This document shows positions 1 to 64,000 of a stretch of DNA of 64,000 bases, in pieces (positions within the stretch are counted from its first letter, which is position 1; every line of letters starts with the position of its first letter). The DNA lies in assembly GCA_965235115.1 (NCBI GenBank), contig OZ249436.1, forward strand, positions 17,548,001-17,612,000, written 5' to 3'. The position numbers and the translations under genes are program-made. The notes under the pieces were generated by a model, which was not told where the DNA came from, did not search any database, and was given only the letters and a program-made list of their open reading frames with translations. The stretch is from Laetmonice hystrix. Its lineage: Eukaryota.

Positions 1-50
1 GAACGGTAGGATGAACGAATCTAGTCGACCAAGACCAAATTCACTTTTTT

Positions 51-247
51 TTCTTCTCTCTCTCTCTCAATCTCTCTCTCTCTCTCTGCATCCCTGTGCC
101 TCTCCCCCATATCTCTCTTTCTCCCTCCCTCTCGCCCTCCCCCATATCTCTCCTTTCCCCTCTCTCTCTCACCCTCTCTCTCTCTTTCTCCCTCTCTCTC
201 TATTGCCCTCCCCATCTCTCTTTCCCCTCTGTCTGTTTCTGTCTGTC

Positions 248-292
<45 letters not shown>

Positions 293-300
293 ATCTCTCC
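51..300. repeat. CT/CTGT microsatellite and polypyrimidine tract
   Basis: Visible (CT)n and (CTGT)n runs; they explain the low-complexity ORFs at 11-391, 21-215 and 96-386. Confidence 0.95.
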
Positions 301-649
301 CTTTCACTTACATTCTATACTACCACTACTATGCACGGCGCACCGAAGCAGACCTGGCTGGGAGGATCCCCTTTTGTTCAAAATGAAATGAAAAAGTTGA
401 AAATACATTTACACGCCTTCTCCGGCCTTTTCTTTTACCGGTGCCAAATTTTATACCTTGCGAGCCTTCGCATTATTAGCAGCACGTTAAGCACACATTT
501 CACACAAAGACATCAATAACTATCCCGACATGGGGAGACTATACATACATTGTACGCCGGAATCATACAAGTAGTCAGGTATATCACAGGAGGAGGGGGA
601 GGAGATTTTTCAGTCGAAAACTAGGTTATTAGGGAGAAATGTTCGGTGT

Positions 650-835
650 GCCAAAAGTGGGCACAGTGCATGGTGCATGACAGTCCGAAAATTATTAATA
701 AAGTGGTGCCCTCGAGAACGACAAAAGTGGGCTATTTTGGGACAAAAGTGGTGACCTGTGACAAAGGTGGGCATTTTGTGCGACAAAGGTGGTGACCTGT
801 GACAAAAGTGGTAAAAATGACAAAAGTGGTTGCTA
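650..835. repeat. Degenerate short repeat with core ACAAAAGTGG
   Basis: Core recurs about 7 times at short spacing. Confidence 0.7.
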
Positions 836-1002
836 CATATGTGTGTGGCGCTGTATTTTTACACAGACTCTCTATCAAGGGCATGCTCTAATAAATTTAG
901 TCTAAGAGTGTAGTTTTACTAGACAGAGTCCAGTTCAAGGGGTGTCTGTATAGTGTGACAGTAAGATTTTCCCATTTGTAGGCCTACCTGTATCGTCAGA
1001 GC

Positions 1003-1222
1003 AATTCTTCCCGAAAGGTTCTACAATTCTTCCCGAAAGGTTTTACTATTCTTACTGAAAGGTTCTACAATTCTTCCCGAAAGGTTCTACAATTCTTACC
1101 AAAAGGTTTTACTATTCTTACTGAAAGGTTCTACAATTCTTCCCGAAAGGTTCTACAATTCTTACCGAAAGATTTTACAATTCTTACCGAAAGGTTCTAC
1201 AATTCTTACCGAAAAGTTCTAC
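1003..1222 (-). repeat. 22-bp minisatellite copying the CARD gene A exon 5 end and splice donor
   Basis: About 10 units; minus-strand unit GTAGAACCTTTCG|GTAAGAATT matches the real junction at 1210/1209. Confidence 0.9.
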
Positions 1223-2517
1223 ACGCAGCTTTGTCCATTCTTGATTTAGGGCTGTCAGCTCTCCCTGTGATATTGAATATAAAAAAAGAAAACTGAATGT
1301 TAAAAAAGATTCTTTCTTTCAATTTGGGAGATGGACAATTGGCTTTATTTTATTTAATTGAACGGTCGGGGGGATCTAATTTGAATTTCGATGCAACATA
1401 AGTGCTATACGTGTATGCAGCTACTCACGCGTAATTCATGCCTTCCCTGGTCACCCAGGAGGTGGATGTTGTGAAGTTTCTGTAGCATCTTGCCAACTTC
1501 CCCAAGGTCATGTTTTAATTGTGAAGTGTCTGGTATCATAACTGGAACACCAAAATTTTGGAACGATGTTTCATTTGGCTAATGGATTCATATGGCGTAA
1601 AGTACATGGTCAAATGACTCCAATTCCGAAACCCCTTGTTAAGAAGGCCGACAGAAAGTGATTGTTGACAAACTTACCAGCAGTTGGGAAAATATCAATG
1701 ACTTTTTCTCTGCCTGTGTCCACAAGGCAGTCAATTAACTTGCCGTAGTGCCACATGTACTTACACCGCATCAAGTCAAGTAACTGCCTAGACCGGGCGC
1801 GTGTAGTCTGCAATGTCTGCAATGAAATAAAATATGTGGGGTCAGTTGGCCGTGTATAGTCAGTATAGCAGGCCCCTACCCGGGGGGGGGGGGGATCGGA
1901 CCACTCCCCCCCCCCCCCCAAGGGGCAGAGGTCCACTTTTCCTTACAAAGAAGTATATGTACAGCTTTTTATTCTTGCCAGCTTTCGATGGAGAGCAAAA
2001 CCGCCGTCAAGCCCTGGTTGGCTATTTTTACCCAAGTGGTCCATCCTCACCTTTGTCGTATAGGTTCTAACATCCATTTCTTTCCAGGAACCAACTATAA
2101 TTATAAATGATGGCAAGAAATGATTAGTTTGTAGGCCTACCTTCAGTTCGTCAGCATTGTCCATAGTGAGAACACCCTGTTCCTTTAGGTGGTCTAGGAA
2201 CGAATCATCTATCAATAGGCTGTTGACGAGGTCCACCCTCCGAGAGGCGAATCCATTCTTCACCTCGTCCTGGAGGGGATGATTCCGTAAGACCGGATCT
2301 CGAGCCTGGAGAAAAGGACAGAATCTTTCAAACTGGCGGGAAATCTTCATTTGTCAACATCTAGATTACATAATTATATTCTAGTAATCTTTTATGCACA
2401 CTTTTATCAGTCAACACTTGACATTTGAAAGTATGACAATCTTACCCGCCATTGCGATTCTGTAATGCGGTTTGCGGTCGGTGTATCCATTTGGTGTCTC
2501 GATTCGTAGTTTGCCAT
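1210..2517 (-). CDS. CARD (death-fold) domain gene A, 5' five exons; 3' part not found in window
   Basis: Exons 2517-2446, 2305-2141, 1816-1678, 1541-1429, 1264-1210 (72, 165, 139, 113, 55 nt), GT-AG and phase-consistent. Peptide RRVDLVNSLLIDDSFLDHLKEQGVLTMDNADELK..RSRQLLDLMRCK..YGKLIDCLVDTG has the CARD pattern. Exons 2-5 have the same sizes as in paralog B. Confidence 0.85.
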
Positions 2518-4332
2518 CAGGAGGACGGAAATCTTGTCCAGGACGACATGCTGTTTCATATATCTTCTAACTGATCTAAACGTTTACCAGGAGACGAATA
2601 GAAATATGTCCTGATAGAGTACCTCGCTCCGGGAATACATGGCACGAGTCAGGCCGACACCACAGTATTCTAATCATGAAGGACTGCTTTACCTGAGAAG
2701 TATAGATTTTCTAGGCTTGATTTCCGTCAATCATAGACGAGATCAATCGATCGAGTTGTTTTTGTTGTTATCACATACTGCGTGGGACATAGGCCCTAGA
2801 ATGTGGCATCCAAGGACAGATCAAGGATTTTGGAAAGGGTAGTTTTTGTAAGGGGGGAGGGTAGGATAAGAAATTCAGTTGTTCTATGAAGAAACATTTT
2901 GGTTGCCAAGAGGGGGATCCCGTAACTTCCTTCGATTCTGCATGCCTACGGTTAATGAAATACGTCAGGGCCGTGAATTGCATTGAGGCGGCCGAGGCAG
3001 CTGCCTCGGCTAAATTTCCAAAAGTTAAAAAAATATGATGCCCTCAATTGCCCTGCCCCCTTTTTCAATGGGAGACATAAGATGGGCATATGTCCTCGCA
3101 AGTCATAGGCTTTTGATTTTTATTTCCAGATGCCGGGAAATAACTTTTTAGCCGTCCAAATTAGAACATTTTCTGCCCCCCGCCCACCGCTATACTTGAA
3201 TGGCCAAATTTCCTTTAAATTTACAGCCCTGACGGATACTGATTATAGCCTGCTTGTCATAACATGATATCTTTACTATACAAAAACTAGCGTTTTGCAA
3301 TCATTCACTGTCATCTTTTTTTCTAATTCAGATATAAGAATTAAATCGACGCTCTTTGAATACATTTATTTTAAAGTTCCTGCTCGAGAGATGGTGTCAT
3401 TTTGAACGGAGAGATCGACGTCCTAAAGGAAGAATTTGAAACTCTCAACACAGTAGTCCGCCCTATCTTTAAGTGGTCCTTGAATTTTTTTGCCATATTT
3501 ATCTCCACTTCTACCCTGGATAGGAGACAAGGAAGTGGAAAAGTAAATGTAGCTACTAGGCCTATATTCTCACTTGAATATACATTCAAGTTGCATGTCG
3601 CCAGCGGTCTGACCCAGTTAGACTGAACCTCGTTTTCGGTCGCGAGACTTAAGTGCCAGATCCACTAAGCCGAATCTCTTGCGAATTTGCCGTCGCGCCA
3701 AATTCGCATGATCTCATGAGCTGTCGGCGCGGATTTCGCTGTAGTGGATCAGGTATTCGCATGAGATTCGCAAGATCTCATGCGAATTCGCTTGGCCATG
3801 AGAATGCCAACCGACAAAATCCCAACGTAAATGACACGTATTTCTTGCGAATTTGCCGTCGCGCCGAATTCGCCTGATCTCATGAGCTGTCGGCGTGCAA
3901 ATTCGCTGTAGTGGATCAGGCGTTCGGTTGAGATTTGCATGTCGCATGGGAATTCGCGTGGCCATGAGAATGCAAAGCGAAAATATTCAAACGTTTAGAA
4001 ATTTTCGCATGGCTCGCTTGTGATCGCTTCACTTCTCCAAGATAGCCAACTTTGCTGTCCGGGCGGCGTTTTTAGTTACCGAGATTGATACTAGGTGGCA
4101 GGGGCCGGTCATGACCAAATCTGGGATCGTACACAAACCAGCGACAACTTGGTCGCTTTTGGCACGGTGGTTTGAGCTCTTCCGTCAGCTGTGACAGGGA
4201 GGAGGCCTACGTTAGCCGGTCGCCACGCTCGCAGTTATGCGAATACCTACCGCCTGTGGCGAGTTCCACTGCCAAAACCCAGCCCGGTCACTCTACCAGG
4301 CCGTAGTCTACTACGCCCTGCCTAGGTCGCGC

Positions 4333-4787
4333 CGGTGTGGCGTAGGCCTGCTTCCGCCGTACTGTACATTCCGCTCAGCCATAGATACTATACCCTGCTT
4401 GGAGCCATCACTGACCGAGACTTGGACGCACCAAGTCCCGTCAGCATGAAGTTGACCTCTCGGTGTCCTGCCGCGAAAGCTTCTTTAACTGGCATAATCC
4501 AGCTAGTTTTCCATTTTACACAGAATACGTACGCCCGATACTTACAATAACCCCTGGTGGCACTACAAATGTTTAGATTGGGTTTTATAAAATACAATTT
4601 AAATAAGTACACAATCGTGTACGATTGCCCAGTGCCCGACAAGTCACGGCCAGAGAGACCGGCTGCCCAACTGCACTCTTGCGGCTATTGGTGCGTGCAA
4701 GTCCCGGTCAGTGACAGCTCCCATTGCAGCCGGGAAGGTGCCTGAGCGGAATGTACAGTACAACGGAAGCTAGAGTACGCCACACCG
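4333..4787. mobile_element. MITE with about 45-bp terminal inverted repeats
   Basis: Left CGGTGTGGCGTA..CTTCCG..GTACTGTACATTCCGCTCAG pairs with right CTGAGCGGAATGTACAGTAC..CGGAAG..TACGCCACACCG. Confidence 0.75.
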
Positions 4788-4799
4788 ACCCTCAGTGCC

Positions 4800-5175
4800 A
4801 GTGTACTATGAAATATTGTTGCCTATGAAATATTGCAGCATTGCGTCACTGCATTATTTCACAGCCTGTAGCTATGAAATATTGCTGCCTATGAGATATT
4901 GCAGTATTGCATCACTGCATTATTTCATAGGCAGCAATATTTCATAGCCTGTAGCTATGAAATATTGCATAGCCTATAGCTATGGAATAATGCCGCCTAT
5001 GAAATATTGCAGTCATGAAGTAGCCTAGTCCATGTACTGCAATATTCCAAGGACTGCAATATTTCATAGCTATAGCTATGGAATAATGTCGCCTATGAAA
5101 TATTGCAGTCATGAAATAGCCTAGTACTGCAATATTTCACGGACTGCAATATTTCATAGCCTATAGCTATGAAAA
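4800..5175. repeat. AT-rich repeat of TATGAAATATTGC in both orientations
   Basis: The motif and its reverse complement GCAATATTTCATA recur many times. Confidence 0.75.
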
Positions 5176-6884
5176 AAAAAGCCTCCTATATTGTACGTGA
5201 AAGTAACATCGGGCCTAATAGGGCCTCCTCGGTCATCCAGGAGCAACATAACTCTGGGTCATGCAGCATTGAAATAGACCAAAAGGGGCCCAAAATGGCC
5301 ATGATTACAATAACATCATGCAGAGCTTAGCGAGGCTAAACAATTTTTTAGGTGGGCCCCCCCTTATCAAAATCCTGGATCCCCCGCTGCTACATGTCTC
5401 TAAGCTGTAGAATTAGCGCCAGTTGGCCAGAGCGAGCCACTCTCCGGACGGAGATCGTTCACTTCATTCAATCTCTGCCGCACGCTGGGTACTTCCGTTC
5501 GAGTGACCCTTGACCTGACCTAGAAATCCCCGACCGAAACAGCCGAACATTGCCGAGCTCGAACCGTGGCTGCTCGATTTTCCTGAGGCACTCTTGTTGT
5601 TTACTTTTACGGCGCCGACTGTCAGAATATGATGCCACACAAACATCTAAATCGTAGGAGAAATCATCTGCAGCCCTTATGTTGAACGGAAGTAGGCCTA
5701 CCTAGTCAGAAACAAGTATTTCGAATCATCCCGAAATCGGCCAACCGACTTGCAACTCTAGCTAATTTCCCTCCGCAAATGTAGTTCCTAATATTTCATC
5801 AGATATTTCTCTTTTACGGTAAATGTCACTTGTTATAATCTCGTTTTTGGGATTTAGAAGTACGTTAAATTGTAAGGGTGGCCGCCTTTGCAAAAACAGG
5901 GTTAAACGCGTAGGGGCCCGATTTTGCCCGTAAAAAGTCAGGTGTGGCAGAGGGGTAGTGGAGCGAGCCCCACTGCATTATGGGAGATTGAGAGCGAGCG
6001 TGTCAGAGCCGGGTACCCGCTCAGGGTTGAATAATCTCACTGACCACTAGATGGCGCGCCAGTGGGTGGTCGGGTTTAGACTGGTCCCCTGTCTACCACT
6101 TACATCAGTAGCGTAGTGGTGGCTTTGGGAACCAGTGTAGGTCGGGTTGAATAACCTCACTGACCGCTAGATGGCGTACCGGTGGGTTGTCGGGCCGGAT
6201 AAGCTAGGTGGCGTGCCGGTGGTCTGGACACTGGTTAAACGGCTACCCTCGACCGATTTCATTGTCATCATATTTCGTCTGTCGATGTGACCTAGGCCTA
6301 GGAACAGCCAATCAGAAACAGCCTCGGTCGTTCCGAGTGGGGTCAGGGTGGATAACCTTCCCGACCACTAGGGCCGAGTTCGTTTGGAACTGTAGAGTCG
6401 GTCCGACCGCTCCGAGTGCCAATCGAACTCAACAAAACCCGAGGGTAGCGATCCGCGTGACGTCATATTTGACCTATTTACCCGGTCCGACTCAACCCTG
6501 GCCGATACGAGGGTTGGGTCCGACAAATCACGTGACAAGAACGCCGTAAATCGGTCTGTGAATCTGGGCCTTTGGGCAGGGCATCTGTCTCGCGACTAGC
6601 ACCAGCGAGGGCTAATGTGGCAGAGTAGGGACAAATCACCGAAACAAATTACATTCGGTAATGTTTGCTCCGACACCAAACGGGTATAAGGATGGAAACA
6701 AAAATGAAAATGTTTAGAGCACGGAAAAATGGTAGGTTGGAAACCAAATTGAATGTTTAGAACAGAGGAAAATGGTAGGAATGGCTAAAATGTTTTATTT
6801 AATTTTTGTAGCACTACAAATTAAACCTATACAGTATTAGTTTAATCTAATTATACATCAGGGGCAAAGACGCAGGCCGCCTAT

Positions 6885-9800
6885 TCAAAGATTTTCCAGC
6901 TTTCTCTCCTGGACCTCCTTTCTGTCGGCCTTTCCTGGCGAGTTCCTCTTTTCACAAAACTGGATCCTCCTCTGGATACCTCCGTGTGACTGTACGGAGG
7001 GGGGTAAGATCGACTTTGGTAGATTAACAACACAAACAACTGGCTGGTTTGTAGCTGTAGGTAGTACGTCATCGACAACAGTGACGTTTCCTGTGGCCAT
7101 GTCAACCGCCGTCACGTCACGTCTGTAGGCAAAACTTCCACTGTCGTCGAAACAACCTCCTCCTACCACGTAAAGTATGTTACCCAGAACGACGGACCCC
7201 GCCTGCCAGTGTGCCTGTTTTAATCTTGACAACACTGACCACTGCTGTTTGGTCGTGTCAAACACTTCCACAGGAAGCACATTAACTCCCTTGTCGTCCA
7301 TCTTGTCCATCCCTCCACACACCACCACCCGACCCGGCACGGACCCTGCCGTGTGGTACCGACGACGGTTTATCATTGACGGTGCTGTGGTCCACTCCCC
7401 ACGTCTCTCGTCATACGTACAGACACTATTACTGATACCACTGACCGAGCCACCAGTAGCATATAAAATCCCATCACATAGAGTGCTAGCGTGAGCGGAC
7501 CTTTGTCCAGCCATACTGGCCGCTGGCGACCATCTTAGCGTGGTTAGGTCGAATTGTTCGCATGAAGAGTATCGCTGACTTCCGTCTCGTCCGCCGACAG
7601 CCAGAACAGCCTCACCACTGGGTAGAATGTCCACCGTGAACAGTGTCCGGGCCACAGCCATTGACGGCAATTGATGCCATGAGTTAAGATGAGAGTTAAA
7701 TAACCAGCAGTCGTTTCTCGCTGGTGGCTCACTTTGATGGAATCTGTCCTGGCCGCCGATAATGATCACATAAGGACCAATGCAGACAGCGTTAGAAGTG
7801 GCTGTTTTGACCTGAAGATCAGTTGTCAAGGTCTCAAACGGTAGAAGCCGTCCGTCTGATAGCATCGGAGCAGCCATCATAGCGGGGATAGGGTCACCGC
7901 CAGTAGAACCTCCAACAACAGTCAAACATCGGGTCGACGGCCCTCCACCAACAGGGCAATGAATGCCAAGTTTCGCGAGTGCGTTGTCGACTTTTATACT
8001 TCCCTTGTCGAATAACACTGTAGAAAAGGAAACGTCCTGATCAGTGTCCGTTCCATTTTTCCGACTATCCATAGTTACTTGTTCACAGGCATGGATTATG
8101 GACTCGTTTATGTCGCCGTCACGGATGTATTTGGCCACCTCGCGGACCACATCAACATTATTAGGCGTTACCATCAGATGACCAGTGTACAACAGATGCA
8201 ACACCACACCAAGACCAGCCGCTGGTATGTTGTCCAGCTTGACCCGAGGGCTGACACTCTTTGAAATTTGATCGTCGATGTACTCAGAATAGGACCCGAT
8301 GATTTTAGAATGGACAGGAAACTTGACTCCGTCTGCCTCGAGCTCTACGTCGATGTCTTCATCCTCGGCTCGCAAGAATTGTACAGTTGAAATGGGGTTG
8401 TCTCGGTCGTAACATTTAGTGGGACAGCACCGTTGAGAAATAGTACATAGTCCTGTAAATACGACACAGGCATTACCTTTGGTATTCTACAGTCACTTCT
8501 AACTACTATAGTTCGAGATTTCGGGCAACTAAAAGACTTAAAAGAAATCACATAAAATAAGGTGGATTCGGCCGCGAATAAAAATAATGTTACCATCCTC
8601 CTTGATCCAGTATCCGAGACTGTGGACGAGGTGGTGCTGCCCAGTTATTGCCAGACGATCCAGGAAGCCGTAGATCTTCTGTAGTGATTTCTGTTGGATG
8701 ATCTTCAGGAGCGTCCGGTTCCTATCCCGTTTGGTCTTTTGGGGATCTGACTGGAAACGAGAGAGTAATAACTCCCGATAACTCTCTTTCAAGTCTCTCT
8801 AGAACTCCCCCACCCGTCCTTCAACAAGCAAAGGGCCTATCAAACAATAGTTTTGTCAACTTTATGTAAGAAACTGGCGTATACCTTAAGTCGCTTGATT
8901 TCTGAACGGGTAAGTATTGTTCCGGTTAGATTCTCCAAAATAACGTCGCAGTCTATGGTCTTCATGAAGTAAGGTTCTGCCTTTTGAAGGTCCCTCTTTA
9001 GGAGTTCCTCCAGGGGCAGGGTGTCTGAATCATCTGTTTGAGTACCCTCATCCTTCGTGGCAGGTCCTGCAATGAATGGTGTCAAAAACTGCGTCACGTA
9101 CGACGGTCACATCACGTCGAAATGAGTCGCGTCCCAACGCAAGACGTCGCATCGCATCAATCAATTAATCTATATTACTTGGAGATACCAATGAATTGGG
9201 CTTGACACTAAATATGTATTATTTTCATATTTATTAAAGGTGGATATATCAACTATGTACGGGCAACAGGCTTAACCCAAATGAATTTTAGAATGTTTCC
9301 TGGTAGAAATTGTTAGAACTACAATGGAATCGAACTCCGATCCTAAGATTAGGCCTACTTCACCAAGTCGCAGTGCGGGGGATGCGTAGAATCAAAACGA
9401 ATTCTTACGGAAAACTCTAAATACTCTATCGTTCCACATCCGATTAAGGCTGGCCATCCAACCCTGAAATAAGGAAAACGCAGGGTTATAACCTTTCCTG
9501 TGAGGCTTTATACTTGCGCCGACAAGTTAAATTCAATATTCTAATCTTTTCACGCACGAATCTCTATTAGAACCATTTATGGACGGTCGTTGATTCAGTG
9601 TTATGTGTCATCTACAGGACTTCCCGCAAGATCTAGAGGGGGCTCATGGCATGACACAATAAGGCTTGACTAACGGGTGGTGGTGTCTTATTCTTCACTT
9701 CTAGCAGGCAGGGAAATTATAGGGCCCAGCCCTAAAGGGCACAGAGCACCGGGCATCAATAAACACACGAACTGAGCGAACTGAGCGAACTGAGATCGTC

Positions 9801-11614
9801 TAGTTATGCCTGGGGGGATTCCCCATAGGGACTGGCTATTGACACCAACACGGAAACAGCTGACCTAAATTAGTTTGACTAATTCCTACACGAAACAGTG
9901 TGTTTGGGTTAGGGTAAAGGTTAGGCCTAGGGTTAGTGTTAGTTTAATCCCAAAATTGTTGTTAAAATAGTCAATAACTTCCGGCCGTGACGTCATACCT
10001 GAAGTCACTGGTTTGTAGCACGACTAATCGATCTCAGTTCGCCCAGTTCGTTCAGTTCGCTGTTTATGATGCCCCAGAGGACCTGCCATGCACTACACGT
10101 CCTTACCTGAAGGCCTGGCATCTCCTCCTCGCTGAGAACATGGAGGTTGGCAAGTCTTGGCAGGATCTCCTCAAGTGTTCTTATGTCCTGCTCTGTGTCA
10201 CCAGAAACCGGCACGATAACTATAAGCGAGTGCATTGGTATATATTACACCTTGTCGACCATATGTCAATTCTACCAGGGGCACGGGGTCTTTATGCGCC
10301 AAGTCGGTAAAGACAAGGCTGCACATAAAATTTTCTTTATGCCATATTGTCAGTTGTGATGACCCAATTGCGGAGCACTGGGACGGGAAAGTGGGACAAT
10401 GGTACTGGAAGGAAATAACCCCTTCTAACCCACTTTAGAGAGACAGGCTCGTCGTGTACAGATATGATTTCATTCGGCTGCACATTTCATTTCATAGCTA
10501 GAGACAACTTGAGCAATGGTCTACAAGAACTTACCAGGGGATGGGAGCAGCTTAGCAACATGGTCTCGGCCCATGGCCTTCAGGCAATCAATTAACTTGG
10601 CGTAATGCCACATCGACCTCCGGGTCAGCAGGTCAAAAAACATGCTTGACTGAGAATTTCCCGGGGTCTTGGCCTGTAACGATGACATAATGGGTCTGAA
10701 GGGTAGGTTAATCGTTAGTGCAGAGGTACCATAATTGTTTATCTTCATCATTACATTATAATAACTTGTGATAGAATAAAAAACAAAATGTACATCGTAT
10801 ATCACATGTATTATACTTATTCTATGGGTATTCAGGCACACAATGTACGGGTATTCAGACACACAACGTATGGATATTCAGACAACGTATGGGTATTCAG
10901 ACACAAGACGTATGGGTATTCAGACACATGACGTATGGGTATTCAGACACACGACATACCTTCAGTTCGTCGATGTTGCACTTATTGAGGATCTCGTCTT
11001 GTATAATATGGTTAAGGAACCGGTCGTTGATCAAGAGGTTGTCGGCGAGGGCCACTCTCCGACGGTTCAGGCCTTTTCTTACCTGGTATTGTAGGGGGTG
11101 ACCTTTTAACGTCTCGTCTCGAGTCTGGATGGAAATCAGTGGCCCCGGTCTCAGAAAGGCTCTAGGCAGCAAGTTTTAAGCTAAGCAGAGCTACGGCAGC
11201 CTATAGGGACATAGACCTTAAATATTGTTTTTAACTTTCCAAATTGATTTTCATCGATATTATCACAGTAATAATAATTTTACTGCGTGGTGGTAATATT
11301 TTCACAGCGGTGATTTTTCCACTCCCGTGAAAATCGATATAGAAAGTTAAAGTGTCCTCCTGCTAAGAGCCTTTCGGAAACCGGTAGGCGAACACATCGT
11401 CAAACAGAGCGGAATTTCTAAAAAAATCAGAAACAGTTTACGTTCCCCTTTACTAACAAAACTAACACGCTATTATCCAACGAACACCTCAGAGTTCGTA
11501 GTGAAACTGAATGTAAAAATCAGAGTGACAAACAGCTAGAAACGTTACCTCCCACTGTAATTTCGTTATCCTCTGCTCTGAATTAGTACGATCAACTTCG
11601 GTCGCGTCTGCCAT
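6885..11614 (-). CDS. CARD-CARD-BTB-Kelch protein (gene B), about 814 aa
   Basis: Exons 11614-11549, 11124-10960, 10673-10535, 10219-10107, 9463-9409, 9066-8885, 8750-8594, 8452-6885 total 2445 nt, GT-AG and in frame. Last exon encodes a BTB (DVELEADGVKFPVHSKII..LLYTG) and six GG-containing Kelch blades. Minus-strand AATAAA at 6799-6794. Confidence 0.8.
9752..10074. mobile_element. MITE-like palindromic insertion in gene B intron 4
   Basis: GGCATCAATAAACA..GAACTGAGCGAACTGAGATCG at the left is the inverse of CGATCTCAGTTCG..TGTTTATGATGCC at the right. Confidence 0.65.
10820..10957. repeat. 23-bp minisatellite abutting the gene B exon 2 donor
   Basis: GTATGGGTATTCAGACACATGAC about 6 times, ending at the donor at 10959. 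Confidence 0.85.
11141..11385. mobile_element. MITE of the GGCCCGGTTTCAGAAAG TIR family
   Basis: Imperfect TIRs; related sequence at about 17579, 30509 and 30750-30905. Confidence 0.6.
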
Positions 11615-12894
11615 CTGTAAAGAAGGATACAAACATTTCTCTGGAAGTGATCAAAAGTTATATTCGGGAGTATTTTCCGCCAGGGCCATGTGTCTATGAC
11701 CGTCAACTCCAGACACGACCCTCTAGAGCACGTTAATTGTGTGTGTGGTTTCAGAAAGTCTGGAAAGAGAAAGTTTGTATAGCTCCTTTCTGGAATCGAA
11801 CCACGGCCCCAAGATTACTGCACCCATTCGCATAGTATAAGGCATTAAGTTTCATTCCCATCACTCGGTGACCGCCAATTCCATGAAAATCAAGCGTTGG
11901 TGGTGGTCGAGCAGGACAATGGACCCTCTCCCCTGATGATCAATCTCATTGTATGTTCAAGTCAATGTCAGGTCCACGACACGTAAGTTTTTGTAGATAA
12001 CCAGCCATAAGCCGATCGCTTCATAACGACAACAGGCAACTGCAATGTTGAGTTCTATTAGATTTCTCCATTTCTGTGGGTACATTTATTGATTTATGTA
12101 GCCTACAGCCTTATCTAACCTAACACCCCATGTATCGTGATGGACTTTAATAACGTGATTCCTTTCATTGATCGTCCTGACTACCATAACAAGTAGAACA
12201 CTGATAAGAGGGGCTAGAATTTCTTAAGGAGATCACTTATCAAGCGAACTATTATGTATCCGCCATACATTACCTACTTGCCAAGCTACAGGTAAAATAT
12301 ATGACCACCTTACAGTTAATTCAAACATACAATTCTGTTCCCGTCCACAGTGCCCGACCGCCGATTTCCGGTCGTTTGAACACAGTCGGTTCGAAATGTT
12401 CACGTATTGCCGATCAGTCCGACCTTCACGATTCCACATTCAGACAGTCGGAACGGTATGTGCAACCGGCTTTTTAAATGGGTTACTTAGTACTAGCCTT
12501 TGTTGATAGAAATAGCTAAGGAATGAAAAGCACAAAATCTTACGTTATGTACATCGAAGTCCTGAGATGGAATTGGCCGACTTCAAAGTCCGAGCGTCGC
12601 AGTGTGTTTGAACACCAAGAGCCGAAGAAAACGGCAGTAGGAAGTTGAAGTTTTATATCTCAGTCAATCCCCTGACCTATCATGTACGTTGACTGGAGGA
12701 ATCAGATATGATATCGCTAAACTGTAACACCAATGAACCTTCCCCGACTGATCACTGACGTCATAAGGATTTCGTGTTTTTTTTTTATTTGGTAGCTTTA
12801 ATGTTCCGGTTTTGTTTTTCTAGCTTTCCTCGTGATGTGTTCCACAAACGTGTGAGCCTTATCTTCATTTTAGTGGATGATCACTGCCAACAAG

Positions 12895-13905
12895 TGAACA
12901 CACCTCCACCCACATCAGACGGTCAGCCCAGGTTATCTACACACCTCCCACCCACATCAGACGATCAGCCCAGGTTATCTAGGCACCTCCACCCACATTA
13001 GACGATCAGCCCAGGTTATCTACACACCTCCACCCACATCAGACGATCAGCCCAGGTTATCTACACACCTCCACCTACATCAGACGACCAGCCCAGGTTA
13101 TCTACACACCTCCCACCCACATCAGACGATCAGCCCAGGTTATCTACGCACCTCCACCCACATTAGACGATCAGCCCAGGTTATCTACACACCTCCACCC
13201 ACATTAGACGATCAGCCCAGGTTATCTACACACCTCCACCCACATCAGACGATCAGCCCAGGTTATCTACACAACCAGGTTATCTACGCACCTCCACCCA
13301 CATTAGACGATCAGCCCAGGTTATCTACACAACCAGGTTATCTACGCACCTCCACCCACATTAGACGATCAGCCCAGGTTATCTACACACCTCCACCTAC
13401 ATCAGACGACCAGCCCAGGTTATCTACATACCTCCACCCACATCAGACCGATCAGCCCAGGTTATCTACGCACCTCCACCCACATCAGACGATCAGCCCA
13501 GGTTATCTACACACCTCCACCCACATCAGACCGATCAGCCCAGGTTATCTACGCACCTCCACCCACATCAGACGATCAGCCCAGGTTATCTACGCACCTC
13601 CACCCACATCAGACGACCAGCCCAGGTTATCTACGCACCTCCCACCCACATTAGACGATCAGCCCAGGTTATCTACACACCTCCCACCCACATCAGACGA
13701 TCAGCCCAGGTTATCTGCACACCTCCACCCACATCAGACGACCAGCCCAGGTTATCTACACACCTCCCACCCACATCAGACGATCAGCCCAGGTTATCTA
13801 CACACCTCCACCCACATCAGACGACCAGCCCAGGTTATCTACACACCTCCACCCACATCAGACGACCAGCCCAGGTTATCTACACACCTCCACCCACATC
13901 AACGA
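12895..13905. repeat. 41-bp minisatellite, about 24 copies
   Basis: Unit CACACCTCCACCCACATCAGACGATCAGCCCAGGTTATCTA. Confidence 0.95.
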
Positions 13906-14402
13906 GCAGTGCATGATACCCACAGTTAATGTCATGGCTAGGAATGAGCGAATTCGAATCTTTAAAGGCCCTTACCGTTCCTTACCAGATGCGGTAACCA
14001 AACATCTATAAGAAACTACTAAGGGGTAAGAGTGTTTGATATGAAGTGGGAAGACGTCGAATTTCTAATATTGTGAGCTATTATTTTCTTTCTTTCTTTT
14101 TGTCTAGTTGAAAGGGGAAATTTGTAAATCAAACAAAAATCAAGAATAGAGGTTACTGCTTCTTCAGGTGGAGTGGAATGACGGGCGAAAATCGAACCCA
14201 AATCGGCGACCGCAAAGGCGTTGCAGTTCTGTGCTATCAAAGAACGAGGAATCTTAAACTCATCTTCAGATTTCGTATTTTTTATTTTTTCGAAATTGTA
14301 ACAACTTGTAGTCAACTTTATTAAACATGAAGGCGGGGGGGGGGGGGCTCCGAGGACTTCTAGACTCCTTCATTGGAATTCGGAATAGAAACATCTCAGC
14401 GT

Positions 14403-17400
14403 TCAGTCGTCCTTATTGCGATTTTCAACCTTCAGCCAAACACCATTGATTGGCTGCAGCAGTCCGCCGAACTTGAAGGTCAACGGAATCTGGAACAAAT
14501 ATATTGGTCGCTTCACTGTTCCACGCCAGGTGAAATATCACAAAATATAATAATACAAGAAGGCAGGGTTTGCAACAAAAATTATTGTTTTCTTTCTTCA
14601 TTCGTGTCCTAAAATCCATACTGCTCGTCCCTTCGTGAACTTTATTCGACTTCAATCCTACATTAATACATTAATACCTTGTTACATTCAGCAATTATCT
14701 ATATGTAAAGGTGTGTGCACATTGCCAGTCAGCATATTGATCTATCTATATAAAGAGGTGTCTACATTGCTTGAATGTTTTACCTGTGTTTTCCCACAAG
14801 TAACCACCCTGGTTTTCCGAAGTATGTGGACGATGCCGATTTTCACCTCAAGCAGGGCAAGTCGCATCGCAATGCAGTTTCTTGGGCCATAGCCAAATGG
14901 GATCCAATCGAATGGGCCTCGCTGAGCCTTGTTCTCGGCAGAAAATCTGCCGTATATCATAGAGATTATCACTGGTGTACATATATCATAGACTAGCATT
15001 AGTGTATCATATAGACTATCACTGGTGTACATATCATAGACTAGCATTAGTATATCATATAGACTATCACTGGTGTACATATCATAGACTAGCATTAGTA
15101 TATCATATAGACTATCACTGGTGTACATATCATAGACTAGCATTAGTATATCATATAGACTATCACTGGTGTACATATCATAGACTAGCATTAGTATATC
15201 ATATAGACTATCACTGGTGTAAATATCATAGACTCTTTAGTCAGAACAAGTCTTACCTTTCAGGTTTGAATTTCTCAGGCTCAGGCCATCTTTTCTCGTC
15301 ATGGTGTATCCCAAAGATAGGAATGTTCACCATCATGCCTTTCCTCAGATGGATGCCATTAATAGTGACATCTCGCGCGGCTTCGCGGTTTCCCCTAAAC
15401 ATGAAATTTTCCAGCAGTAAAAGAAATAATCCTTGTCTGACTGCGTGTAAAAGGTACACTACAGGAATGTCTATAAGTTGATATCAAGTTAATGTAGACG
15501 TGAGATTGTAGATATCAAGTTAATGTAGACGTGAGATTGTAGATATCAAGTTAATGTAGACGTGAGATTGTAGACATCAAGTTAATGTAGACGTGAGATT
15601 GTAGATATCAAGTTAATGTAGACGTGAGATTGTAGATATCAAGTTAATGTAGACGTGAGATTGTAGATATCAAGTTAATGTAGACGTGAGATTGTAGATA
15701 TCAAGTTAATGTAGACGTGAGATTGTAGATATCAAGTTAATGTAGACGTGAGATTAGCTGTCATTACAGTATCAGTTGCCCGGCATTGTAACATTTTGGT
15801 GTGACGGATAATAGTCACGTGTACTGACTGAAAGTTGGGGATATAGTCACGTGTACTGACTGAAAGTTGGGGATATAGTTACGTGTACTGACTGAAAGTT
15901 GGGGATATAGTTACGTGTACTGACTGAAAGGTGCGGATATAGTCACGTGTACTGACTGAAAGGTGGGGATATAGTCACGTGTACTGACTGAAAGGTGCTG
16001 ATATAGTCACGTGTACTCAGTGAAAGGTGGGGATATAGTCACGTGTACTGAGTAAAAGGTGCTGATATAGTCACGTGTACTCAGTGAAAGGTGGGGATAT
16101 AGTCAAGTGTACTGATTGAAAGGTGGGGATATAGTTTCGTGTACTGAGTGAAAGGTGGGGATATAGTTACGTGTACTCACTGAAAGGCGGGCGGATAGAA
16201 TCGAAGTGATTCCATGAGGCACTGGTCCAAGTACTGCATTCCTTTCACGGTCTCATATTTCACATCCTTGTTTAAGGAGGAGTAAATAAATTACCAATAT
16301 TAAATCAAATAATCCAAGAGTCAATATAATTGTGCCTACTCGTATTCAATCTTATTTACCTAGATGTCTGACATCTGCAAGTAGTTCATCTGGTTAACCC
16401 AGTAAGCCTACCCTTGATGGCCAGGTTTAAAGGCAAAACTTGGCTAGAGGTAATCTTCTAGGTACATGTGTACATGTATTCTGACCTTGTCTCCGACAGT
16501 GTCCTCTATCTCCCGGGCTAGTTTCTCCTGACAGTTTGGGTTTAAAGCCATGTTGTACAGGAAAAGGGACAAAGTAGTTGCCGTGGTGTCAAATCCAGCC
16601 AGGAAGAAAAGGAAGCTATTGGCCAGGACCACCTCATTTGAGACACCTAACTCAGTCACAAGAACAAGAAACAAGTATAGAAAGAGGCGCATCAACGAAT
16701 CCTTCTTCTTTTTTTTTTTTACTTATTTTTGTTTTGCCGCAGATCTGAAAACATTAGTGTGTTATCCATAGATGTCAGTTCCTATGCTACAGCATAGGGT
16801 AATCGTAGGCTGTGACAAAGTGATCCACTAGGTCTCTGTGTCCAGTCCTTGAGATCGCCAGGCTGTGACAAAGTTACCCACTAGGTGTCTGTGTCCAGTC
16901 CTTGAGATCGCAAGGCTGTGACAAAGTTACCCACTAGGTCTCTGTGTCCTGTCCTTGAGATCGCTAGGCTGTGACAAAGTTACCCACCATGTCTCTGTGT
17001 CCAGTCTTTGAGATCGCGGGGCTGTGACAAAGTTACCCACTAGGTCTCTGTGCCCTGTCCTTGAGATCGCAAGGCTGTGACAAAGTTACCCATTAGGTCT
17101 CTGTGTCCTGTCCTTGAGATTGCTAGGCTGTGACAAAGTTACCCACTAGGTCTCTGTGCCCTGTCCTTGAAATCGCAAGGCTGTGACAAAGTTACCCACT
17201 AGGTGTCTGTGTCCAGTCCTTGAGATCGCTAGGCTGTGACAAAGTTACCCACTCGGTCTCTGTGTCCAGTCCTTGAGATCGCAGGGCTGTGACAAAGTTA
17301 CCCACTAGGTGTCTGTGTCCAGTCCTTGAGATCGCTAGGCTGTGTCAAAGGTACCTACCATGTTTCTGTGGCCTGTCCTTGGGATTGCTAGTCTGTGTCA

Positions 17401-20400
17401 AAGGTACCCACCATGTTTCTGTGGCCTGTCCTTGAGATCGCTGACCTCGCTTTCGTCACCCTCCGCGTCCTCTCCAGTGTCCCGGATGTCCTCCCCTTTC
17501 TGGGCGTTGATCATCAGCTGCAGGAAGTCTGCCCTGGTCTGCGTGGAGTATACAATCAGCCCTCATTAACTGTATCCTGGCTCCGGTTTCAGAAAGGCTC
17601 TAAACAGTAAGCTTGAAGCTAAGCAGAGCGCTACGGTGACTCACGAGGACACTTTGTCTGGTCCTCTTGTCCTACCCCTTATCCAATCAGCCATCAGTAA
17701 CTGTAAGATCGAGGGGTTAGGGCCCTGCCCCTTACCAGGTCGGATCGAGGGGTTAGGGCCCGGCCCCTTATACCTGGTCGGATCGAGGGGGTTAGGGGGC
17801 CTGCCCTTTACCTGGTCGGATCGAGGGGTTAGGGCCCGGTCCTTTACCTGGTCGGATCGAGGGGTTAGGGCCTGCCCCTTACCTGGTCGGATCGAGGGGT
17901 TAGGGGCCCGTCCTTTACCTGGTCGGATCGAGGGGTTAGGGCCCGGCCCCTTATACCTGGTCGGATCGAGGGGGTTAGGGGGCCTGTCCTTTACCTGGTC
18001 GGATCGAGGGGTTAGGGGCCTGCCCCTTACCTGGTCGACTCAAGGGGTTAGGGGCCTGTCCTTTACCTGGTCGGATCGAGGGGTTAGGGCCGTGCCCCTT
18101 ACCTAGTCGGATCGAGGGCTTAGGGCCGTGCCCCTTACCAGGTCGGATCGAGGGGTTAGGGGCCTGCCCCTTACCTGGGCGGATCGAGGGGTTAGGGGGC
18201 CTGCCCCTTACCTGGTCGCTATCCTGTCGTCGAGATTTCATTGTTTGCTCAAGAACACCAATGAAAAAGTTGCGGACATCTCTTGGAACGAAGGTCGTTA
18301 TGCCCAGCAGTTTTAGTAACTTTCGTAGGCCCGGGAGCATCACTGAAATGGTTCACAAAAAACATAATTTTATAGTTTTTATGTCGTCGAACCACGGCAA
18401 AGCACGATTCATCGATGGTCTAATGAAAGATTGTCGAACTGCAAGTTTAATATGCCAATGTTTCGAATGAAAACGTGCAGAGCATTTCAAGCGACATTTA
18501 AGTTACACGTAATTAGGCACAGTTGAATTTGATTTACTACACACACGTACACATGAAAAAGGTGAAAGGGCTAACTTGGAATGCCCTCAATCCGTTCTTC
18601 ACAAAGGCACTTTCTTTATCCTTCAGAGAGTCGAGTCGGATTCCAAAAGCTGTGGCGGCAATGACATCCATCGTAAAACTAGAAGCACATCTGAAGAAAC
18701 ATAGAAATGACCTTTTTCTTAGATTACAAATACTCAAGGCGAATTTACACAAAACCTTGAGGCTGGGGTGGCAGAGTACATATCTGCAAACATTTTAAAG
18801 CACAATTTTCAATACAGTAGTTATTATTCTAACATAATCTTTCTATACTGAAACTGATATTGAGACGAAGTGGAAGGATTGGATATATTAATATAAAGTA
18901 ATCCACGTACTTCTTCATTTCAAGTTCATGTCCATGTTGCTCTGCCAAATTCTCAGCCATCTGGGCACCACATCTGTTAATCTCAACTGCCATCTGTAAT
19001 ACCGCAAACATTTTTATATCATAATGATTACATTGTCGACGTAATGAGGAGATACATATAAAACTACATGCATAGGGGCATAAATGCACAACAAAATACA
19101 TAACAACAACTATAGTTTAAAAAATTGGATTGGAATAGACTGGCCAGAGTATATGCTATATAGAGGGGCCAGGGTATATGCTATAGACTGACCAGGATAT
19201 ATGCTATAGACTAACCAGGGTATATGGTATAGGCTGACCAGGGTATATGCTACAGACTGACCGGGGTATATGCTATAGACTGACCAGGGTATATGTTATA
19301 GACTGACCAGGGCTATAGACTGACCAGGGTACACCGTATATGCTATAGGCTGACCAGGGTATATGCTATAGACTGACTAGGGTACATGCTATAGACTGAC
19401 CAGAGTTTTTGCTATAGATTGACCAGGGTATATGCTATAGACTGACCAGCGTATATGCTATAGACTGACCATCTTATGCTAATGACTGACCTGAGTATGG
19501 TAATTATTAATTTACCTACCCGTTTAAGTTTTCCAGTGCTGAACACTGGACTCATTACTGTGCGTAGATCCTTCCAGCTCTCGCCTCGTGCATTCGACAA
19601 CATTTTGTCGAAAAGTTCATCGCCAGAGGTGAGGTTCTTCATCAGCCACAGAAATATATAATTGACTCTATTTCGGTGAAGTATAATTGACGAGAAATCG
19701 TTAAGTGCAAATATTTAATTAAAAAATATATACTATGTCCAAAGAAATTTTCATGAAAGTGTTGTTTGTGTGTGAGAGAGAAGTAAGATCTAAGCAAGAT
19801 ATACCAACCGCTCGATCCGTGAAGTTTGAAAAGTCCTTGACCAAAACTTGAGACAGGAAGCTGTCATCAAAAACTGTCAGGCCTGCTCTACTTCCGAAGA
19901 AGACACTGGATGAAAATGGTTTTAATATAAGACTCATTCACTTATAAATTCAGACATTAATTTTCTCATAACTGCAGGACTCGATTCTATTGGAGAGAAC
20001 TGAAAATCTCTTATAAATTTCCCAGTGTGGAGTCTACCGTTTTAAACGTCGCAATTTCATATTCAGGTATATGTATTTGTAAGATCATTTTAATGAGGAA
20101 TTACTTTGATAGTGATCATTAAAGCGTCAAGCAGCCTTGAGGTATGTTTACTTACGGTACATGTTCACCATAGGTGTTATGCAACTTGACCTCTGTCCAC
20201 GGGAACGTCTGTTTAAACAGTAACATGCGTCATGTATGTACTCCTAGACTCCTGAGCACTCCTGGCGGTTTCCCTCCCGGCGGCGCCCCCCCCCCCGTCA
20301 ACTCCCCCCCCCTGGTCAAGTTCCCACCCGGTACAGTCCCACGCGGAATGTTTCCCACCCGGTGTATTTCCCCCTGCCCAGTAATGTAAATGAATGACAC

Positions 20401-23400
20401 GAGGTACTGGACAGAGTTTCATTAATTCTTTACTTATTAACTCTGGCATTCATGGAACATTATATTGGACATATCGGGTGGATAAAAAAAACGCCCCGAA
20501 TTTCAAACTTTAATATTTCAAAAACTATGCATTATAATTCAATAACGTTTGTTTTAATATCACTTCATGATATTATCTCTGGTATGTTAAAGTTTCAGCT
20601 CAATAGTTTTTATATTAATCCCGTGGCGCTAAAAACAAAAATCATTGTCTAAAAGCGCAATGCCGGAATTAGGTCAAATATCATGCAGCTGCCAGGTGTC
20701 CAATTTGATACCTGTTTGATGCACCGCATTGTACCTTGGGTAAAAAAATTCAATATTTAGATTTTGCATGTATTACAATATGTATAATGTTGTGGACCAC
20801 TAGATATAATAAATTATGTTCTATTCCTATAGTACTTCTAGAGAAAACCAGATGTTTAATGTGCCAAACTCTACAGAGAAACTGCAACATTAGGACGATA
20901 TGACTGTAACCAGAAGTTCAAGGGAAACCGTATCATTATCACGTTTAGCAACACGTTCAGAACGTTGCGTATTTACCAATGTTGGGAAGATATTTCCCTA
21001 TCAGAGATCAGGAAGTGCATTGGCTCATAGAAAAGGAGACTGAGAGCAGTATGAAGTGAAAACGGGGGACCGATTGACCTACTCTAGTGTGAGGCCAGGG
21101 ACTCTGGGTGCGACTACAACTCGCTTTAGCCCGGCATTGCGCTTTTGTACAATGATTTTTGTTTTTAGTGCCACGGAAAAATTATCCAAGCTATTCAGTT
21201 GTAACATTAACAACTAAGAGTCATCATCATGAAGTGATATTAAGAAAAATTTCATTGAATTATAATCATTACTTTTTGAAATATTGAAGTTTAAATTTCG
21301 GGGCGTTTTTTTATCCACCCGATATATCAAATTATATAAAATTTCACGCAATTTCATTAATTTTTTTTACTAATGAACTCAACATATTGACAGAGGCCTA
21401 TATACCAGTCTCCGTATCAATCTTGATATCCATGCCTTAAACATTGAGCTGAACTGTTCTTTTGAAATGGGGCGCGATTGGGAAAATCGGAATTGTTTAC
21501 TTTACATTGAGAACTGTTCTTTAAAATGGCAGATTGTGAGATTGTAAGTGGCACGGCCCAATTATTTCAGGGTGAGTCGCACCGGGACTTGCTGTCTCCA
21601 TGCATTATGCTATCAGCAACGGGTCAGTCAGCCAGGATAGGGCATCCTGTGGGCCAATGCGTAACGTGGTAACGACAGACAGCTATAGAACCGGGTTACC
21701 GGATGGGATAGGAATCAGGGGGAAGAGGACGGGGGGGATATTCGGGTGGGAAACCGCCGGGGGGACCGCCGGGGGGGGGGGGGGGCGCCTAGACCCACAG
21801 GGACCGTATCCCTGGGTAGGACCGATTTTTTCGTTTTATTTGACTGATGCTCTTATAAAAGCAGGTTATAGATTTGAATTTACATTCTCTTTTTCCCACA
21901 GTAATATTTTACTGGCCTGATATTATAAGCCATGAGTGGGATATGTTAAATCTCATTGATTTATTCGATTCTCTATATCAACCATTCTCCCCCATAACCG
22001 ATCTGTCCCTAGCTTTAGCCATTCTATCCAGAACCGTACTGTCCCTACCTTTAGCCATTCTCCCCAGAGCCGATCTGTCCCTACCTTTAACCATTCTCCC
22101 CAGAACCGATCTGTCCCGGTTTAATCATTATCCCCAGAACCCATCTTACCCGTTCTTTAGTCATTCTCCCCAGAACCGATCTGTCCATACATTTAGCCAT
22201 TCTCCACAGGACAGATCTATCCCGGTGTAATCATTCTCCCCAGAACCGATCTGTCCCTACCGTTAGCCATTCTCCCCAGAATCGATCTGTCCCGGTTTAA
22301 TCATTCTCCCCAGAATTGATCTGTCGCTACCCTTAGCAACTATCCCCAGAACCGATTCTGTCCTTACCTTTGTCCATTCTCCCCAGAGCCGCATTGTTCC
22401 GACCAGTGGCAGAGGACGCGGGCCCTTTAACCCCTGCTTTGCGAAGAAGTTGAAGTCGCGGGTATTGTTCCTAAAATACAAATATTTAACACACAAGGAC
22501 TACTCAATACTGGGAGGTAATCAGAAGATCCTAATGTCACTTTTCAGTCACACATCACTGTTTTGATAACTAGACTAGGCTTACAAACAGATAAACCGAA
22601 CTCTTATAGTATGTCAAAAAATGAAATTTTCCTCTAAACGCGCTTTAGATTGTGAAGCTTCCAGCCCCCAACAAGAGCCATTGCATCTTGAAGATAGGAT
22701 AATATACTGTCCCTATGCATTGGAAGGTGGCTGATATAATGTGACTTCTAGCTTAAGTATCCATCATTAAAGGGGCATGCTATGAAACACGTTTTTGGGG
22801 ATTTGCGGCAATTATCCAACATGACCGTGTACTAGGGATCCAAGTAAATAATCCTACCACAGCATTTTGTCCTCCGACGTGTTTTCGCTGCGTATGCACA
22901 GCACAAGTAGGTTCTATACGACCAAACCTATAGATTTCTCCCGATAGCACATCTCCCGCCATAATTTGGCGGACAACCCCCCATAAACCCGCGTAATTGC
23001 ATACTGTGTCACATCCTGTGTGTGCACGTTCTGCATGTGCTTAGTCACGTGCTTTGCTTAGTTGTAAACAATTCAGCAGTGGCACTCGATCGCCCGGCAT
23101 CAGAATGCCACCCAAAAAATATTTTACGAAATCGGCAGAGAAGCGGGCAAGGGAGCTTAATAAACTTCGATTTCTCACGCAAAATGAAACTGATAAGTCT
23201 GTCTTTGTTTACTAAGCAATTTTAATGAAGGATCTCTTTATGAAAACAGCAAAAGTTCTATGAAATACCGATTTTTAACGTTTCCTCATAATATGCCCCT
23301 TTAATAGGCACTATGGGATTGTAGCTAACAGTCCACTAGGTCTGATAATGTCCATTTCAGTGTTAGTGAATGTTCTTAGACCTATCTCCTATCATATTAA

Positions 23401-23698
23401 GGCTGCTGACAGAGACAGTTAGTGAATGTTGTGAGACCTATCTCCTACCATAAGAAGGCTGCTGACAGAGACAGAACTAGTTAGTGAATGTTGTGAGACC
23501 TATCTCCTACCATAGGAAGGCTGCTGGCAGAGACAGTTAGTGAATATTGTGAGACCTATCTCCTACCATAGGAAGGCTGCCAACGGTGGCAGTTAGTAAA
23601 TTGTTTTGAGACATAATCTCCTACCATAGGAAGGCGATGATGCCAACAGTGACCAGTATAACCCACACAGGAATGTCGATCAGGTCGAGGATCAGCAT
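14403..23698 (-). CDS. CYP3A: Cytochrome P450, clan 3 (CYP3A-like), copy 1, about 519 aa
   Basis: Exons 23698-23625, 22470-22368, 20208-20156, 19905-19809, 19636-19520, 18993-18911, 18690-18551, 18342-18212, 17538-17412, 16646-16486, 16266-16181, 15394-15257, 14946-14784, 14489-14403 total 1560 nt in frame. N-terminal anchor, GPRPLP, AGFDTT, ESLR, PERF and heme motif PFGYGPRNCIA present. Symbol is family-level resemblance only. Confidence 0.93.
14955..15235. repeat. 42-bp intronic minisatellite next to the heme-exon acceptor (CYP copy 1)
   Basis: About 6.5 units here; only about 1.5 units at the equivalent site in copy 2 (27275-27355). Confidence 0.9.
15478..15755. repeat. 31-bp intronic minisatellite (CYP copy 1)
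   Basis: GATATCAAGTTAATGTAGACGTGAGATTGTA about 9 times; single copy in paralog near 28578-28606. Confidence 0.92.
15811..16190 (-). repeat. 32-bp array copying the CYP copy 1 exon 11 donor
   Basis: About 12 units of CCTTTCA|GTSAGTACACGTG; real donor GTGAGT at 16180. Confidence 0.9.
16808..17445 (-). repeat. 53-bp array copying the CYP copy 1 exon 9 end and donor
   Basis: About 12 units related to GCGATCTCAAGGACAGGCCACAGAAACATG|GTGGGTACC. Confidence 0.9.
17706..18218 (-). repeat. About 36-bp array copying the CYP copy 1 exon 8 donor
   Basis: About 14 units, most containing CGACCAG|GTAAGG or GTAAAG. Confidence 0.9.
19135..19490. repeat. 23-bp intronic minisatellite (CYP copy 1 intron 5)
   Basis: TATATGCTATAGACTGACCAGGG repeated; larger equivalent array at 33420-34110. 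Confidence 0.9.
20474..21322 (+). mobile_element. Internally deleted Tc1/mariner-type DNA transposon
   Basis: Long TIRs starting TCGGGTGGATAAAAAAA, flanked by TA on both sides. Internal relic near 21010-21085 reads IRKCIGS*KRRLRAV*SENGGPIDLL, resembling a mariner-family transposase C-terminus. Absent from CYP copy 2. Confidence 0.8.
21980..22392 (-). repeat. 36-bp array copying the CYP copy 1 exon 2 end and donor
   Basis: About 11 units of TCTGGGGAGAATGG..AAAG|GTAGGGACAGATCGG; about 1.5 units in copy 2. Confidence 0.88.
22771..23300. mobile_element. Non-autonomous DNA transposon with TTAA target duplication (Kolobok-like termini)
   Basis: TTAA|AGGGGCAT ... ATGCCCCT|TTAA; absent from the equivalent intron of copy 2. 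Confidence 0.7.
23362..23635 (-). repeat. About 56-bp array copying the CYP copy 1 exon 1 donor
   Basis: About 5 units containing CCTTCCTATG|GTAGGAGAT. Confidence 0.85.
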
Positions 23699-24584
23699 TG
23701 TCGAACGTTTGCGAGATCCAACGATTACAATGTGTACAGGAACAGAATCGTCTGCAGTCTATGGGCCAATATAGGTCGAGCATGTAGCTACCTTTCAGAT
23801 TGCCCAACGTTCAGCAATATAGGCCTACTTACAGTAAATTGTAGGTCAGTGTGCTATGGGTAGCCGATATGAGCATAACCTGGTCTAAATCGCATATTTT
23901 TCATCAGGCTTAACCCGATGTGAAAGATTTTAACAATTTTTTGGGCAAATTACAGAAAGGTACTTAGCATGTTGAAGAGAGAGCCAAACATACCGACAGA
24001 CGGACAGAATTTACAACCAGGAAGAGTAGCCGTGGCGGATTTAGGTGGGCTTTTTCAAAAGCAGGGCCCCTCCATACTATAATTGAGTTGAGCTGACCCT
24101 TAACTTGACCATCCACCCACACAGCCCCGCGAAATGGGTAAAATATATCTGCTCCCTGGATCCGCACTGCTTCATCATACAATGTAACTTACGTGGGCCC
24201 ATTACATAGGCATAGATCTACAATACAATCGATCCTTTGCAATATAACGTGGGCCCATTACATACAATGCAATCAGTCCATTGCAATAAAATACAATCTG
24301 GGCCCATTAGCCTACAATAAAACCTGACACGTGACTTATCTATTCTTAGACGTGAGTCACGCGCCCAGTGACTTGTCAACAGAAGGAGTCCGTTTACCTG
24401 AATCATTGTTGAGAATAGTTAGATCGAACCTACAAATAGTTAGATCGAACCTAAAATGATCTATGTCATCTACTACCACTGCATAGATCTATTGCTGTAG
24501 AACTGTGCGTTATCTCGCGATATTCTTCCCAATAACAACATTCACTGGGGGTCGGGGTTTGTGCGTGTAAATGTGTAAATTGTG

Positions 24585-25345
24585 AAAATAAATTAAACTA
24601 AATAAAACATACCACTACAGATGTTTTTAGAATGGAAAGCGAGTTTGTAAGTTTCTCTTTGAGTTGGCACGTACTTACCAAGACAGCGTCAAAGAACATT
24701 CATGTGGGGACGTATGCAATTATAATATTTTCACTCCAACAATATTCATGACCTCAACCAGTTGAAACCATCATAACTCATGCTCGTCGTCCAAGACAGA
24801 GACGGTCCTAGTTAAACGGCAGGTGGCAGCACCTGCTGCGCCAACAGCGAGGACTCCAACTCGAGAACGAGCGAGACATGGAAACGTCATAATGTTTTTC
24901 ATGTCTGTGAATCTGTCGAGTTTGTGTTCCTCTTTTGGTTGTATGCTTGCTGTTAATTTTGTGATGGTTGTGATGTTTTACAAAGAAATAAAATTCCTTG
25001 AAAGCCTATATTGTCTCACTTAATGGTAAATCCACAGATGCAGAGTTCTCCAAGTAGGCCCACCTATAGGCCTAGGCCTATTAGAAAATAGGGGCCTATA
25101 GGCCTATATTGGTAATGCATGTAGCCTACACAATCAACAAATAAGAATATAACAAGATCTAAAATGTAACTACAATAATGTTTGATAGATTAACCATTTT
25201 TAATAATGCAGTGCCAAACATCCGCGAGTCCAGACGTCAACATCATCTATTTTCACCAATGATTGATTACGTTTTACAACCTGACACCTACTGGCACGTC
25301 ATCTAGCCGTCAGTGAGGTCATCCACCCTGACACCTAGTGTGGCG
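24585..25345 (-). mobile_element. Interspersed repeat, inverted copy of 40430-41600
   Basis: 24620-25030 is the reverse complement of about 41030-41460; both copies end in GACCGCTAGATRGCG-type units. Confidence 0.75.
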
Positions 25346-26500
25346 CTATCTAGCGGTCAGTGAATTGAGCGGTATTGTGACAACCAGATAGATGCTATAA
25401 TATTTAACCACTACGGGCAGCTTAATCACTACAGGCCGCCATATACCCCACCTGCCTGTACTGATTAGGACCCTATATAACCTACCCCATCTGCCTGTAA
25501 TTATTAGGGGTCATTCCATGTGAAATCACCCAGGGCTCCCATAGTGATAGTCTCAGATTTGCTTCAAATTTTTTTGACATGTTGCCTGCGGTGCCAAATG
25601 AAAATATACCAAGTTTTACCTCATTATCATTTATAGTTTTTTTTTAATAGGGGGTCAAAAAAGTGGGTGTGGCTCCTTTTATCGCGACAAAAATGCTGCC
25701 GACAGATTTACTCCCATCTCTAACAAACCATAGCTCAGGAACTATCAAAGATATCAACTTGATTTTTTCAACATAGATCCTTCATCATGTACTCTCTTGT
25801 TGGCAGGTGTCAGATTAAAATTTAATCAAGTAGGAGTCAAGCAATTATCTGCTACATTTAAGCATTTTTCTGACGAAAATGAAAAATCGTCACATTTCAG
25901 ATCAGCTTTTCACCCATACCTCATAGGATGAATTGAGTTTAGTTGTTTCTAAATGATAGTACAACTAAAGGGCTTCCTACAGTAACAAATGCAGTTACTT
26001 AAGATCAGTAGTTTTTTGGCAAGAATAGCAGGTACCGGGTCTCAGCAGGAAAAAAACCTATTTGGGCCCCTTTTTTTCCCCAAATAATCCTATCCAGGAA
26101 TAGGGTTATAATAACTTCTCTTATGCTAACCTAAATCAGCACACCCTACTACAGTGCCATGACAACAGTTTAGTCTCAATATAACGTTTTAAAACCTTCA
26201 TTATGTATAAATAACATCTCTACCGATTACAAGAATTCTTTAAGCTTCATTAAACATTAAACACATTCTTTTGCCCATATCTCAGCTAATATTGGTCTCA
26301 GACAAACAAAAGTGGGGTACGCACGATAGCTCTTGATGTGGTGAATGGGAACAAATCATGTAAAACCCTCTACAGCCTTTTATTAAAAAGATATAATCCT
26401 CAGAAGCTTCAACCCCCTAGGATTTCACTTTCGTGACATTAGACCATCTATATTGTACACCCTTCTGGACTCCTTCATTGGAATAGAAATCTCTCATATT

Positions 26501-29500
26501 TTAGTTGTCCTTGTTGCGATTTTCAACCTTCAGCCAAACACCTTTCATTGGCTGCAGCAGTCCGGCGAAGTTGAAGGTCAACGGAATCTGGAACAAATAT
26601 ACGCGAATCCTTTATTGTTCGCTTCACTGTTTCACACTTTGCAATAATCTATATATACAAAGGTATGTGCACATTGGCTTGCTACTCAGCCTATTAATCT
26701 ATAGATGTAAAGGTGTGTGCACATTACCAGTCAGCCTATTAATCTATAGATGTAAAGGTGTGTGCACATTACCAGTCAGCATATTAATCTATAGATGTAA
26801 AGGTGTGTGCACATTGCCAGTCAGCCTAATTCTCTATAGATGTAAAGGTGTGTGCACATTACCAGTCAGCATATTAATCTATAGATGTAAAGGTGTGTGC
26901 ACATTGCTAGTCAGCCTATTAATCTATAGATGTAAAGGTGTGTGCACATTGCCAGTCAGCATATTAATCTATAGATGTAAAGGTGTGTGCACATTGCCAG
27001 TCGATCAGCATATTAATCTATAGATGTAAAGGTGTGTGCACATTACCAGTCAGCATATTAATCTATTGATATAAAGTGTATAAATTTCTTGAATGTTTTT
27101 TACCTCTGTTTTCCCACAAGTAGACACCCTGGTTTTCCGAAGTATGTGGATGATGGCGATTTTCACCTCAAGCAGAGCAAGTCGCATCGCAATGCAGTTT
27201 CTTGGGCCATAGCCAAATGGGATCCAATCGAATGGGCTTCGCTGAGCCTTGTTCTCGGCAGAAAACCTGGCGTATATCATAGAGATTATCACTGGTGTAC
27301 ATCTAATAGACTAGCATTAGTATATCATATACTATCACTGGTGTACATATCAGACTACAGCACAGGTGTAGGCCTATCATAGGCTAACACTGGTGTATCA
27401 TAGACTGGTAATGGTGTATCCTGGCGTATATAATCAATTGGTGTACTGGTGTACAGTATAAGGTGCATGTAGTCCTACATGTCACTCAATTAGTCAGACA
27501 GCAATTTTCTTACTCAATCTGCGTCGAACTCGTACATATTTTCCAAATACCTTAGACCTATGCCTAACATGCACGGTTTTTGAAATATAACCAAGAATAG
27601 CTTTGATTTGGGGGGGGGGGGGGGGGGGGGTCAACGGATCAAATCCATTCGGTCAAATCTCGTTCAAACTGAAAATAGATGCACACATGCATTGCCCTGT
27701 ATGAACCCTTTCTTTGTGTCGAATTTGAAAGAGAACGGTGGAATAAGTAGGCTACTGAGATATGCCCTGAAATGCGACTTTGTCCCCCAATATGTCCTAC
27801 TATCCTTGCCGATAGGAGGACTGGTGGTCGAGTCTAGCCCACTGGCCGATTCCTCCTAGTCATGAATAGTCCCACATTAAGTTGTCAAGGGTCATCGCGC
27901 ATCCTGCATTCTACTCCTTGAGCTCAGGCCCAGGCTAAACCGTGGGAGGTTGACCTTGAAGTCAACTTCATGAATATTAATAGGACCTGGCGTCGGCGTC
28001 ATAGACTCGCCACTAACACTAAACGGTCTTCCCCGTTAAGTAGGTTTTCTCATGAAAATGACCCATAGCGTGGGCCTATGCTTTTGCCTTGCCCAGTTTG
28101 CTGATACACAAATATGTCCCTCCCTGACAATAGGCTGCAGTTTGTGGGACTCTGGTTTAACCATCACGGTTTAACAAGCGAAATTCCAAATTTTATCTTC
28201 CCTGATTTTAGCATCAACCGTCGCTTCGCAAGCTGGCGCTAGCTATCGGTCTCGGCCTCTGACCGCCTTTGCTACAATGATATTAGTATTTTCAATATTT
28301 GGGGTATTTTGTGTTTAGTCACAATCACAAGTCTTACCTTTCAGGTTTGAATTTCTCAGGCTCAGGCCATCTTTTCTCGTCATGGTGTATCCCAAAGATA
28401 GGAATGTTTACCATCATGCCTTTCCTCAGATGGATGCCATTAATAGTGACATCTCGCGCGGCTTCGCGGTTTCCCCTAAACATGAAATTTTCCAGCAGTA
28501 AAAGAAATAATCCTTGTCTGACTGCGTGGATGAATGGTGGTGTAAAAGTTTATACAATACAGGAATGTCTATAAGTTGATATCAAGTTTATGTAGATGTG
28601 AGATTAGCTGTCATTACAGTATCAGTGTCCCTGCATTGTAACATTTCGGTGTGATGGTTAATAGTCACGTGTACTGACTGAAAGTTGGGGATATAGTCAC
28701 GTGTACGGAGTGAAAGGTGGGGATATAGTTACGTGTACTGACTGAAAGGTGGGGATATAGTCACGTGTACGGAGTGAAAGGTGCTGATATAGTCACGTGT
28801 ACTGACTGAAAGGTGCTGATATAGTCACGTGTACTGACTGAAAGGTGGGGATATAGTCAAGTGTATGGACTGTAAAATGGGGATATAGTCACGCGTACTC
28901 ACTGAAAGGCGGGTGGATAGAATCGAAGTGATTCCATGACGCACTGGTCCAAGTACTGCATTCCTTTCACGGTCTCATATTTCACATCCTTGTTTAAGGA
29001 GGAGAGTAAAGAGTTGTATTTCTTTATTTAATGCTGGAACTATTTGCTGTTCAGGGGATTTCTTGAAAGGTGTTGGGGGGGGGGGGGAGGGCTGAAGGCT
29101 TTAGCGGGAGTTTGGGGGTCCTCCCCCAGAAAGTTTTGAAAATTGAAGTGCCATATATGGGTTTTCCTGACATCTGGGACACAAATTTAAGGTGTTATAG
29201 TTAGCTGAAAAAAGTTATCTGAAAAGCGCCCCCTAAATCCGCCAATGTTATTAAAACGTTACAGGCCTATGAAGTACACGTGGAATAAATAAACCACCAA
29301 TAATGAATAAAATAACCCAATAGTCAATAATGTGTTCTGCTCATAGTTAATCTCATTTACCAAGATGCCTTACATCTGCAAGATGTCTTACATCTGCAAG
29401 TTGTCCATCTCGTTAACGCAGTAGGTCTACCCTTAATAGTTTATAGGTAAATATTGGCTAGAGAAAATCTTCTAGGTGTTCTGACCTTGTCTCCGACAGT

Positions 29501-32500
29501 GTCGTCTATCTCCCGGGCTAGTTTCTCCTGACAGTCTGGGTTTAAAGCCATGTTGTACAAGAAAAGGGACAAAGCAGTTGCCGTCGTATCAAATCCAGCC
29601 AGGAAGAAAAGGACGCTATTGGCCATGACCACTTCATTTGAGACACCTAACCCAATCACAAGAACAACAAATAGAAAGAGACACATATGCATCCATCAAC
29701 AAATCCTTCTTTTTTTTGGCCGCATATCTGAAAACAGGCTGTGACAAAGTTACCCACTAGGTGTCTGTGTCCTGTCCTTGAGATCGCGGGGCTGTGACAA
29801 AGTTACCCACTAGGTCTCTGTGTCCTGTCCTTGAGATCGCGGGGCTGTGACAAAGTTACCCACTAGGTCTCTGTGTCCTGTCCTTGAGATCGCGGGGCTG
29901 TGACAAAGTTACCCACTAGGTCTCTGTGTCCTGTCCTTGAGATCGCGGGGCTGTGACAAAGTTACCCACTCGGTCTCTGTGTCCAGTCCTTGAGATCGCA
30001 GGGCTGTGACAAAGTTACCCACTAGGTCTCTGTGTCCAGTCCTTGAGATCGCGGGGCTGTGACAAAGTTACCCACTAGATGTCTGTGTCCAGTCTTTGAG
30101 ATCGCTAGGCTGTGACAAAGTTACCCACTCGATCTCTGTGTCCAGTCCTTGAGATCACAGGGCTGTGACAAAGTTACCCACTAGATGTCTGTGTCCAGTC
30201 CTTGAGATCACGGGGCTGTGACAAAGTTACCCACTAGGTCTTTGTGTCCAGTCCTTGAGATCGCGCGGCTGTATCAAAGGTACCTACCATGTTTCTGTGG
30301 CCTATCCTTGGGATTGCTAGTCTGTGTCAAAGGTACCCACCATGTTTCTGTGGCCTGTCCTTGAGATCGCTGACCTCGCTCTCGTCACCCTCCGCGTCCT
30401 CCCCAGTGTCCCGGATGTCCTCCCCTTTCTGGGCGTTGATCATCAGCTGCAGGAAGTCTGCCCTGGTCTGCGTGGAGTATACAATCAGCCCTCATTAACT
30501 ATATATCCTGGCTCCGGTTTCAGAAAGGCTCCAAATTACAGCAAGTTTGAAGCTAAGCAGAGCGCTACGGTGACTACCGAGGACACAGACACTTTAACTT
30601 TCCATATTTTCATGAATATTTTCACGGCAGTCGAAATATCACCACGATGACAATATTACCCACCGTAAAAATATCGATGAAAATAAATCTATATAAACAC
30701 TAAAGCTCTATGTCCCTATTAGGTCTGCCGTAGCTCTGCTTGTATCCTGGGCCCGGTTTCAGAAAGATTAGCATGATCTGCTTAGCCTTTTAGGACCCCT
30801 GATTGGCTGGTTGAAGCTGAGCAGCAGAGGACCAGCCAATCAGGGGTCCTAAAAAGCTAAGCAGAGCTTAAGTTAAGATCATGCTAACCTTTCTGAAACC
30901 GGGCCCTGGTCTGCACGGATTGTACAATCAACCATCAGTACCTGTATTCTGGTCCTCACGGATTGTACAATCAACCATCAGTACCTGTATTCTGGTCCTC
31001 AGGGATTGTACAATCAACCATCAGTACCTGTATTCTGGTCCTCACGGATTGTACAATCAACCATCAGTACCTGTATTCTGGTCCTCAGGGATTGTACAAT
31101 CAACCATCAGTACCTGTATTCTGGTCCTCAGGGATTGTACAATCAACCATCAGTACCTGTATTCTGGTCCTCAGGGATTGTACAATCAACCATCAGTACC
31201 TGTATTCTGGTCCTCAGGGATTGTACAATCAACCATCAGTACCTGTATTCTGGTCCTCAGGGATTGTACAATCAACCATCAGTACCTGTATTCTGGTCCT
31301 CAGGGATTGTACAATCAACCATCAGTACCTGTATTCTGGTCCTCAGGGATTGTACAATCAACCATCAGTACCTGTATTCTGGTCCTCCCGGATTGTACAA
31401 TCAACCATCAGTACCTGTATTCTGGTCCTCACGGATTGTACAATCAACCATCAGTACCTGTATTCTGGTCCTCACGGATTGTACAATCAACCATCAGTAC
31501 CTGTATTCTGGTCCTCACGGATTGTACAATCAACCATCAGTACCTGTATTCTGGTCTGCGCGGATTGCACAATCAACCATCAGTACTGTGTACTACGGAA
31601 GCCCGTTAGTGCCATAGTGTCGATATATTTTATCTGGCGGCCGCAACACAATTATCTGGCGACCGCCATTATGTTGGCAGATTATGCAATCAACTATCAA
31701 TAACTGTATCCAGTTCTGTTCAGCCATCGGTAACTACATGAGAAAAGTTGCCTCTGTGCGTTGAGCGCGGTTAGGGAACTGCCCCTTACCTGGTCGGATC
31801 GACGGGTTAGGGCCCGGCCCTTTACCTGGTCGGATCGAGGGGTTAGGGGCCTGCCCTTTACCTGGTCGGATCGATGGGTTAGGGGCCTGCCCCTTACCTG
31901 GTCGGATCGAGGGGTTAGGGGCCTGTCCTTTACCTGGTCGGATCGAGGGGTTAGGGGCCTGTCCTTTACCTGGTCGGATCTAGGGGTTAGGGGCCTGCCC
32001 CTTACCTGGTCGACTCGAGGGGTTAGGGGCCTGTCCTTTACCTGGTCGGATCGAGGGGTTAGGGGCCTGCCCCTTGCCTGGTCGGATCGAGGGGTTAGGG
32101 GCCTGTCCTTTACCTGGTCGGATCGAGGGGTTAGGGGCCTGCCCCTTGCCTGGTCGGATCGAGGGGTTAGGGGCCTGCCCCTTACCTGGTCGACTCGAGG
32201 GGTTAGGGGCCTGTCCTTTACCTGGTCGGATCGAGGGGTTAGGGGCCTGCCCCTTGCCTGGTCGGATCGAGGGGTTAGGGGCCTGTCCTTTACCTGGTCG
32301 GATCGAGAGGTTAGGGGCCTGCTCCTTGCCAGGTCGGGTCGAGGGGTTAGGGGGCCTGTGCGTTACCTGGTCGGATCGAGGGGTTAGGGGCCTGTCCTTT
32401 ACCTGGTCGGATCGAGGGGTTAGGGGGCCTGCCCCTTACCTGGTCGCTATCCTGTCGTCGAGATTTCATTGTTTGCTCAAGTACACCAATGAAAAAGTTC

Positions 32501-35500
32501 CGGACATCTGTTGGAACGAAGGTCTTTAAGCCGAGCAGATTTAGTACCTTTTGTAGGCCCGGGAAAAACACTGAAATGGTTGGTTTTTATGTCAGCGAAC
32601 GGCCCAAACAAAATGACAAATAGGCAAAACACGATTCATCAATGGTCTAATGAAAGATTGTCGAACTGCAAGTTTTATATGCCAATATCTCCGATTATTT
32701 CAATCTAAGATTTAGTGCATGCATTTCAAGCAAAGTTACACGTAATTAGGCACAGTTGAATTTGATTTACTACCCACGTACACACGAAAAAGGTCAAAGG
32801 ACTAATTTTGAATGCCCTCAATCCGTTCTTCACAAAGGCACTTTCTTTATCCTTCAGAGAGTCGAGGCGGATTCCAAAAGCTGTGGCGGCAATGACATCC
32901 AACGTAAAACTAGAAGCACATCTGAAGAAACATAGAAATGACTTTTATCGTTTCTTAGATTATAAATACTTTACACAATTTACACAAAATCCTGTGGCTT
33001 AGAAGTGGTAGAGTACAAATTTACAAACGTTTTAAAACACGATTTTCAGTACGGTAGTTATTTCTCTAATGCCGGAAATTATCTTTTTGAAACTGATATT
33101 GATACGAAGTGGAAGGATTGGATATATTAATATAAAGTAATCCACGTACTTCTTCATTTCAAGTTCCTGTCCATGTTGCTCTGCCAAATTCTCAGCCATC
33201 TGGGCACCACATCTGTTAATCTCAACTGCCATCTGTAATACCGCAAACATTTTTATATCATAATGATTAAATTGTCGACGTAATGAGGAGTTACATATAA
33301 AACTACATACATGCCTAGGGGCATAAAGATGGCGGCATTTAAACAAGTACACATATTTTATCGACCATAATAAATGTACCACAAAATACATAACATCAGC
33401 CATCGTGAATAGGTCGAGCAGAGTATGCTATAGACTGACCAGAGTATATATGCCATAGACCGGCCAGAGTATATGCCATAGACCGACCATGGTAGGCCTA
33501 TATGCCATAGACCGACCAGAGTATATGCCATAGACCGACCAGGGTAGGCCTATATGCCATAGACCGACCAGGGTAGGCCTATATGCCATAGACCGACCAG
33601 AGTATATGCCATAGACCGACCAGGGTAGGCCTATATGCCATAGACCGACCAGAGTATATGCCATAGACCGACCAGGGTAGGCCTATATGCCATAGACCGA
33701 CCAGAGTATATGCCATAGACCGACCAGAGTATATGCCATAGACCGACCAGAGTATATGCCATAGACCGACCAGGGTAGGCCTATATGCCATAGACCGACC
33801 AGAGTATATGCCATAGACCGACCAGAGTATATGCTATAGACCGACCAGGGTAGGCCTATATGCCATAGACCGATCAGAGTATATGCCATAGACCGACCAG
33901 GGTAGGCCTATATGCCATAGACCGATCAGAGTATATGCCATATAGACCGACCAGGGTGGGCCTATATGCCATAGACCGACCAGGGTAGGCCTATATGCCA
34001 TAGACCGACCAAAGTATATGCTATAGACTGACCAGCATATGCTGATGACTGACCAGAGTTTTTGCTATAGACTGACCAGAGTATATGCTATAGACTGACT
34101 AGAGTATGGTATACACTATTAATTATTAATTAACCTACCCGTTTAAGTTTTCCAGTGCTGAACACTGGACTCATTACTGTGCGTAGATCCTTCCAGCTCT
34201 CGCCTCGAGCATTCGACAACATTTTCTCGAAAAGTTCATCGCCAGAGGTGAAGTTCTTCATCAGCCACAAAAATACATAATTGACTCTATTTCGGTGAAG
34301 TATAGTTGACGAGAAATCGTTAATTGCAAATATTTAATTAAAAATATATACTATGTCCAAAGAAATTTTCATGAAAATGTTGTTTGTGTGTGAGAGAGGA
34401 GTAAGATCTAAGCAAGATATACAAACCACTCGATCCGTGAAGTTTGAAAAGTCCTTGACTAAAACTTGAGACAGGAAGCTGTCATCAAAAACTGTCAGGC
34501 CTGCTCTACTTCCGAAGAATACACTGGATAAAAATGGTTCTAATATAAGACTCATTCACTTATAAATTCAGACATTAATTCTCTCATAACTGCAGGACTC
34601 GATTCTATTGGAGAGAACTGAAAATCTCTATACAGAACGCAATTCAGATTCTCTTACACAGAACAAATTTCCAAGTGTCGAGTCTTACGTTTTATAATTC
34701 CCAATTTCATATACAGATATATATTATGTATTTCTAAGATCATTTTTAATGATGAATTACTTTGATATTGATTATAAAAACGTCAGGCAGCCTTGAGGTA
34801 TGTATACTTACGGCACAATATCACCATATGTGTTATGCAACTTAACCTCTGTCCACGGGAACTTCTGTGTAAACAGTAACGTATTATATATATGTATGTA
34901 TATAATGTACATGTACTCCTATACTATACATCCTCCCCCCTCCCGTACGCATGGACCGTAGCCCCGTGTAGAACGTAGAGTACAGTAGGCCTACATCCCT
35001 CTCCCGTACACAGGGACCGTATCCCTGGGTAGAACCTATCCCCGTCCCGTACATAGGGACCGTTGCCCAGGGTAGAACCAAAGATATTGTTACGTAACAA
35101 TATCTTTGGTAGAGCGTAGAGTACAGTAGCTACATCCTTCTCCCGTACACAGGGACCGTATCCCTGTGTAGAACCTATAGAGTACAGTGAGTATAATCCC
35201 TCCCGTACACAGGGACCGTATTCCCAAGTAGAACCAGGGACCGTTTCCCTGGGTAGGACCGATTTCTTCGTTTTATACTGCTGCCCTTTGCCCTAAAAGC
35301 AGGTTAGGCCTATAGATTTGAATTTACATTCTCTTCTCCCGCTGTAATCTTTTACTGGCATGATGATTAAGCCATGAGTGGGATATAATTTAATACCATT
35401 TGGAGGCGTAAATCTCATTGATTTATTTGATTCTCTATATCAACCATTCTCCCCAGAGCCGATCTGTCCTTACCTTTAACCATTCTCCCCAGAGCCGCAT

Positions 35501-36329
35501 TGTTCCGACCAGTGGCAGAGGACGCGGGCCCTTTAGCCCCTGCTTTGCGAAGAAGTTGAAGTCGCGGGTATTATTCCTAAAATACAAACATTTAGCACAC
35601 AAGGACTGCTCAATACTGGGAGGTCATCAGAAGATCCTAATCTCACTTTTCAAAGTGCTCTAAAGGCGCTCTAGATTGTGAAGCTTCCAGCATCCAACAA
35701 GAGCCATTGCATCTTGAAGACAGGATAATAATTTGTATATTGTCCCTATGTATTAGAAGGTGGTTGAGATAGTCACGATGGGATTGTAGCTAACAGTCCA
35801 CTAGGTCTGATAATGTCCATTTTAATTCACAAGCCGGCGTTGAGCCCTATCTCCTACCATAGGCTGCCGACAGTGACAGTTAGTGAATGACTGTTTCTGT
35901 CGACAGCCTTCTTATGGTGGGACATATAGGTCTTACAACATTATGTTGTAAGAACTATATGTCCTACCATAGACATAGGTCTTACAACATTATGTTTAAG
36001 ACCTATATGTCCTACCATAGGAAGGCTGTCGACAGAGACAGTTATAAGTGAATGTTGTGAGACATAATTGGATCTCCTACCATAGGAAGGCACTGACAGA
36101 GACTGTCAGTTAGTGAATGTTGTGAGACCTATCTCCTACCATAGGAAGGCACTGACAGAGACTGTCAGTTAGTGAATGTTGTGAGACCTATCTCCTACCA
36201 TAGGAAGGCTGCCGACAGCGATAGTTAGTGAATGTTGTGAGACATAATCTCCTACCATAGAAAGGCGATGATGCCAACAGTGACCAGTATAAGCCACACC
36301 GGAATGTCGATCAGGCCGAGGATCAACAT
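26501..36329 (-). CDS. CYP3A: Cytochrome P450, clan 3 (CYP3A-like), copy 2, about 519 aa
   Basis: Exons 36329-36256, 35576-35474, 34864-34812, 34523-34427, 34255-34139, 33232-33150, 32921-32782, 32570-32440, 30467-30341, 29646-29486, 28988-28903, 28475-28338, 27266-27104, 26587-26501. Same sizes and motifs as copy 1. Upstream homology continues to about 37745 (24540 in copy 1). Confidence 0.93.
26680..27065. repeat. 45-bp intronic minisatellite (CYP copy 2 last intron)
   Basis: TATAGATGTAAAGGTGTGTGCACATTACCAGTCAGCATATTAATC about 8 times; single copy near 14697-14745 in copy 1. Confidence 0.92.
28661..28912 (-). repeat. 32-bp exon 11 donor array (CYP copy 2)
   Basis: About 8 units, equivalent to 15811-16190. 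Confidence 0.9.
29737..30372 (-). repeat. 53-bp exon 9 donor array (CYP copy 2)
   Basis: About 12 units, equivalent to 16808-17445. Confidence 0.9.
30750..30905. mobile_element. PIF/Harbinger-like MITE
   Basis: CTG|GGCCCGGTTTCAGAAAG ... CTTTCTGAAACCGGGCC|CTG: TIRs with a 3-bp target duplication and a palindromic interior. Confidence 0.75.
30906..31585 (-). repeat. 43-bp array derived from the CYP exon 9 acceptor region (copy 2 only)
   Basis: About 16 units; end units CTGGTCTGCRCGGATTGYACAATCAACC resemble the true acceptor region CTGGTCTGCGTGGAGTATACAATCAGCC at 30463-30490. Confidence 0.85.
31770..32446 (-). repeat. 36-bp exon 8 donor array (CYP copy 2)
   Basis: About 19 units containing CGACCAG|GTAAGG, GTAAAG or GCAAGG. 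Confidence 0.9.
33420..34110. repeat. Mixed 23/29-bp minisatellite (CYP copy 2 intron 5)
   Basis: Units differ by presence or absence of a GGCCTA insertion at a TA. Confidence 0.9.
35845..36266 (-). repeat. Exon 1 donor array (CYP copy 2), including an inverted unit
   Basis: Units with CCTATG|GTAGGA; an inverted copy near 35893-35942. Confidence 0.8.
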
Positions 36330-36891
36330 TGTCGAACGTTTCCGAGATCCAGCGACTTCCAACGTATCCTACAAAGTGTATAGGCACAGAATCTTCTACC
36401 GTCTATGGGCCAATAATATATAGGTCGGACATGTAACTCAGACCAGAGGCCCATACCTTTCAAATACGGTTGGCCAAAGTTCAGCAATACGCCTACTTAC
36501 AGTAAATTGTAGGTCAGTGCGCTATGGGTAGCCGCTATGAGCATAACTGGACATGGTCTAAATCACATACATTTAGTATTTTTGACCAGGCTTTACCCTA
36601 TGTAAACTATTTCAACAAATTTGTAGGCAAATTAAAGAAAGGTACTTAAGTATGTTGGAGAGAGAGCCAAACATACCGACAGACAGACGGACAGACAGCG
36701 TTTACAACCAGGAAGAGTAGCCGTGGCGGATTTAGGAGGGCTTTTTCAAAAGCAGGATCCCTCCATACTATAATTGAGTTGAGCTGACCTGTGCCCATCC
36801 ACCCACACAGCCCCCGCCTCGAAAAAACTGGGTCATCTCCCTGGATCCGCACGCATCATACAATATAACGTACGTGGGTCCATTACATAGG

Positions 36892-37214
36892 CATACCTGC
36901 CAACCCTACCGAATTACACGGTAGCCTACCGAATTTGGACGATCTCAACCGCCTACCGTTTCGTTGCAATATCCCTACAGCATTCAGAAAAAAATAAAAC
37001 GTACAATTCTTTTAACACTATAGGCCTACGCGGTAGCGCCACTTCACTGCCGGAGCAGCCGAGGAATCTTGAGCACTGCTATGCGTATTCTCATCTCGTG
37101 GATGATTGGTTGATTCTCTTTCAATTTAAGTCAATTTATGTCTCAGAAAGCAGGAAAATGCATTATTTTACCTCCTTTAAAGAAAAATCTGTTAAAGAAA
37201 GTTTGGCAGGTATG
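36892..37214. mobile_element. Short TIR element CATACCTGCCAA..TTGGCAGGTATG
   Basis: 12-bp terminal inverted repeats; absent from the homologous region upstream of copy 1. Confidence 0.6.
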
Positions 37215-37849
37215 CATAAACATACAATACAATCGGCCCATTGCAATATGACGTGGGCCCATTATATACAATACAATCAGTCCATTGGAATAAAATACAA
37301 TCTGGGCCCATTAGTATGGCGTTATATGTTGCAATATTCAATATTTTATTTTTTTTATTCAGATTTTCTGAAATAAGGCACATATATGCCCCCAGAATGC
37401 ACAATTTTACTCCTAGTTTTAAAAAATTTTCGGGGGGAACATGGCCCTAGACCCCCTACAACGCTTCGTGCCTATTGCACTCCCTATACAATGGCTTTGC
37501 TGCTGCATTTCACATTCTCAATCGTTGGCACCACGTACTGGTATTGGAAACCAGTTTCAATATCACTGGTCAAGAAACAGCTCTGGATCTACCCCATGCA
37601 AATTTATGGAACTCATTTCGCGATCGTTAGCTCGAACCTACAAATAGTTAGATCGAACCTACAAATGATCTATTACATCTACCACCACTGCATGTTGATG
37701 TATAGAACTGCGCATTATCCAGCGATATTCTTCCCAATAACAACATTAATGTATTTATTAAAATGTTACCTAATCAATGCACTAGATATAGGTGCACGTT
37801 TGTGAATTACGTATTGTTGAACGTTGTTTAATATATTACGAGTCGTCTC

Positions 37850-38095
37850 TTGAAATTCTAGGGCCAAAAAACCGGAAAGACCAGGACTGGTTCGACGAAC
37901 ATGATGTGAGTATTGAAAACCTCCTAAAGGAGAAACACCTGCTCCACCAGCATTAACTAAACACCCCCTCAAACCCCAGGGGCAAAAACTTAACACCTGC
38001 AATAAAAAACTGCAAAAAGAACTCCGAAAGATGCAAGACCAGTGGTATTGCAACAAAGCAGATGAAAATCAAGACAAAAAGACATGAAGCGTTTC
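37850..38095 (+). mobile_element. Decayed RTE-clade LINE fragment
   Basis: With a frameshift and a stop it translates to DQDWFDEHDVSIENLLKEKHLLHQ..KKLQKELRKMQDQWYCNKADE, resembling the endonuclease-RT linker of RTE elements. Confidence 0.65.
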
Positions 38096-38111
38096 TTTGC
38101 TGCTGTGCCTG

Positions 38112-38800
38112 TGCCACAGAGATCTTGCACGTGCTCTGTTTAATGCAGATGGTACACAGCTATACTCACAGAGATCTGGCACGTCCTCTGCTCAATGCAG
38201 ATGGTACACAGCTACTCACAGAGATCTGGCACGTCTTCTGTTCAATGCAGATGGAACACAGCTACTCACAGAGATCTGGCACGTCCGCTGCTCAATGCAT
38301 ATGGTACACAGCTACTGACAGAGATCTGGCACGTCTTCTGTTCAATACAGATGGAACACAGCTACTCACAGAGATCTGACACATCCTCTGTTCAATGTAG
38401 ATGGTATACACAGCTACTCAGACATCTGGCACGTCCTCTGCTCAATGCATATGGTACACAGCTACTCACAGAGATCTGGCACGTCTTCTGTTCAATACAG
38501 ATGGTACACAGCTATTCACAGAGATCTGGAACGACCTCTGTTCAATGCAGATGGTACACAGCTACTCACAGAGATCTGGCACGTCTTCTGTTCAATGCAG
38601 ATGGTACACAGCTACTGACAGAGACCTGGCACGTCTTCTGTTCAATGCAGATGGAACACAGCTACTCACAGAGATCTGGCACGTCCGCTGCTCAATGTAG
38701 ATGGTATACACAGCTACTGACAGAGATCTGGCACGTCCTCTGTTCAATGTAGATGGTATACACAGCTACTCAGACATCTGGCACGTCCTCTGCTCAATGC
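38112..38800. repeat. 50-bp minisatellite, about 13 copies
   Basis: Unit CACAGAGATCTGGCACGTCTTCTGTTCAATGCAGATGGTACACAGCTACT. Confidence 0.93.
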
Positions 38801-40429
38801 AGGAGGGGGATGTTATCAGCTGTCGTTCGATGACTGAAAAGTCGGCGTAAAAAGATGATATTTTGTATATCTTTCATGTAGTAAGGTAATATAATAGCCC
38901 TAGCTCCAGTCAATATAATTGTAGCATTGCAATAACAGACCACGACAGTTAAACTAAAATAACCACAATACACCACGATGATAGACTAGTATATTCCCCG
39001 CCAGTAGGCCTATAACGATACACATTAATGCGATCCACACAGAATGCCAACATTATACAGATCGATCACGAGGTCATATTTATTAGTCGGACGCTAACCG
39101 AATGTAACGTAAAGATGGAGTGTGTGCCTATTTATACTTCGGGGGGGGGGGGGTGTAAAAACAATATGGGTCGGAGTGCCACAGCACCAACTTAACTGCA
39201 TGTTTAGTTAGAGAATACAGCCTGCGATTACTCCAGTCCATCTGAGAACATGATACAATGGACTGGGACGTGATGCCCTCCTCCTTTCGATAAAGGTTCA
39301 CTGTAGACGCATGGTTGCCCGTTATTTGATAACCAGGCGCGGGAGCGCTGCAAAGCCGCCCTGGGCGTGGGGGTGTTCGAACACGCAGGGCTGCCCACTG
39401 CATAACCGGCCTGGGCAGAGTCGAACACGCAGGGTTGCCCACTGCATAGCCGTCCTGTGTGGGGTTCGAACACAGGGTTACCCACGGCATAGCTGGCCTG
39501 GGAGGGGTTCGAACACGCAGGGGGCCCTTGTGACGGAGTTGTAGACCACTCCTCATGTGAGCACTCCTGTGAGTAGCCGCGCAAGTAGGTGTGATCTGCG
39601 ATAAATTGGTCTCGTACTATGCGACCGGTCGCGCGTATCCAGTAGCAGGGACGGCGCAACGATCGCATGATTGGTCGGGCAACTTAACTGGATATGAAGT
39701 CGTTATGATAGGCCTACAGTCTATTACAGACGCGAGTCCCGATCGGTGCGAATCCCTGCCAGGGGGGTTCGGGGGCACACGCCCCCGAAATCTTTTTTAA
39801 ACTATGAGAAATAGGCCTAAAAATTATTGGTCGGGCAAGTGCCAGACCTGCCCGACCACTTGCGCCGTCCCTGAGTAGACGAGTTCGGTAGCCTACGTAG
39901 TAAGCCTTGCCGCCGCGCCAGCAAGGCTTACAGACAGCCGATGTAAATTCCTTGCGGGTCATACCACACACAGGCCAGACCACCACCGCTTGCACTGATC
40001 AACTCACCGGCATCCATTTATCTCGACAGTACTTGGGTGGGGTCCTGAAGTAGTGTTTCTAATAGTACAACGTCAAATTCATGTCTAGATCACCCGTTTA
40101 ACGGCGTTTTACCGGCCGCCATGTTGCCTTTAATATCCTAGCATGCATCTCTCCGACGGTCAACGAGCATTGAAATTTCTCGGTTCGAGAGATGTGACTG
40201 TCTTTATTGTGTCGCATCGTGCTTTTCCAGCTTGCAGATATGAGAGATAGGCTAAGTTATTTTGAGTTTATTTATCACTATTTCATCAACATATAGAGAC
40301 AAGGGAGGGCTTTTCATTGCAGACAGAGGATTTGTCCGGGTACGCTCGGAAATTCTGAACAGCGACCTTCGGCTCTGTACAGAGCACAGAGCCGAATTCT
40401 TTGGCTACGAGTTCGGAGATTCGAGACTG

Positions 40430-41600
40430 CAGGATAACCTCACCGACCGCCAGATGGCGTGCCAGTAAGTGGTCAGGTTAGATAACGTCACCGACCGCCA
40501 GATGGCGGGCCAGTGAGTGGTCAGATTGAATAACGTCACCGACCGCTAGATGGTGCGCCAGTGGATGGTCAGGGTGGATAACCTCACCGACCGCCAGATG
40601 GCGCGCTAGTGGGTGGTCAGGGCTGGTTGGTCCCCTGCTCAACTCCTATCGGAGATCTCCGAGAGGAGCGAGGAATGAGCATGGAACCAGTCAGTGGTCA
40701 GTGTGGATACCTGACTGATCGCTAGATAAGTGGCTGTCAGGGTGGATAACCTCACTGACCGCCAGACGGCGCAGCAGTGGGAAGTCAGGGTGGATAACTT
40801 CGCCGACCGCTAGATGGCGTGCCAGTAGGTGTCAGGTTGGATAACGTAATCAACCAGTGGTGCAAATAGATGATATTGACGTGGATGTTTGGCACTGCAT
40901 TAATAAAAATGGATAATCTATAAAACATTACAATTGTACTTACATTTGATATCTTGTTATGTTTTTGTTGATTGTGTACATGCACTACCAGCTATACTAG
41001 GAGACCTCTGTGGATTTACATGTACATGTACCATTAAGTGAGACAAAAAAGGCTTTCAAGGAATTTTATTTCTTTGCAAAACATCACAACCATCACAAAA
41101 TTAACAGCAAACATTACAATAAAACGAGGACCACAAACTGACACAAACATGACAGACATTATGATATCTCCATCTGTCGCTCGTTCTCGAGTTCTCAAGT
41201 TGAAACTTCTCGAGTGGGAGTCCTCGCTGTTGGCGCAGCAGGTGCTGCCACCTGCCGTTTAAAGGACCGTCTCTGTCTTGGACGAGGAGCATCTGCATGG
41301 GTTATGATGGTTTCAACTGGTTGAGGTCATGAATATTGTTGGAGTGAAAATAATATAATTGCATAGGTCCCCACATCAATGTTCTTTGACGCTGTCTTGG
41401 TAAGTACGTGCCAACTCAAAGAGAAACTTGCAAACTCGCTTTCCATTCTAAAAACATTATTAGGTCAACGTCTGCAATGTTTACTAGTACATAGTCTTCT
41501 CTTAACTTTTAATAATTTGAACATTACCCCTACTTTAGTACTGATACCTAGTGTAAAACATCATCTGTAGTGGTGGGTTTTATTTTGTTTAGTTTATTTT
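40430..41600 (+). mobile_element. Interspersed repeat starting with tandem CTCF-like motif units
   Basis: About 6 units of ACCGACCGCYAGATGGCG at 40440-40825, then sequence homologous (inverted) to 24585-25030; related units at 6035-6220. Confidence 0.7.
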
Positions 41601-41879
41601 CTCAAGCATGGTGCAAAATCAGCAGGTATATCCTACTAACAAAACGAAGTGACTTACAAGCACATGCATGTCTGAACCAAACCGATATAGGTGAATGAAT
41701 AGACACTGCGGGGGGAAACACTGATTACATCTGAGTGAGTTAATGAGTGAGTAACTGAGCGAGTAAAACCGGAAGGCTAAGCCCGATCTGTTCACCATCA
41801 GTCCTGTGAACAGTGCGATCTCGGCACATATTCTACCCTCGCCCCTACATGGCGGGGGAGAGGGGGGGTAGCATGAGCT

Positions 41880-42675
41880 GAAGGGGCACACGGAGCTGTA
41901 GACCACTCCTCGTGTTAGAGACTCGACCGTGTGACCGCTCTAACGGACGGAAGGATAAGACGGAGTTGTAGACCACTCCTCATAGGGTGGAGTTGTACAC
42001 CACTCCTCATGTGAGCGAATGAACCGTGCGACCATTCTAACGGACTGAAGTGCATGACGGAGTTTTAGACTACTCCTCATGTAATGTGAGCGACCCCACG
42101 GGCCCCAGGGAGGGGATAGCACAGACTGACGGGAAAGACGAGTTGTACAACACTCCTCATGTGAGCGACTGAACCAGGCGACCGTTCTAATGGACTGAAG
42201 TGTAGGACGGAGTTGTACACCACTCCTCATGTGAGCGACTGAACCATGCGACCATTCTAATGGACTGAAGTGTAGGACGGAGTTGTACACCACTCCTCAT
42301 GTGAGCGACTGAACCATGCGACCATTCTAATGGACTGAAGTGTAGGACGGAGTTGTACACCACTCCTCATGTGAGCGACTGAACCATGCGACCATTCTAA
42401 TGGACTGAAGTGTAGGACGGAGTTGTACACCACTCCTCATGTGAGCGACTGAACCATACGACCATTCTAATGGACTGAAGTGTAGGACGGAGTTGTACAC
42501 CACTCCTCATGTGAGCGGCTAGACCATGCGACCATTCTAATGGACTGAAGTGTAGGACGGAGTTGTACACCACTCCTCATGTGAGCGACCCCACGGGCCC
42601 CAGGGAGGGGATAGCACAGACTGACGGGAAAGACGAGTTGTGTTGGACGGAGTTTTAGACCACTCCTCATGTGAA
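41880..42675. repeat. 70-bp minisatellite
   Basis: GGACGGAGTTGTACACCACTCCTCATGTGAGCGACTGAACC.. with period 70; a lone related core near 39533-39563. Confidence 0.9.
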
Positions 42676-43149
42676 CACCTCCGCCGTTCAAAGATCACTC
42701 TACTCATGACGGAATCAATTGTACAGGAAGTGACCAGGTCGTGGTTTTCGTCCTGTCAGCATCTAAGGCCATCTGCAGGACAAGATCATTTTGACCACAG
42801 GCCCGTGACACTCCTGGCCTGCTGAGAGAGTTACAGGCCCGTGCCACTCCTGGTCTGATGAGAGAGTTACAGGCCCGTCGCACTCTGGAGAGAGAAAGAG
42901 AGAGTTACAGGCCCGTGACACTCCGGGCCTGGAGAGAGAAAGAGAGAGAGTTAGAGGCCTGTGACACTCCTGGCCTGGTGAGAGAAAGAGAGAGTTACAA
43001 GCCCATGGCACTCCTGGTCTGGTAAGAGAAAGCAGCGAGTTGGTGCTTAAATTCCGTTTCAGAAGCTGTGGCCATCTCCAGGGTATACAACAAGAAACTG
43101 TTGTACACAGAGTGAGAAGACATGAGTCAAGTTTGGCCATGTCTTGTAA

Positions 43150-44862
43150 GAAATCGTACTGGTCACAAAACCAGCCAAGAAATCGTCCTGGTCACAAAAC
43201 CAATCAATAAACCGTGCCTCCCTCAATAGGAGGCCATCAAAAATCATTTGTTAATGTTCAAAGGTCGATGTTAAAACATGACAGACAAAGTTCAGTGTTT
43301 CAACCGTGTCCAGTGGTCAAACTATCCAGAAGAATCGGTGAGTGAGTCCTAGGGATTTTATTCCTAGCCAGCAATAAGTTCATATTAGTGGTGAAACGGT
43401 TCAATGGTGGATGATGGGATCTATTATATCCCGGATCCCAACGGGAGAAGTACACATCTATAAAAGGTGTGTTTAATGTTTGCTATCACCAGGCCGTACT
43501 GGTCACAAAACCAGCCAAGAAATCGTACTGGTCACAAAACCAATCAATAAATCGTGCCTCCCTCAATAGGAGGCCATCAAAAATCATTTGTTAATGTTCA
43601 AAAGTCGATGTTAAAACATGACAGACAAAGTTCAGTGTTTCAACCGTGTCCAGTGGTCAAACTATCCAGAAGAATCGGTGAGTGAGTCCTTGGGATTTTA
43701 TTCCTAGCCAGCAATAAGTTCATATTAGTGGTGAAACGGTTCAATGGTGGATGATGGGATCTATGATATCCCGGATTCCAACGGGAGAAGTACACATCTA
43801 TAAAAGGTGTGTTTAATGTTTGCTATCACCAGGCCGTACTGGTCACAAAACCAGCCAAGAAATCGTACTGGTCACAAAACCAATCAATAAATCGTACCTC
43901 CCTCAATAGGAGGCCATCAAAAATCATTTGTTAATGTTCAAAGGTCGATGTTAAAACATGACAGACAAAGTTCAGTGTTTCAACCGTGTCCAGTGGTCAA
44001 ACTATCCAGAAGAATCGGTGAGTGAGTCCTAGGGATTTTATTCCTAGCCAGCAATAAGTTCATATTAGTGGTGAAACGGTTCAATGGTGGATGATGGGAT
44101 CTATGATATCCCGGATTCCAACGGGAGAAGTACACATCTATAAAAGGTGTGTTTAATGTTTGCTATCACCAGGCCGTACTGGTCACAAAACCAGCCAAGA
44201 AATCGTACTGGTCACAAAACCAATCAATAAATCGTGCCTCCCTCAATAGGAGGCCATCAAAAATCATTTGTTAATGTTCAAAGGTCGATGTTAAAACATG
44301 ACAGACAAAGTTCAGTGTTTCAACCGTGTCCAGTGGTCAAACTATCCAGAAGAATCGGTGAGTGAGTCCTAGGGATTTTATTCCTAGCCAGCAATAAGTT
44401 CATATTAGTGGTGAAACGGTTCAATGGTGGATGATGGGATCTATTATATCCCGGATCCCAACGGGAGAAGTACACATCTATAAAAGGTGTGTTTAATGTT
44501 TGCTATCACCAGGCCGTACTGGTCACAAAACCAGCCAAGAAATCGTACTGGTCACAAAACCAATCAATAAATCGTGCCTCCCTCAATAGGAGGCCATCAA
44601 AAATCATTTGTTAATGTTCAAAGGTCGATGTTAAAACATGACAGACAAAGTTCAGTGTTTCAACCGTGTCCAGTGGTCAAACTATCCAGAAGAATCGGTG
44701 AGTGAGTCCTAGGGATTTTATTCCTAGCCAGCAATAAGTTCATATTAGTGGTGAAACGGTTCAATGGTGGATGATGGGATCTATGATATCCCGGATCCCA
44801 ACGGGAGAAGTAGGCCTACACATCTATAAAAGGTGTGTTTAATGTTTGCTATCACCAGGCCC
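43150..44862. repeat. 340-bp tandem repeat, 5 near-identical copies
   Basis: GTACTGGTCACAAAACCAGCC at 43156, 43496, 43836, 44176 and 44516. Confidence 0.95.
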
Positions 44863-46193
44863 TGTTGGGTGAGTGAGTGATGTGATGGGGTGATGTGAGT
44901 TGGTGATGTGAGTTGGTGATGTAATTGGGTAATGTGCGTGGGTGATGTGGGTGGGTGATGTGAGTGATGTGAGCAGGTGATGTGAGTGGGGTGAATTGGA
45001 TGGGTTACACCCTGTTGGCAAGATTCCAGCCATATTCAGGGGTAGATCAACCTGCTGGGGAGTTAACGCCTGCCCCATGTTAATGGCTAATTATGCATAC
45101 GTATATATATACCTGAGCTTCAACACCCCAGTTTATCACAACCTTTGCCCTGTACGCGCTGTGGCGTCCATATATCTGGCCAGTGCAACATTTAAAGGGG
45201 GAAGCGGCACTGAGACTGGCCAGGTAGGATGGGGCACATCATAGCCAAGTAAGTTATACCATATGTAAGTTTGTATTTCCTATATGCCTGATGTGAACGT
45301 GTATAATATTAAGGTTAAATGTTGAGATTGTTCACTGACTCCTTAGTGTAGGCAGGCCGGTCCTCGTCCTTCTCGCTCGTCATGATAACTCTACTCCTCC
45401 TGGGCTATAGCGGGCTCATCTATACAACCACCTACTGGTCTTTTAGCCTCAGTCAGTTGTAGGGTACCGACCGTCCGGTGATTAGTCCGCAGCCGTAGTT
45501 CCTTAACCAAGTGGTAAACAATATTATAGCTATATATATCAAAATTCAATTTTATTATAACTGGTAAAAGGGGTATTACTTTAACTTCTTACTATTTTAC
45601 GGAAAATAAATAAATAAATAAATAATAAACAAATAAACAAATAAATAAACTAACGAACAAGTAAAAAAATACATACGTAAATAAATTATAATAAACAAAT
45701 AAATAAACTAACAAGTAGCCTAAATAAAAAATAAACAAGTAAATAAATAAACAAGTAGGCTCTAAATGAATAAATAAATATGCCTTTTTTGACTTTTACA
45801 TTTTTGCATCACGCCTTCGGCGCTCACATAGGGGGGGGATTGTAGAGCTTATCCTCCCCCCCCCCCCCCTTCCAAAATTCCTGGATCCGCGCCTGTGTAG
45901 GCCTAGGGGTACTTCCTATAGGTTTCTTTATTCCAATAGATTTTAGCTTATTATTGAACGTGAAACAAGTGTACGTGTACGCTGAACTTTGGAAATGGCA
46001 TGGTCAAATTTGTTATCCAGGCATAGGCCCGCGTCTCCTATTGGTCGTCCGTGACAGACCGACACCCATTAGCCGCGCTCTGTTTTCAAATACTTCCGCC
46101 AGGGGGTGCGGAGGGTGACCTATTTCGGTACCACCGTCTGCCTACCACAGTTTGGGGGGCTATTTGACGTTTCACGGCAGCTGGAGCAAAGTC

Positions 46194-49100
46194 ATGGCTG
46201 CGAGAGCCGCTCAGAAAGTTGTTTTACGATGTGAGGATGCAAAACAGTCTCTGAAACTAGGTATGTGTCAACAGAGTTTGGAGTGCTACTCTACTAACCG
46301 GGTGGCACCCCTCCTATTCTACTCTGAGCCTCGTCTAAATATAAATGTGGAACGGGAACCACGTGGCCCCATTAGGTGGTAGAAACTTTAACGGTAGATG
46401 GCGCTGATAATCTACTACAGCGCCACCTATCAATAACTATCTCTAAATGTCGTCATGAAAGAGGGCGCAGTCCACTGCCCCATTCATCATTTCATGCATT
46501 AATTAATGCATTATCCCGCGGAACTGTCTTCCGGAGATTGGCGAGCGATGTTCCGAATGGGCCGCCCTCTCAGTCTCACTTTAAAAGTAGTTAGATTGGA
46601 AGGTTCTTCCCCCATGATAACTTTCCACGAAATGTTTGGGCAGGGGTTAGGGTTAAGGTCCGGGAGAGGGATAGAAGTCTAGCCTATAGGGATAGGATAG
46701 GGATATGTTTTGGGAGGTGTAGGGACTGGGGTTACGGGTTAGGAATAAGGTCAGGGTCATGGATCTTTACTTTCCACCAAATTTCGTGGGGTTTAAGTTA
46801 TCATGGGCGATAGATCTATACCGATTGGAAGGATCACAACTTCAAATATATCAAAATCGGTAAACCAACGCCCTCCCCCGTAGATCTAGGCCTATATATA
46901 GCCTATAGGCTACCTAGGCTACAGGAATTAATCAGACGCCTATATAATTTTGTCATAAGCCTATAGGTGTGGCTAGGGAGAAGTCAAGACAGGGGTTCCC
47001 GGAGGATTTCGCCCTTTTTTTTGGGGGGGGGGGGGGGGGAGACCATGCAAGAGTTTACTTTTTACGTTTTATTTTGGTAGGCCTAAAATAATAAATGTTC
47101 TATTTATTATTATTATAATTTTTTAAATAGATCTATAAAAATATTATTTTATATAGGCCTATATTCTTTTGTTGTTAGGCTACATAGGCCTGCTTATAGT
47201 CTAAGGTTAGGAACGAAGGACTGAGACGTCCGTTTGCTTCGGAAATTCTGTCACACCAGATCGAGGGACACGTGTCGTGAAGACCAGACCATCGCTGATG
47301 TGTCTTTTTTCAATTAGGCCTAATTTAAAAGGGCACCTCGATGCTTTTTCAGCAGACGGTAGGGGGCCTCACTGTTTCACCTTGCCGGATCTGCACGTCG
47401 GCCTGCAGTCGTGGGGGCCTACAATAGGGGCTTTGTCATTTTAATTTAGGCCTATAGGTAAAACAGTTAGTAGGCCTATTAGGCCTAGGCCTATAGGGTG
47501 CCTACTTACCCGCGGAGTGATCAACCCAGGCCTTGTCCATCCGAATATTGTGAGGCTGATGAGAAAAGGCCATGTATAATTTCTCTGCCCGGTTTGAGGA
47601 CCCCTGCCGCCGGGGTCTGTCTCCGGTCCGGAGTCTGTCTGCGCCCCCTGCCCGTGGCTCGACCCCGCCGTCCGCCCAGCCCGCTCTGTATGGCTACGTC
47701 CGGCCTGCCCGGCCTGCTCTGTCGTCGGTCTGCCGGTCGGTCTGCTGCCGGGTCGGTCAGGGTGGTTGTTGGTGGTGGTTGTGGGCCGACTGGCCCAACC
47801 TATCACAGCCCGGTGCAAAGTCTATAAAATTATAGGGCCTAGATATAAGCAATGATTATATATTGATAACTGTATATTGATAATACTGATAACAAAGGCT
47901 GCACCTTTTTCTGTTGAGATAGCGTATAGCTACACAATGTAGGCCCCAACAAATGCAAGCTGTAGAAGGTCGCCCTATCACTATATGATCTTTATTGACA
48001 TTCACGTATAGAGGATGGGGGGAGGGGCTCACTGAAAATGGACTCCGAACCTCACGGCTTATCCAAGTGAACGCGGGGGTCAACCTAGGGGAGCCAGATA
48101 ATGAACTAATTAAATAATAGGCTATAGCCTATTATTAGTTCATTGTTTCCTTGTGTGAAAATATCGGATCTGGGCGGATATTTTATAAGCTTAGGCCTAG
48201 GCCTATATAAATAAATATATATAGAAGGAGATCTAGACCCAGCATAAATATAATTAGGCCTAGGCCTATGTAGCTATAACTTGTCTGACTATGTCCAAAT
48301 CGAGTAAGATATTGTAAGATCTGGCCGGATATTTCCAGATCTGTCCAGTTCTGTACGGATATTTCTAGTTCTGTCATTATATTTCCAGTTCTGTCCGGAT
48401 ATTTCCAGATATGTCCGGATGCCAGTTGATGCACGTACCTGACGCTATATATTTGTTGCTAATGGCAACGCCACCCAACGTCTGCGATTTCTCCCAAAAC
48501 GACCTAAAAAAACTGCCAGGGAAACTATGTCTGAAGTTTCCGGCCCTTACAGGTAACGATAATGTACAAAGTTTATGAGATAGGCCTACTCTAATCTACG
48601 GTTAAGTCCTCTTCACGTTGGCCATATCTTAAGATATCGGCAAGACAGCGTAGGCCCTAGCTACTCTGGGATTATTGTCATGTTCAATCTCGTTTCTATG
48701 TAATATGTATTATAGTTGTAGCCCTATTCTGATAATTTACATGGACAATAATTATTAAATATAATCTGATCATAGTAAATTAGGCCTACAGGGTTACCGG
48801 TCGAACACATGGAGTAATGTTTTCTTTCAGAATTACGTGCAGTCTCAAACAAACTCACATCATTGCCGGAAGAATTTGGCCAACTTTCCGCACTTAAACA
48901 TCTTGATGTATCAAACAATGAAATATCAAGTTTGCCAGGCGCCCTCTACAACTTACCTTTGCTTGAAGAACTTATAATGGACAACAATCAACTAGCAGGT
49001 CAGTCTCAGATTGAAGACTTAATTAGGCCTACCTAGGCTAGGCTAATTGTCTTATAACTCCAGAGTCTATGATATCAAAACGGCGTATAGCCTCATGAAA

Positions 49101-49372
49101 TAGACAGGTGTTAAGACAGTTGTTAGTTCTGGATAGTAGGGTTATGGAAATATATCAAGTAAATAATTTTTTTAGCAACGCTAATTACATGTAGCCATAT
49201 GTGCCAGATTCTATGTTCTATGGCGTGATTGCTGACTTGACTTTCAGATGTTGATGTCTCTCACTTCCACCAGATGGCGTCGTTAAAGCGCTTGAGTTTA
49301 CGTGGCAACCCTTTGACCGACGCCTCACGAATGAGTCTCAGCCAATCGGCCAAATTCGTTGTTGACCTCTGA
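46194..49372 (+). CDS. LRRC20: Leucine-rich repeat-containing protein 20, about 167 aa
   Basis: Exons 46194-46260, 48409-48552, 48831-48998, 49248-49372 (504 nt, in frame). MAARAAQKVVLRCEDAKQSLKLDMSGCQLMHVPDAIYLLL..LRAVSNKLTSLPEEFGQLSALKHLDVSNN..MASLKRLSLRGNPL matches the LRRC20 pattern. AATAAA near 49745. Confidence 0.85.
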
Positions 49373-52300
49373 CAACACAGGGCCGTGCCCCGGGGGGGGG
49401 GGGGGGGTCTGTAACCCCCCTAAGGTGCCAAAGATTTCTTTTTTAGGCGTTTTAGGTCCTAACTAATACAGTCAGTCCACTGTAACCCCCCCCCCGCACC
49501 AATCTCTGGGCACGGCCCTGCAACAGGTTCTCCTAGACCCCCCCCCCCCCCGGGCCCCCCTCCAGCTTTTCGGCTCCTTGTGCCTGCGACATTTGAGACA
49601 TTTTGGAACAGATAGTGCAAACCCAAACATGTGCACTGACTTGTGGCCAGCCAGAAGGATCCATTAGGCCTATTTATTATCACAATGACAAAATCTGATC
49701 CTTATAGATCTATCTAACATTGTCTCTGGTTTGGTTTGGATGAAAATAAAATGTTTCAATAATTTCACCAGTTGTTTTTTAACTCGTGTTTATATCCAGT
49801 AGAAGATGATACACAGTTAGAAACGGACGCTGCTCTAGGCTCACCTGAATCTGGTCAGAAAATTTAGTGACTCAGCGACACCCCATTCCCCCTTCGATGA
49901 AGGATCATGTAGTTACAAATTATTTGAATGTAGTCATTTATTGTGAAGCAAATAAGGCCTAGACTTAAGAAATTAATATTCAAAGTATGCCCAAATATGT
50001 ATCAATAATTACCCTACTGATCATAGATGTCTACTATTGTTTTATAAACAGAACCCAATGTTTGTAATATAGGCCTAATCCTCTGTCATGGAGTGACATT
50101 ATATATTTGACATTGCTGTAAGCTGGGGAGAGTCACTCCATGACTTCGAATTTGCCCTAGGCCTAATTAAGATTTTAATTAGAATTCTGCTCTGCTGATA
50201 GGCCTACATGTTTAAAAATGTTTCCATAGCAGACTAAAAAACTAAAAAAATAATTTCTTATATGATCATTCGAATTTAACCTATCGCATTTTTTAAATAT
50301 CCAAGCACTAAAAGTAATAGAAACCCTCATTTGCAGATTATATTTATGAGTCGCTTCACTGCATAATCGCGACGCGTTGTAAGGGAGGTCTCTGTGGGAG
50401 CACCCTCACATAGTTTTTAGGAAAGAGAGAACGGAAGGTGAAGTGAAGATGGAGGCGATGTGGTTGTTGGCGAAGACTTCATATATTTATTCGAGATGTT
50501 CAGATATACTTAGAGCTGCGGACTCTCCTCCATACCGTACCGGACTCCCCAGAGTGAGTGCGCGAGAGAGAGTGAGAGTTTTCTTACATTTAGAAATTAT
50601 GACTAATATTACTGTATACCCCATACAAGGCGTCCCCGCCGCATCCAACTGGTGTGTAACCATCCGTATGTAAGGAACGCGGCGTTAGTGGTGTGATCAT
50701 TACATGCATCACTTTCATTGGTTCCAGACAACATCCCCCCAGTATCGCCGGCTCCCCATACTCCAACATACCCCCTCCCTACCAACGCTTATAAATCAGA
50801 CAATAAAGTATATAACAGTTAGGCTATTACACACATCAAATAATACTTAGGTTTATACTGTTATAGTAGGCTAAATAAAGTGAGTAAATATTGGCGGCCA
50901 CCAAGATACATAATAAAACACACAATAAAACACATAATAAAACATTCGTACATATTGTACTATTTTCCTTACAGCGTTTCACAGTTTCACGCGCTGTGTT
51001 TCCACCTAGCGTTCAAACACGGAACCCAGAGAACCGTGGCGCCCTCTGGAGAGTTTCTTTGACACTCTGCCTCCCCGGTGATTCCAAGCAGTGACGTCAT
51101 TTTGGGCTATATAGGTCAGGAAATACCCCCGTTTGGCGATTGCAAAATACGGTCTCAGTTAACGACAAGATAACTGGAAAGGGCGATTTATTTATATGTT
51201 CCGAAGTGAATGGCAAACGTTTTCTGCCATAACGATCTTTGATTTAATTTCTTGTTAGAGTCTTTTTCGACCTTGTCGTTCATATTTTTCTTTAAATTCT
51301 TAACTCTATATAGCTGCTGCTAACCTCCATCATGGAACGGCATTTCGTTTTTGACACCACCCTGATTTAACCTCTTCCGGTGTGAGCAAGTGGAAGATTT
51401 CGGAGCCGTCGTTTTACAATTTGAGGTGTAGAATACATGTTACAGCAGAATGCGCTGAACACAATCAAGTAAGAGTCCCAGCCAGACCATGAGAGGCCAG
51501 CTGGCTTGGAAAGACTTGGCTGGCTTGCCCCGTAACTAAATAAGTGAGGTACTCAGTCGGGAGGTGGTGATCTCTGTCCGGTTTCACACCGACTGGGCGA
51601 TCAACCGCGGCGGACATGAGGAGGTTGTCAGAGGGACCCTCTACAAACAAAACAAACCAGCCACCAGCTACACAACAGTGAAGGTTGGACGGGGCTACGG
51701 GTTACAAACGGCGTTACTGGACTCAAGAATTTATCTTATTCTGTCTAGAAAGATATTTAGATAAGATGTTGTGAGAGTGACAGCAGTTGACTGTGCCGTG
51801 CCGCATCCCGTGGTCTACTCCAACAAGTCAGAGTCCTAGTCCTTACGTCCATACGGACTCTGACCGTCGAGTACAAATGCGCCAGCGACTGCTATGCTGC
51901 CGGGGTTCTATCTCGGTCCTATCGCGCATGATCGCCTCAAAGTCATGTTTCAGACCACTTTTGGCACTGAAACTTGCTGAGAGTACACAAAAGAGGTTAC
52001 TTCAACAGATACGTAGATGTATTTTGTTGGATGTTATCTTAGTAGGTGAAATTCTCAGCTTGTTTGGTCAAATTCAGCGCAGCGCGGGTGACGAGCGGTG
52101 ACCCAGTTTATCGGGTGTGCGTATTTTCGACTCCTACAGTTGATCCGGAACGGACCGCATAAGTAGGTCGCGCTCTGTTCAAGCAGACGCTGACGGCACA
52201 GAGTGAAGCTACCCGTTTCGGGTACCAGTAGCGATCTAACTTTTATCAGTTCCCGGTCACTCGGTGCACCGCAGATGGCTGACGGAGCTACGGACCCGAC

Positions 52301-53230
52301 ATGCTCCTAAACAACCGGACCGTGTGGACGTTATATTTGTCCAATAATTATAATCAAGGTCGGAATAGAAATTTCAATACCGTGGCTCTCTATAAAAATC
52401 GATTTCATACTCCGTGGATGAAGTTTAGTACCAAAACGAAGGCCGCAAAGTTGCGATAACGGACCTCTTCGCAGAGCGTCCGAGAGTCGCTGGGCCAGCG
52501 TCACTCAACAACTAAACGGTGTTCTGGAAGACACCGTTTAGAAACTGAACTACCCGTGGTCGTGGTGCTGTGACTGTGTTGAGTGGGCGTGCCTGCCTTG
52601 TCTTGTAAAGTTACAACTTTCCTGTCGGCCCGTGAGTCGAAGCCAAGACTTTGTTGTCCCCGGGACCATCCACTGTTGCCACAGCTGAGGCCTGTGTGCT
52701 AACGAGTAACGGTATTGTACATGACTCGAGGATTAATTAATTTATTAAAGCAGGTGTGATAACTCTACACCGGTCTGGTGACACTGACAGTAAAACGTTC
52801 AGGTGTTGTGACAATAGCCTTTCACAGGTCTCATAGACGGGTGTCGTAAACAAAACTACACAGTAGGTGAAAACCCCAGAGATTTTAGTCCTATCATCAC
52901 AGTGAGTGTTTACACAGTGACAGGTGTCATAAACAAAACTAGACTGGCTACAACCACAGGCAGAGATTTTAGATATCATCACAGTGAGTGTTTACACAGT
53001 GACAGGTGTCATAAACAAAACTAGACTGGCTACAACCACAGGCAGAGGTTTTAGATATCATTCACAGTGTTATAATTAATCGAGTCATCCTCCTTGGAGA
53101 CACGGGTACCATTTAATTTATCGTCTGAAGGGGAGTGATTTCTTTCCCGGCTGTGAATCACTGACAAGTTTCTACACTATACTGACTGTGATACGTGGCC
53201 TGTCTGAGCCGTCAGTGTCCGGTAATATCA

Positions 53231-56200
53231 ATGACAATGACTGGAACTGTGAGTGGACACATGCATTATGGTGATGTTGAGGTCGCCGTAAAGCGTCACA
53301 TAAAGAACGGAGGACCTGAGATGTATGGTTCAACATACGAGTTCCTAGATCTTCAGATAGACAGTCGATGTGCCCCACTCTGCTGTGACTCACAGGAGAA
53401 GTCTATCCCACTCTACAGATACCAAGATATCCCACCATTCTTACGAGGAAATCCATATGTTGTCAGCGGTTACAGGTCACTGCTGCCGTTCAGCCTCTGC
53501 TGTCGAAGGTAAGATTAAGTGTTGTCTTCACTGAGATTATTATATATGTTTATTTGGTTGGGCTCCATAATCATTCTGTGACTGGTTTGGACATGTATGT
53601 CTGGAGAAAATATCTTTCATCTATATGCTGCAAATTGAGCAGTGCCTGATTCCCCCATGAACCTAAGATAAATGTTGCATTTTCTTAACATGTGGATTCC
53701 ACGTTGGAAAGCAATCACATGATTTTCAGTAATGTAAAAATATCAATACCATGCAAACACAATAGGGCCTACTTTCTTTTTTCCCCTGGAATGTTTGAAT
53801 CATTCAAGGTAGGATTGTTTGGGAATTACAAATGCTTTTTGCCTCATCTCACAAACAATATCTGTTCTTGAGCTGTATGATAATTTACTGACTGAAACTT
53901 TTACCTACAGCCTGTTTATCTGGAGCAATGAGACGATCAATGTTTGGTCTCACCTTGGAGGTTGCATCCTCTTTATCCTCCTCCTCATCTATGACAACCT
54001 TGTGTCACTGCCCAGCATTAGAGCGACCTTCTCGGATCACATCATCGTTTCCTTGGGCCTCGGCTGCTTTCAGGTAGGAACCACACAGTCGGATCTGATC
54101 TAACAGCTTCAAGTGTTGTCATGTTTTCAGTGTGTGTGTGAAGGATTTATATTGTAACTTAATTTGTGATACATCAGATTACAAATTATGTAATATTGTC
54201 TGAGACTGATACTGGGGTACAGATCCAATCAGATGTTAAAGTCACTTATTGGATGTTCCTACTAATTGTTTTACAAAGTTTGTAGCATGGCTTTTATTTC
54301 TGACCCTGAATGATTTCTACTCCTTCTGGCGTTCTCTCTATAGCCAAAAGTATATCAAGTGTAACAGTTGACACCCCCAAAATTACATTTCTCAGGATTT
54401 ATAAATATTTCCCCTCTGATAATTCCTTCTTTGTGTTTCAGTTTTGCCTGATATGCTCTGCTGGTTACCATCTCTTCAACTGTCACTCAGAACGGGCGTC
54501 AAAACGATGGCTAGTACTGGATCTGTCAGGAATATCTGTCGGCCTGATCGGGTGCTACCTGCCAGGAGTCCACTACGCCTTCTACTGTCTCTCAGTACGG
54601 CTTCCCTTATCAGTGTATTCAAATACATATAGACATATATGTTGCCATTCATAGAATGACTTGTTATTTAATAGCATGTTGTCGATTGAAAGTGAAACAG
54701 ATACAAAAAGTAATAGTATATATAGCATATTTCAGTGATATTTAAGAGGATTTCCAAAAGATTTTGTAATAAGATGTCAACATGTGGTTTGCATAGCAGG
54801 GCTTCAGATAATATTTTAAGGTGGGGAGTTTTTGACTCCTCCTCTTTTTTCAGGTTGCGTATTGTAGTACCCATCCTCAACAAGTGTTGCGTATTTGACT
54901 TCTAACTTCCAACTTCCAACTGACCTGCATGTGTTTGCTAATGCTGGGAACAACTGAAACTGACAACTTATAGTATTGTCCAGTTGGCACCCTACTGGCA
55001 GGGTGCCAACGTGTCCAGCTGTTGGCACCCAGCCAGTGCTTGCTGACCACTGCAGACCATTAGAAGCCCCCTCCCAACCATATTTGACGCTCAGTGCAGA
55101 AGGACTCAGCATATGGAAAGCTTTTATTACCCAATACTGATGCGTTTTTGACGATAGGGTCTTCAAAATTACTGCGTATTTCCACCACTTCAGTGCGTAA
55201 ATACGCAAATACGCACCTTATCTGAAGCCCTGGCATAGATTTACCCGATGATTACCTGTTTGTTCATGTGATGGTGTTAAGTCTGCCTGATCATCATCAG
55301 TTGTTGTTCATGGCAGTGATGCTGTTTCAGATTTGGCGAGACGTGTACCTGATCGTCATCAGTCTGTTGTTCATGGCAGTGATGCTGTTTTCAACCATGC
55401 CACAGTATAACTCCCAGGCATGGTTTTACCAACGTATCATCATGTACTGCGGCCTGGCAGCCTATGGGGTGATACCAACCATTCACTGGGTCTACCTGAA
55501 CGGGGGATTGACAGCACCTTTGGTATATGTAAGTGGTAGTACTCCCTCCATCATGGATTACAAGATAAAATATAAATATTCATCTTTTCAGTGACTTAAA
55601 TATTAAGTTCAAATTTTTTGTTTGATATATGTTTGATATATGCATGTATTAACAGCTCTCACTTTATATGAGCATGTCAAATTATGACTAGTGTCTGGCA
55701 TCTCCGGTGTAATGAGGTACACTGTGCAAGCCTTCCTTCTTTAAACATTGAATGTGCTGATTAATGTTTTCATGAGGAAAAAGCTTGAATTGCTTTTCTA
55801 TTAAATCAAGAGACAGTGAAGCATCATGCAGTCAGTACTGGTACCTTGCCTTCTTCCTGTTCTCACCATCTATGTCTGCCAGCTGCTGCTGTCTCTAACA
55901 GCTGTTATGTCCTCTTCTAACAGCTGTTCCTGCCCAAAGTGACTGTGATGTACCTGCTTGGAATCCTAGCTTTCTTCTTCTACATCACCAAATTCCCAGA
56001 GCGGTACTTCCCAGGTGAGATCTCTCAGGTGTATGTTTTATAAAATGTAAAACTGCAGGGGAAGCCTCATGTTAGTGACCTAAATAAAACTTAAAAACTT
56101 CAGAGATCATCTTAAAGTCTGTCAACAAAACAGGATTAACTTTGGAATATATTAAGATTATTATTACGTTTCTACAAGTATGTGCTGAAAATTCCATCTT

Positions 56201-57391
56201 AGACGTGTTATTTCATGAAAAATTGTGTTGAGAACTTCTACCGAGTAATTCAATGGTTTGCCTACTTTCTTGGTGGTATTAAAAAAATGGGCTAAAAATA
56301 AAGCGCGATGAACGTTTTACACTTGGCAGGACCAGGCTTCTCCGAGATTTGGAACTGGCCACTTTTTATTACTATTTGCATGTATTCTACTTATAGCTGT
56401 TGCTTCCTGGTTATTAAAATTTAACTGATTGCACACCTCGATTTGATCTTCCACTTGTACCCGTGATTTCAGCTAAAGCCTGCCATCATTTTCAGGACCC
56501 TTCTAGATGTTCCAGGTCACTTTGACTACATTGGATCAAGTCACCATTGCCGACTTGTTTTGTTGTGTTCCAGGTCACTTTAACTACATTGGATCAAGCC
56601 ACCAGTGTTGACTTTTATTGTTTTGTTGTGTTCCAGGTCACTTTGACTACATTGGATCAAGCCACCAGTGTTGACTTTTATTGTTTTGTTGTGTTCCAGG
56701 TCACTCTGACTACATTGGATCAAGCCACCAGTGTTGACTTTTATTGTTTTGTTGTATTCCAGGTCACTTTGACTACATTGGATCAAGCCACCAGTGTTGA
56801 CTTTTATTGTTTTGTTGTGTTCCAGGTCACTTTGACTACATTGGATCAAGCGACCAGTGTTGACTTTTATTGTTTTGTTGTGTTCCAGGTCACTTTGACT
56901 ACATTGGATCAAGCCACCAGTGTTGACTTTTATTGTTTTGTTGTGTTCCAGGTCACTTTGACTACATTGGATCAAGCCACCAGTGTTGACTTTTATTGTT
57001 TTGTTGTGTTCCAGGTCACTTTGACTACATTGGATCAAGCCACCAGTGTTGACTTTTATTGTTTTGTTGTGTTCCAGGTCACTCTGACTACATTGGATCA
57101 AGCCACCAGTGTTGACTTTTATTGTTTTGTTGTATTCCAGGTCACTCTGACTACATTGGATCAAGCCACCAGTGTTGACTTTTATTGTTTTGTGTGCCAG
57201 GTCACTTTGACTACATTGGATCAAGCCACCAGTGTTGACTTTTATTGTTTTGTTGTGTTCCAGGTCACTTTGATTACATTGGATCAAGCCACCAGTGTTG
57301 GCATTTTATCATCTTGTTTGCCTTCCTCTGGTGGCATCACGCCGGGCAACAAATTCTTGAGTACCGTACAAATCAACCATGTCCAGCCTGA
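53231..57391 (+). CDS. PAQR3: Progestin and adipoQ receptor family member 3, about 336 aa
   Basis: Exons 53231-53508, 53911-54073, 54442-54594, 55331-55528, 55924-56014, 57264-57391 (1011 nt). Motifs NPYVVSGYR, SNETINVWSH, SAGYHLFNCHS, PERYFPGHFDYIGSSHQCWH. Exact start ATG is uncertain. Confidence 0.9.
56507..57299 (+). repeat. 63-bp array of the PAQR3 last-exon acceptor plus exon start
   Basis: 13 copies of CCAG|GTCAC..; only the last continues into the real exon. Confidence 0.95.
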
Positions 57392-58444
57392 CCACACGCA
57401 ATGATTAGACTATTACATACATAGGCAATGGGACATGGTGTTTTAAAGTTTTAAAGTCAGAAATATGTAAGACAATATATGACTTTAAAGAAAGACACCC
57501 AGACTCGGGGGACAAGGACAGAGGAAAGCACCATGGTATGCAGATCATGTATGAACATTATATACAGTAAGTCATTATTTTGACTTGTAGAGCTGCAAAC
57601 ATAGCGACCCACATTCCGAGGATCTTAGATGACAAAAGTAGGTGTTTATCGTATCTGTGAATATTGACTCTTAGCGTAGCAAGTTTTATTGCTTGGATTG
57701 TCTGATCTCAGTCAGGCACTGAGACCACCACCCAGAGACCGAGACCTCGAACAGTGCGGCCATATCTTAAACAGCTGAAATGGAATCAGGACCATGTAAA
57801 TTTGTTTCTGTGATACAGTGGTAATCTTTTAGAGAGTCGTCATTGGGAAACCATTGCAAGAATGAGGGTCAGTAATATGTAATTAGGGTCGGCCTGTGTA
57901 ATGAGGATTGATCTATATGTAATCAGGGTTGGTCTAAGTAATGAGGATCACTAATATGCAGAGGGTCAGTCTATGTAATGATCAGTAATGCATAATGAGG
58001 GTCAGCAATGTGTAATGAGGGATAATACATGTGAAGACTACATGGTACATGGTAACCTAAGGAGGGGCAGTCTAGCCTATATAAGAGTTGGTCTACGTAA
58101 TGGGGGTTGGTCTACGTAATGAGGGGCTGGGAGGGTACGAAAATCTGATCCTCATCTTGTTATATTGGCAATTTTTTTATGTTATTAATTTAATAATGAT
58201 TTTATTGAAACACGTTATTACAATTCAAAGTTTTTCTTATAAGGCTCAGACTCAGAGAACGTGATAATAGTATTATTTATGTTTGAGTTGCATACACATG
58301 TACTTACACTTGTGATGTGTTATTTATTTATTATCGTATATCGGTTTGATCTTCAAAGAAGCATCACCAATGTGCTGATTTGAATGAGAATGTGATTTAT
58401 CCAATTATAACTTCACTACAGCATGCGTTTTATTGGCTGAAACA

Positions 58445-58715
58445 TTCCTTCTCCATCCTAGTGCCATGGTGTCAGCACCTCACTTCCCCATCCTAGTGTC
58501 ATATATGCACCTTATTCCTCCCCATCCTAGTGCCATATGCTCCTCACCTCCCCATCCTAGTGCCCTGGTGTCGGGACCTCACTTCCCTATCCTAGTGCCA
58601 TAATGTTGGGACCTCACCTTCCTATCCTAGTGCCATGGTGTCAGCACCTCACTTCCCCATCCTAGTGCCATGGTGTCGGCACCTCACTTCCCCATCCTAG
58701 TGCCATGGTGTCGGC
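58445..58715. repeat. About 35-bp minisatellite
   Basis: CCATCCTAGTGCCATGGTGTCAGCACCTCACTTCC about 8 times. Confidence 0.85.
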
Positions 58716-58729
58716 ACAATCGTCTCTAA

Positions 58730-59193
58730 AGGCCAATACACATGATGCGATTCTTCTTCGGCGATGGGTCGGCGACGAAGCATCGCATAAAGGCCGGTTT
58801 ATAGTCCGTCGACCGACCATCGGCCGACCATCTCTCAACGTCAGGTCAAAGTTCACGTAGGTTTAACTCTCAGCGATCGGGCGGCCGACGGCCGGATCGC
58901 TGAACTATAAACGTTCAGCGATGGTCGGCCGATGGTCGGCCGACGGACTATAAACTGGCCTTAATGTGTATTGGGTCGCTGATCAGTCGCCGGCCCGTCG
59001 GCGATGCATCGCCGACCGGTTCACAAATTCTGACAGTGTCAGAACTTCTGGACCCGTCGCCGACGGCTGGGGGTTAAGAACGGTAGGAGCGCTGTATCCC
59101 GCCCATCGCCGACTCATCGGCGATCCATCGGCGAGTTCAGGTGGGAAACTGGGTCCGACTATTTGTCGCCGGCAAATCGCATGTGTATTCCTT
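58730..59193. mobile_element. PIF/Harbinger-like MITE containing a nested MITE (58791-58961)
   Basis: Both flanked by TAA duplications. Outer TIR AGG..AATACACATG, inner TIR AGGCCRGTTTATAGTCCGTCG. The outer element splits a 69-bp satellite unit at CTCTAA|CAT. Confidence 0.75.
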
Positions 59194-59679
59194 TAACATG
59201 TACCATAGGCATAGGTGGCGTTCATGACGTCCGGTATTATCTACTCTAGATGGCGTTACAATCGTCTCTAACGTATACCATGCGTTCATGACGTCGGTTC
59301 TATTTCTTCATGTACTCTTCTTTCTTCATTATCATAATCGTCCATAAGAGTTCATGAATCGCTTTAAATATTACATTATCATATTGGGTCACCTAGACTC
59401 GTGTCTTTTTCAAATGGTGTCTACAATAAATACATGTATGACTTGATGCTAATTATCTTTGGTCAATTCCCATAAATGTCTTCGTTTCTCAGAATTTCAT
59501 CAGTCCACCTCCAAAACAACCAACGTTTCAATAAATGTTTATGAATTTACTAGTGTCATAGAATCACCCTTTTTTTATCATTAATTTAGACGGAGTTGCA
59601 ATTATAGTCCTATCCCCTGACTTTATACTATAGCGTACTTTTATATAGATCTACCTACATTCAGGACGTCGCTTACTAT

Positions 59680-62600
59680 ATTCTAACATACCATAGCAGG
59701 TGACGTTCATGACGTCCGGTACTCTCTACTCTAGATGGCGTTACAATCGTCTCTAACATAAACCATAGGCGGCGTTCATGACGTCAGGCGGTCATGACGT
59801 CCGGTACTATCTACTCTAGATGGCGTTACAATCGTCTCTAACATATACCATAGGTGGCGTTCATGACGTCCAGTACTATCTACTCTAGATGGCGTTACAA
59901 TCGTCTCTAACATATACCATAGGTGGCGTTCATGACGTCCAGTACTATCTACTCTAGATGGCGTTACAATCGTCTCTAACATATACCATAGGTGGCGTTC
60001 ATGACGTCCAGTACTATCTACTCTAGATGGCGTTACAATCGTCTCTAACATATACCATAGGTGGCGTTCATGACGTCCGGTACTATCTACTCTAGATGGC
60101 GTTACAATCGTCTCTAACATAATACCCATAGGTGGCGTTCATGACGTCTGGTACTATCTACTCTAGATGGCGTTACAATCGTCTCTAACATATACCATAG
60201 GTGGCGTTCATGACGTCCGGTACTATCTACTCTAGATGGCGTTACAATCGTCTCTAACATATACCATAGGTGGCGTTCATGACGTCCAGTACTATCTACT
60301 CTAGATGGGGTTACAATCGTCTCTAACATATACCATAGGTGGCGTTCATGACGTCAGGTACTATACTCTAGATGGCGTTACAATCGTCTCTAACATATAC
60401 CATAGGTGGCGTTCATGACGTCCGGTACTATCTACTCTAGATGGCGTTACAATCGTCTCTAACATATACCATAGGTGGCGTTCATGACGTCAGGTACTAT
60501 ACTCTAGATGGGGTTACAATCGTCTCTAACATATACCATAGGTGGCGTTCATGACGTCAGGTACTATACTCTCGATGGCGTTACAGTCGTCTCTAACATA
60601 TACCATAGGTGGCGTTCATGACGTCCGGTACTATTTACTCTAGATGGCGTTACAATCGTCTCTAACATATACCATAGGTGGCGTTCATGACGTCCGGTAC
60701 TATCTACTCTAGATGGCGTTACAATCGTCTCTAACATATACCATAGGTGGCGTTCATGACGTCCAGTACTATCTACTCTAGATGGGGTTACAATCGTCTC
60801 TAACATATACCATAGGTGGCGTTCATGACGTCAGGTACTATACTCTAGATGGCGTTACAATCGTCTCTAACATATACCATAGGTGGCGTTCATGACGTCC
60901 GGTACTATCTACTCTAGATGGCGTTACAATCGTCTCTAACATATACCATAGGTGGCGTTCATGACGTCAGGTACTATACTCTAGATGGGGTTACAATCGT
61001 CTCTAACATATACCATAGGTGGCGTTCATGACGTCAGGTACTATACTCTAGATGGCGTTACAGTCGTCTCTAACATATACCATAAGTGGCGTTCATGACG
61101 TCCGGTACTATTTACTCTAGATGGCGTTACAATCGTCTCTAACATATACCATAGGTGGCGTTCATGACGTCAGGTACTATCTACTCTAGATGGGGTTACA
61201 ATCGTCTCTAACATATACCATAGGTGGCGTTCATGACGTCCGGTACTATCTACTCTAGATGGCGTTACAATCGTCTCTAACATGTACCATAGGTGGCGTT
61301 CATGACGTCCGGTACTATCTACTCTAGATGGCATTATAATCGTCTCTAACATGTACCATAGGTGGCGTTCATGACGTCAGGTACTATCTACTCTAGATGG
61401 GGTTACAATCGTCTCTAACATATACCATAGGTGGCGTTCATGACGTCAGGCGGTCATGACGTCCGGTACTATCTACTCTAGATGGCGTTACAATCGCCTC
61501 TAACATATACCATAGGTGGCGTTCATGACGTCCGGTACTATCTACTCTAGATGGCGTTACAATCGCCTCTAACATATACCATAGGTGGCGTTCATGACGT
61601 GCAGGTACTATTTACTCTAGATGGCGTTACAATCGTCTCTAACATATACCATAGGTGGCGTTCATGACGTCCGGTACTATCTACTCTAGATGGGGTTACA
61701 ATCGTCTCTAACATATACCATAGGTGGCGTTCATGACGTCAGGTAGGCTACTATCTACTCTAGATGGCGTTACAATTGTCTCTAACATATACTATAGGCG
61801 GCGTTCATGACGTCAGGTAATATATCTACTCTAGATGGCGTTACAATAAGCTCTAACATATACCATAGGTGGCGTTCATGACGTCAGGTACTATCTACTC
61901 TAGATGGCGTTACAATCGTCTCTAACATATACCATAGGTGGCGTTCATGACGTCAGGCGGTCATGACGTCCGGTACTATCTACTCTAGATGGCGTTACAA
62001 TCGCCTCTAACATATACCATAGGTGGCGTTCATGACGTCCGGTACTATCTACTCTAGATGGCGTTACAATCGCCTCTAACATATACCATAGGTGGCGTTC
62101 ATGACGTGCAGGTACTATTTACTCTAGATGGCGTTACAATCGTCTCTAACATATACCATAGGTGGCGTTCATGACGTCCGGTACTATCTACTCTAGATGG
62201 GGTTACAATCGTCTCTAACATATACCATAGGTGGCGTTCATGACGTCAGGTAGGCTACTATCTACTCTAGATGGCGTTACAATTGTCTCTAACATATACT
62301 ATAGGCGGCGTTCATGACGTCAGGTAATATATCTACTCTAGATGGCGTTACAATAAGCTCTAACATATACCATAGGTGGCGTTCATGACGTCAGGTACTA
62401 TCTACTCTAGATGGCGTTACAATCGTCTCTAACATATACCATAGGTGGCGTTCATGACATCAGGTACTATCTACTCTAGATGGCGTTACAATCGTCTCTA
62501 ACATATACCATAGGTGGCGTTCATGACCTCCGGTACTATCTACTCTAGATGGCGTTACAATCGTCTCTAACATATACCATAGGTGGCGTTCATGACGTCA

Positions 62601-62800
62601 GGTACTATACTCTAGATGGCGTTACAGTCGTCTCTAACATATACCATAGGTGGCGTTCATGACGTGCAGGTACTATTTACTCTAGATGGTGTTACAATCG
62701 TCTCTAACATATACCATCATAGGTGGCGTTCATGACCTCCGGTACTATCTACTCTAGATGGGGTTACAATCGTCTCTAACATATACCATAGGTGGCGTTC
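59680..62800. repeat. 69-bp satellite, about 45 copies, with an internal 507-bp duplication
   Basis: Unit CATAGGTGGCGTTCATGACGTCCGGTACTATCTACTCTAGATGGCGTTACAATCGTCTCTAACATATAC; variant units recur 507 bp apart (61446/61953, 61743/62250). Confidence 0.97.
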
Positions 62801-62888
62801 CATTCGGGATCCCCTCGGGCATATGACGTCACTTCCTGCTATTCGAATATACCCTCGGGTGGATTAGTGGCCATGTTTGGCAACCGGA

Positions 62889-64000
62889 TAGTAGTAGTAG
62901 TTTATTGACCAAACTGGTCCAAAACAATACAAATGCATAGAAACAATAGGGTGATCGCAGTTCTTCGAATACTGACCACAAACTGGTGTTACAATTACAC
63001 AATTCAAGTGGCACCAACCACATTAGAGGCCCTATAGGCCTAAGAGCTTTCAAAATACAATAGGATTTCATGATGGATACACTTAAACTGCTCAACAGTG
63101 TGCGCTTTTACGACAAAATCTGGGTATATGACAGGAGACGAATTATATCTCTGCCTGATATTATTTACAAGAGGGCATACCTGTATAACATGGGGTTCGT
63201 CTTGTACAGCCCCACAAGCACATAGTCTATTTTCTCTTGGGATTCGAGACCACCGCCCCGTTTCTATTTTGAGCCGATGGGAGGACAGTCGCAGAGATGT
63301 AAAAGACATCCTTAAATATTCTGGGATGTACCGTTTATCACAATTCAAATAAACATTATGAACTGCGAGGGAAGGGTTAATGGTTTTATACGTAAGAAAT
63401 TTTGATTTGTCCGATCCCTGTATTCTTTCTTTTAGGTTAATCATCCCTAAAGCACTATAGTCATCAGATCGGGTCACTATATCAATAACATTTCCCATTT
63501 CGGTACGGTTATAACGAGCCAGCTCAATAGCAAACATCAGTGGATCATCAAGCAAACCAACTCTTGATTCAATCATTTTCCTGAAAAACAATCTTTGTCG
63601 CTCTAAGACGAAGAATTTAAGAGGTGGGTACCCTACTTCCGCAAGGCATAAGTCATTCGCGGTCGTAGACCAAACTCCCAAAAGTGCCTTTATTGCTGCG
63701 TGGTATATTTTGTCCATCTCCTTCAGGCCGCCCCCTAACCAACTTTCACACCCATACATAATAGCAGACATAAACGCTGCATCTAGAACTTTCTTCTTCA
63801 CTATAAAGGGCATATCTATATTACGTCTGAAAAAAAAACAGTTAACTTCAGGAGATGTTTCTTAACACTCTTAACGTGCTCCTTTACGGCTGTTCTAATT
63901 TTCCCATCACATGTAAAAATACTCCCTAAGTAAGTATATGTTTTGCAATGTTGAATAGCCAGCGACGCGTCCCCATCTATGACTATTGTTTGCCTATCAG
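62889..64000 (-). mobile_element. Non-LTR retrotransposon (LINE) 3' end: RT C-terminus and CCHC knuckle
   Basis: ORF 63813-63040 with YGCESW, RLSSHRLKIETGRW and CACGAVQDEPHVIQVC. Upstream YTYLG motif lies across a likely frameshift in the A-run near 63830. Tail is AATAAA followed by (CTA)n at 62906-62889. Confidence 0.9.

Follow-up and report, generated by a model that had tools for sequence, protein, structure and literature searches.

The 64-kb stretch of Laetmonice hystrix DNA analysed in this study (the window) carries two CYP copies, several tandem arrays and a small, predicted three-exon LRR gene on the forward strand (48462–49372, with its ATG at 48462 and exons at approximately 48462–48552, 48830–48999 and 49248–49372, the bounds being GT/AG sites read from the sequence). 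Scattered among these features is the word TAGGCCTA, which has 49 exact matches between 979 and 63042, compared to a mean of 0.78 and a maximum of 3 in 100 shuffles of the whole window, an excess of ~60-fold. A first-pass annotation had put the number at 35–45 by eye, and the actual count is slightly higher. Ten of the 49 copies belong to arrays (nine to a 23-bp array at 33493–33993 and one to a 340-bp array) and were set aside; the other 39 stand against 0.68 expected under an order-2 Markov model (46,057 unmasked bases; 57-fold), a density of about one per 1.2 kb. With G/C runs excepted, TAGGCCTA was the top over-represented non-satellite 8-mer in the window. Copies with no alignable empty paralog are dispersed (979, 2132, 3557, 5693, 6293, 9922, 23820, 27369, 34986, 37021, 39005, 39709, 39812 and 63035) and, like the insertions described below, were assigned no strand. 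A short-read contig, probably from the same sample, showed no differences from the window over 47049–49173, with 14 motifs inside, which rules out an assembly artefact.

Comparison of paralogous sequences revealed six independent events of +GGCCTA, +GGCTA or +GCCTA at a TA, and these were the only scar-type indels among 110 distinct indel contexts of ≥3 bp in the window self-alignment, a small share that counts against the reading proposed below. Four had been cited in the annotation and all four proved real when each was checked against its empty copies; two are additional. TAGGCCTA is found at 44811–44818 in the fifth 340-bp unit, against plain TA in the other four, at 35305–35312 in an intron of CYP copy 2, against plain TA near 21867 in CYP copy 1, and at 9350–9357 in a short dispersed repeat, against plain TA near 11816 in a paralog that is 76% identical. 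Two 69-bp satellite units (61744–62257) carry +GGCTA, giving TAGGCTA, which the remaining units lack; the units at 61744 and 62251 have private variants in common and represent a single event within a duplicated block. In the 23-bp array that lies in an intron of CYP copy 2 (33493–33993), one +GGCCTA event has been amplified to nine copies; nine units have GGCCTA and 13 do not, compared to none with and nine without in CYP copy 1. A complex cluster that combines three TAGGCCTA with TAGGGGCCTA and filler occupies 25055–25128 together with the +GCCTA that comes next, at 25122; the inverted paralog shows a short stretch with TATA in place of the cluster and lacks the +GCCTA near 40966. The bounds of this cluster were set by eye, and its MAFFT alignment was not clean. 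An empty paralog was flagged for 16 of the 49 sites, of which 11 were real and five were self-overlap artefacts caused by doublets or near-repeats. The inserted state is the minority in one of five units of the 340-bp array and in two units against 35 without it in the 69-bp array, so insertion is the parsimonious direction, and the varied flanks of the six events indicate that the insert was not copied from the flank.

The length of the insert followed a graded order. Observed and expected counts in the window were 39 and 0.68 for GGCC, 20 and 4.4 for GGC and GCC (TAGGCTA and TAGCCTA outside arrays), 4 and 0.35 for GGGCC and GGCCC, and 16 and 20 for GG and CC, such that GGCC ranked far above GGC/GCC, these ranked above GGGCC/GGCCC, and GG/CC were without excess. 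The variants TAGGCTA and TAGCCTA and the doublets noticed at first pass are all present (13, 14 and four, respectively), four TAGCCTA at 4970–5157 being masked as members of a tandem/inverted array. The insert was specific to TA: GGCC lies between two TA 49 times and inside each of 18 other duplicated di-, tri- and tetranucleotides at most once, and flank composition around TAGGCCTA was near background. Two features of Tc1/mariner/IS630 (ITm) footprints are present, namely a TA duplicated on both sides, as seen in the six paralog indels and the TA specificity, and an insert of 2–4 nt that is not flank-derived. One-substitution neighbours of TAGGCCTA numbered 22 in the window against 15.9 expected, and the scars look young.

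A hot zone of scars surrounds the LRR gene (45898–50874) and holds 20 of the 39 non-array TAGGCCTA, 11 of the 20 TAGGCTA/TAGCCTA and four of the seven TAGATCTA, with a binomial P of 1e-8 relative to its share of TA sites. Seventeen collapsed sites fall within 5.2 kb, compared to a maximum of 14 across 5000 random placements. Mixed scar chains occur at 46887–46921, 47447–47493 and 49024–49045. Scars lie upstream of the gene, in both introns and downstream, and there are none in the exons. Such clustering at a gene start may mark DNA that is open in the germline, and it offers a testable link to germline chromatin.

Two further words, weaker than TAGGCCTA and co-occurring with it, were over-represented in the window: TACATGTA (six observed, 1.1 expected) and TAGATCTA (seven observed, 0.7 expected). 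A doubled TACATGTA at 41017–41030 corresponds to a CATGTA insertion, a putative second family of Tc1 type, at a site that is a plain TA in the paralog (near 25027); this insertion was read directly from the sequence, as MAFFT misplaces the gap. A TAGATCTA at 24484–24491, the putative third family, coincides with a 6-bp gap when BLAST aligns it to its paralog in CYP copy 2, but is less clean, the MAFFT net gap being 4 bp. TACATGTA, as TA-CA-TG-TA, is a documented Tc1 footprint, class L, which was seen in 24 of the 103 frame-selected germline revertants of Tc1 (PMC4490562).

Taken together, we consider it likely that these words are footprints left by end-joining after the excision of a cut-and-paste transposon that targets TA and whose ends would begin with GG(C); this transposon is most likely Tc1/mariner/IS630-like. 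Each scar would consist of a plain TA to which GGCC (or GGC, GCC, GGGCC or GGCCC) and a second TA have been added. The element would enter at TA and duplicate it; on excision, the transposase would cut 2–3 nt inside each end, so that the donor is left with 3′ overhangs of GG or GGC, and these would be kept by germline end-joining. GGCC could then arise by 2+2 joining, as when Tc1 yields TACATGTA, or through the pairing of two GGC tails at GC, which is self-complementary, with GGC/GCC being joins one base shorter and GGGCC/GGCCC joins one base longer; the spectrum fits both 3-nt-microhomology and 2+2 joining. The 3-, 4- and 5-nt variants fit a reading as terminal bases of the inverted repeat, which would constrain the element ends to 5′-GG, probably GGC, although GGG or GGCC ends fit too. 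Each scar would turn one TA into two and thereby permit chains to build up. The annotation had proposed a TA-targeting element with GGC..GCC ends; the insert, the second TA, the 3–5 nt variants and the TACATGTA family fit footprints of this kind. The element is absent from the window, and its assignment to a superfamily is tentative.

The excision chemistry itself is already known. According to PMC4490562, the germline footprint of Tc1 in C. elegans is alike in its TA duplication, two terminal bases per end and 6-bp net insertion, and occasionally includes templated filler resembling the cluster at 25055–25106. However, the Tc1 core is CATG rather than GGCC (the CATG word is a minor family here), and at the one locus under selection in that study it was among 26 products, whereas here one product dominates natural non-array DNA. 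More generally, Tc1/mariner footprints comprise the terminal 2–4 nt between two TA, and the canonical Sleeping Beauty footprint, TAC(A/T)GTA, has three terminal bases between two TA, like TAGGCTA/TAGCCTA given GGC ends; Sleeping Beauty ends in CAG, though, and in our case the 4-nt palindrome dominates over a smaller 3-nt class (PMC6943129 for the published footprints). What is new here is the concentration of scars around one gene's start, with scar-free exons and a young look.

The identity of the agent was weighed against the PHIS superfamilies, whose ends typically begin with GG (Harbinger consensus GG(G/C)CC, ISL2EU GG; PMC4482050, PMC4122938, PMC12730594 and PMC4423477); the ends predicted here from the scars would be GG(C). 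PHISTA duplicates TA, as here, but was described from rust fungi, while ISL2EU duplicates AT (within A-AT-T) and Harbinger TWA (PMC4482050). PIF/Harbinger by TWA duplication was rejected, as GGCC between TAA or TTA was found zero times in the window (likewise between CAG or CTG) and empty sites are of the type GTAC; ISL2EU by AT duplication was likewise rejected, AT-GGCC-AT occurring only once in the window. PIF/Harbinger elements excise precisely, whereas mariner-type elements leave terminal bases (PMC4561436); the scars keep 3–5 nt, and the mariner type is favoured over PIF/Harbinger for this reason. On balance, the agent is probably a Tc1/mariner/IS630-like enzyme, and a TA-duplicating PHIS-type enzyme is a less likely agent that we judge rather improbable.

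No intact TA-flanked, GG-ended element was found by TIR searches of the 64-kb window, and no transposase domain was found by Pfam among 27 and 148 window ORFs and 36 contig ORFs, in agreement with the earlier remark that this stretch holds no intact copy. The window TIR searches returned only small elements with target duplications other than TA, which we take to be Harbinger/Nuwa-like, Kolobok-like and hAT-like. The suggested search for an element bounded by TA-GGC and GCC-TA thus yielded none in the window and one 420-bp candidate with inverted TA-GGCGCG ends in a scar-rich contig of another organism (L065:897–1316). This candidate is single copy, its inverted match runs ~4 bases beyond TA, and its end pattern has two viral matches; the TA-flanked Tc1/mariner-like ends seen in the contigs read CAC, CAG or CGA, not GG, which counts against the assignment. 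We found no ITm family in the literature whose ends are GGC: there was no GGC-ended TA family in the accessible portions of PMC9179366, PMC10045372, PMC4455052, PMC2874221 and PMC8533490, no GGC-ended TIR in the supplement text of PMC10379824 and no TAGGC/GCCTA in that of PMC4482050 (text only). Outside subscription journals and Repbase Reports, no paper was found that treats enrichment of TAGGCCTA, TACATGTA or TAGGCTA/TAGCCTA as natural-genome footprints.

Excision footprints in rice were also found via homologous loci, with activity concentrated near genes, but they were heterogeneous (8/94 perfect) and outnumbered by insertions (Mariner insertion:excision ~2.6–2.8:1), whereas here the scar is stereotyped and the window has no residents (PMC4423477). 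At least 39 scars against zero residents is far from that rice ratio, and an extra assumption is therefore needed; a low-copy, continually hopping element would be expected to produce numerous scars while its resident copies stay few. It is possible, though we think it unlikely, that the scars represent an undescribed GG(C)-ended, TA-targeting lineage that is widespread in animals and low-copy, with dense young scars preferentially in germline-open gene starts.

The same spectrum was seen in 113 animal-like metagenome contigs, which were selected by the doublet, with the doublet masked in counting. Observed and expected counts were 155 and 2.4 for GGCC, 120 and 23.7 for GGC+GCC, 17 and 1.0 for GGGCC+GGCCC, and 73 and 88 for GG+CC, the same graded order as in the window. 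The order was absent from 50 viral contigs selected likewise (35 and 9.2, 34 and 70, and 4 and 3.8 for the first three classes), although their TAGGCCTA excess was still 3.8-fold. TAGGCTTA was rejected as a further family in the contigs, since most of its copies belong to a single array of telomere-type repeats (140 in L078); the residual (45 against 6.2) may be decay.

Among explanations without excision, TAGGCCTA could be a selected, promoter-proximal protein-binding motif, with the indels as functional gains and losses of sites. The strong clustering at the LRR gene start favours this, and the fact that one-substitution neighbours are nearly absent from the window (22 against 15.9) could reflect constraint; however, neighbours were enriched in the metagenome contigs (206 against 68), which matches neutral decay. 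Moreover, the gains are whole 5–6-bp insertions with TA duplication rather than point changes, satellites and introns included, and the 7-, 8- and 9-nt variants differ by core indels that a fixed-spacing site would presumably not tolerate. We regard this explanation as very improbable, although secondary selection could act on some scars. Just as improbable is a variant of the excision reading with a different cut, in which a Minos-like enzyme with 4-nt overhangs mobilizes an element whose ends are the palindrome GGCC, so that the sticky ends are perfectly religated. The Minos footprint is 6 bp. Such an enzyme would account for the dominance of 4 nt and, with a one-base shift, for GGGCC/GGCCC, but the sizeable GGC/GCC class (an excess of ~16 compared to 38) would be unexpected from perfectly cohesive ends, the L065 candidate ends in GGCG rather than GGCC, and the CATG and GATC families would each require palindromic ends. 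Footprints of up to 4 nt do fall within the Tc1/mariner range (PMC6943129).

A host mechanism, in which staggered TA breaks are healed by telomerase-type addition of GG to both ends (TAGG+CCTA) or by other templated end-addition, is very unlikely indeed. TAGG is part of the TTAGGG repeat, and enrichment runs through the G-run series (G2C1, G2C2, G3C2 and G4C2, the last with six against 0.19 in the contigs); against this, there is no preference for T before TA (T at −1 0.22 compared to 0.28 background in the window, and 0.20 compared to 0.29 in the contigs), TTAGGG is not enriched (15 against 22.9), G3C3 is zero, G3C1 shows no enrichment, and the CATG and GATC families go unexplained. A form with telomerase priming on TTA and addition in TTAGGG phase was tried and rejected. 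Local mutation by slippage, hairpin formation or template switching is hardly credible overall. For single scars it is largely refuted: neither flank of an insertion like the one that turns GTAC into GTAGGCCTAC offers a GGCC template, and the flanks are close to background in composition. It may apply to doublets, as these and mixed chains could lengthen by slippage once a scar is present.

Most studies of excision footprints deal with single laboratory loci, whereas here a stereotyped footprint occurs in a natural genome region. If the excision reading is confirmed, TAGGCCTA, TACATGTA and TAGATCTA would record past transposon families, their cut geometry and germline repair, even without surviving elements, and footprint words would, through mutation, give rise to spurious ‘promoter motifs’ that motif searches pick up. 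Should the less likely case of a widespread, undescribed lineage that scars germline-open gene starts hold, TAGGCCTA density would serve as a fossil map of chromatin accessibility obtained from genome sequence alone, and self-seeding scars, each of which supplies a further TA, would strongly drive the turnover of promoters and first introns. In three contig runs of one sample over 44900–56400, there was no scar indel among the indels listed, in a comparison with a low identity threshold that repeats dominate. As a weak hint, X3 record 19 contains six more gap letters than X2 record 11 over an extra stretch at 46783–47733.

The excess of TAGGCCTA, the TA-GGCC-TA word, is a real feature of this animal DNA (44 % GC). 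The word occurs 49 times in the window, against a shuffle mean of 0.78, and 39 times outside the many tandem arrays, where 0.68 were expected in 46,057 unmasked bases. It ranks top among the TA-NNNN-TA words, the next having 17 copies, and TAGGCC is followed by TA in 98 of 120 strand-counted cases. An assembly error is excluded as the source of the motif, since a short-read contig was identical to 47049-49173 (0 differences). The four indels cited by the first-pass annotation all proved real on comparison of paralogs and repeat units, and independent insertion events total six: GGCC inserts at 44811, 35305 and 9350, an amplified event in a 23-bp array of CYP copy 2, a +GGCTA event at 61744/62251 (one event, duplicated) and a +GCCTA event at 25122. 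Flanks were different at every site and their composition was near background, purines being mildly preferred at -1; the insert is therefore not flank-derived. The long allele was the minority in two arrays (1/5 units; 2 vs 35), which makes insertion the parsimonious origin of the scar-bearing allele, as judged from sequence comparison. Self-alignment gave indels of >=3 bp in 110 distinct contexts, most of kinds other than the GGCC type.

Besides GGCC, inserts between TAs outside arrays comprised GGC or GCC (20 observed/4.4 expected), GGGCC or GGCCC (4/0.35), GC (13/7.0) and GG or CC (16/20), while GGCGCC was found 0 times. A selected protein-binding motif is an improbable source of the word, as it leaves unexplained both these core length variants and the whole-block insertions in satellites. 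A Minos-like 4-nt cut, which is a variant of the transposon reading, is just as improbable because it under-predicts the 3-nt class. Telomerase-type healing at TA is slightly less credible still, with no T preference before TA and no TTAGGG enrichment, and slippage, which has no template, is very unlikely. One-substitution neighbours of TAGGCCTA were barely above expectation in the window (22 vs 15.9), which suggests young scars, with ~2 % decay per site if neutral. Among 16 palindromic TA-NNNN-TA words tested, only GGCC, GATC (TAGATCTA, 7/0.69), CATG (TACATGTA, 6/1.1) and TATA (8/2.6) were raised. The TAGATCTA at 24484 lies on a 6-bp BLAST gap relative to CYP copy 2, less clean in a second alignment, and 41017-41030 carries a doubled CATGTA insertion where the inverted paralog has plain TA. 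The dispersed inverted repeats at 24580-25363 and 40752-41605 (79 % identity) gained different scars per copy, namely a GGCC/GCC cluster in one and the doubled CATG in the other.

A scan of 1/64 parts of a metagenome contig collection for doubled TAGGCCTA yielded 120 loci. Seven were left out as repeat arrays (L029, L052, L072, L078) or composition/length outliers (L055, L086, L092), and L021, with bacterial-looking genes, was also left out of the neighbour, G-run and palindrome counts. In L078, long arrays of a TTAGGC-type repeat lie on both strands and inflate motif counts falsely. The remaining 113 loci (287 kb) look like animal host DNA, as their ORFs are of LRR, ankyrin, RT and UCH types. 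With the doublet masked, the series of the window recurred in them: observed/expected counts were 155/2.4 for GGCC, 120/23.7 for GGC/GCC, 17/1.0 for GGGCC/GGCCC and 73/88 for GG/CC; a G4C2 insert was also seen (6/0.19). In 50 control viral contigs chosen by the same doublet, TAGGCCTA was somewhat raised too (GGCC 35/9.2), but GGC/GCC (34/70) and GGGCC/GGCCC (4/3.8) were not. Selecting contigs by the doublet therefore does not account for the three-class series.

The chemistry of excision footprints is already known. The cut that Tc1/mariner transposases make in the non-transferred strand falls a few bases within the element, and after end-joining the terminal 2-4 nt remain between two TAs (PMC6943129). 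The 2-nt overhangs of Tc1 gave TA-CA-TG-TA in 24/103 frame-selected germline revertants, among which templated fillers were common (PMC4490562). An element ending 5'-GG(C) would give the observed insert series by 2+2 joining, occasionally with 1- or 3-nt ends. Alternatively, two 3' GGC tails might anneal via their self-complementary GC to leave GGCC, with full overlap across a G:G mismatch giving GGC/GCC and overlap by one mismatched base giving GGGCC/GGCCC. Both routes fit the series and the data do not separate them. Neither route accounts simply for G4C2, which may come from slippage in G runs or from relatives with GGG ends.

The first-pass annotation reported no intact copy, and our TIR search of the 64-kb window likewise found no TA|GG-ended element; no transposase was found in the window either. 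A tally of at least 39 scars and no resident element differs from rice Mariner, with ~2.6-2.8 insertions per excision (PMC4423477). The scars and the lack of residents could be reconciled if a low-copy element kept hopping and full insertions close to genes were selected against. GG ends are typical of PHIS (PIF/Harbinger, ISL2EU, PHISTA) elements. However, Harbinger duplicates TWA (PMC4423477) and excises precisely (PMC4561436), ISL2EU duplicates AT (PMC4482050), both unlike the scars, and rust fungi are known to have a TA-duplicating PHIS lineage (PMC12730594); an ITm-like (Tc1/mariner/IS630) enzyme is therefore ranked first. The best lead for the scar-making family is L065:897-1316, a 420-bp element with internal short repeats and 35-nt arms (89 % complementary) reading TA|GGCGCG at both ends. 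It shows that a scar-rich genome can contain the predicted end type, but only one copy was seen and no empty site. Candidates for the TACATGTA family are TA-flanked elements of the scar-rich contigs whose ends, CAC or CAG, are of Tc1/mariner type (L011:10583-11368, L016:1231-2157, L038:4747-5518, L057:11088-11299). In open-access literature listings, neither a footprint reading of TAGGCCTA nor a TA family with GGC ends was described. What the window adds is an insert series that is counted, replicated across genomes and set against a control, together with a candidate element end, the young age of the scars and their clustering at a gene start.

The interval 45.7-50.9 kb, picked after inspection and containing 439 of the 3,369 TA sites, held 20/39 scars, 11/20 seven-mers (TAGGCTA/TAGCCTA) and 4/7 TAGATCTA. 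In a scan-corrected test, the best 5.2 kb held 17 collapsed sites, whereas 5,000 random placements never gave more than 14. A three-exon LRR gene (start 48462) lies within the zone, with scars upstream, in both introns and downstream, and none in exons. This one clear cluster in one window may reflect open chromatin at the gene start. A smaller cluster (25055-25128) is found ~650 bp upstream of where a candidate CYP start was placed by eye, near 24406, and no scars were found at 52-60 kb, the PAQR-type gene body and beyond.

The window carries two tandem CYP genes, a single-exon kelch ORF, a small LRR gene, an HlyIII/PAQR-type gene and a LINE-like ORF fragment (labelled by reading; no Pfam match). 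The stop codon of the 273-aa LINE-like ORF (63035-63861, minus strand) coincides with a TAGGCCTA, and this scar may have set the ORF's end. The CYP duplication spans 14400-24600 and 26500-37700 on the minus strand, and its introns hold minisatellites at homologous positions, often of different units and abutting exon edges. Repeated exon fragments at 1943-2353, 8580-8760 and 10520-11175 have a death-fold (CARD-like) appearance by eye, with no Pfam match at E 0.001 for the two ORFs tested. A 175-bp element (58789-58963) that lies between TAA duplications and has 56-nt inverted arms with AGGCC...GGCCT ends is presumably Harbinger/Tourist-like; we take 22768-23304 (AGGGG ends, TTAA flanks) to be Kolobok-like and 49378-49522 (CAGGG ends) to be hAT-like. 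Elements at 30749-30906 and 54799-55230, with inverted ends starting GGGC and CWG-like triplets on their flanks, resemble NuwaI (PMC4482050). An 870-bp element at 20464-21332 has long inverted arms. Repeats at 46436-46819 and 51812-52579, the latter flanked by a direct repeat of ~9 bp, are of very high copy, with a summed contig depth of 50,000-210,000 vs ~50 for unique DNA. The mixed tandem/inverted array at 4802-5171, with ~25-30-bp units containing TAGCCTA and TAGCTA, is possibly a foldback remnant.

Follow-up and report, generated by a model that had tools for sequence, protein, structure and literature searches.

The window, by which we mean the whole 64,000-nucleotide stretch of Laetmonice hystrix contig OZ249436.1 analysed here, contains gene A and its paralog gene B, two P450 genes (CYP1 and CYP2), an LRRC20-like gene and a PAQR3-like gene. 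Gene models were set by coordinates, with putative splice sites chosen on the open frame; the joined exons of CYP1 (520 codons including the stop), CYP2 (520), the LRRC20-like gene (168) and the PAQR3-like gene (337) each form an open frame without internal stops. Pfam matches were obtained for eight of the 13 pieces scanned (P450, LRR, HlyIII of the PAQR family, BTB and kelch), and the CARD-like exons among these 13 gave none. The exon 5 donor of gene A is supported because its exons of 165, 139, 113 and 55 nt are an exact length match to those of gene B, and because gene A extends, upstream of the window, into a BTB-kelch exon. Compared with human CYP3A, CYP intron 11 may be an additional intron.

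No RNA record was listed for positions 46150–56100, a blank that carries no information on expression. RNA support for positions 45900–56450 was considered and rejected: contigs of three listed runs (one sample from one study, possibly the source of the assembly) pass through introns and behave as DNA, and no splice joint was seen in them at the 15 of 68 joints examined. These contigs do cross the LRRC20-like exon 2 and PAQR3-like exon 5 acceptors (one record covers 47049–49173 with 0 differences), which is not independent support, and the stretch compared lies outside the long arrays.

Tandem arrays cover 28.6% of the window, compared with 4.9% and 7.1% in other loci, a 4–6-fold difference; those at or near splice junctions are listed in Table 1. 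Ten sites had been described in the first-pass annotation as having a unit that spans an exon edge plus its GT or AG. Nine of these do, and at the tenth, the CYP2 exon 9 acceptor, the array lies 440 bp off the exon; its origin from an old copy of that acceptor is indicated by an alignment score of 63 (maximum of 40 in 500 shuffles), and a dispersed palindromic element (~30745–30910) adjoins it on its exon side. Two further arrays were correctly described as abutting splice sites, at distances of 5 bp (gene B) and 7 bp (CYP1 exon 13 acceptor), and the PAQR3-like exon 4 acceptor, where the start of the exon is copied at the end of the intron, can be added to the original list. With CYP2 left aside, spanning arrays are present at six donors and three or four acceptors, so both 5' and 3' boundaries are represented.

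Table 1. Tandem arrays and duplications at or near splice junctions in the window.
Positions	Strand	Feature	Remark
1002..1223	-	22-bp x10 array spanning gene A exon 5 donor (exon 1210-1264)	5/9 spare copies keep GT
10823..10952	-	23-bp array in the intron that follows gene B exon 10960-11124	abuts, non-spanning
14952..15234	-	48-bp x5.9 intronic array abutting CYP1 exon 13 acceptor	fills intron 12 (collapsed 81 bp)
15806..16191	-	32-bp x12 array spanning CYP1 exon 11 donor (exon 16181-16266)	nearest 5 copies without GT, far 6 with GT
16802..17442	-	53-bp x12 array spanning CYP1 exon 9 donor (exon 17412-17538)	~30 bp of unit is exon
17707..18218	-	36-bp x14 array spanning CYP1 exon 8 donor (exon 18212-18342)	GT in 13/13 copies
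21980..22391	-	36-bp x11.5 diverged array spanning CYP1 exon 2 donor (exon 22368-22470)	
23362..23635	-	56-bp x4.8 array spanning CYP1 exon 1 donor (exon 23625-23698)	
28661..28913	-	32-bp x7.9 array spanning CYP2 exon 11 donor	
29737..30370	-	53-bp x12 array spanning CYP2 exon 9 donor	
30906..31586	-	43-bp x16 array from old copy of CYP2 exon 9 acceptor	not expanded in CYP1
31769..32446	-	36-bp x19 array spanning CYP2 exon 8 donor	
35442..35496	-	~1.5 units at CYP2 exon 2 donor, a seed or remnant (short direct repeat with 36-bp spacing)	CYP1 counterpart is the 11.5-copy array
36006..36266	-	59-bp x4.4 array spanning CYP2 exon 1 donor	
48344..48420	+	20-bp array, decayed, across LRRC20-like exon 2 acceptor (exon 48409-48552)	
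55263..55390	+	old duplication at PAQR3-like exon 4 acceptor (exon 55331-55528), copies ~63 bp apart	54/66 alignment columns identical
55880..55932	+	22-bp duplication spanning PAQR3-like exon 5 acceptor (exon 55924-56014), 2 spare AG	score 13, under TRF threshold
56508..57309	+	63-bp x12.8 array spanning PAQR3-like last-exon (exon 6) acceptor (exon 57264-57391)	unit nearly all exon-derived

The units, 20–63 bp in length, are mutually unrelated, as had been claimed (the smallest uncorrected shuffle p among 55 pairs is 0.025), and each spanning unit is built from the exon edge of its own gene. DNA searches with CYP1, CYP2 29700–32500 and PAQR3-like 55200–57400 matched arrays only here and in the paralog, a lower bound given that 40 candidates were scored in each search and these were crowded by transposon matches; the 63-bp PAQR3-like array had no match elsewhere among its 40 scored candidates. 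Wherever this was checked, the copy touching the exon is the one that preserves the open reading frame, because of the geometry of tandem duplication across a junction and because the gene models were themselves built on an open frame. Overall, we regard the observation of junction-spanning arrays as partly confirmed and the interpretation first placed on it as partly supported.

CYP1 and CYP2 are 92% identical, and have spanning arrays in common at donors 1, 8, 9 and 11. Copy number and GT loss vary freely between them, with copy numbers of 11.8 versus none detected, 9.0 versus none, none versus 16, and 2.0 versus 9.5 at junction and intronic sites alike; purely intronic arrays grow and shrink between the paralogs just as junction arrays do. 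No spare donor was found at CYP2 exon 2. The exon-touching copies are 94–100% identical between CYP1 and CYP2 at three of the four donors, as against 88–92% for inner copies, and those at donor 1 are only 80% identical. The copy number of long near-perfect arrays can be mis-assembled, but the internal variants within copies, and the patterned differences between CYP1 and CYP2 in the arrays that they share, make an assembly artefact scarcely credible as the source of these structures.

Raw array cover (27–31% in the window) was dropped as a background because expansion inflates it, and an edge-copy null and a collapsed-intron null were used instead. Seven of the 14 arrays in the window span a junction, compared with 2.1 expected (p 0.0016), or 2.7 expected when dispersed repeats are removed (p 0.007). 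Counted by junction, 7–8 of 64 are spanned, a 2.6–3.7-fold excess with p values of 0.0015–0.017 under most settings, and the strictest score cut-off gives 4 of 64 (p 0.38). An initial test (p 0.03–0.06), whose background kept the CYP2 introns and dropped the CYP2 junctions, is superseded by this matched version. Most of the excess is contributed by a single CYP gene, in a stretch of which arrays occupy ~29%, and for CYP1 its p value is 0.06 when the per-intron minimum lengths of both paralogs are used. The GC content of spanning (0.34–0.65) and intronic (0.31–0.45) arrays overlaps. Selection among windows, with four others of this genome considered, accounts for the window excess only in part.

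An independent set of 84 loci (290 kb) from the same genome was drawn from three gene families; these loci are array-poor, and their introns are those that fit inside loci of 1–8 kb. Ten of their 499 junctions are spanned, compared with 8.7 expected, which is a 1.15-fold ratio (95% CI 0.55–2.1) that ranges from 1.05 to 1.33 across eight settings; counted as repeat clusters, 10 of 50 span a junction with 7.8–8.2 expected (p 0.23–0.30). Taken alone, the first 30 SNF loci had 6 spanned junctions among 187, with 2.6 expected (p 0.047), which the later sets did not repeat, and the P450 loci gave 0 of 104. The ten spanned junctions are five donors and five acceptors, and the donor bias present in the window is absent here. 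The rate of array starts is flat, at 1.3–2.5%, over 5–400 bp from the junction (60 loci). The window excess exceeds the upper limit of the interval for these loci.

The first-pass annotation had proposed a mutational process focused on splice junctions, or selective retention of junction duplications, and expected minisatellites to be enriched there over the intronic background. Such enrichment is absent from the 84 array-poor loci, within an interval that allows up to ~2-fold, and a junction-focused process is not supported genome-wide; the excess in the window stays. Breaks or slippage at exon-edge nucleosome borders, or transcription pausing or R-loops at splice sites, could generate duplications at junctions, and junction duplications are seen in five of the eight CYP1 arrays and three of the five PAQR3-like acceptors. 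We nonetheless judge targeted mutation very unlikely, since array starts do not rise near junctions in 60 loci, the overall ratio is only 1.15-fold, intronic arrays behave in the same way, and the breakpoint offsets are highly variable, from 2 to 43 boundaries into the exon.

The median collapsed intron is 249 bp, and CYP1 introns are mostly 170–290 bp once their arrays are collapsed. Because collapsed introns are ~200–250 bp, about 16–30% of random seeds (a fifth to a third) straddle a junction. We propose that the arrays are probably locally born minisatellites seeded by chance across exon-intron junctions. The window excess would then be due mainly to chance in a single gene, and any retention bias would be mild at most. 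A piece of 20–60 bp would be tandemly duplicated by slippage or unequal exchange anywhere in a gene; if the seed lies across a donor or an acceptor, geometry dictates that the exon stays whole through the copy attached to it and that the extra copies fall in the intron, and duplications fully within coding sequence would mostly break the frame and be lost. Copy number would then rise and fall at junction and purely intronic arrays alike, as it does between the CYP paralogs, and in an array-rich stretch with short collapsed introns a sizeable share of random seeds would be expected to span a junction. By likeness to F7 and the amphioxus genes, splicing would take the exon-proximal site among the decoys, and because of this the spare sites would be low in cost and would not be purged.

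A real but modest excess (~1.5–3-fold) might instead reflect preferential survival, in which the exon-anchored copy, under purifying selection and shielded from deletions and insertions, keeps junction seeds alike for longer and gives them more chances of expansion, mainly in array-rich domains. The window excess (p 0.002–0.007), independent point estimates that are all at least 1 (1.0–1.4), and the high identity of exon-touching copies at three of the four CYP donors argue for this, whereas the lack of any significant independent total, the borderline CYP1 value with paralog minimum lengths, and the divergence at donor 1 argue against it. We consider it a possibility, if an unlikely one; a modest local excess, or mild preferential retention, is compatible with the data from the window.

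The description of near-identical decoys beside real sites holds well: GT or AG is kept in 94 of 112 spare copies, and 29 score at least as high as the real site. Retention in 83 of 100 copies, compared with 74% for neighbouring dinucleotides, is about that of neighbouring bases once the non-independence of copies is considered. A general purge of decoys was hinted at by CYP1 donor 11, where the five nearest copies have no GT, and by gene A, where four of nine have lost it; it is ruled out as a general phenomenon by CYP2 donor 11, which differs, and by the overall retention. None of the spare donors found by probe yields an in-frame product before the first stop. Spare sites might be functional and kept for that reason, tuning expression by unproductive splicing or providing a truncated PAQR3 isoform, and both the number and strength of the retained sites and the partial use of proximal pseudo-sites in human 6-16 and CBS, as described in part of PMC1557585, are consistent with this. 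However, with copy number and GT loss free to vary between such similar paralogs, and with retention so near that of neighbouring bases, we think it extremely unlikely.

The last exon of the PAQR3-like gene has 12 spare acceptors ahead of it, each followed by an early in-frame stop, and introns 3 and 5 of this gene end in exon-derived sequence. A one-exon homolog search found one match among 26 candidates, too few for a comparison of gene structure. Within its first dozen bases the real last-exon acceptor can be told apart from every spare copy. A broader reading, which we put forward tentatively and think rather doubtful, is that, where this genome is rich in arrays, seeds that span a junction are favoured 2–3-fold because the exon-anchored copy keeps the seed alive. 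Splice sites would then be minisatellite nurseries, and intron ends would be rebuilt from exon sequence time and again. At the working acceptor of the PAQR3 last exon, the pyrimidine tract would derive, with modification, from exon sequence that codes for a transmembrane segment, and splicing would skip 12 near-identical upstream acceptors. Use of these would yield a protein truncated within the last exon, a position at which the message should escape junction-dependent decay. If true, this would make the PAQR3 last exon a natural test of terminal 3' splice site choice.

The main value of these observations is quantitative, the structure itself being known. Across three gene families of this genome, such duplications occur at about 2% of junctions, near the proportion expected under neutrality; this suggests that a spare splice site directly beside a real one is nearly cost-free. 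Any junction clustering of repeats needs to be assessed relative to the lengths of collapsed introns. Acceptor choice and minisatellite birth could be studied in the PAQR3 terminal exon and in the CYP pair (a seed in one copy, 12–16 units in the other). Junction arrays also mislead gene prediction, and alignment here placed a false 9-nt exon inside one array.

The window arrays are 'mirages', of the kind already described in amphioxus and in human F7, CBS and LMNB2. Canestro et al. 2002 is said to be the original mirage paper. Our literature search, which covered articles rather than their supplements, found neither a genome-wide enrichment test nor an annelid mirage report, which is weak evidence of absence. 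In the relevant passages of PMC3087553 and PMC3902484, mirage minisatellites are described in amphioxus Adh3, globins BflGb6 and BflGb9, troponin C and PGBD5, with normal splicing and exon-proximal choice reported. As in those genes, the unit here spans the exon-intron boundary and many but not all copies carry GT or AG. Copy number differs between the paralogs here, which might correspond to the length instability of mirages. The hosts differ—a cephalochordate there, a lophotrochozoan here—as do unit sizes, with 20–63 bp here and, in the same passages, 150–160 bp for the amphioxus globins and 10–72 bp for Adh3; a random-placement null was applied here, and those passages contain none. Repeats of earthworm metallothionein, in the part of that work considered here, are intronic and non-junction-spanning.

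Intron gain or sliding by tandem duplication, the Rogers model as set out in the pertinent sections of PMC2891723, is similar in that duplicated exon sequence turns intronic, as at PAQR3 introns 3 and 5, and differs in that the arrays here lengthen existing introns. Human exon-intron VNTRs, in the section of PMC1557585 that covers F7 IVS7 (37 bp), CBS IVS13, 6-16, LMNB2 and PDGF, share with the window arrays a first monomer that spans the junction, by which the donor is reiterated into the intron, and in F7 the most upstream donor is used. Each of the human cases is single in its gene, whereas five donors are affected in one gene here, and, unlike the human VNTRs in that section, the arrays in the window also occupy acceptors, one of them ahead of a terminal exon.

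Coordinate-based models were built for six genes of the window in this 627 Mb genome of 35 contigs. CYP1 and CYP2 are tandem P450 paralogs with 14 exons and proteins that are 92.5% identical; these two, the LRR gene and the PAQR-family gene all give uninterrupted frames after exon joining. Pfam matches in 8 of 13 pieces back the P450, LRR and PAQR assignments, and likewise the BTB-kelch end of gene B. The more specific names CYP3-like, LRRC20, PAQR3 and CARD, in part those of the first-pass annotation, are used here as presumptive labels. Genes A and B are paralogs whose exons agree in length (165/139/113/55), and gene A extends upstream beyond the window edge; both points support the array-bearing donor of gene A. 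The short N-terminal exons of the BTB-kelch paralogs look CARD-like, and a Pfam scan gave them no match. CYP exons 11 and 12 together seem to correspond to a single exon of human CYP3A. For a single-exon P450 of this genome, the best named relatives (61–65% identity) belong to Owenia, Mytilus, Lineus and Mercenaria, which makes the host a lophotrochozoan.

Ten exon-intron junctions had been listed as carrying tandem arrays whose unit takes in the exon edge together with its GT or AG, and nine of them do. The tenth, the CYP2 exon 9 acceptor, does not. The 43-bp array of CYP2 intron 8 is homologous to that acceptor (score 63, against at most 40 in shuffles), but 440 bp separate the two, the array lying on the far side of a dispersed palindromic element; CYP1 shows no such expansion. 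A further case is an old duplication at the exon 4 acceptor of PAQR3. A 20-base probe applied to 15 sites, two of which yielded none, recovered 112 spare copies, 94 with GT or AG intact. Scored with a matrix built from the 32 donors and 32 acceptors of the window itself, 29 of the 112 equal or exceed the real site. No spare donor detected with this probe yields an in-frame product ahead of the first stop, and all 12 spare acceptors of the PAQR3 last exon lead to a stop (11 after 12 residues, one after 22). Among 100 copies of 10 arrays, 83 retain GT/AG, against 74% for neighbouring dinucleotides; the copies are not independent, but nothing points to a general removal of spare sites. The near-lost, far-kept GT pattern of CYP1 exon 11 is not seen in CYP2.

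The same annotation noted that the frame-preserving site is always the copy touching the exon. The pattern needs no special process, since a tandem duplication over a donor yields exon, GT, intron piece, exon piece, GT, intron; the exon-joined copy is whole and, provided the proximal site is used, all extra copies are intronic. At the PAQR3 last exon the array unit aligns to exon almost throughout, and the pyrimidine tract of the working acceptor is thus a modified exon copy. Prior to the duplication, the dispersed element that now ends at the far edge of this array would have lain some 10 bp away from the acceptor, and a damaged tract may thus have been replaced by the exon-derived one.

Other elements are listed in the table. 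The 746-bp and 461-bp elements look like polymorphic insertions, as both are skipped by the contigs of all three DNA runs.

Positions of features in the window
Positions	Strand	Feature	Remarks
1210-2500; 6885-11614		Two tandem paralogs	Short N-terminal exons joined to single large BTB-kelch exon; also includes locus L085
12898-13909		Large intergenic array, 41 bp x25	Unrelated to splice sites
15395-16180		CYP exons 11 and 12 (86 + 138 nt)	Intron between them possibly extra; two arrays in CYP1
15990-16180		CYP1 exon 11	Weak real donor; nearest five spare copies without GT, six far copies with GT
20468-21336		~860-bp element, CYP1 intron 2	~200-bp terminal inverted repeats; at least 38 copies elsewhere (92-94% identity); absent from CYP2
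30745-30910		Dispersed repeat	Ends exactly at edge of 43-bp array
43155-44861		Large intergenic array, 340 bp x5	Unrelated to splice sites
51807-52552		High-copy element, 746 bp	9 bases fit either side like a target duplication
54797-55257		High-copy element, 461 bp	Ends just before exon-derived duplicate at PAQR3 exon 4 acceptor
56180-56509		Dispersed repeat	Ends exactly at far edge of PAQR3 63-bp array
59787-62800		Large intergenic array, 69 bp over 3 kb	Unrelated to splice sites
63043-63861	-	Open frame, 273 codons	By eye like end of a retroelement protein; no match in Pfam scan

Arrays of the CYP pair at donors 1, 8, 9 and 11 are older than the gene duplication; their inner copies are about as similar between the paralogs as within each. 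The exon 2 donor array has 11.8 copies in CYP1 and none detected in CYP2, and orthologous intronic sites differ similarly (9.0 and none, 2.0 and 9.5, none and 16, 15.8 and 27.7), such that seed-versus-array differences occur at the junction site and intronic sites alike.

Tandem arrays (period at least 10) cover 28.6% of the window, compared with 4.9% of 30 P450 loci and 7.1% of 30 SNF loci elsewhere. Raw cover is an unsuitable background because expansion inflates it, and two nulls were used: the share of positions that fall within the edge copy of tandem duplications with periods of 10–130, and seeds placed randomly in introns with arrays collapsed. With CYP2 left out as a near copy, duplications span 7–8 of 64 junctions, the background being 3.4–4.1% (2.6–3.7-fold, p 0.0015–0.017 over eight settings); the strictest score cut-off, in the unmatched version, shows no excess (4/64). 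Counted by arrays, without the gene A donor, whose next exon falls beyond the window, 7 of 14 span a junction (2.1 expected, p 0.0016; 2.7 expected once dispersed repeats are taken out, p 0.007). CYP1 contributes five of these seven, where 2.5 are expected from the shorter paralogous intron lengths (p 0.06). A mild bias towards retaining arrays at junctions is the main rival account of such counts, one we consider possible but doubtful.

A custom spliced profile aligner was applied to 84 further loci (30 P450, 46 SNF, 8 myosin; 290 kb). Run on CYP1 with a distant profile, it gave exact edges for exons 11, 12 and 13 and the exon 14 acceptor, but missed exon 9, misplaced one acceptor by 4 bases and called a false 9-nt exon within an array; score filters were therefore applied (exon at least 15 bits and 45 nt), which passed 552 junctions, or 499 after removal of near-identical paralogs. 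In this sample of three families, best-scoring exons, short introns and array-poor regions, there is no significant junction excess: 10 of the 499 are spanned against 8.7 expected (1.15-fold, 95% CI 0.55–2.1, p 0.37), and 12 of 532 against 9.3 under a looser filter. By set, the counts are 0/104 for P450, 6/187 for the first SNF set (2.6 expected, p 0.047), 3/121 for the second (2.3 expected) and 1/81 for myosin (0.8 expected). Counted by arrays over 240 introns (collapsed median 249 bp), 10 of 50 clusters, some of them split pieces of spaced direct repeats, span a junction against 7.8–8.2 expected (p 0.23–0.30), as do 7 of 22 large clusters (5.3 expected). Array starts do not increase approaching junctions in 60 of these loci. 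Together with the 1.15-fold ratio, this speaks against the proposal of a mutational process focused on splice junctions, which we regard as very unlikely. The junction-spanning duplications, in SNF, myosin and P450 genes on other chromosomes, are at L031, L039, L044, L047, L054, L055, L061 (two sites), L068 and L082, with L017 and L037 added only by the looser filter.

The best explanation, and in our judgement a probable one, is that array seeds fall near-randomly in the short introns of an array-rich domain, and that splicing at the exon-proximal site would let the spare sites be tolerated.

Structures of this kind are known. Tandem repeats over exon-intron boundaries, termed mirages, are described for the amphioxus genes Adh3, globins, troponin C and PGBD5; they reportedly leave splicing undisturbed and have an origin that the authors call unclear (PMC3087553, PMC3902484). 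Donor-reiterating VNTRs are likewise described in human F7, CBS, 6-16, LMNB2 and PDGF; only the most upstream donor is reported as used in F7, and two pseudo-sites besides in 6-16 and CBS (PMC1557585). The window arrays are genuine and form a dense, tidy example of this already known structure; on features that can be judged from sequence, they appear to work like mirages and exon-intron VNTRs and to belong to the same kind.

Follow-up and report, generated by a model that had tools for sequence, protein, structure and literature searches.

A single gene of Laetmonice hystrix is predicted from its exons and splice signals to splice into one CARD-CARD-BTB-Kelch product. The Kelch ligand face evolves unusually fast in the closest copies of this gene, and the BTB and CARDs are conserved. 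These proteins are probably variable intracellular sensors, with the Kelch propeller as ligand binder, the BTB as dimeriser and the CARDs as signal output. The gene lies in the window, a stretch of 64,000 nucleotides. Its eight-exon model on the minus strand has AG at every acceptor and GT at every donor, and the coding sequence of 2418 nt is one open frame of 805 aa, a recomputed length that replaces the 814 aa of the initial annotation. The domain order is CARD, CARD, BTB without BACK and six-blade Kelch propeller, and the features are as follows.

11549..11614, minus strand: exon 1 (coding), with an ATG at 11614 that abuts an acceptor
10960..11124, minus strand: exon 2, 165 nt, phase 0/0, first half of putative CARD1
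10535..10673, minus strand: exon 3, 139 nt, phase 0/1, second half of putative CARD1
10107..10192, minus strand: exon 4, by eye like the remnant first half of a CARD, but not scoring as a CARD
9409..9463, minus strand: exon 5, a 55-nt linker exon whose length and phase the paralogs keep
8885..9066, minus strand: exon 6, encoding an acidic linker that carries a single TQT motif (about 9052-9032), then the first half of putative CARD2
8594..8750, minus strand: exon 7, phase 0/1, second half of putative CARD2
6885..8452, minus strand: exon 8, terminal, 1568 nt, with BTB, short linker, Kelch propeller and stop
8124..8375, minus strand: BTB domain without the alpha3-beta4 phi-x-E loop (Pfam; loop comparison)
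7017..7937, minus strand: six-blade Kelch beta-propeller (AF2 model with alignment)
1210..2490, minus strand: 5' exons 1, 2, 3 and 5 of a neighbouring paralog (locus L021)

Because the exon-1 ATG (11614) lies directly 3' of an acceptor, a further upstream non-coding exon is probable. Exon 7 contains no stop, and its GT donor is in phase 1; the exon 8 acceptor is phase 1 and ends at 8453, and the earliest in-frame Met of that exon lies at 8174, within the BTB. The initial annotation had described seven small exons joined in frame, at a phase-1 junction, to a 1568-nt exon with no upstream in-frame ATG, and the open GT-AG frame and the position of the first Met bear out both points. Reads of three sequencing runs extend over the introns, and no splice joints occur among them; these runs are therefore DNA and silent on expression. 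NF-kB-like sites gave 6 matches against 7.95 expected.

The same exon order recurs in 24/24 family loci: in each, the two CARD exon pairs precede the BTB-Kelch exon on the same strand. Genome-wide, 51 of 52 matches to exons 2 and 7 fall in family genes, the remaining one being an extra CARD1 pair upstream of a family gene, and no split CARD lies near any of eight ordinary KLHL loci. Each of these two observations speaks against two separate neighbouring genes, one with the CARDs and one with BTB and Kelch, that are not spliced together, an arrangement we regard as highly improbable. It would fit two observations: in 2 of 17 paralogs the intron-derived stretch of the final open frame contains an in-frame ATG, and in 3 of 17 a strict filter detected no phase-1 acceptor. 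Against it, exon 7 runs without a stop into a phase-1 GT donor in all 17 paralogs, as in the window gene, and a matching phase-1 acceptor for the last exon passes the filter in 14 of them.

The family comprises 24 related copies in the genome, 16 of them within a 1-Mb cluster; membership in this expanded family was absent from the initial annotation. Three copies carry three CARDs and two are broken. The tandem cluster, the three-CARD copies and the broken copies are a birth-and-death pattern. The CARD2 and BTB-Kelch exons of L021 lie to the left of the window, outside it, and its short exon at 2490-2446 is by eye homologous to exon 1 of the window gene. QT-type repeats in the exon-6 linker number 0-16 in the paralogs; the window gene has a single TQT, and L021 has none.

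The two N-terminal domains are assigned as CARDs on profile evidence, in agreement with the two CARD-like domains first annotated. The spliced product was scored against a CARD HMM of 70 domains from Pfam-confirmed CARD proteins: CARD1 (aa 39-121) reached 36.9 bits and CARD2 (aa 195-276) 39.6 bits, both full-length (HMM positions 5-87), against top scores of 5.3 and 8.5 bits, respectively, in 200 shuffles per domain. Because the exon-7 search supplied the seed of this HMM, the second half of CARD2 is not independent of it; CARD1 is independent. The exon-7 family profile retrieved 22 of 1.84 billion proteins, 21 of them with a Pfam CARD. Each CARD is interrupted by one intron, and the half-CARD exons taken singly give weak Pfam scores. 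In the PDB, the sole match of the exon-2 family profile is the RAIDD CARD (residues 6-44, E 0.084), the top match of the second half of CARD2 is MDA5 (weak, E 0.2), and the exon-3 profile returned spurious repeat-protein matches and nothing else; the exon-6 profile gave no CARD match. CARD1 and CARD2 are identical at 11 of 54 aligned residues, with a spacing of about 50-60 aa. Exons 4 and 5 were considered as a third CARD and rejected (0.1 bit in the window gene; at most 3.8 bits across it and 15 paralogs).

The six Kelch blades counted initially are recovered by Pfam (Kelch_1, E 2.5e-32), by an AF2 model with alignment (six-blade propeller, mean pLDDT 88.2) and by Foldseek, whose best match to the propeller model is the KEAP1 Kelch (target TM 0.91). 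A single-sequence fold (pLDDT 34.5) was set aside. The DA and BC loops are reported to shape the substrate pocket (PMC3597819). Selection was assessed with a codon site model of 19 paralogs and 453 codons (own script, NEB posteriors); the window gene was left out because it is too diverged, and it shows purifying change overall relative to the paralogs. The comparison of M2a with M1a gave 2dL = 446, with omega 10.8 on 6.3% of sites, in a likelihood test prone to inflation by gene conversion between the tandem copies. Selected codons fall in the DA/BC ligand-face loops in 19 of 21 cases (these loops hold 75 of 453 sites; Fisher p 3e-14), the loop classes having been drawn by a motif rule after the alignment had been inspected. 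Class omega in the 19 paralogs was 7.9 for DA, 2.8 for BC, 0.46 for BTB and 0.42 for the rest of the Kelch. Tree-free pN/pS values were 0.331/0.127 (DA), 0.144/0.093 (BC), 0.018/0.048 (BTB), 0.058/0.104 (CARD1) and 0.036/0.061 (CARD2), with pS also elevated in the DA/BC loops. The propeller had been suggested as a possible sensor, and the concentration of positive selection on the ligand-face loops of the paralogs strengthens that suggestion. Given a propeller face that evolves this fast, the family is likely a previously undescribed set of immune sensors and not a group of ordinary adaptors for protein disposal.

The BTB of the window gene matches Pfam PF00651 at 35 bits (cut-off 20.5; E 1.8e-8). 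The Pfam scan found no BACK (PF07707) in the gene, and BTB and Kelch are 77-94 aa apart in the family against 191-195 in four KLHL controls, as expected from the reduced BACK noted earlier. The AF2 model has a single helix here, and the BACK/3-box hairpins are absent. The phi-x-E motif was seen in 0 of 15 family BTBs examined, whereas ordinary KLHLs from the animal's own genome have it in 7 of 7 cases, and public KLHL controls with the segment located in 4 of 5; the alpha3-beta4 loop of the family BTBs is 4-6 residues shorter. The best PDB match of the window-gene BTB is MIZ-1, a score explained by the short loop common to both. A graft of the BTB from a ZBTB factor was not supported: among BTBs of this genome outside the family, those closest to it lie mostly in long KLHL-type frames.

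Mutation of phi-x-E in KLHL3 is reported to severely disrupt CUL3 binding (PMC3616122). The initial annotation had also proposed a link to ubiquitination, which is weakened because the CUL3-binding phi-x-E loop and BACK/3-box are missing. A Cullin-3 adaptor, in which the variable Kelch face would recruit foreign or host proteins to be ubiquitinated and the CARDs would bring the ligase to signalling complexes, is an unlikely role, weaker than the sensor reading. The BTB is conserved (omega 0.46), the language-model neighbours are KLHL42 and KBTBD13, KBTBD13 is reported to bind CUL3 without BACK (PMC4067060), and unstable F-box and MATH-BTB families are mentioned in PMC1866355 as hypothesised to act in pathogen defence, all of which would suit an adaptor; but the loop is short and phi-x-E missing in 15/15 copies, BACK and 3-box hairpins are absent in Pfam and model alike, even the gene at the base of the clade has neither this motif nor the initial 16 positions of BACK, and the sister genes have no BTB match.

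Under the sensor reading, a variable and probably foreign molecule would be the ligand of the Kelch face, and the BTB would serve only to dimerise the protein. A multivalent ligand would cluster the two or three CARDs per chain, which may then nucleate a CARD adaptor or caspase; more speculatively, the QT-repeat linker may add LC8-driven dimerisation. An observation against this reading is that a conserved NTPase switch of the NLR or RLR type is absent from the window gene: no Pfam match to a DExD/H helicase or NACHT NTPase was found in five exons (the others encode 22, 28 and 18 aa). The same anatomy could instead serve a non-pathogen arms race (self/non-self or gamete recognition, or symbiont control), or yield decoys that sequester CARD partners instead of activating them, which seems quite improbable. 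Positive selection marks a changing ligand and is silent on its nature, and a CARD-only gene related to CARD1 is present in the genome; yet visual inspection of the 805-aa product reveals neither a signal peptide nor a membrane segment, as would suit a ligand in the cytosol, and tandem N-terminal CARDs are described as the output of RLR sensors (PMC8998645). For the sensor reading, we tentatively raise the possibility that a KLHL ubiquitin-ligase adaptor, having lost its CUL3 interface, acquired CARDs and radiated into a Kelch repertoire, represents a new class of animal intracellular pattern-recognition receptor. Such receptors might signal with no NTPase switch of the kind present in NLRs and RLRs and carry propellers of distinct specificities.

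The basal gene of the clade has one CARD, BTB, BACK and Kelch, and a sister gene pair keeps CARD and Kelch but has no BTB match. The family Kelch branches from within KLHL-like genes of the same genome, where BTB and Kelch in a single long open frame are common, and trees of the modules agree at depth. The capture of a possibly retroposed KLHL, as first proposed, is not upheld as a recent event: the one-CARD-BTB-BACK-Kelch gene at the clade base makes the fusion older, and retroposition is unneeded, since ordinary KLHLs already hold both domains in one frame. In public protein searches, CARD with Kelch occurred in none of the 24, 0, 7 and 22 (HMMER) matches, a weak negative, as the word-seeded searches scored only their best candidates and the closest relatives seem to be single-exon gene calls. 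Thirteen loci from metagenomes proved to be distant KLHLs (23-27% identity), and none of them matched a CARD. The record is stepwise, from an ordinary KLHL, to one CARD with a trimmed BACK, to loss of BACK or BTB, and finally to an array expanded in tandem, its ligand face under selection.

The CARD-BTB-Kelch architecture was not found in the literature searched, consistent with the layout having been called uncharacterised. Invertebrates diversify innate sensors by adding death-fold domains to binding modules, and a Kelch propeller in that position was not found in print. The 22 copies that show no visible break, with differing binding faces on a near-constant scaffold, and the candidate CARD-only partner offer direct tests.

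Among known systems, KBTBD13 and KLHL42 share BTB and Kelch with the family and form its nearest language-model clusters (0.93-0.94). The window gene falls within the KBTBD definition (BTB and Kelch, no BACK; PMC4067060), a descriptive class. KBTBD13 likewise lacks BACK and binds CUL3, whereas the family BTB is without phi-x-E; the KBTBD13/KLHL42 clusters list no CARDs, whereas the family has 24 copies and a positively selected face. KLHL CUL3 adaptors such as KEAP1, KLHL3 and KLHL11 have the same propeller fold (TM 0.91 for the KEAP1 Kelch), but their BACK, 3-box and phi-x-E are absent in the family, which adds two to three CARDs. RIG-I/MDA5 and NOD2-type NLRs share with the family tandem N-terminal CARDs placed before a ligand-binding module, and N-terminal domain grafting is described as common in lophotrochozoan RLRs (PMC8998645). 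Their helicase, NACHT and LRR are absent in the family, whose sensor would be the Kelch propeller. The nematode and plant F-box and MATH-BTB expansions are birth-and-death families of ligase-adaptor ancestry with a defence role proposed in published work; unlike the family, they have no death-fold output. These nematode and plant families keep their cullin-binding module. TRIM5alpha combines a dimerising core with a binding domain bearing hypervariable loops and senses by avidity; its domains (RING-B-box-coiled coil-SPRY) are unrelated to those of the family, but the logic is alike.

The gene on the minus strand (11614-6885) is predicted to comprise eight exons, all with canonical AG/GT ends, giving an open frame of 805 aa rather than the 814 aa of the initial annotation. 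As stated in that annotation, its terminal exon (8452-6885) starts at a phase-1 acceptor and lacks an in-frame ATG upstream of the BTB domain. Because no RNA run is listed for this animal genome (627 Mb, 35 contigs), the joining of the eight exons is inferred from sequence. Among 40 tallied variants (three DNA runs, one sample; 65 more fall outside the tally), 24 are exonic: 10 synonymous, 14 non-synonymous and 0 nonsense (expected synonymous share 23%, p 0.035).

By eye, a TATA-like box (~12660), a CRE-like palindrome (~12763) and a splice donor (~12544) lie at 12544-12770 on the minus strand, probably a non-coding first exon of the gene. Very high-copy repeats (summed contig depth >30,000) occupy 9716-10117 in intron 4 and 11726-12127 upstream of the gene. 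Exons on both strands at ~14400-31000, one gene ending just upstream of the window gene, are taken by likeness to be cytochrome P450 (CYP3-like), and those at 53192-55594 (plus strand) resemble exons for a PAQR-family membrane protein. A 273-aa open frame at 63040-63861 (minus strand) has no Pfam match; it looks like the C-terminal portion of a protein from a LINE-type retrotransposon.

CARD1 (exons 2 and 3) and CARD2 (exons 6 and 7) are each interrupted by a phase-0 intron, and single exons therefore score weakly: Pfam CARD reaches E < 1 in 4/10, 1/10, 2/9 and 2/10 members of four half-domain alignments. In PDB searches, RAIDD CARD is the sole match of the exon-2 profile, and MDA5 ranks first for exon 7. 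Against 1.84 billion proteins, the exon-7 profile retrieves 22, 21 with Pfam CARD and none with BTB or Kelch. With an HMM built from 70 CARDs of these proteins, the spliced CARD1 and CARD2 reach 36.9 and 39.6 bits along almost all of the profile (shuffle maxima 5.3 and 8.5), and the paralog domains 35.8-54.0 bits; since a CARD2 half seeded the HMM, CARD1 is the independent test. The two domains first described as CARD-like thus appear, by profile evidence, to be genuine CARDs. The genome is rich in CARD genes (55 Pfam matches), and ~17 similar single-exon matches cluster on one contig (C19, 16.9-22.4 Mb), a further expanded CARD family.

The terminal exon matches Pfam BTB and Kelch and has no Pfam match to BACK, in agreement with the original reading. 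Structure prediction for this exon (AlphaFold2, 27-sequence alignment; mean pLDDT 88.2, pTM 0.77) recovers BTB, then a low-confidence loop, a single helix and the propeller; Foldseek ranks the Kelch domain of KEAP1 first.

The Kelch part has relatives at 51-63% identity (itself excluded), and the family numbers at least 24 loci, counts being lower bounds.

Loci related to the window gene
Family loci: the window gene, the adjoining neighbour left of the window, 17 on contig C29, 3 on C7, 1 on C20 and 1 on C21
Window 1210-2490, extending left of the window, minus strand: L021, neighbour full paralog, last exon ~45% identical to that of the window gene
L040:262-2560 (contig C30, 8.16 Mb), minus strand: gene with one CARD ahead of BTB, BACK and Kelch, basal to the family in the Kelch tree
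L041:99-8878 (C30, 17.87 Mb), plus strand: tandem CARD-Kelch pair with BACK-like remnant, without BTB
C30, 8.44 Mb: L038, Kelch gene of the sister group, long acidic exon upstream
L075:7206-7845 region (C10, ~7.86 Mb), minus strand: CARD-only gene, 100 aa

Within 6.64-7.68 Mb lie 16 of the 17 C29 copies. Homologs of exons 2, 3, 6 and 7 stand upstream, in the same strand and order, in 24/24 loci; exon lengths and phases are conserved in the 17 paralogs modelled in detail, and the phase-1 acceptor of the last exon passes the filter in 14. Genome-wide, 51 of 52 exon-2 and exon-7 matches fall within family genes; the other belongs to an additional CARD1 pair that lies upstream of one of these genes. 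No split CARD occurs near ordinary KLHL loci (0/8, within the flank fetched). That the CARD exons and the BTB-Kelch exon are separate genes is scarcely credible. The phase-1/1 CARD2 module is duplicated in three copies, one copy carries a BTB frameshift and another is interrupted by a ~4.4 kb repeat insertion. The window gene and its neighbour fall outside the C7 and C29/C20 groups in the CARD1, CARD2 and last-exon trees, and in all three modules the window gene has pN 0.25-0.35 vs pS 0.55-0.71.

In the Kelch tree, ordinary KLHLs are followed by L040 and then by a split between the 24-gene family and a group of L038, L039 and two proteins of another organism; the uniting node has support 94/95, on a tree that carries a long-branch warning. 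In L040, a CARD-like pair of exons scores 18 bits (shuffles <=5.6); the second of the two, at 139 nt and phase 0/1, resembles exon 3 of the window gene. BTB, a BACK that lacks profile positions 1-16, and Kelch come next. A relative of the L040 terminal exon (P0052, 56% identity) occurs in a public assembly of another organism. A single CARD (44 bits in L039) precedes Kelch in L039 and its tandem twin, with a BACK-like remnant visible in alignment alone and no BTB match found; in the L041 tandem pair the second CARD exons are identical and the Kelch loops divergent. No CARD lies within 20 kb of L038. The simplest history we infer is a single CARD-KLHL fusion, with later BACK loss in one line and BTB loss in the other. 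Capture of a possibly retroposed KLHL had been suggested; this genome has many KLHL genes in which a single long frame covers both BTB and Kelch, so the large single exon is explicable without retroposition. The CARD-only gene on C10 shares 27/89 identities and the mid-CARD intron position with CARD1, and is a candidate donor, partner/adaptor or inhibitor.

The N-terminal strand and helix of BTB serve dimerisation, and both are apparently conserved in the family alignment. The alpha3-beta4 loop is 4-6 residues shorter and lacks phi-x-E in 15/15 family BTBs and in L040, whereas 7/7 ordinary KLHLs of the same genome keep M-x-E. In KLHL3, CUL3 binding depends centrally on this motif and is severely impaired by E85A; the BACK 3-box contributes extra affinity (PMC3616122). 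A role as CUL3 adaptor is therefore doubtful; KBTBD13 binds CUL3 despite lacking BACK (PMC4067060), which calls for caution in reading a lost interface too strongly.

Codon models, implemented in a custom script with branch lengths from IQ-TREE and with NEB posteriors, cover 453 codons in 19 paralogs, leaving out the too diverged window gene, neighbour and C21 copy and the two broken copies. M2a is preferred over M1a (2dL = 446; omega 10.8 on 6.3% of sites), a likelihood test that gene conversion, likely in the cluster, could inflate. Of 21 sites above 0.95, 7 lie in DA loops (12 positions) and 12 in BC loops (63 positions), with Fisher p 3e-14 for both loop types together, loop classes having been assigned by motif rule once the alignment had been seen. 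Class omega is 7.9 for DA, 2.8 for BC, 1.1 for the linker, 0.46 for BTB and 0.42 for the rest of Kelch. Tree-free pN/pS in 16 copies agrees: 0.331/0.127 (DA) and 0.144/0.093 (BC), with ratios below 1 in all non-loop classes and both CARDs. In Kelch domains these loops shape the pocket that takes up the ligand (PMC3597819).

We consider it probable that the paralogs act as dimers in the cytosol and use the propeller to bind variable ligands, probably microbial or viral; a non-pathogen or decoy role is quite unlikely. Ligand-driven clustering would assemble 4-6 CARDs, on which a CARD adaptor or caspase would nucleate. Between the CARDs, the linker has one TQT in the window gene and 0-16 QT-type repeats in paralogs; L021 lacks the motif, and no exon-4 match was found in it. 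TQT anchors LC8-binding sites (PMC12057147), and this linker may be an LC8 ligand.

No description of a CARD-BTB-Kelch architecture was found in the literature covered (titles and abstract openings, with most subscription journals and bioRxiv supplements outside that scope), and supplements of an amphioxus domain-shuffling paper contain neither 'kelch' nor 'BTB' (0 each; PMC2575513). The CARD-Kelch family has a real chance of constituting a new receptor class. Grafting of death-fold domains onto sensors is an established theme (PMC8998645), and unstable adaptor families with a suggested defence role have already been described (PMC1866355).
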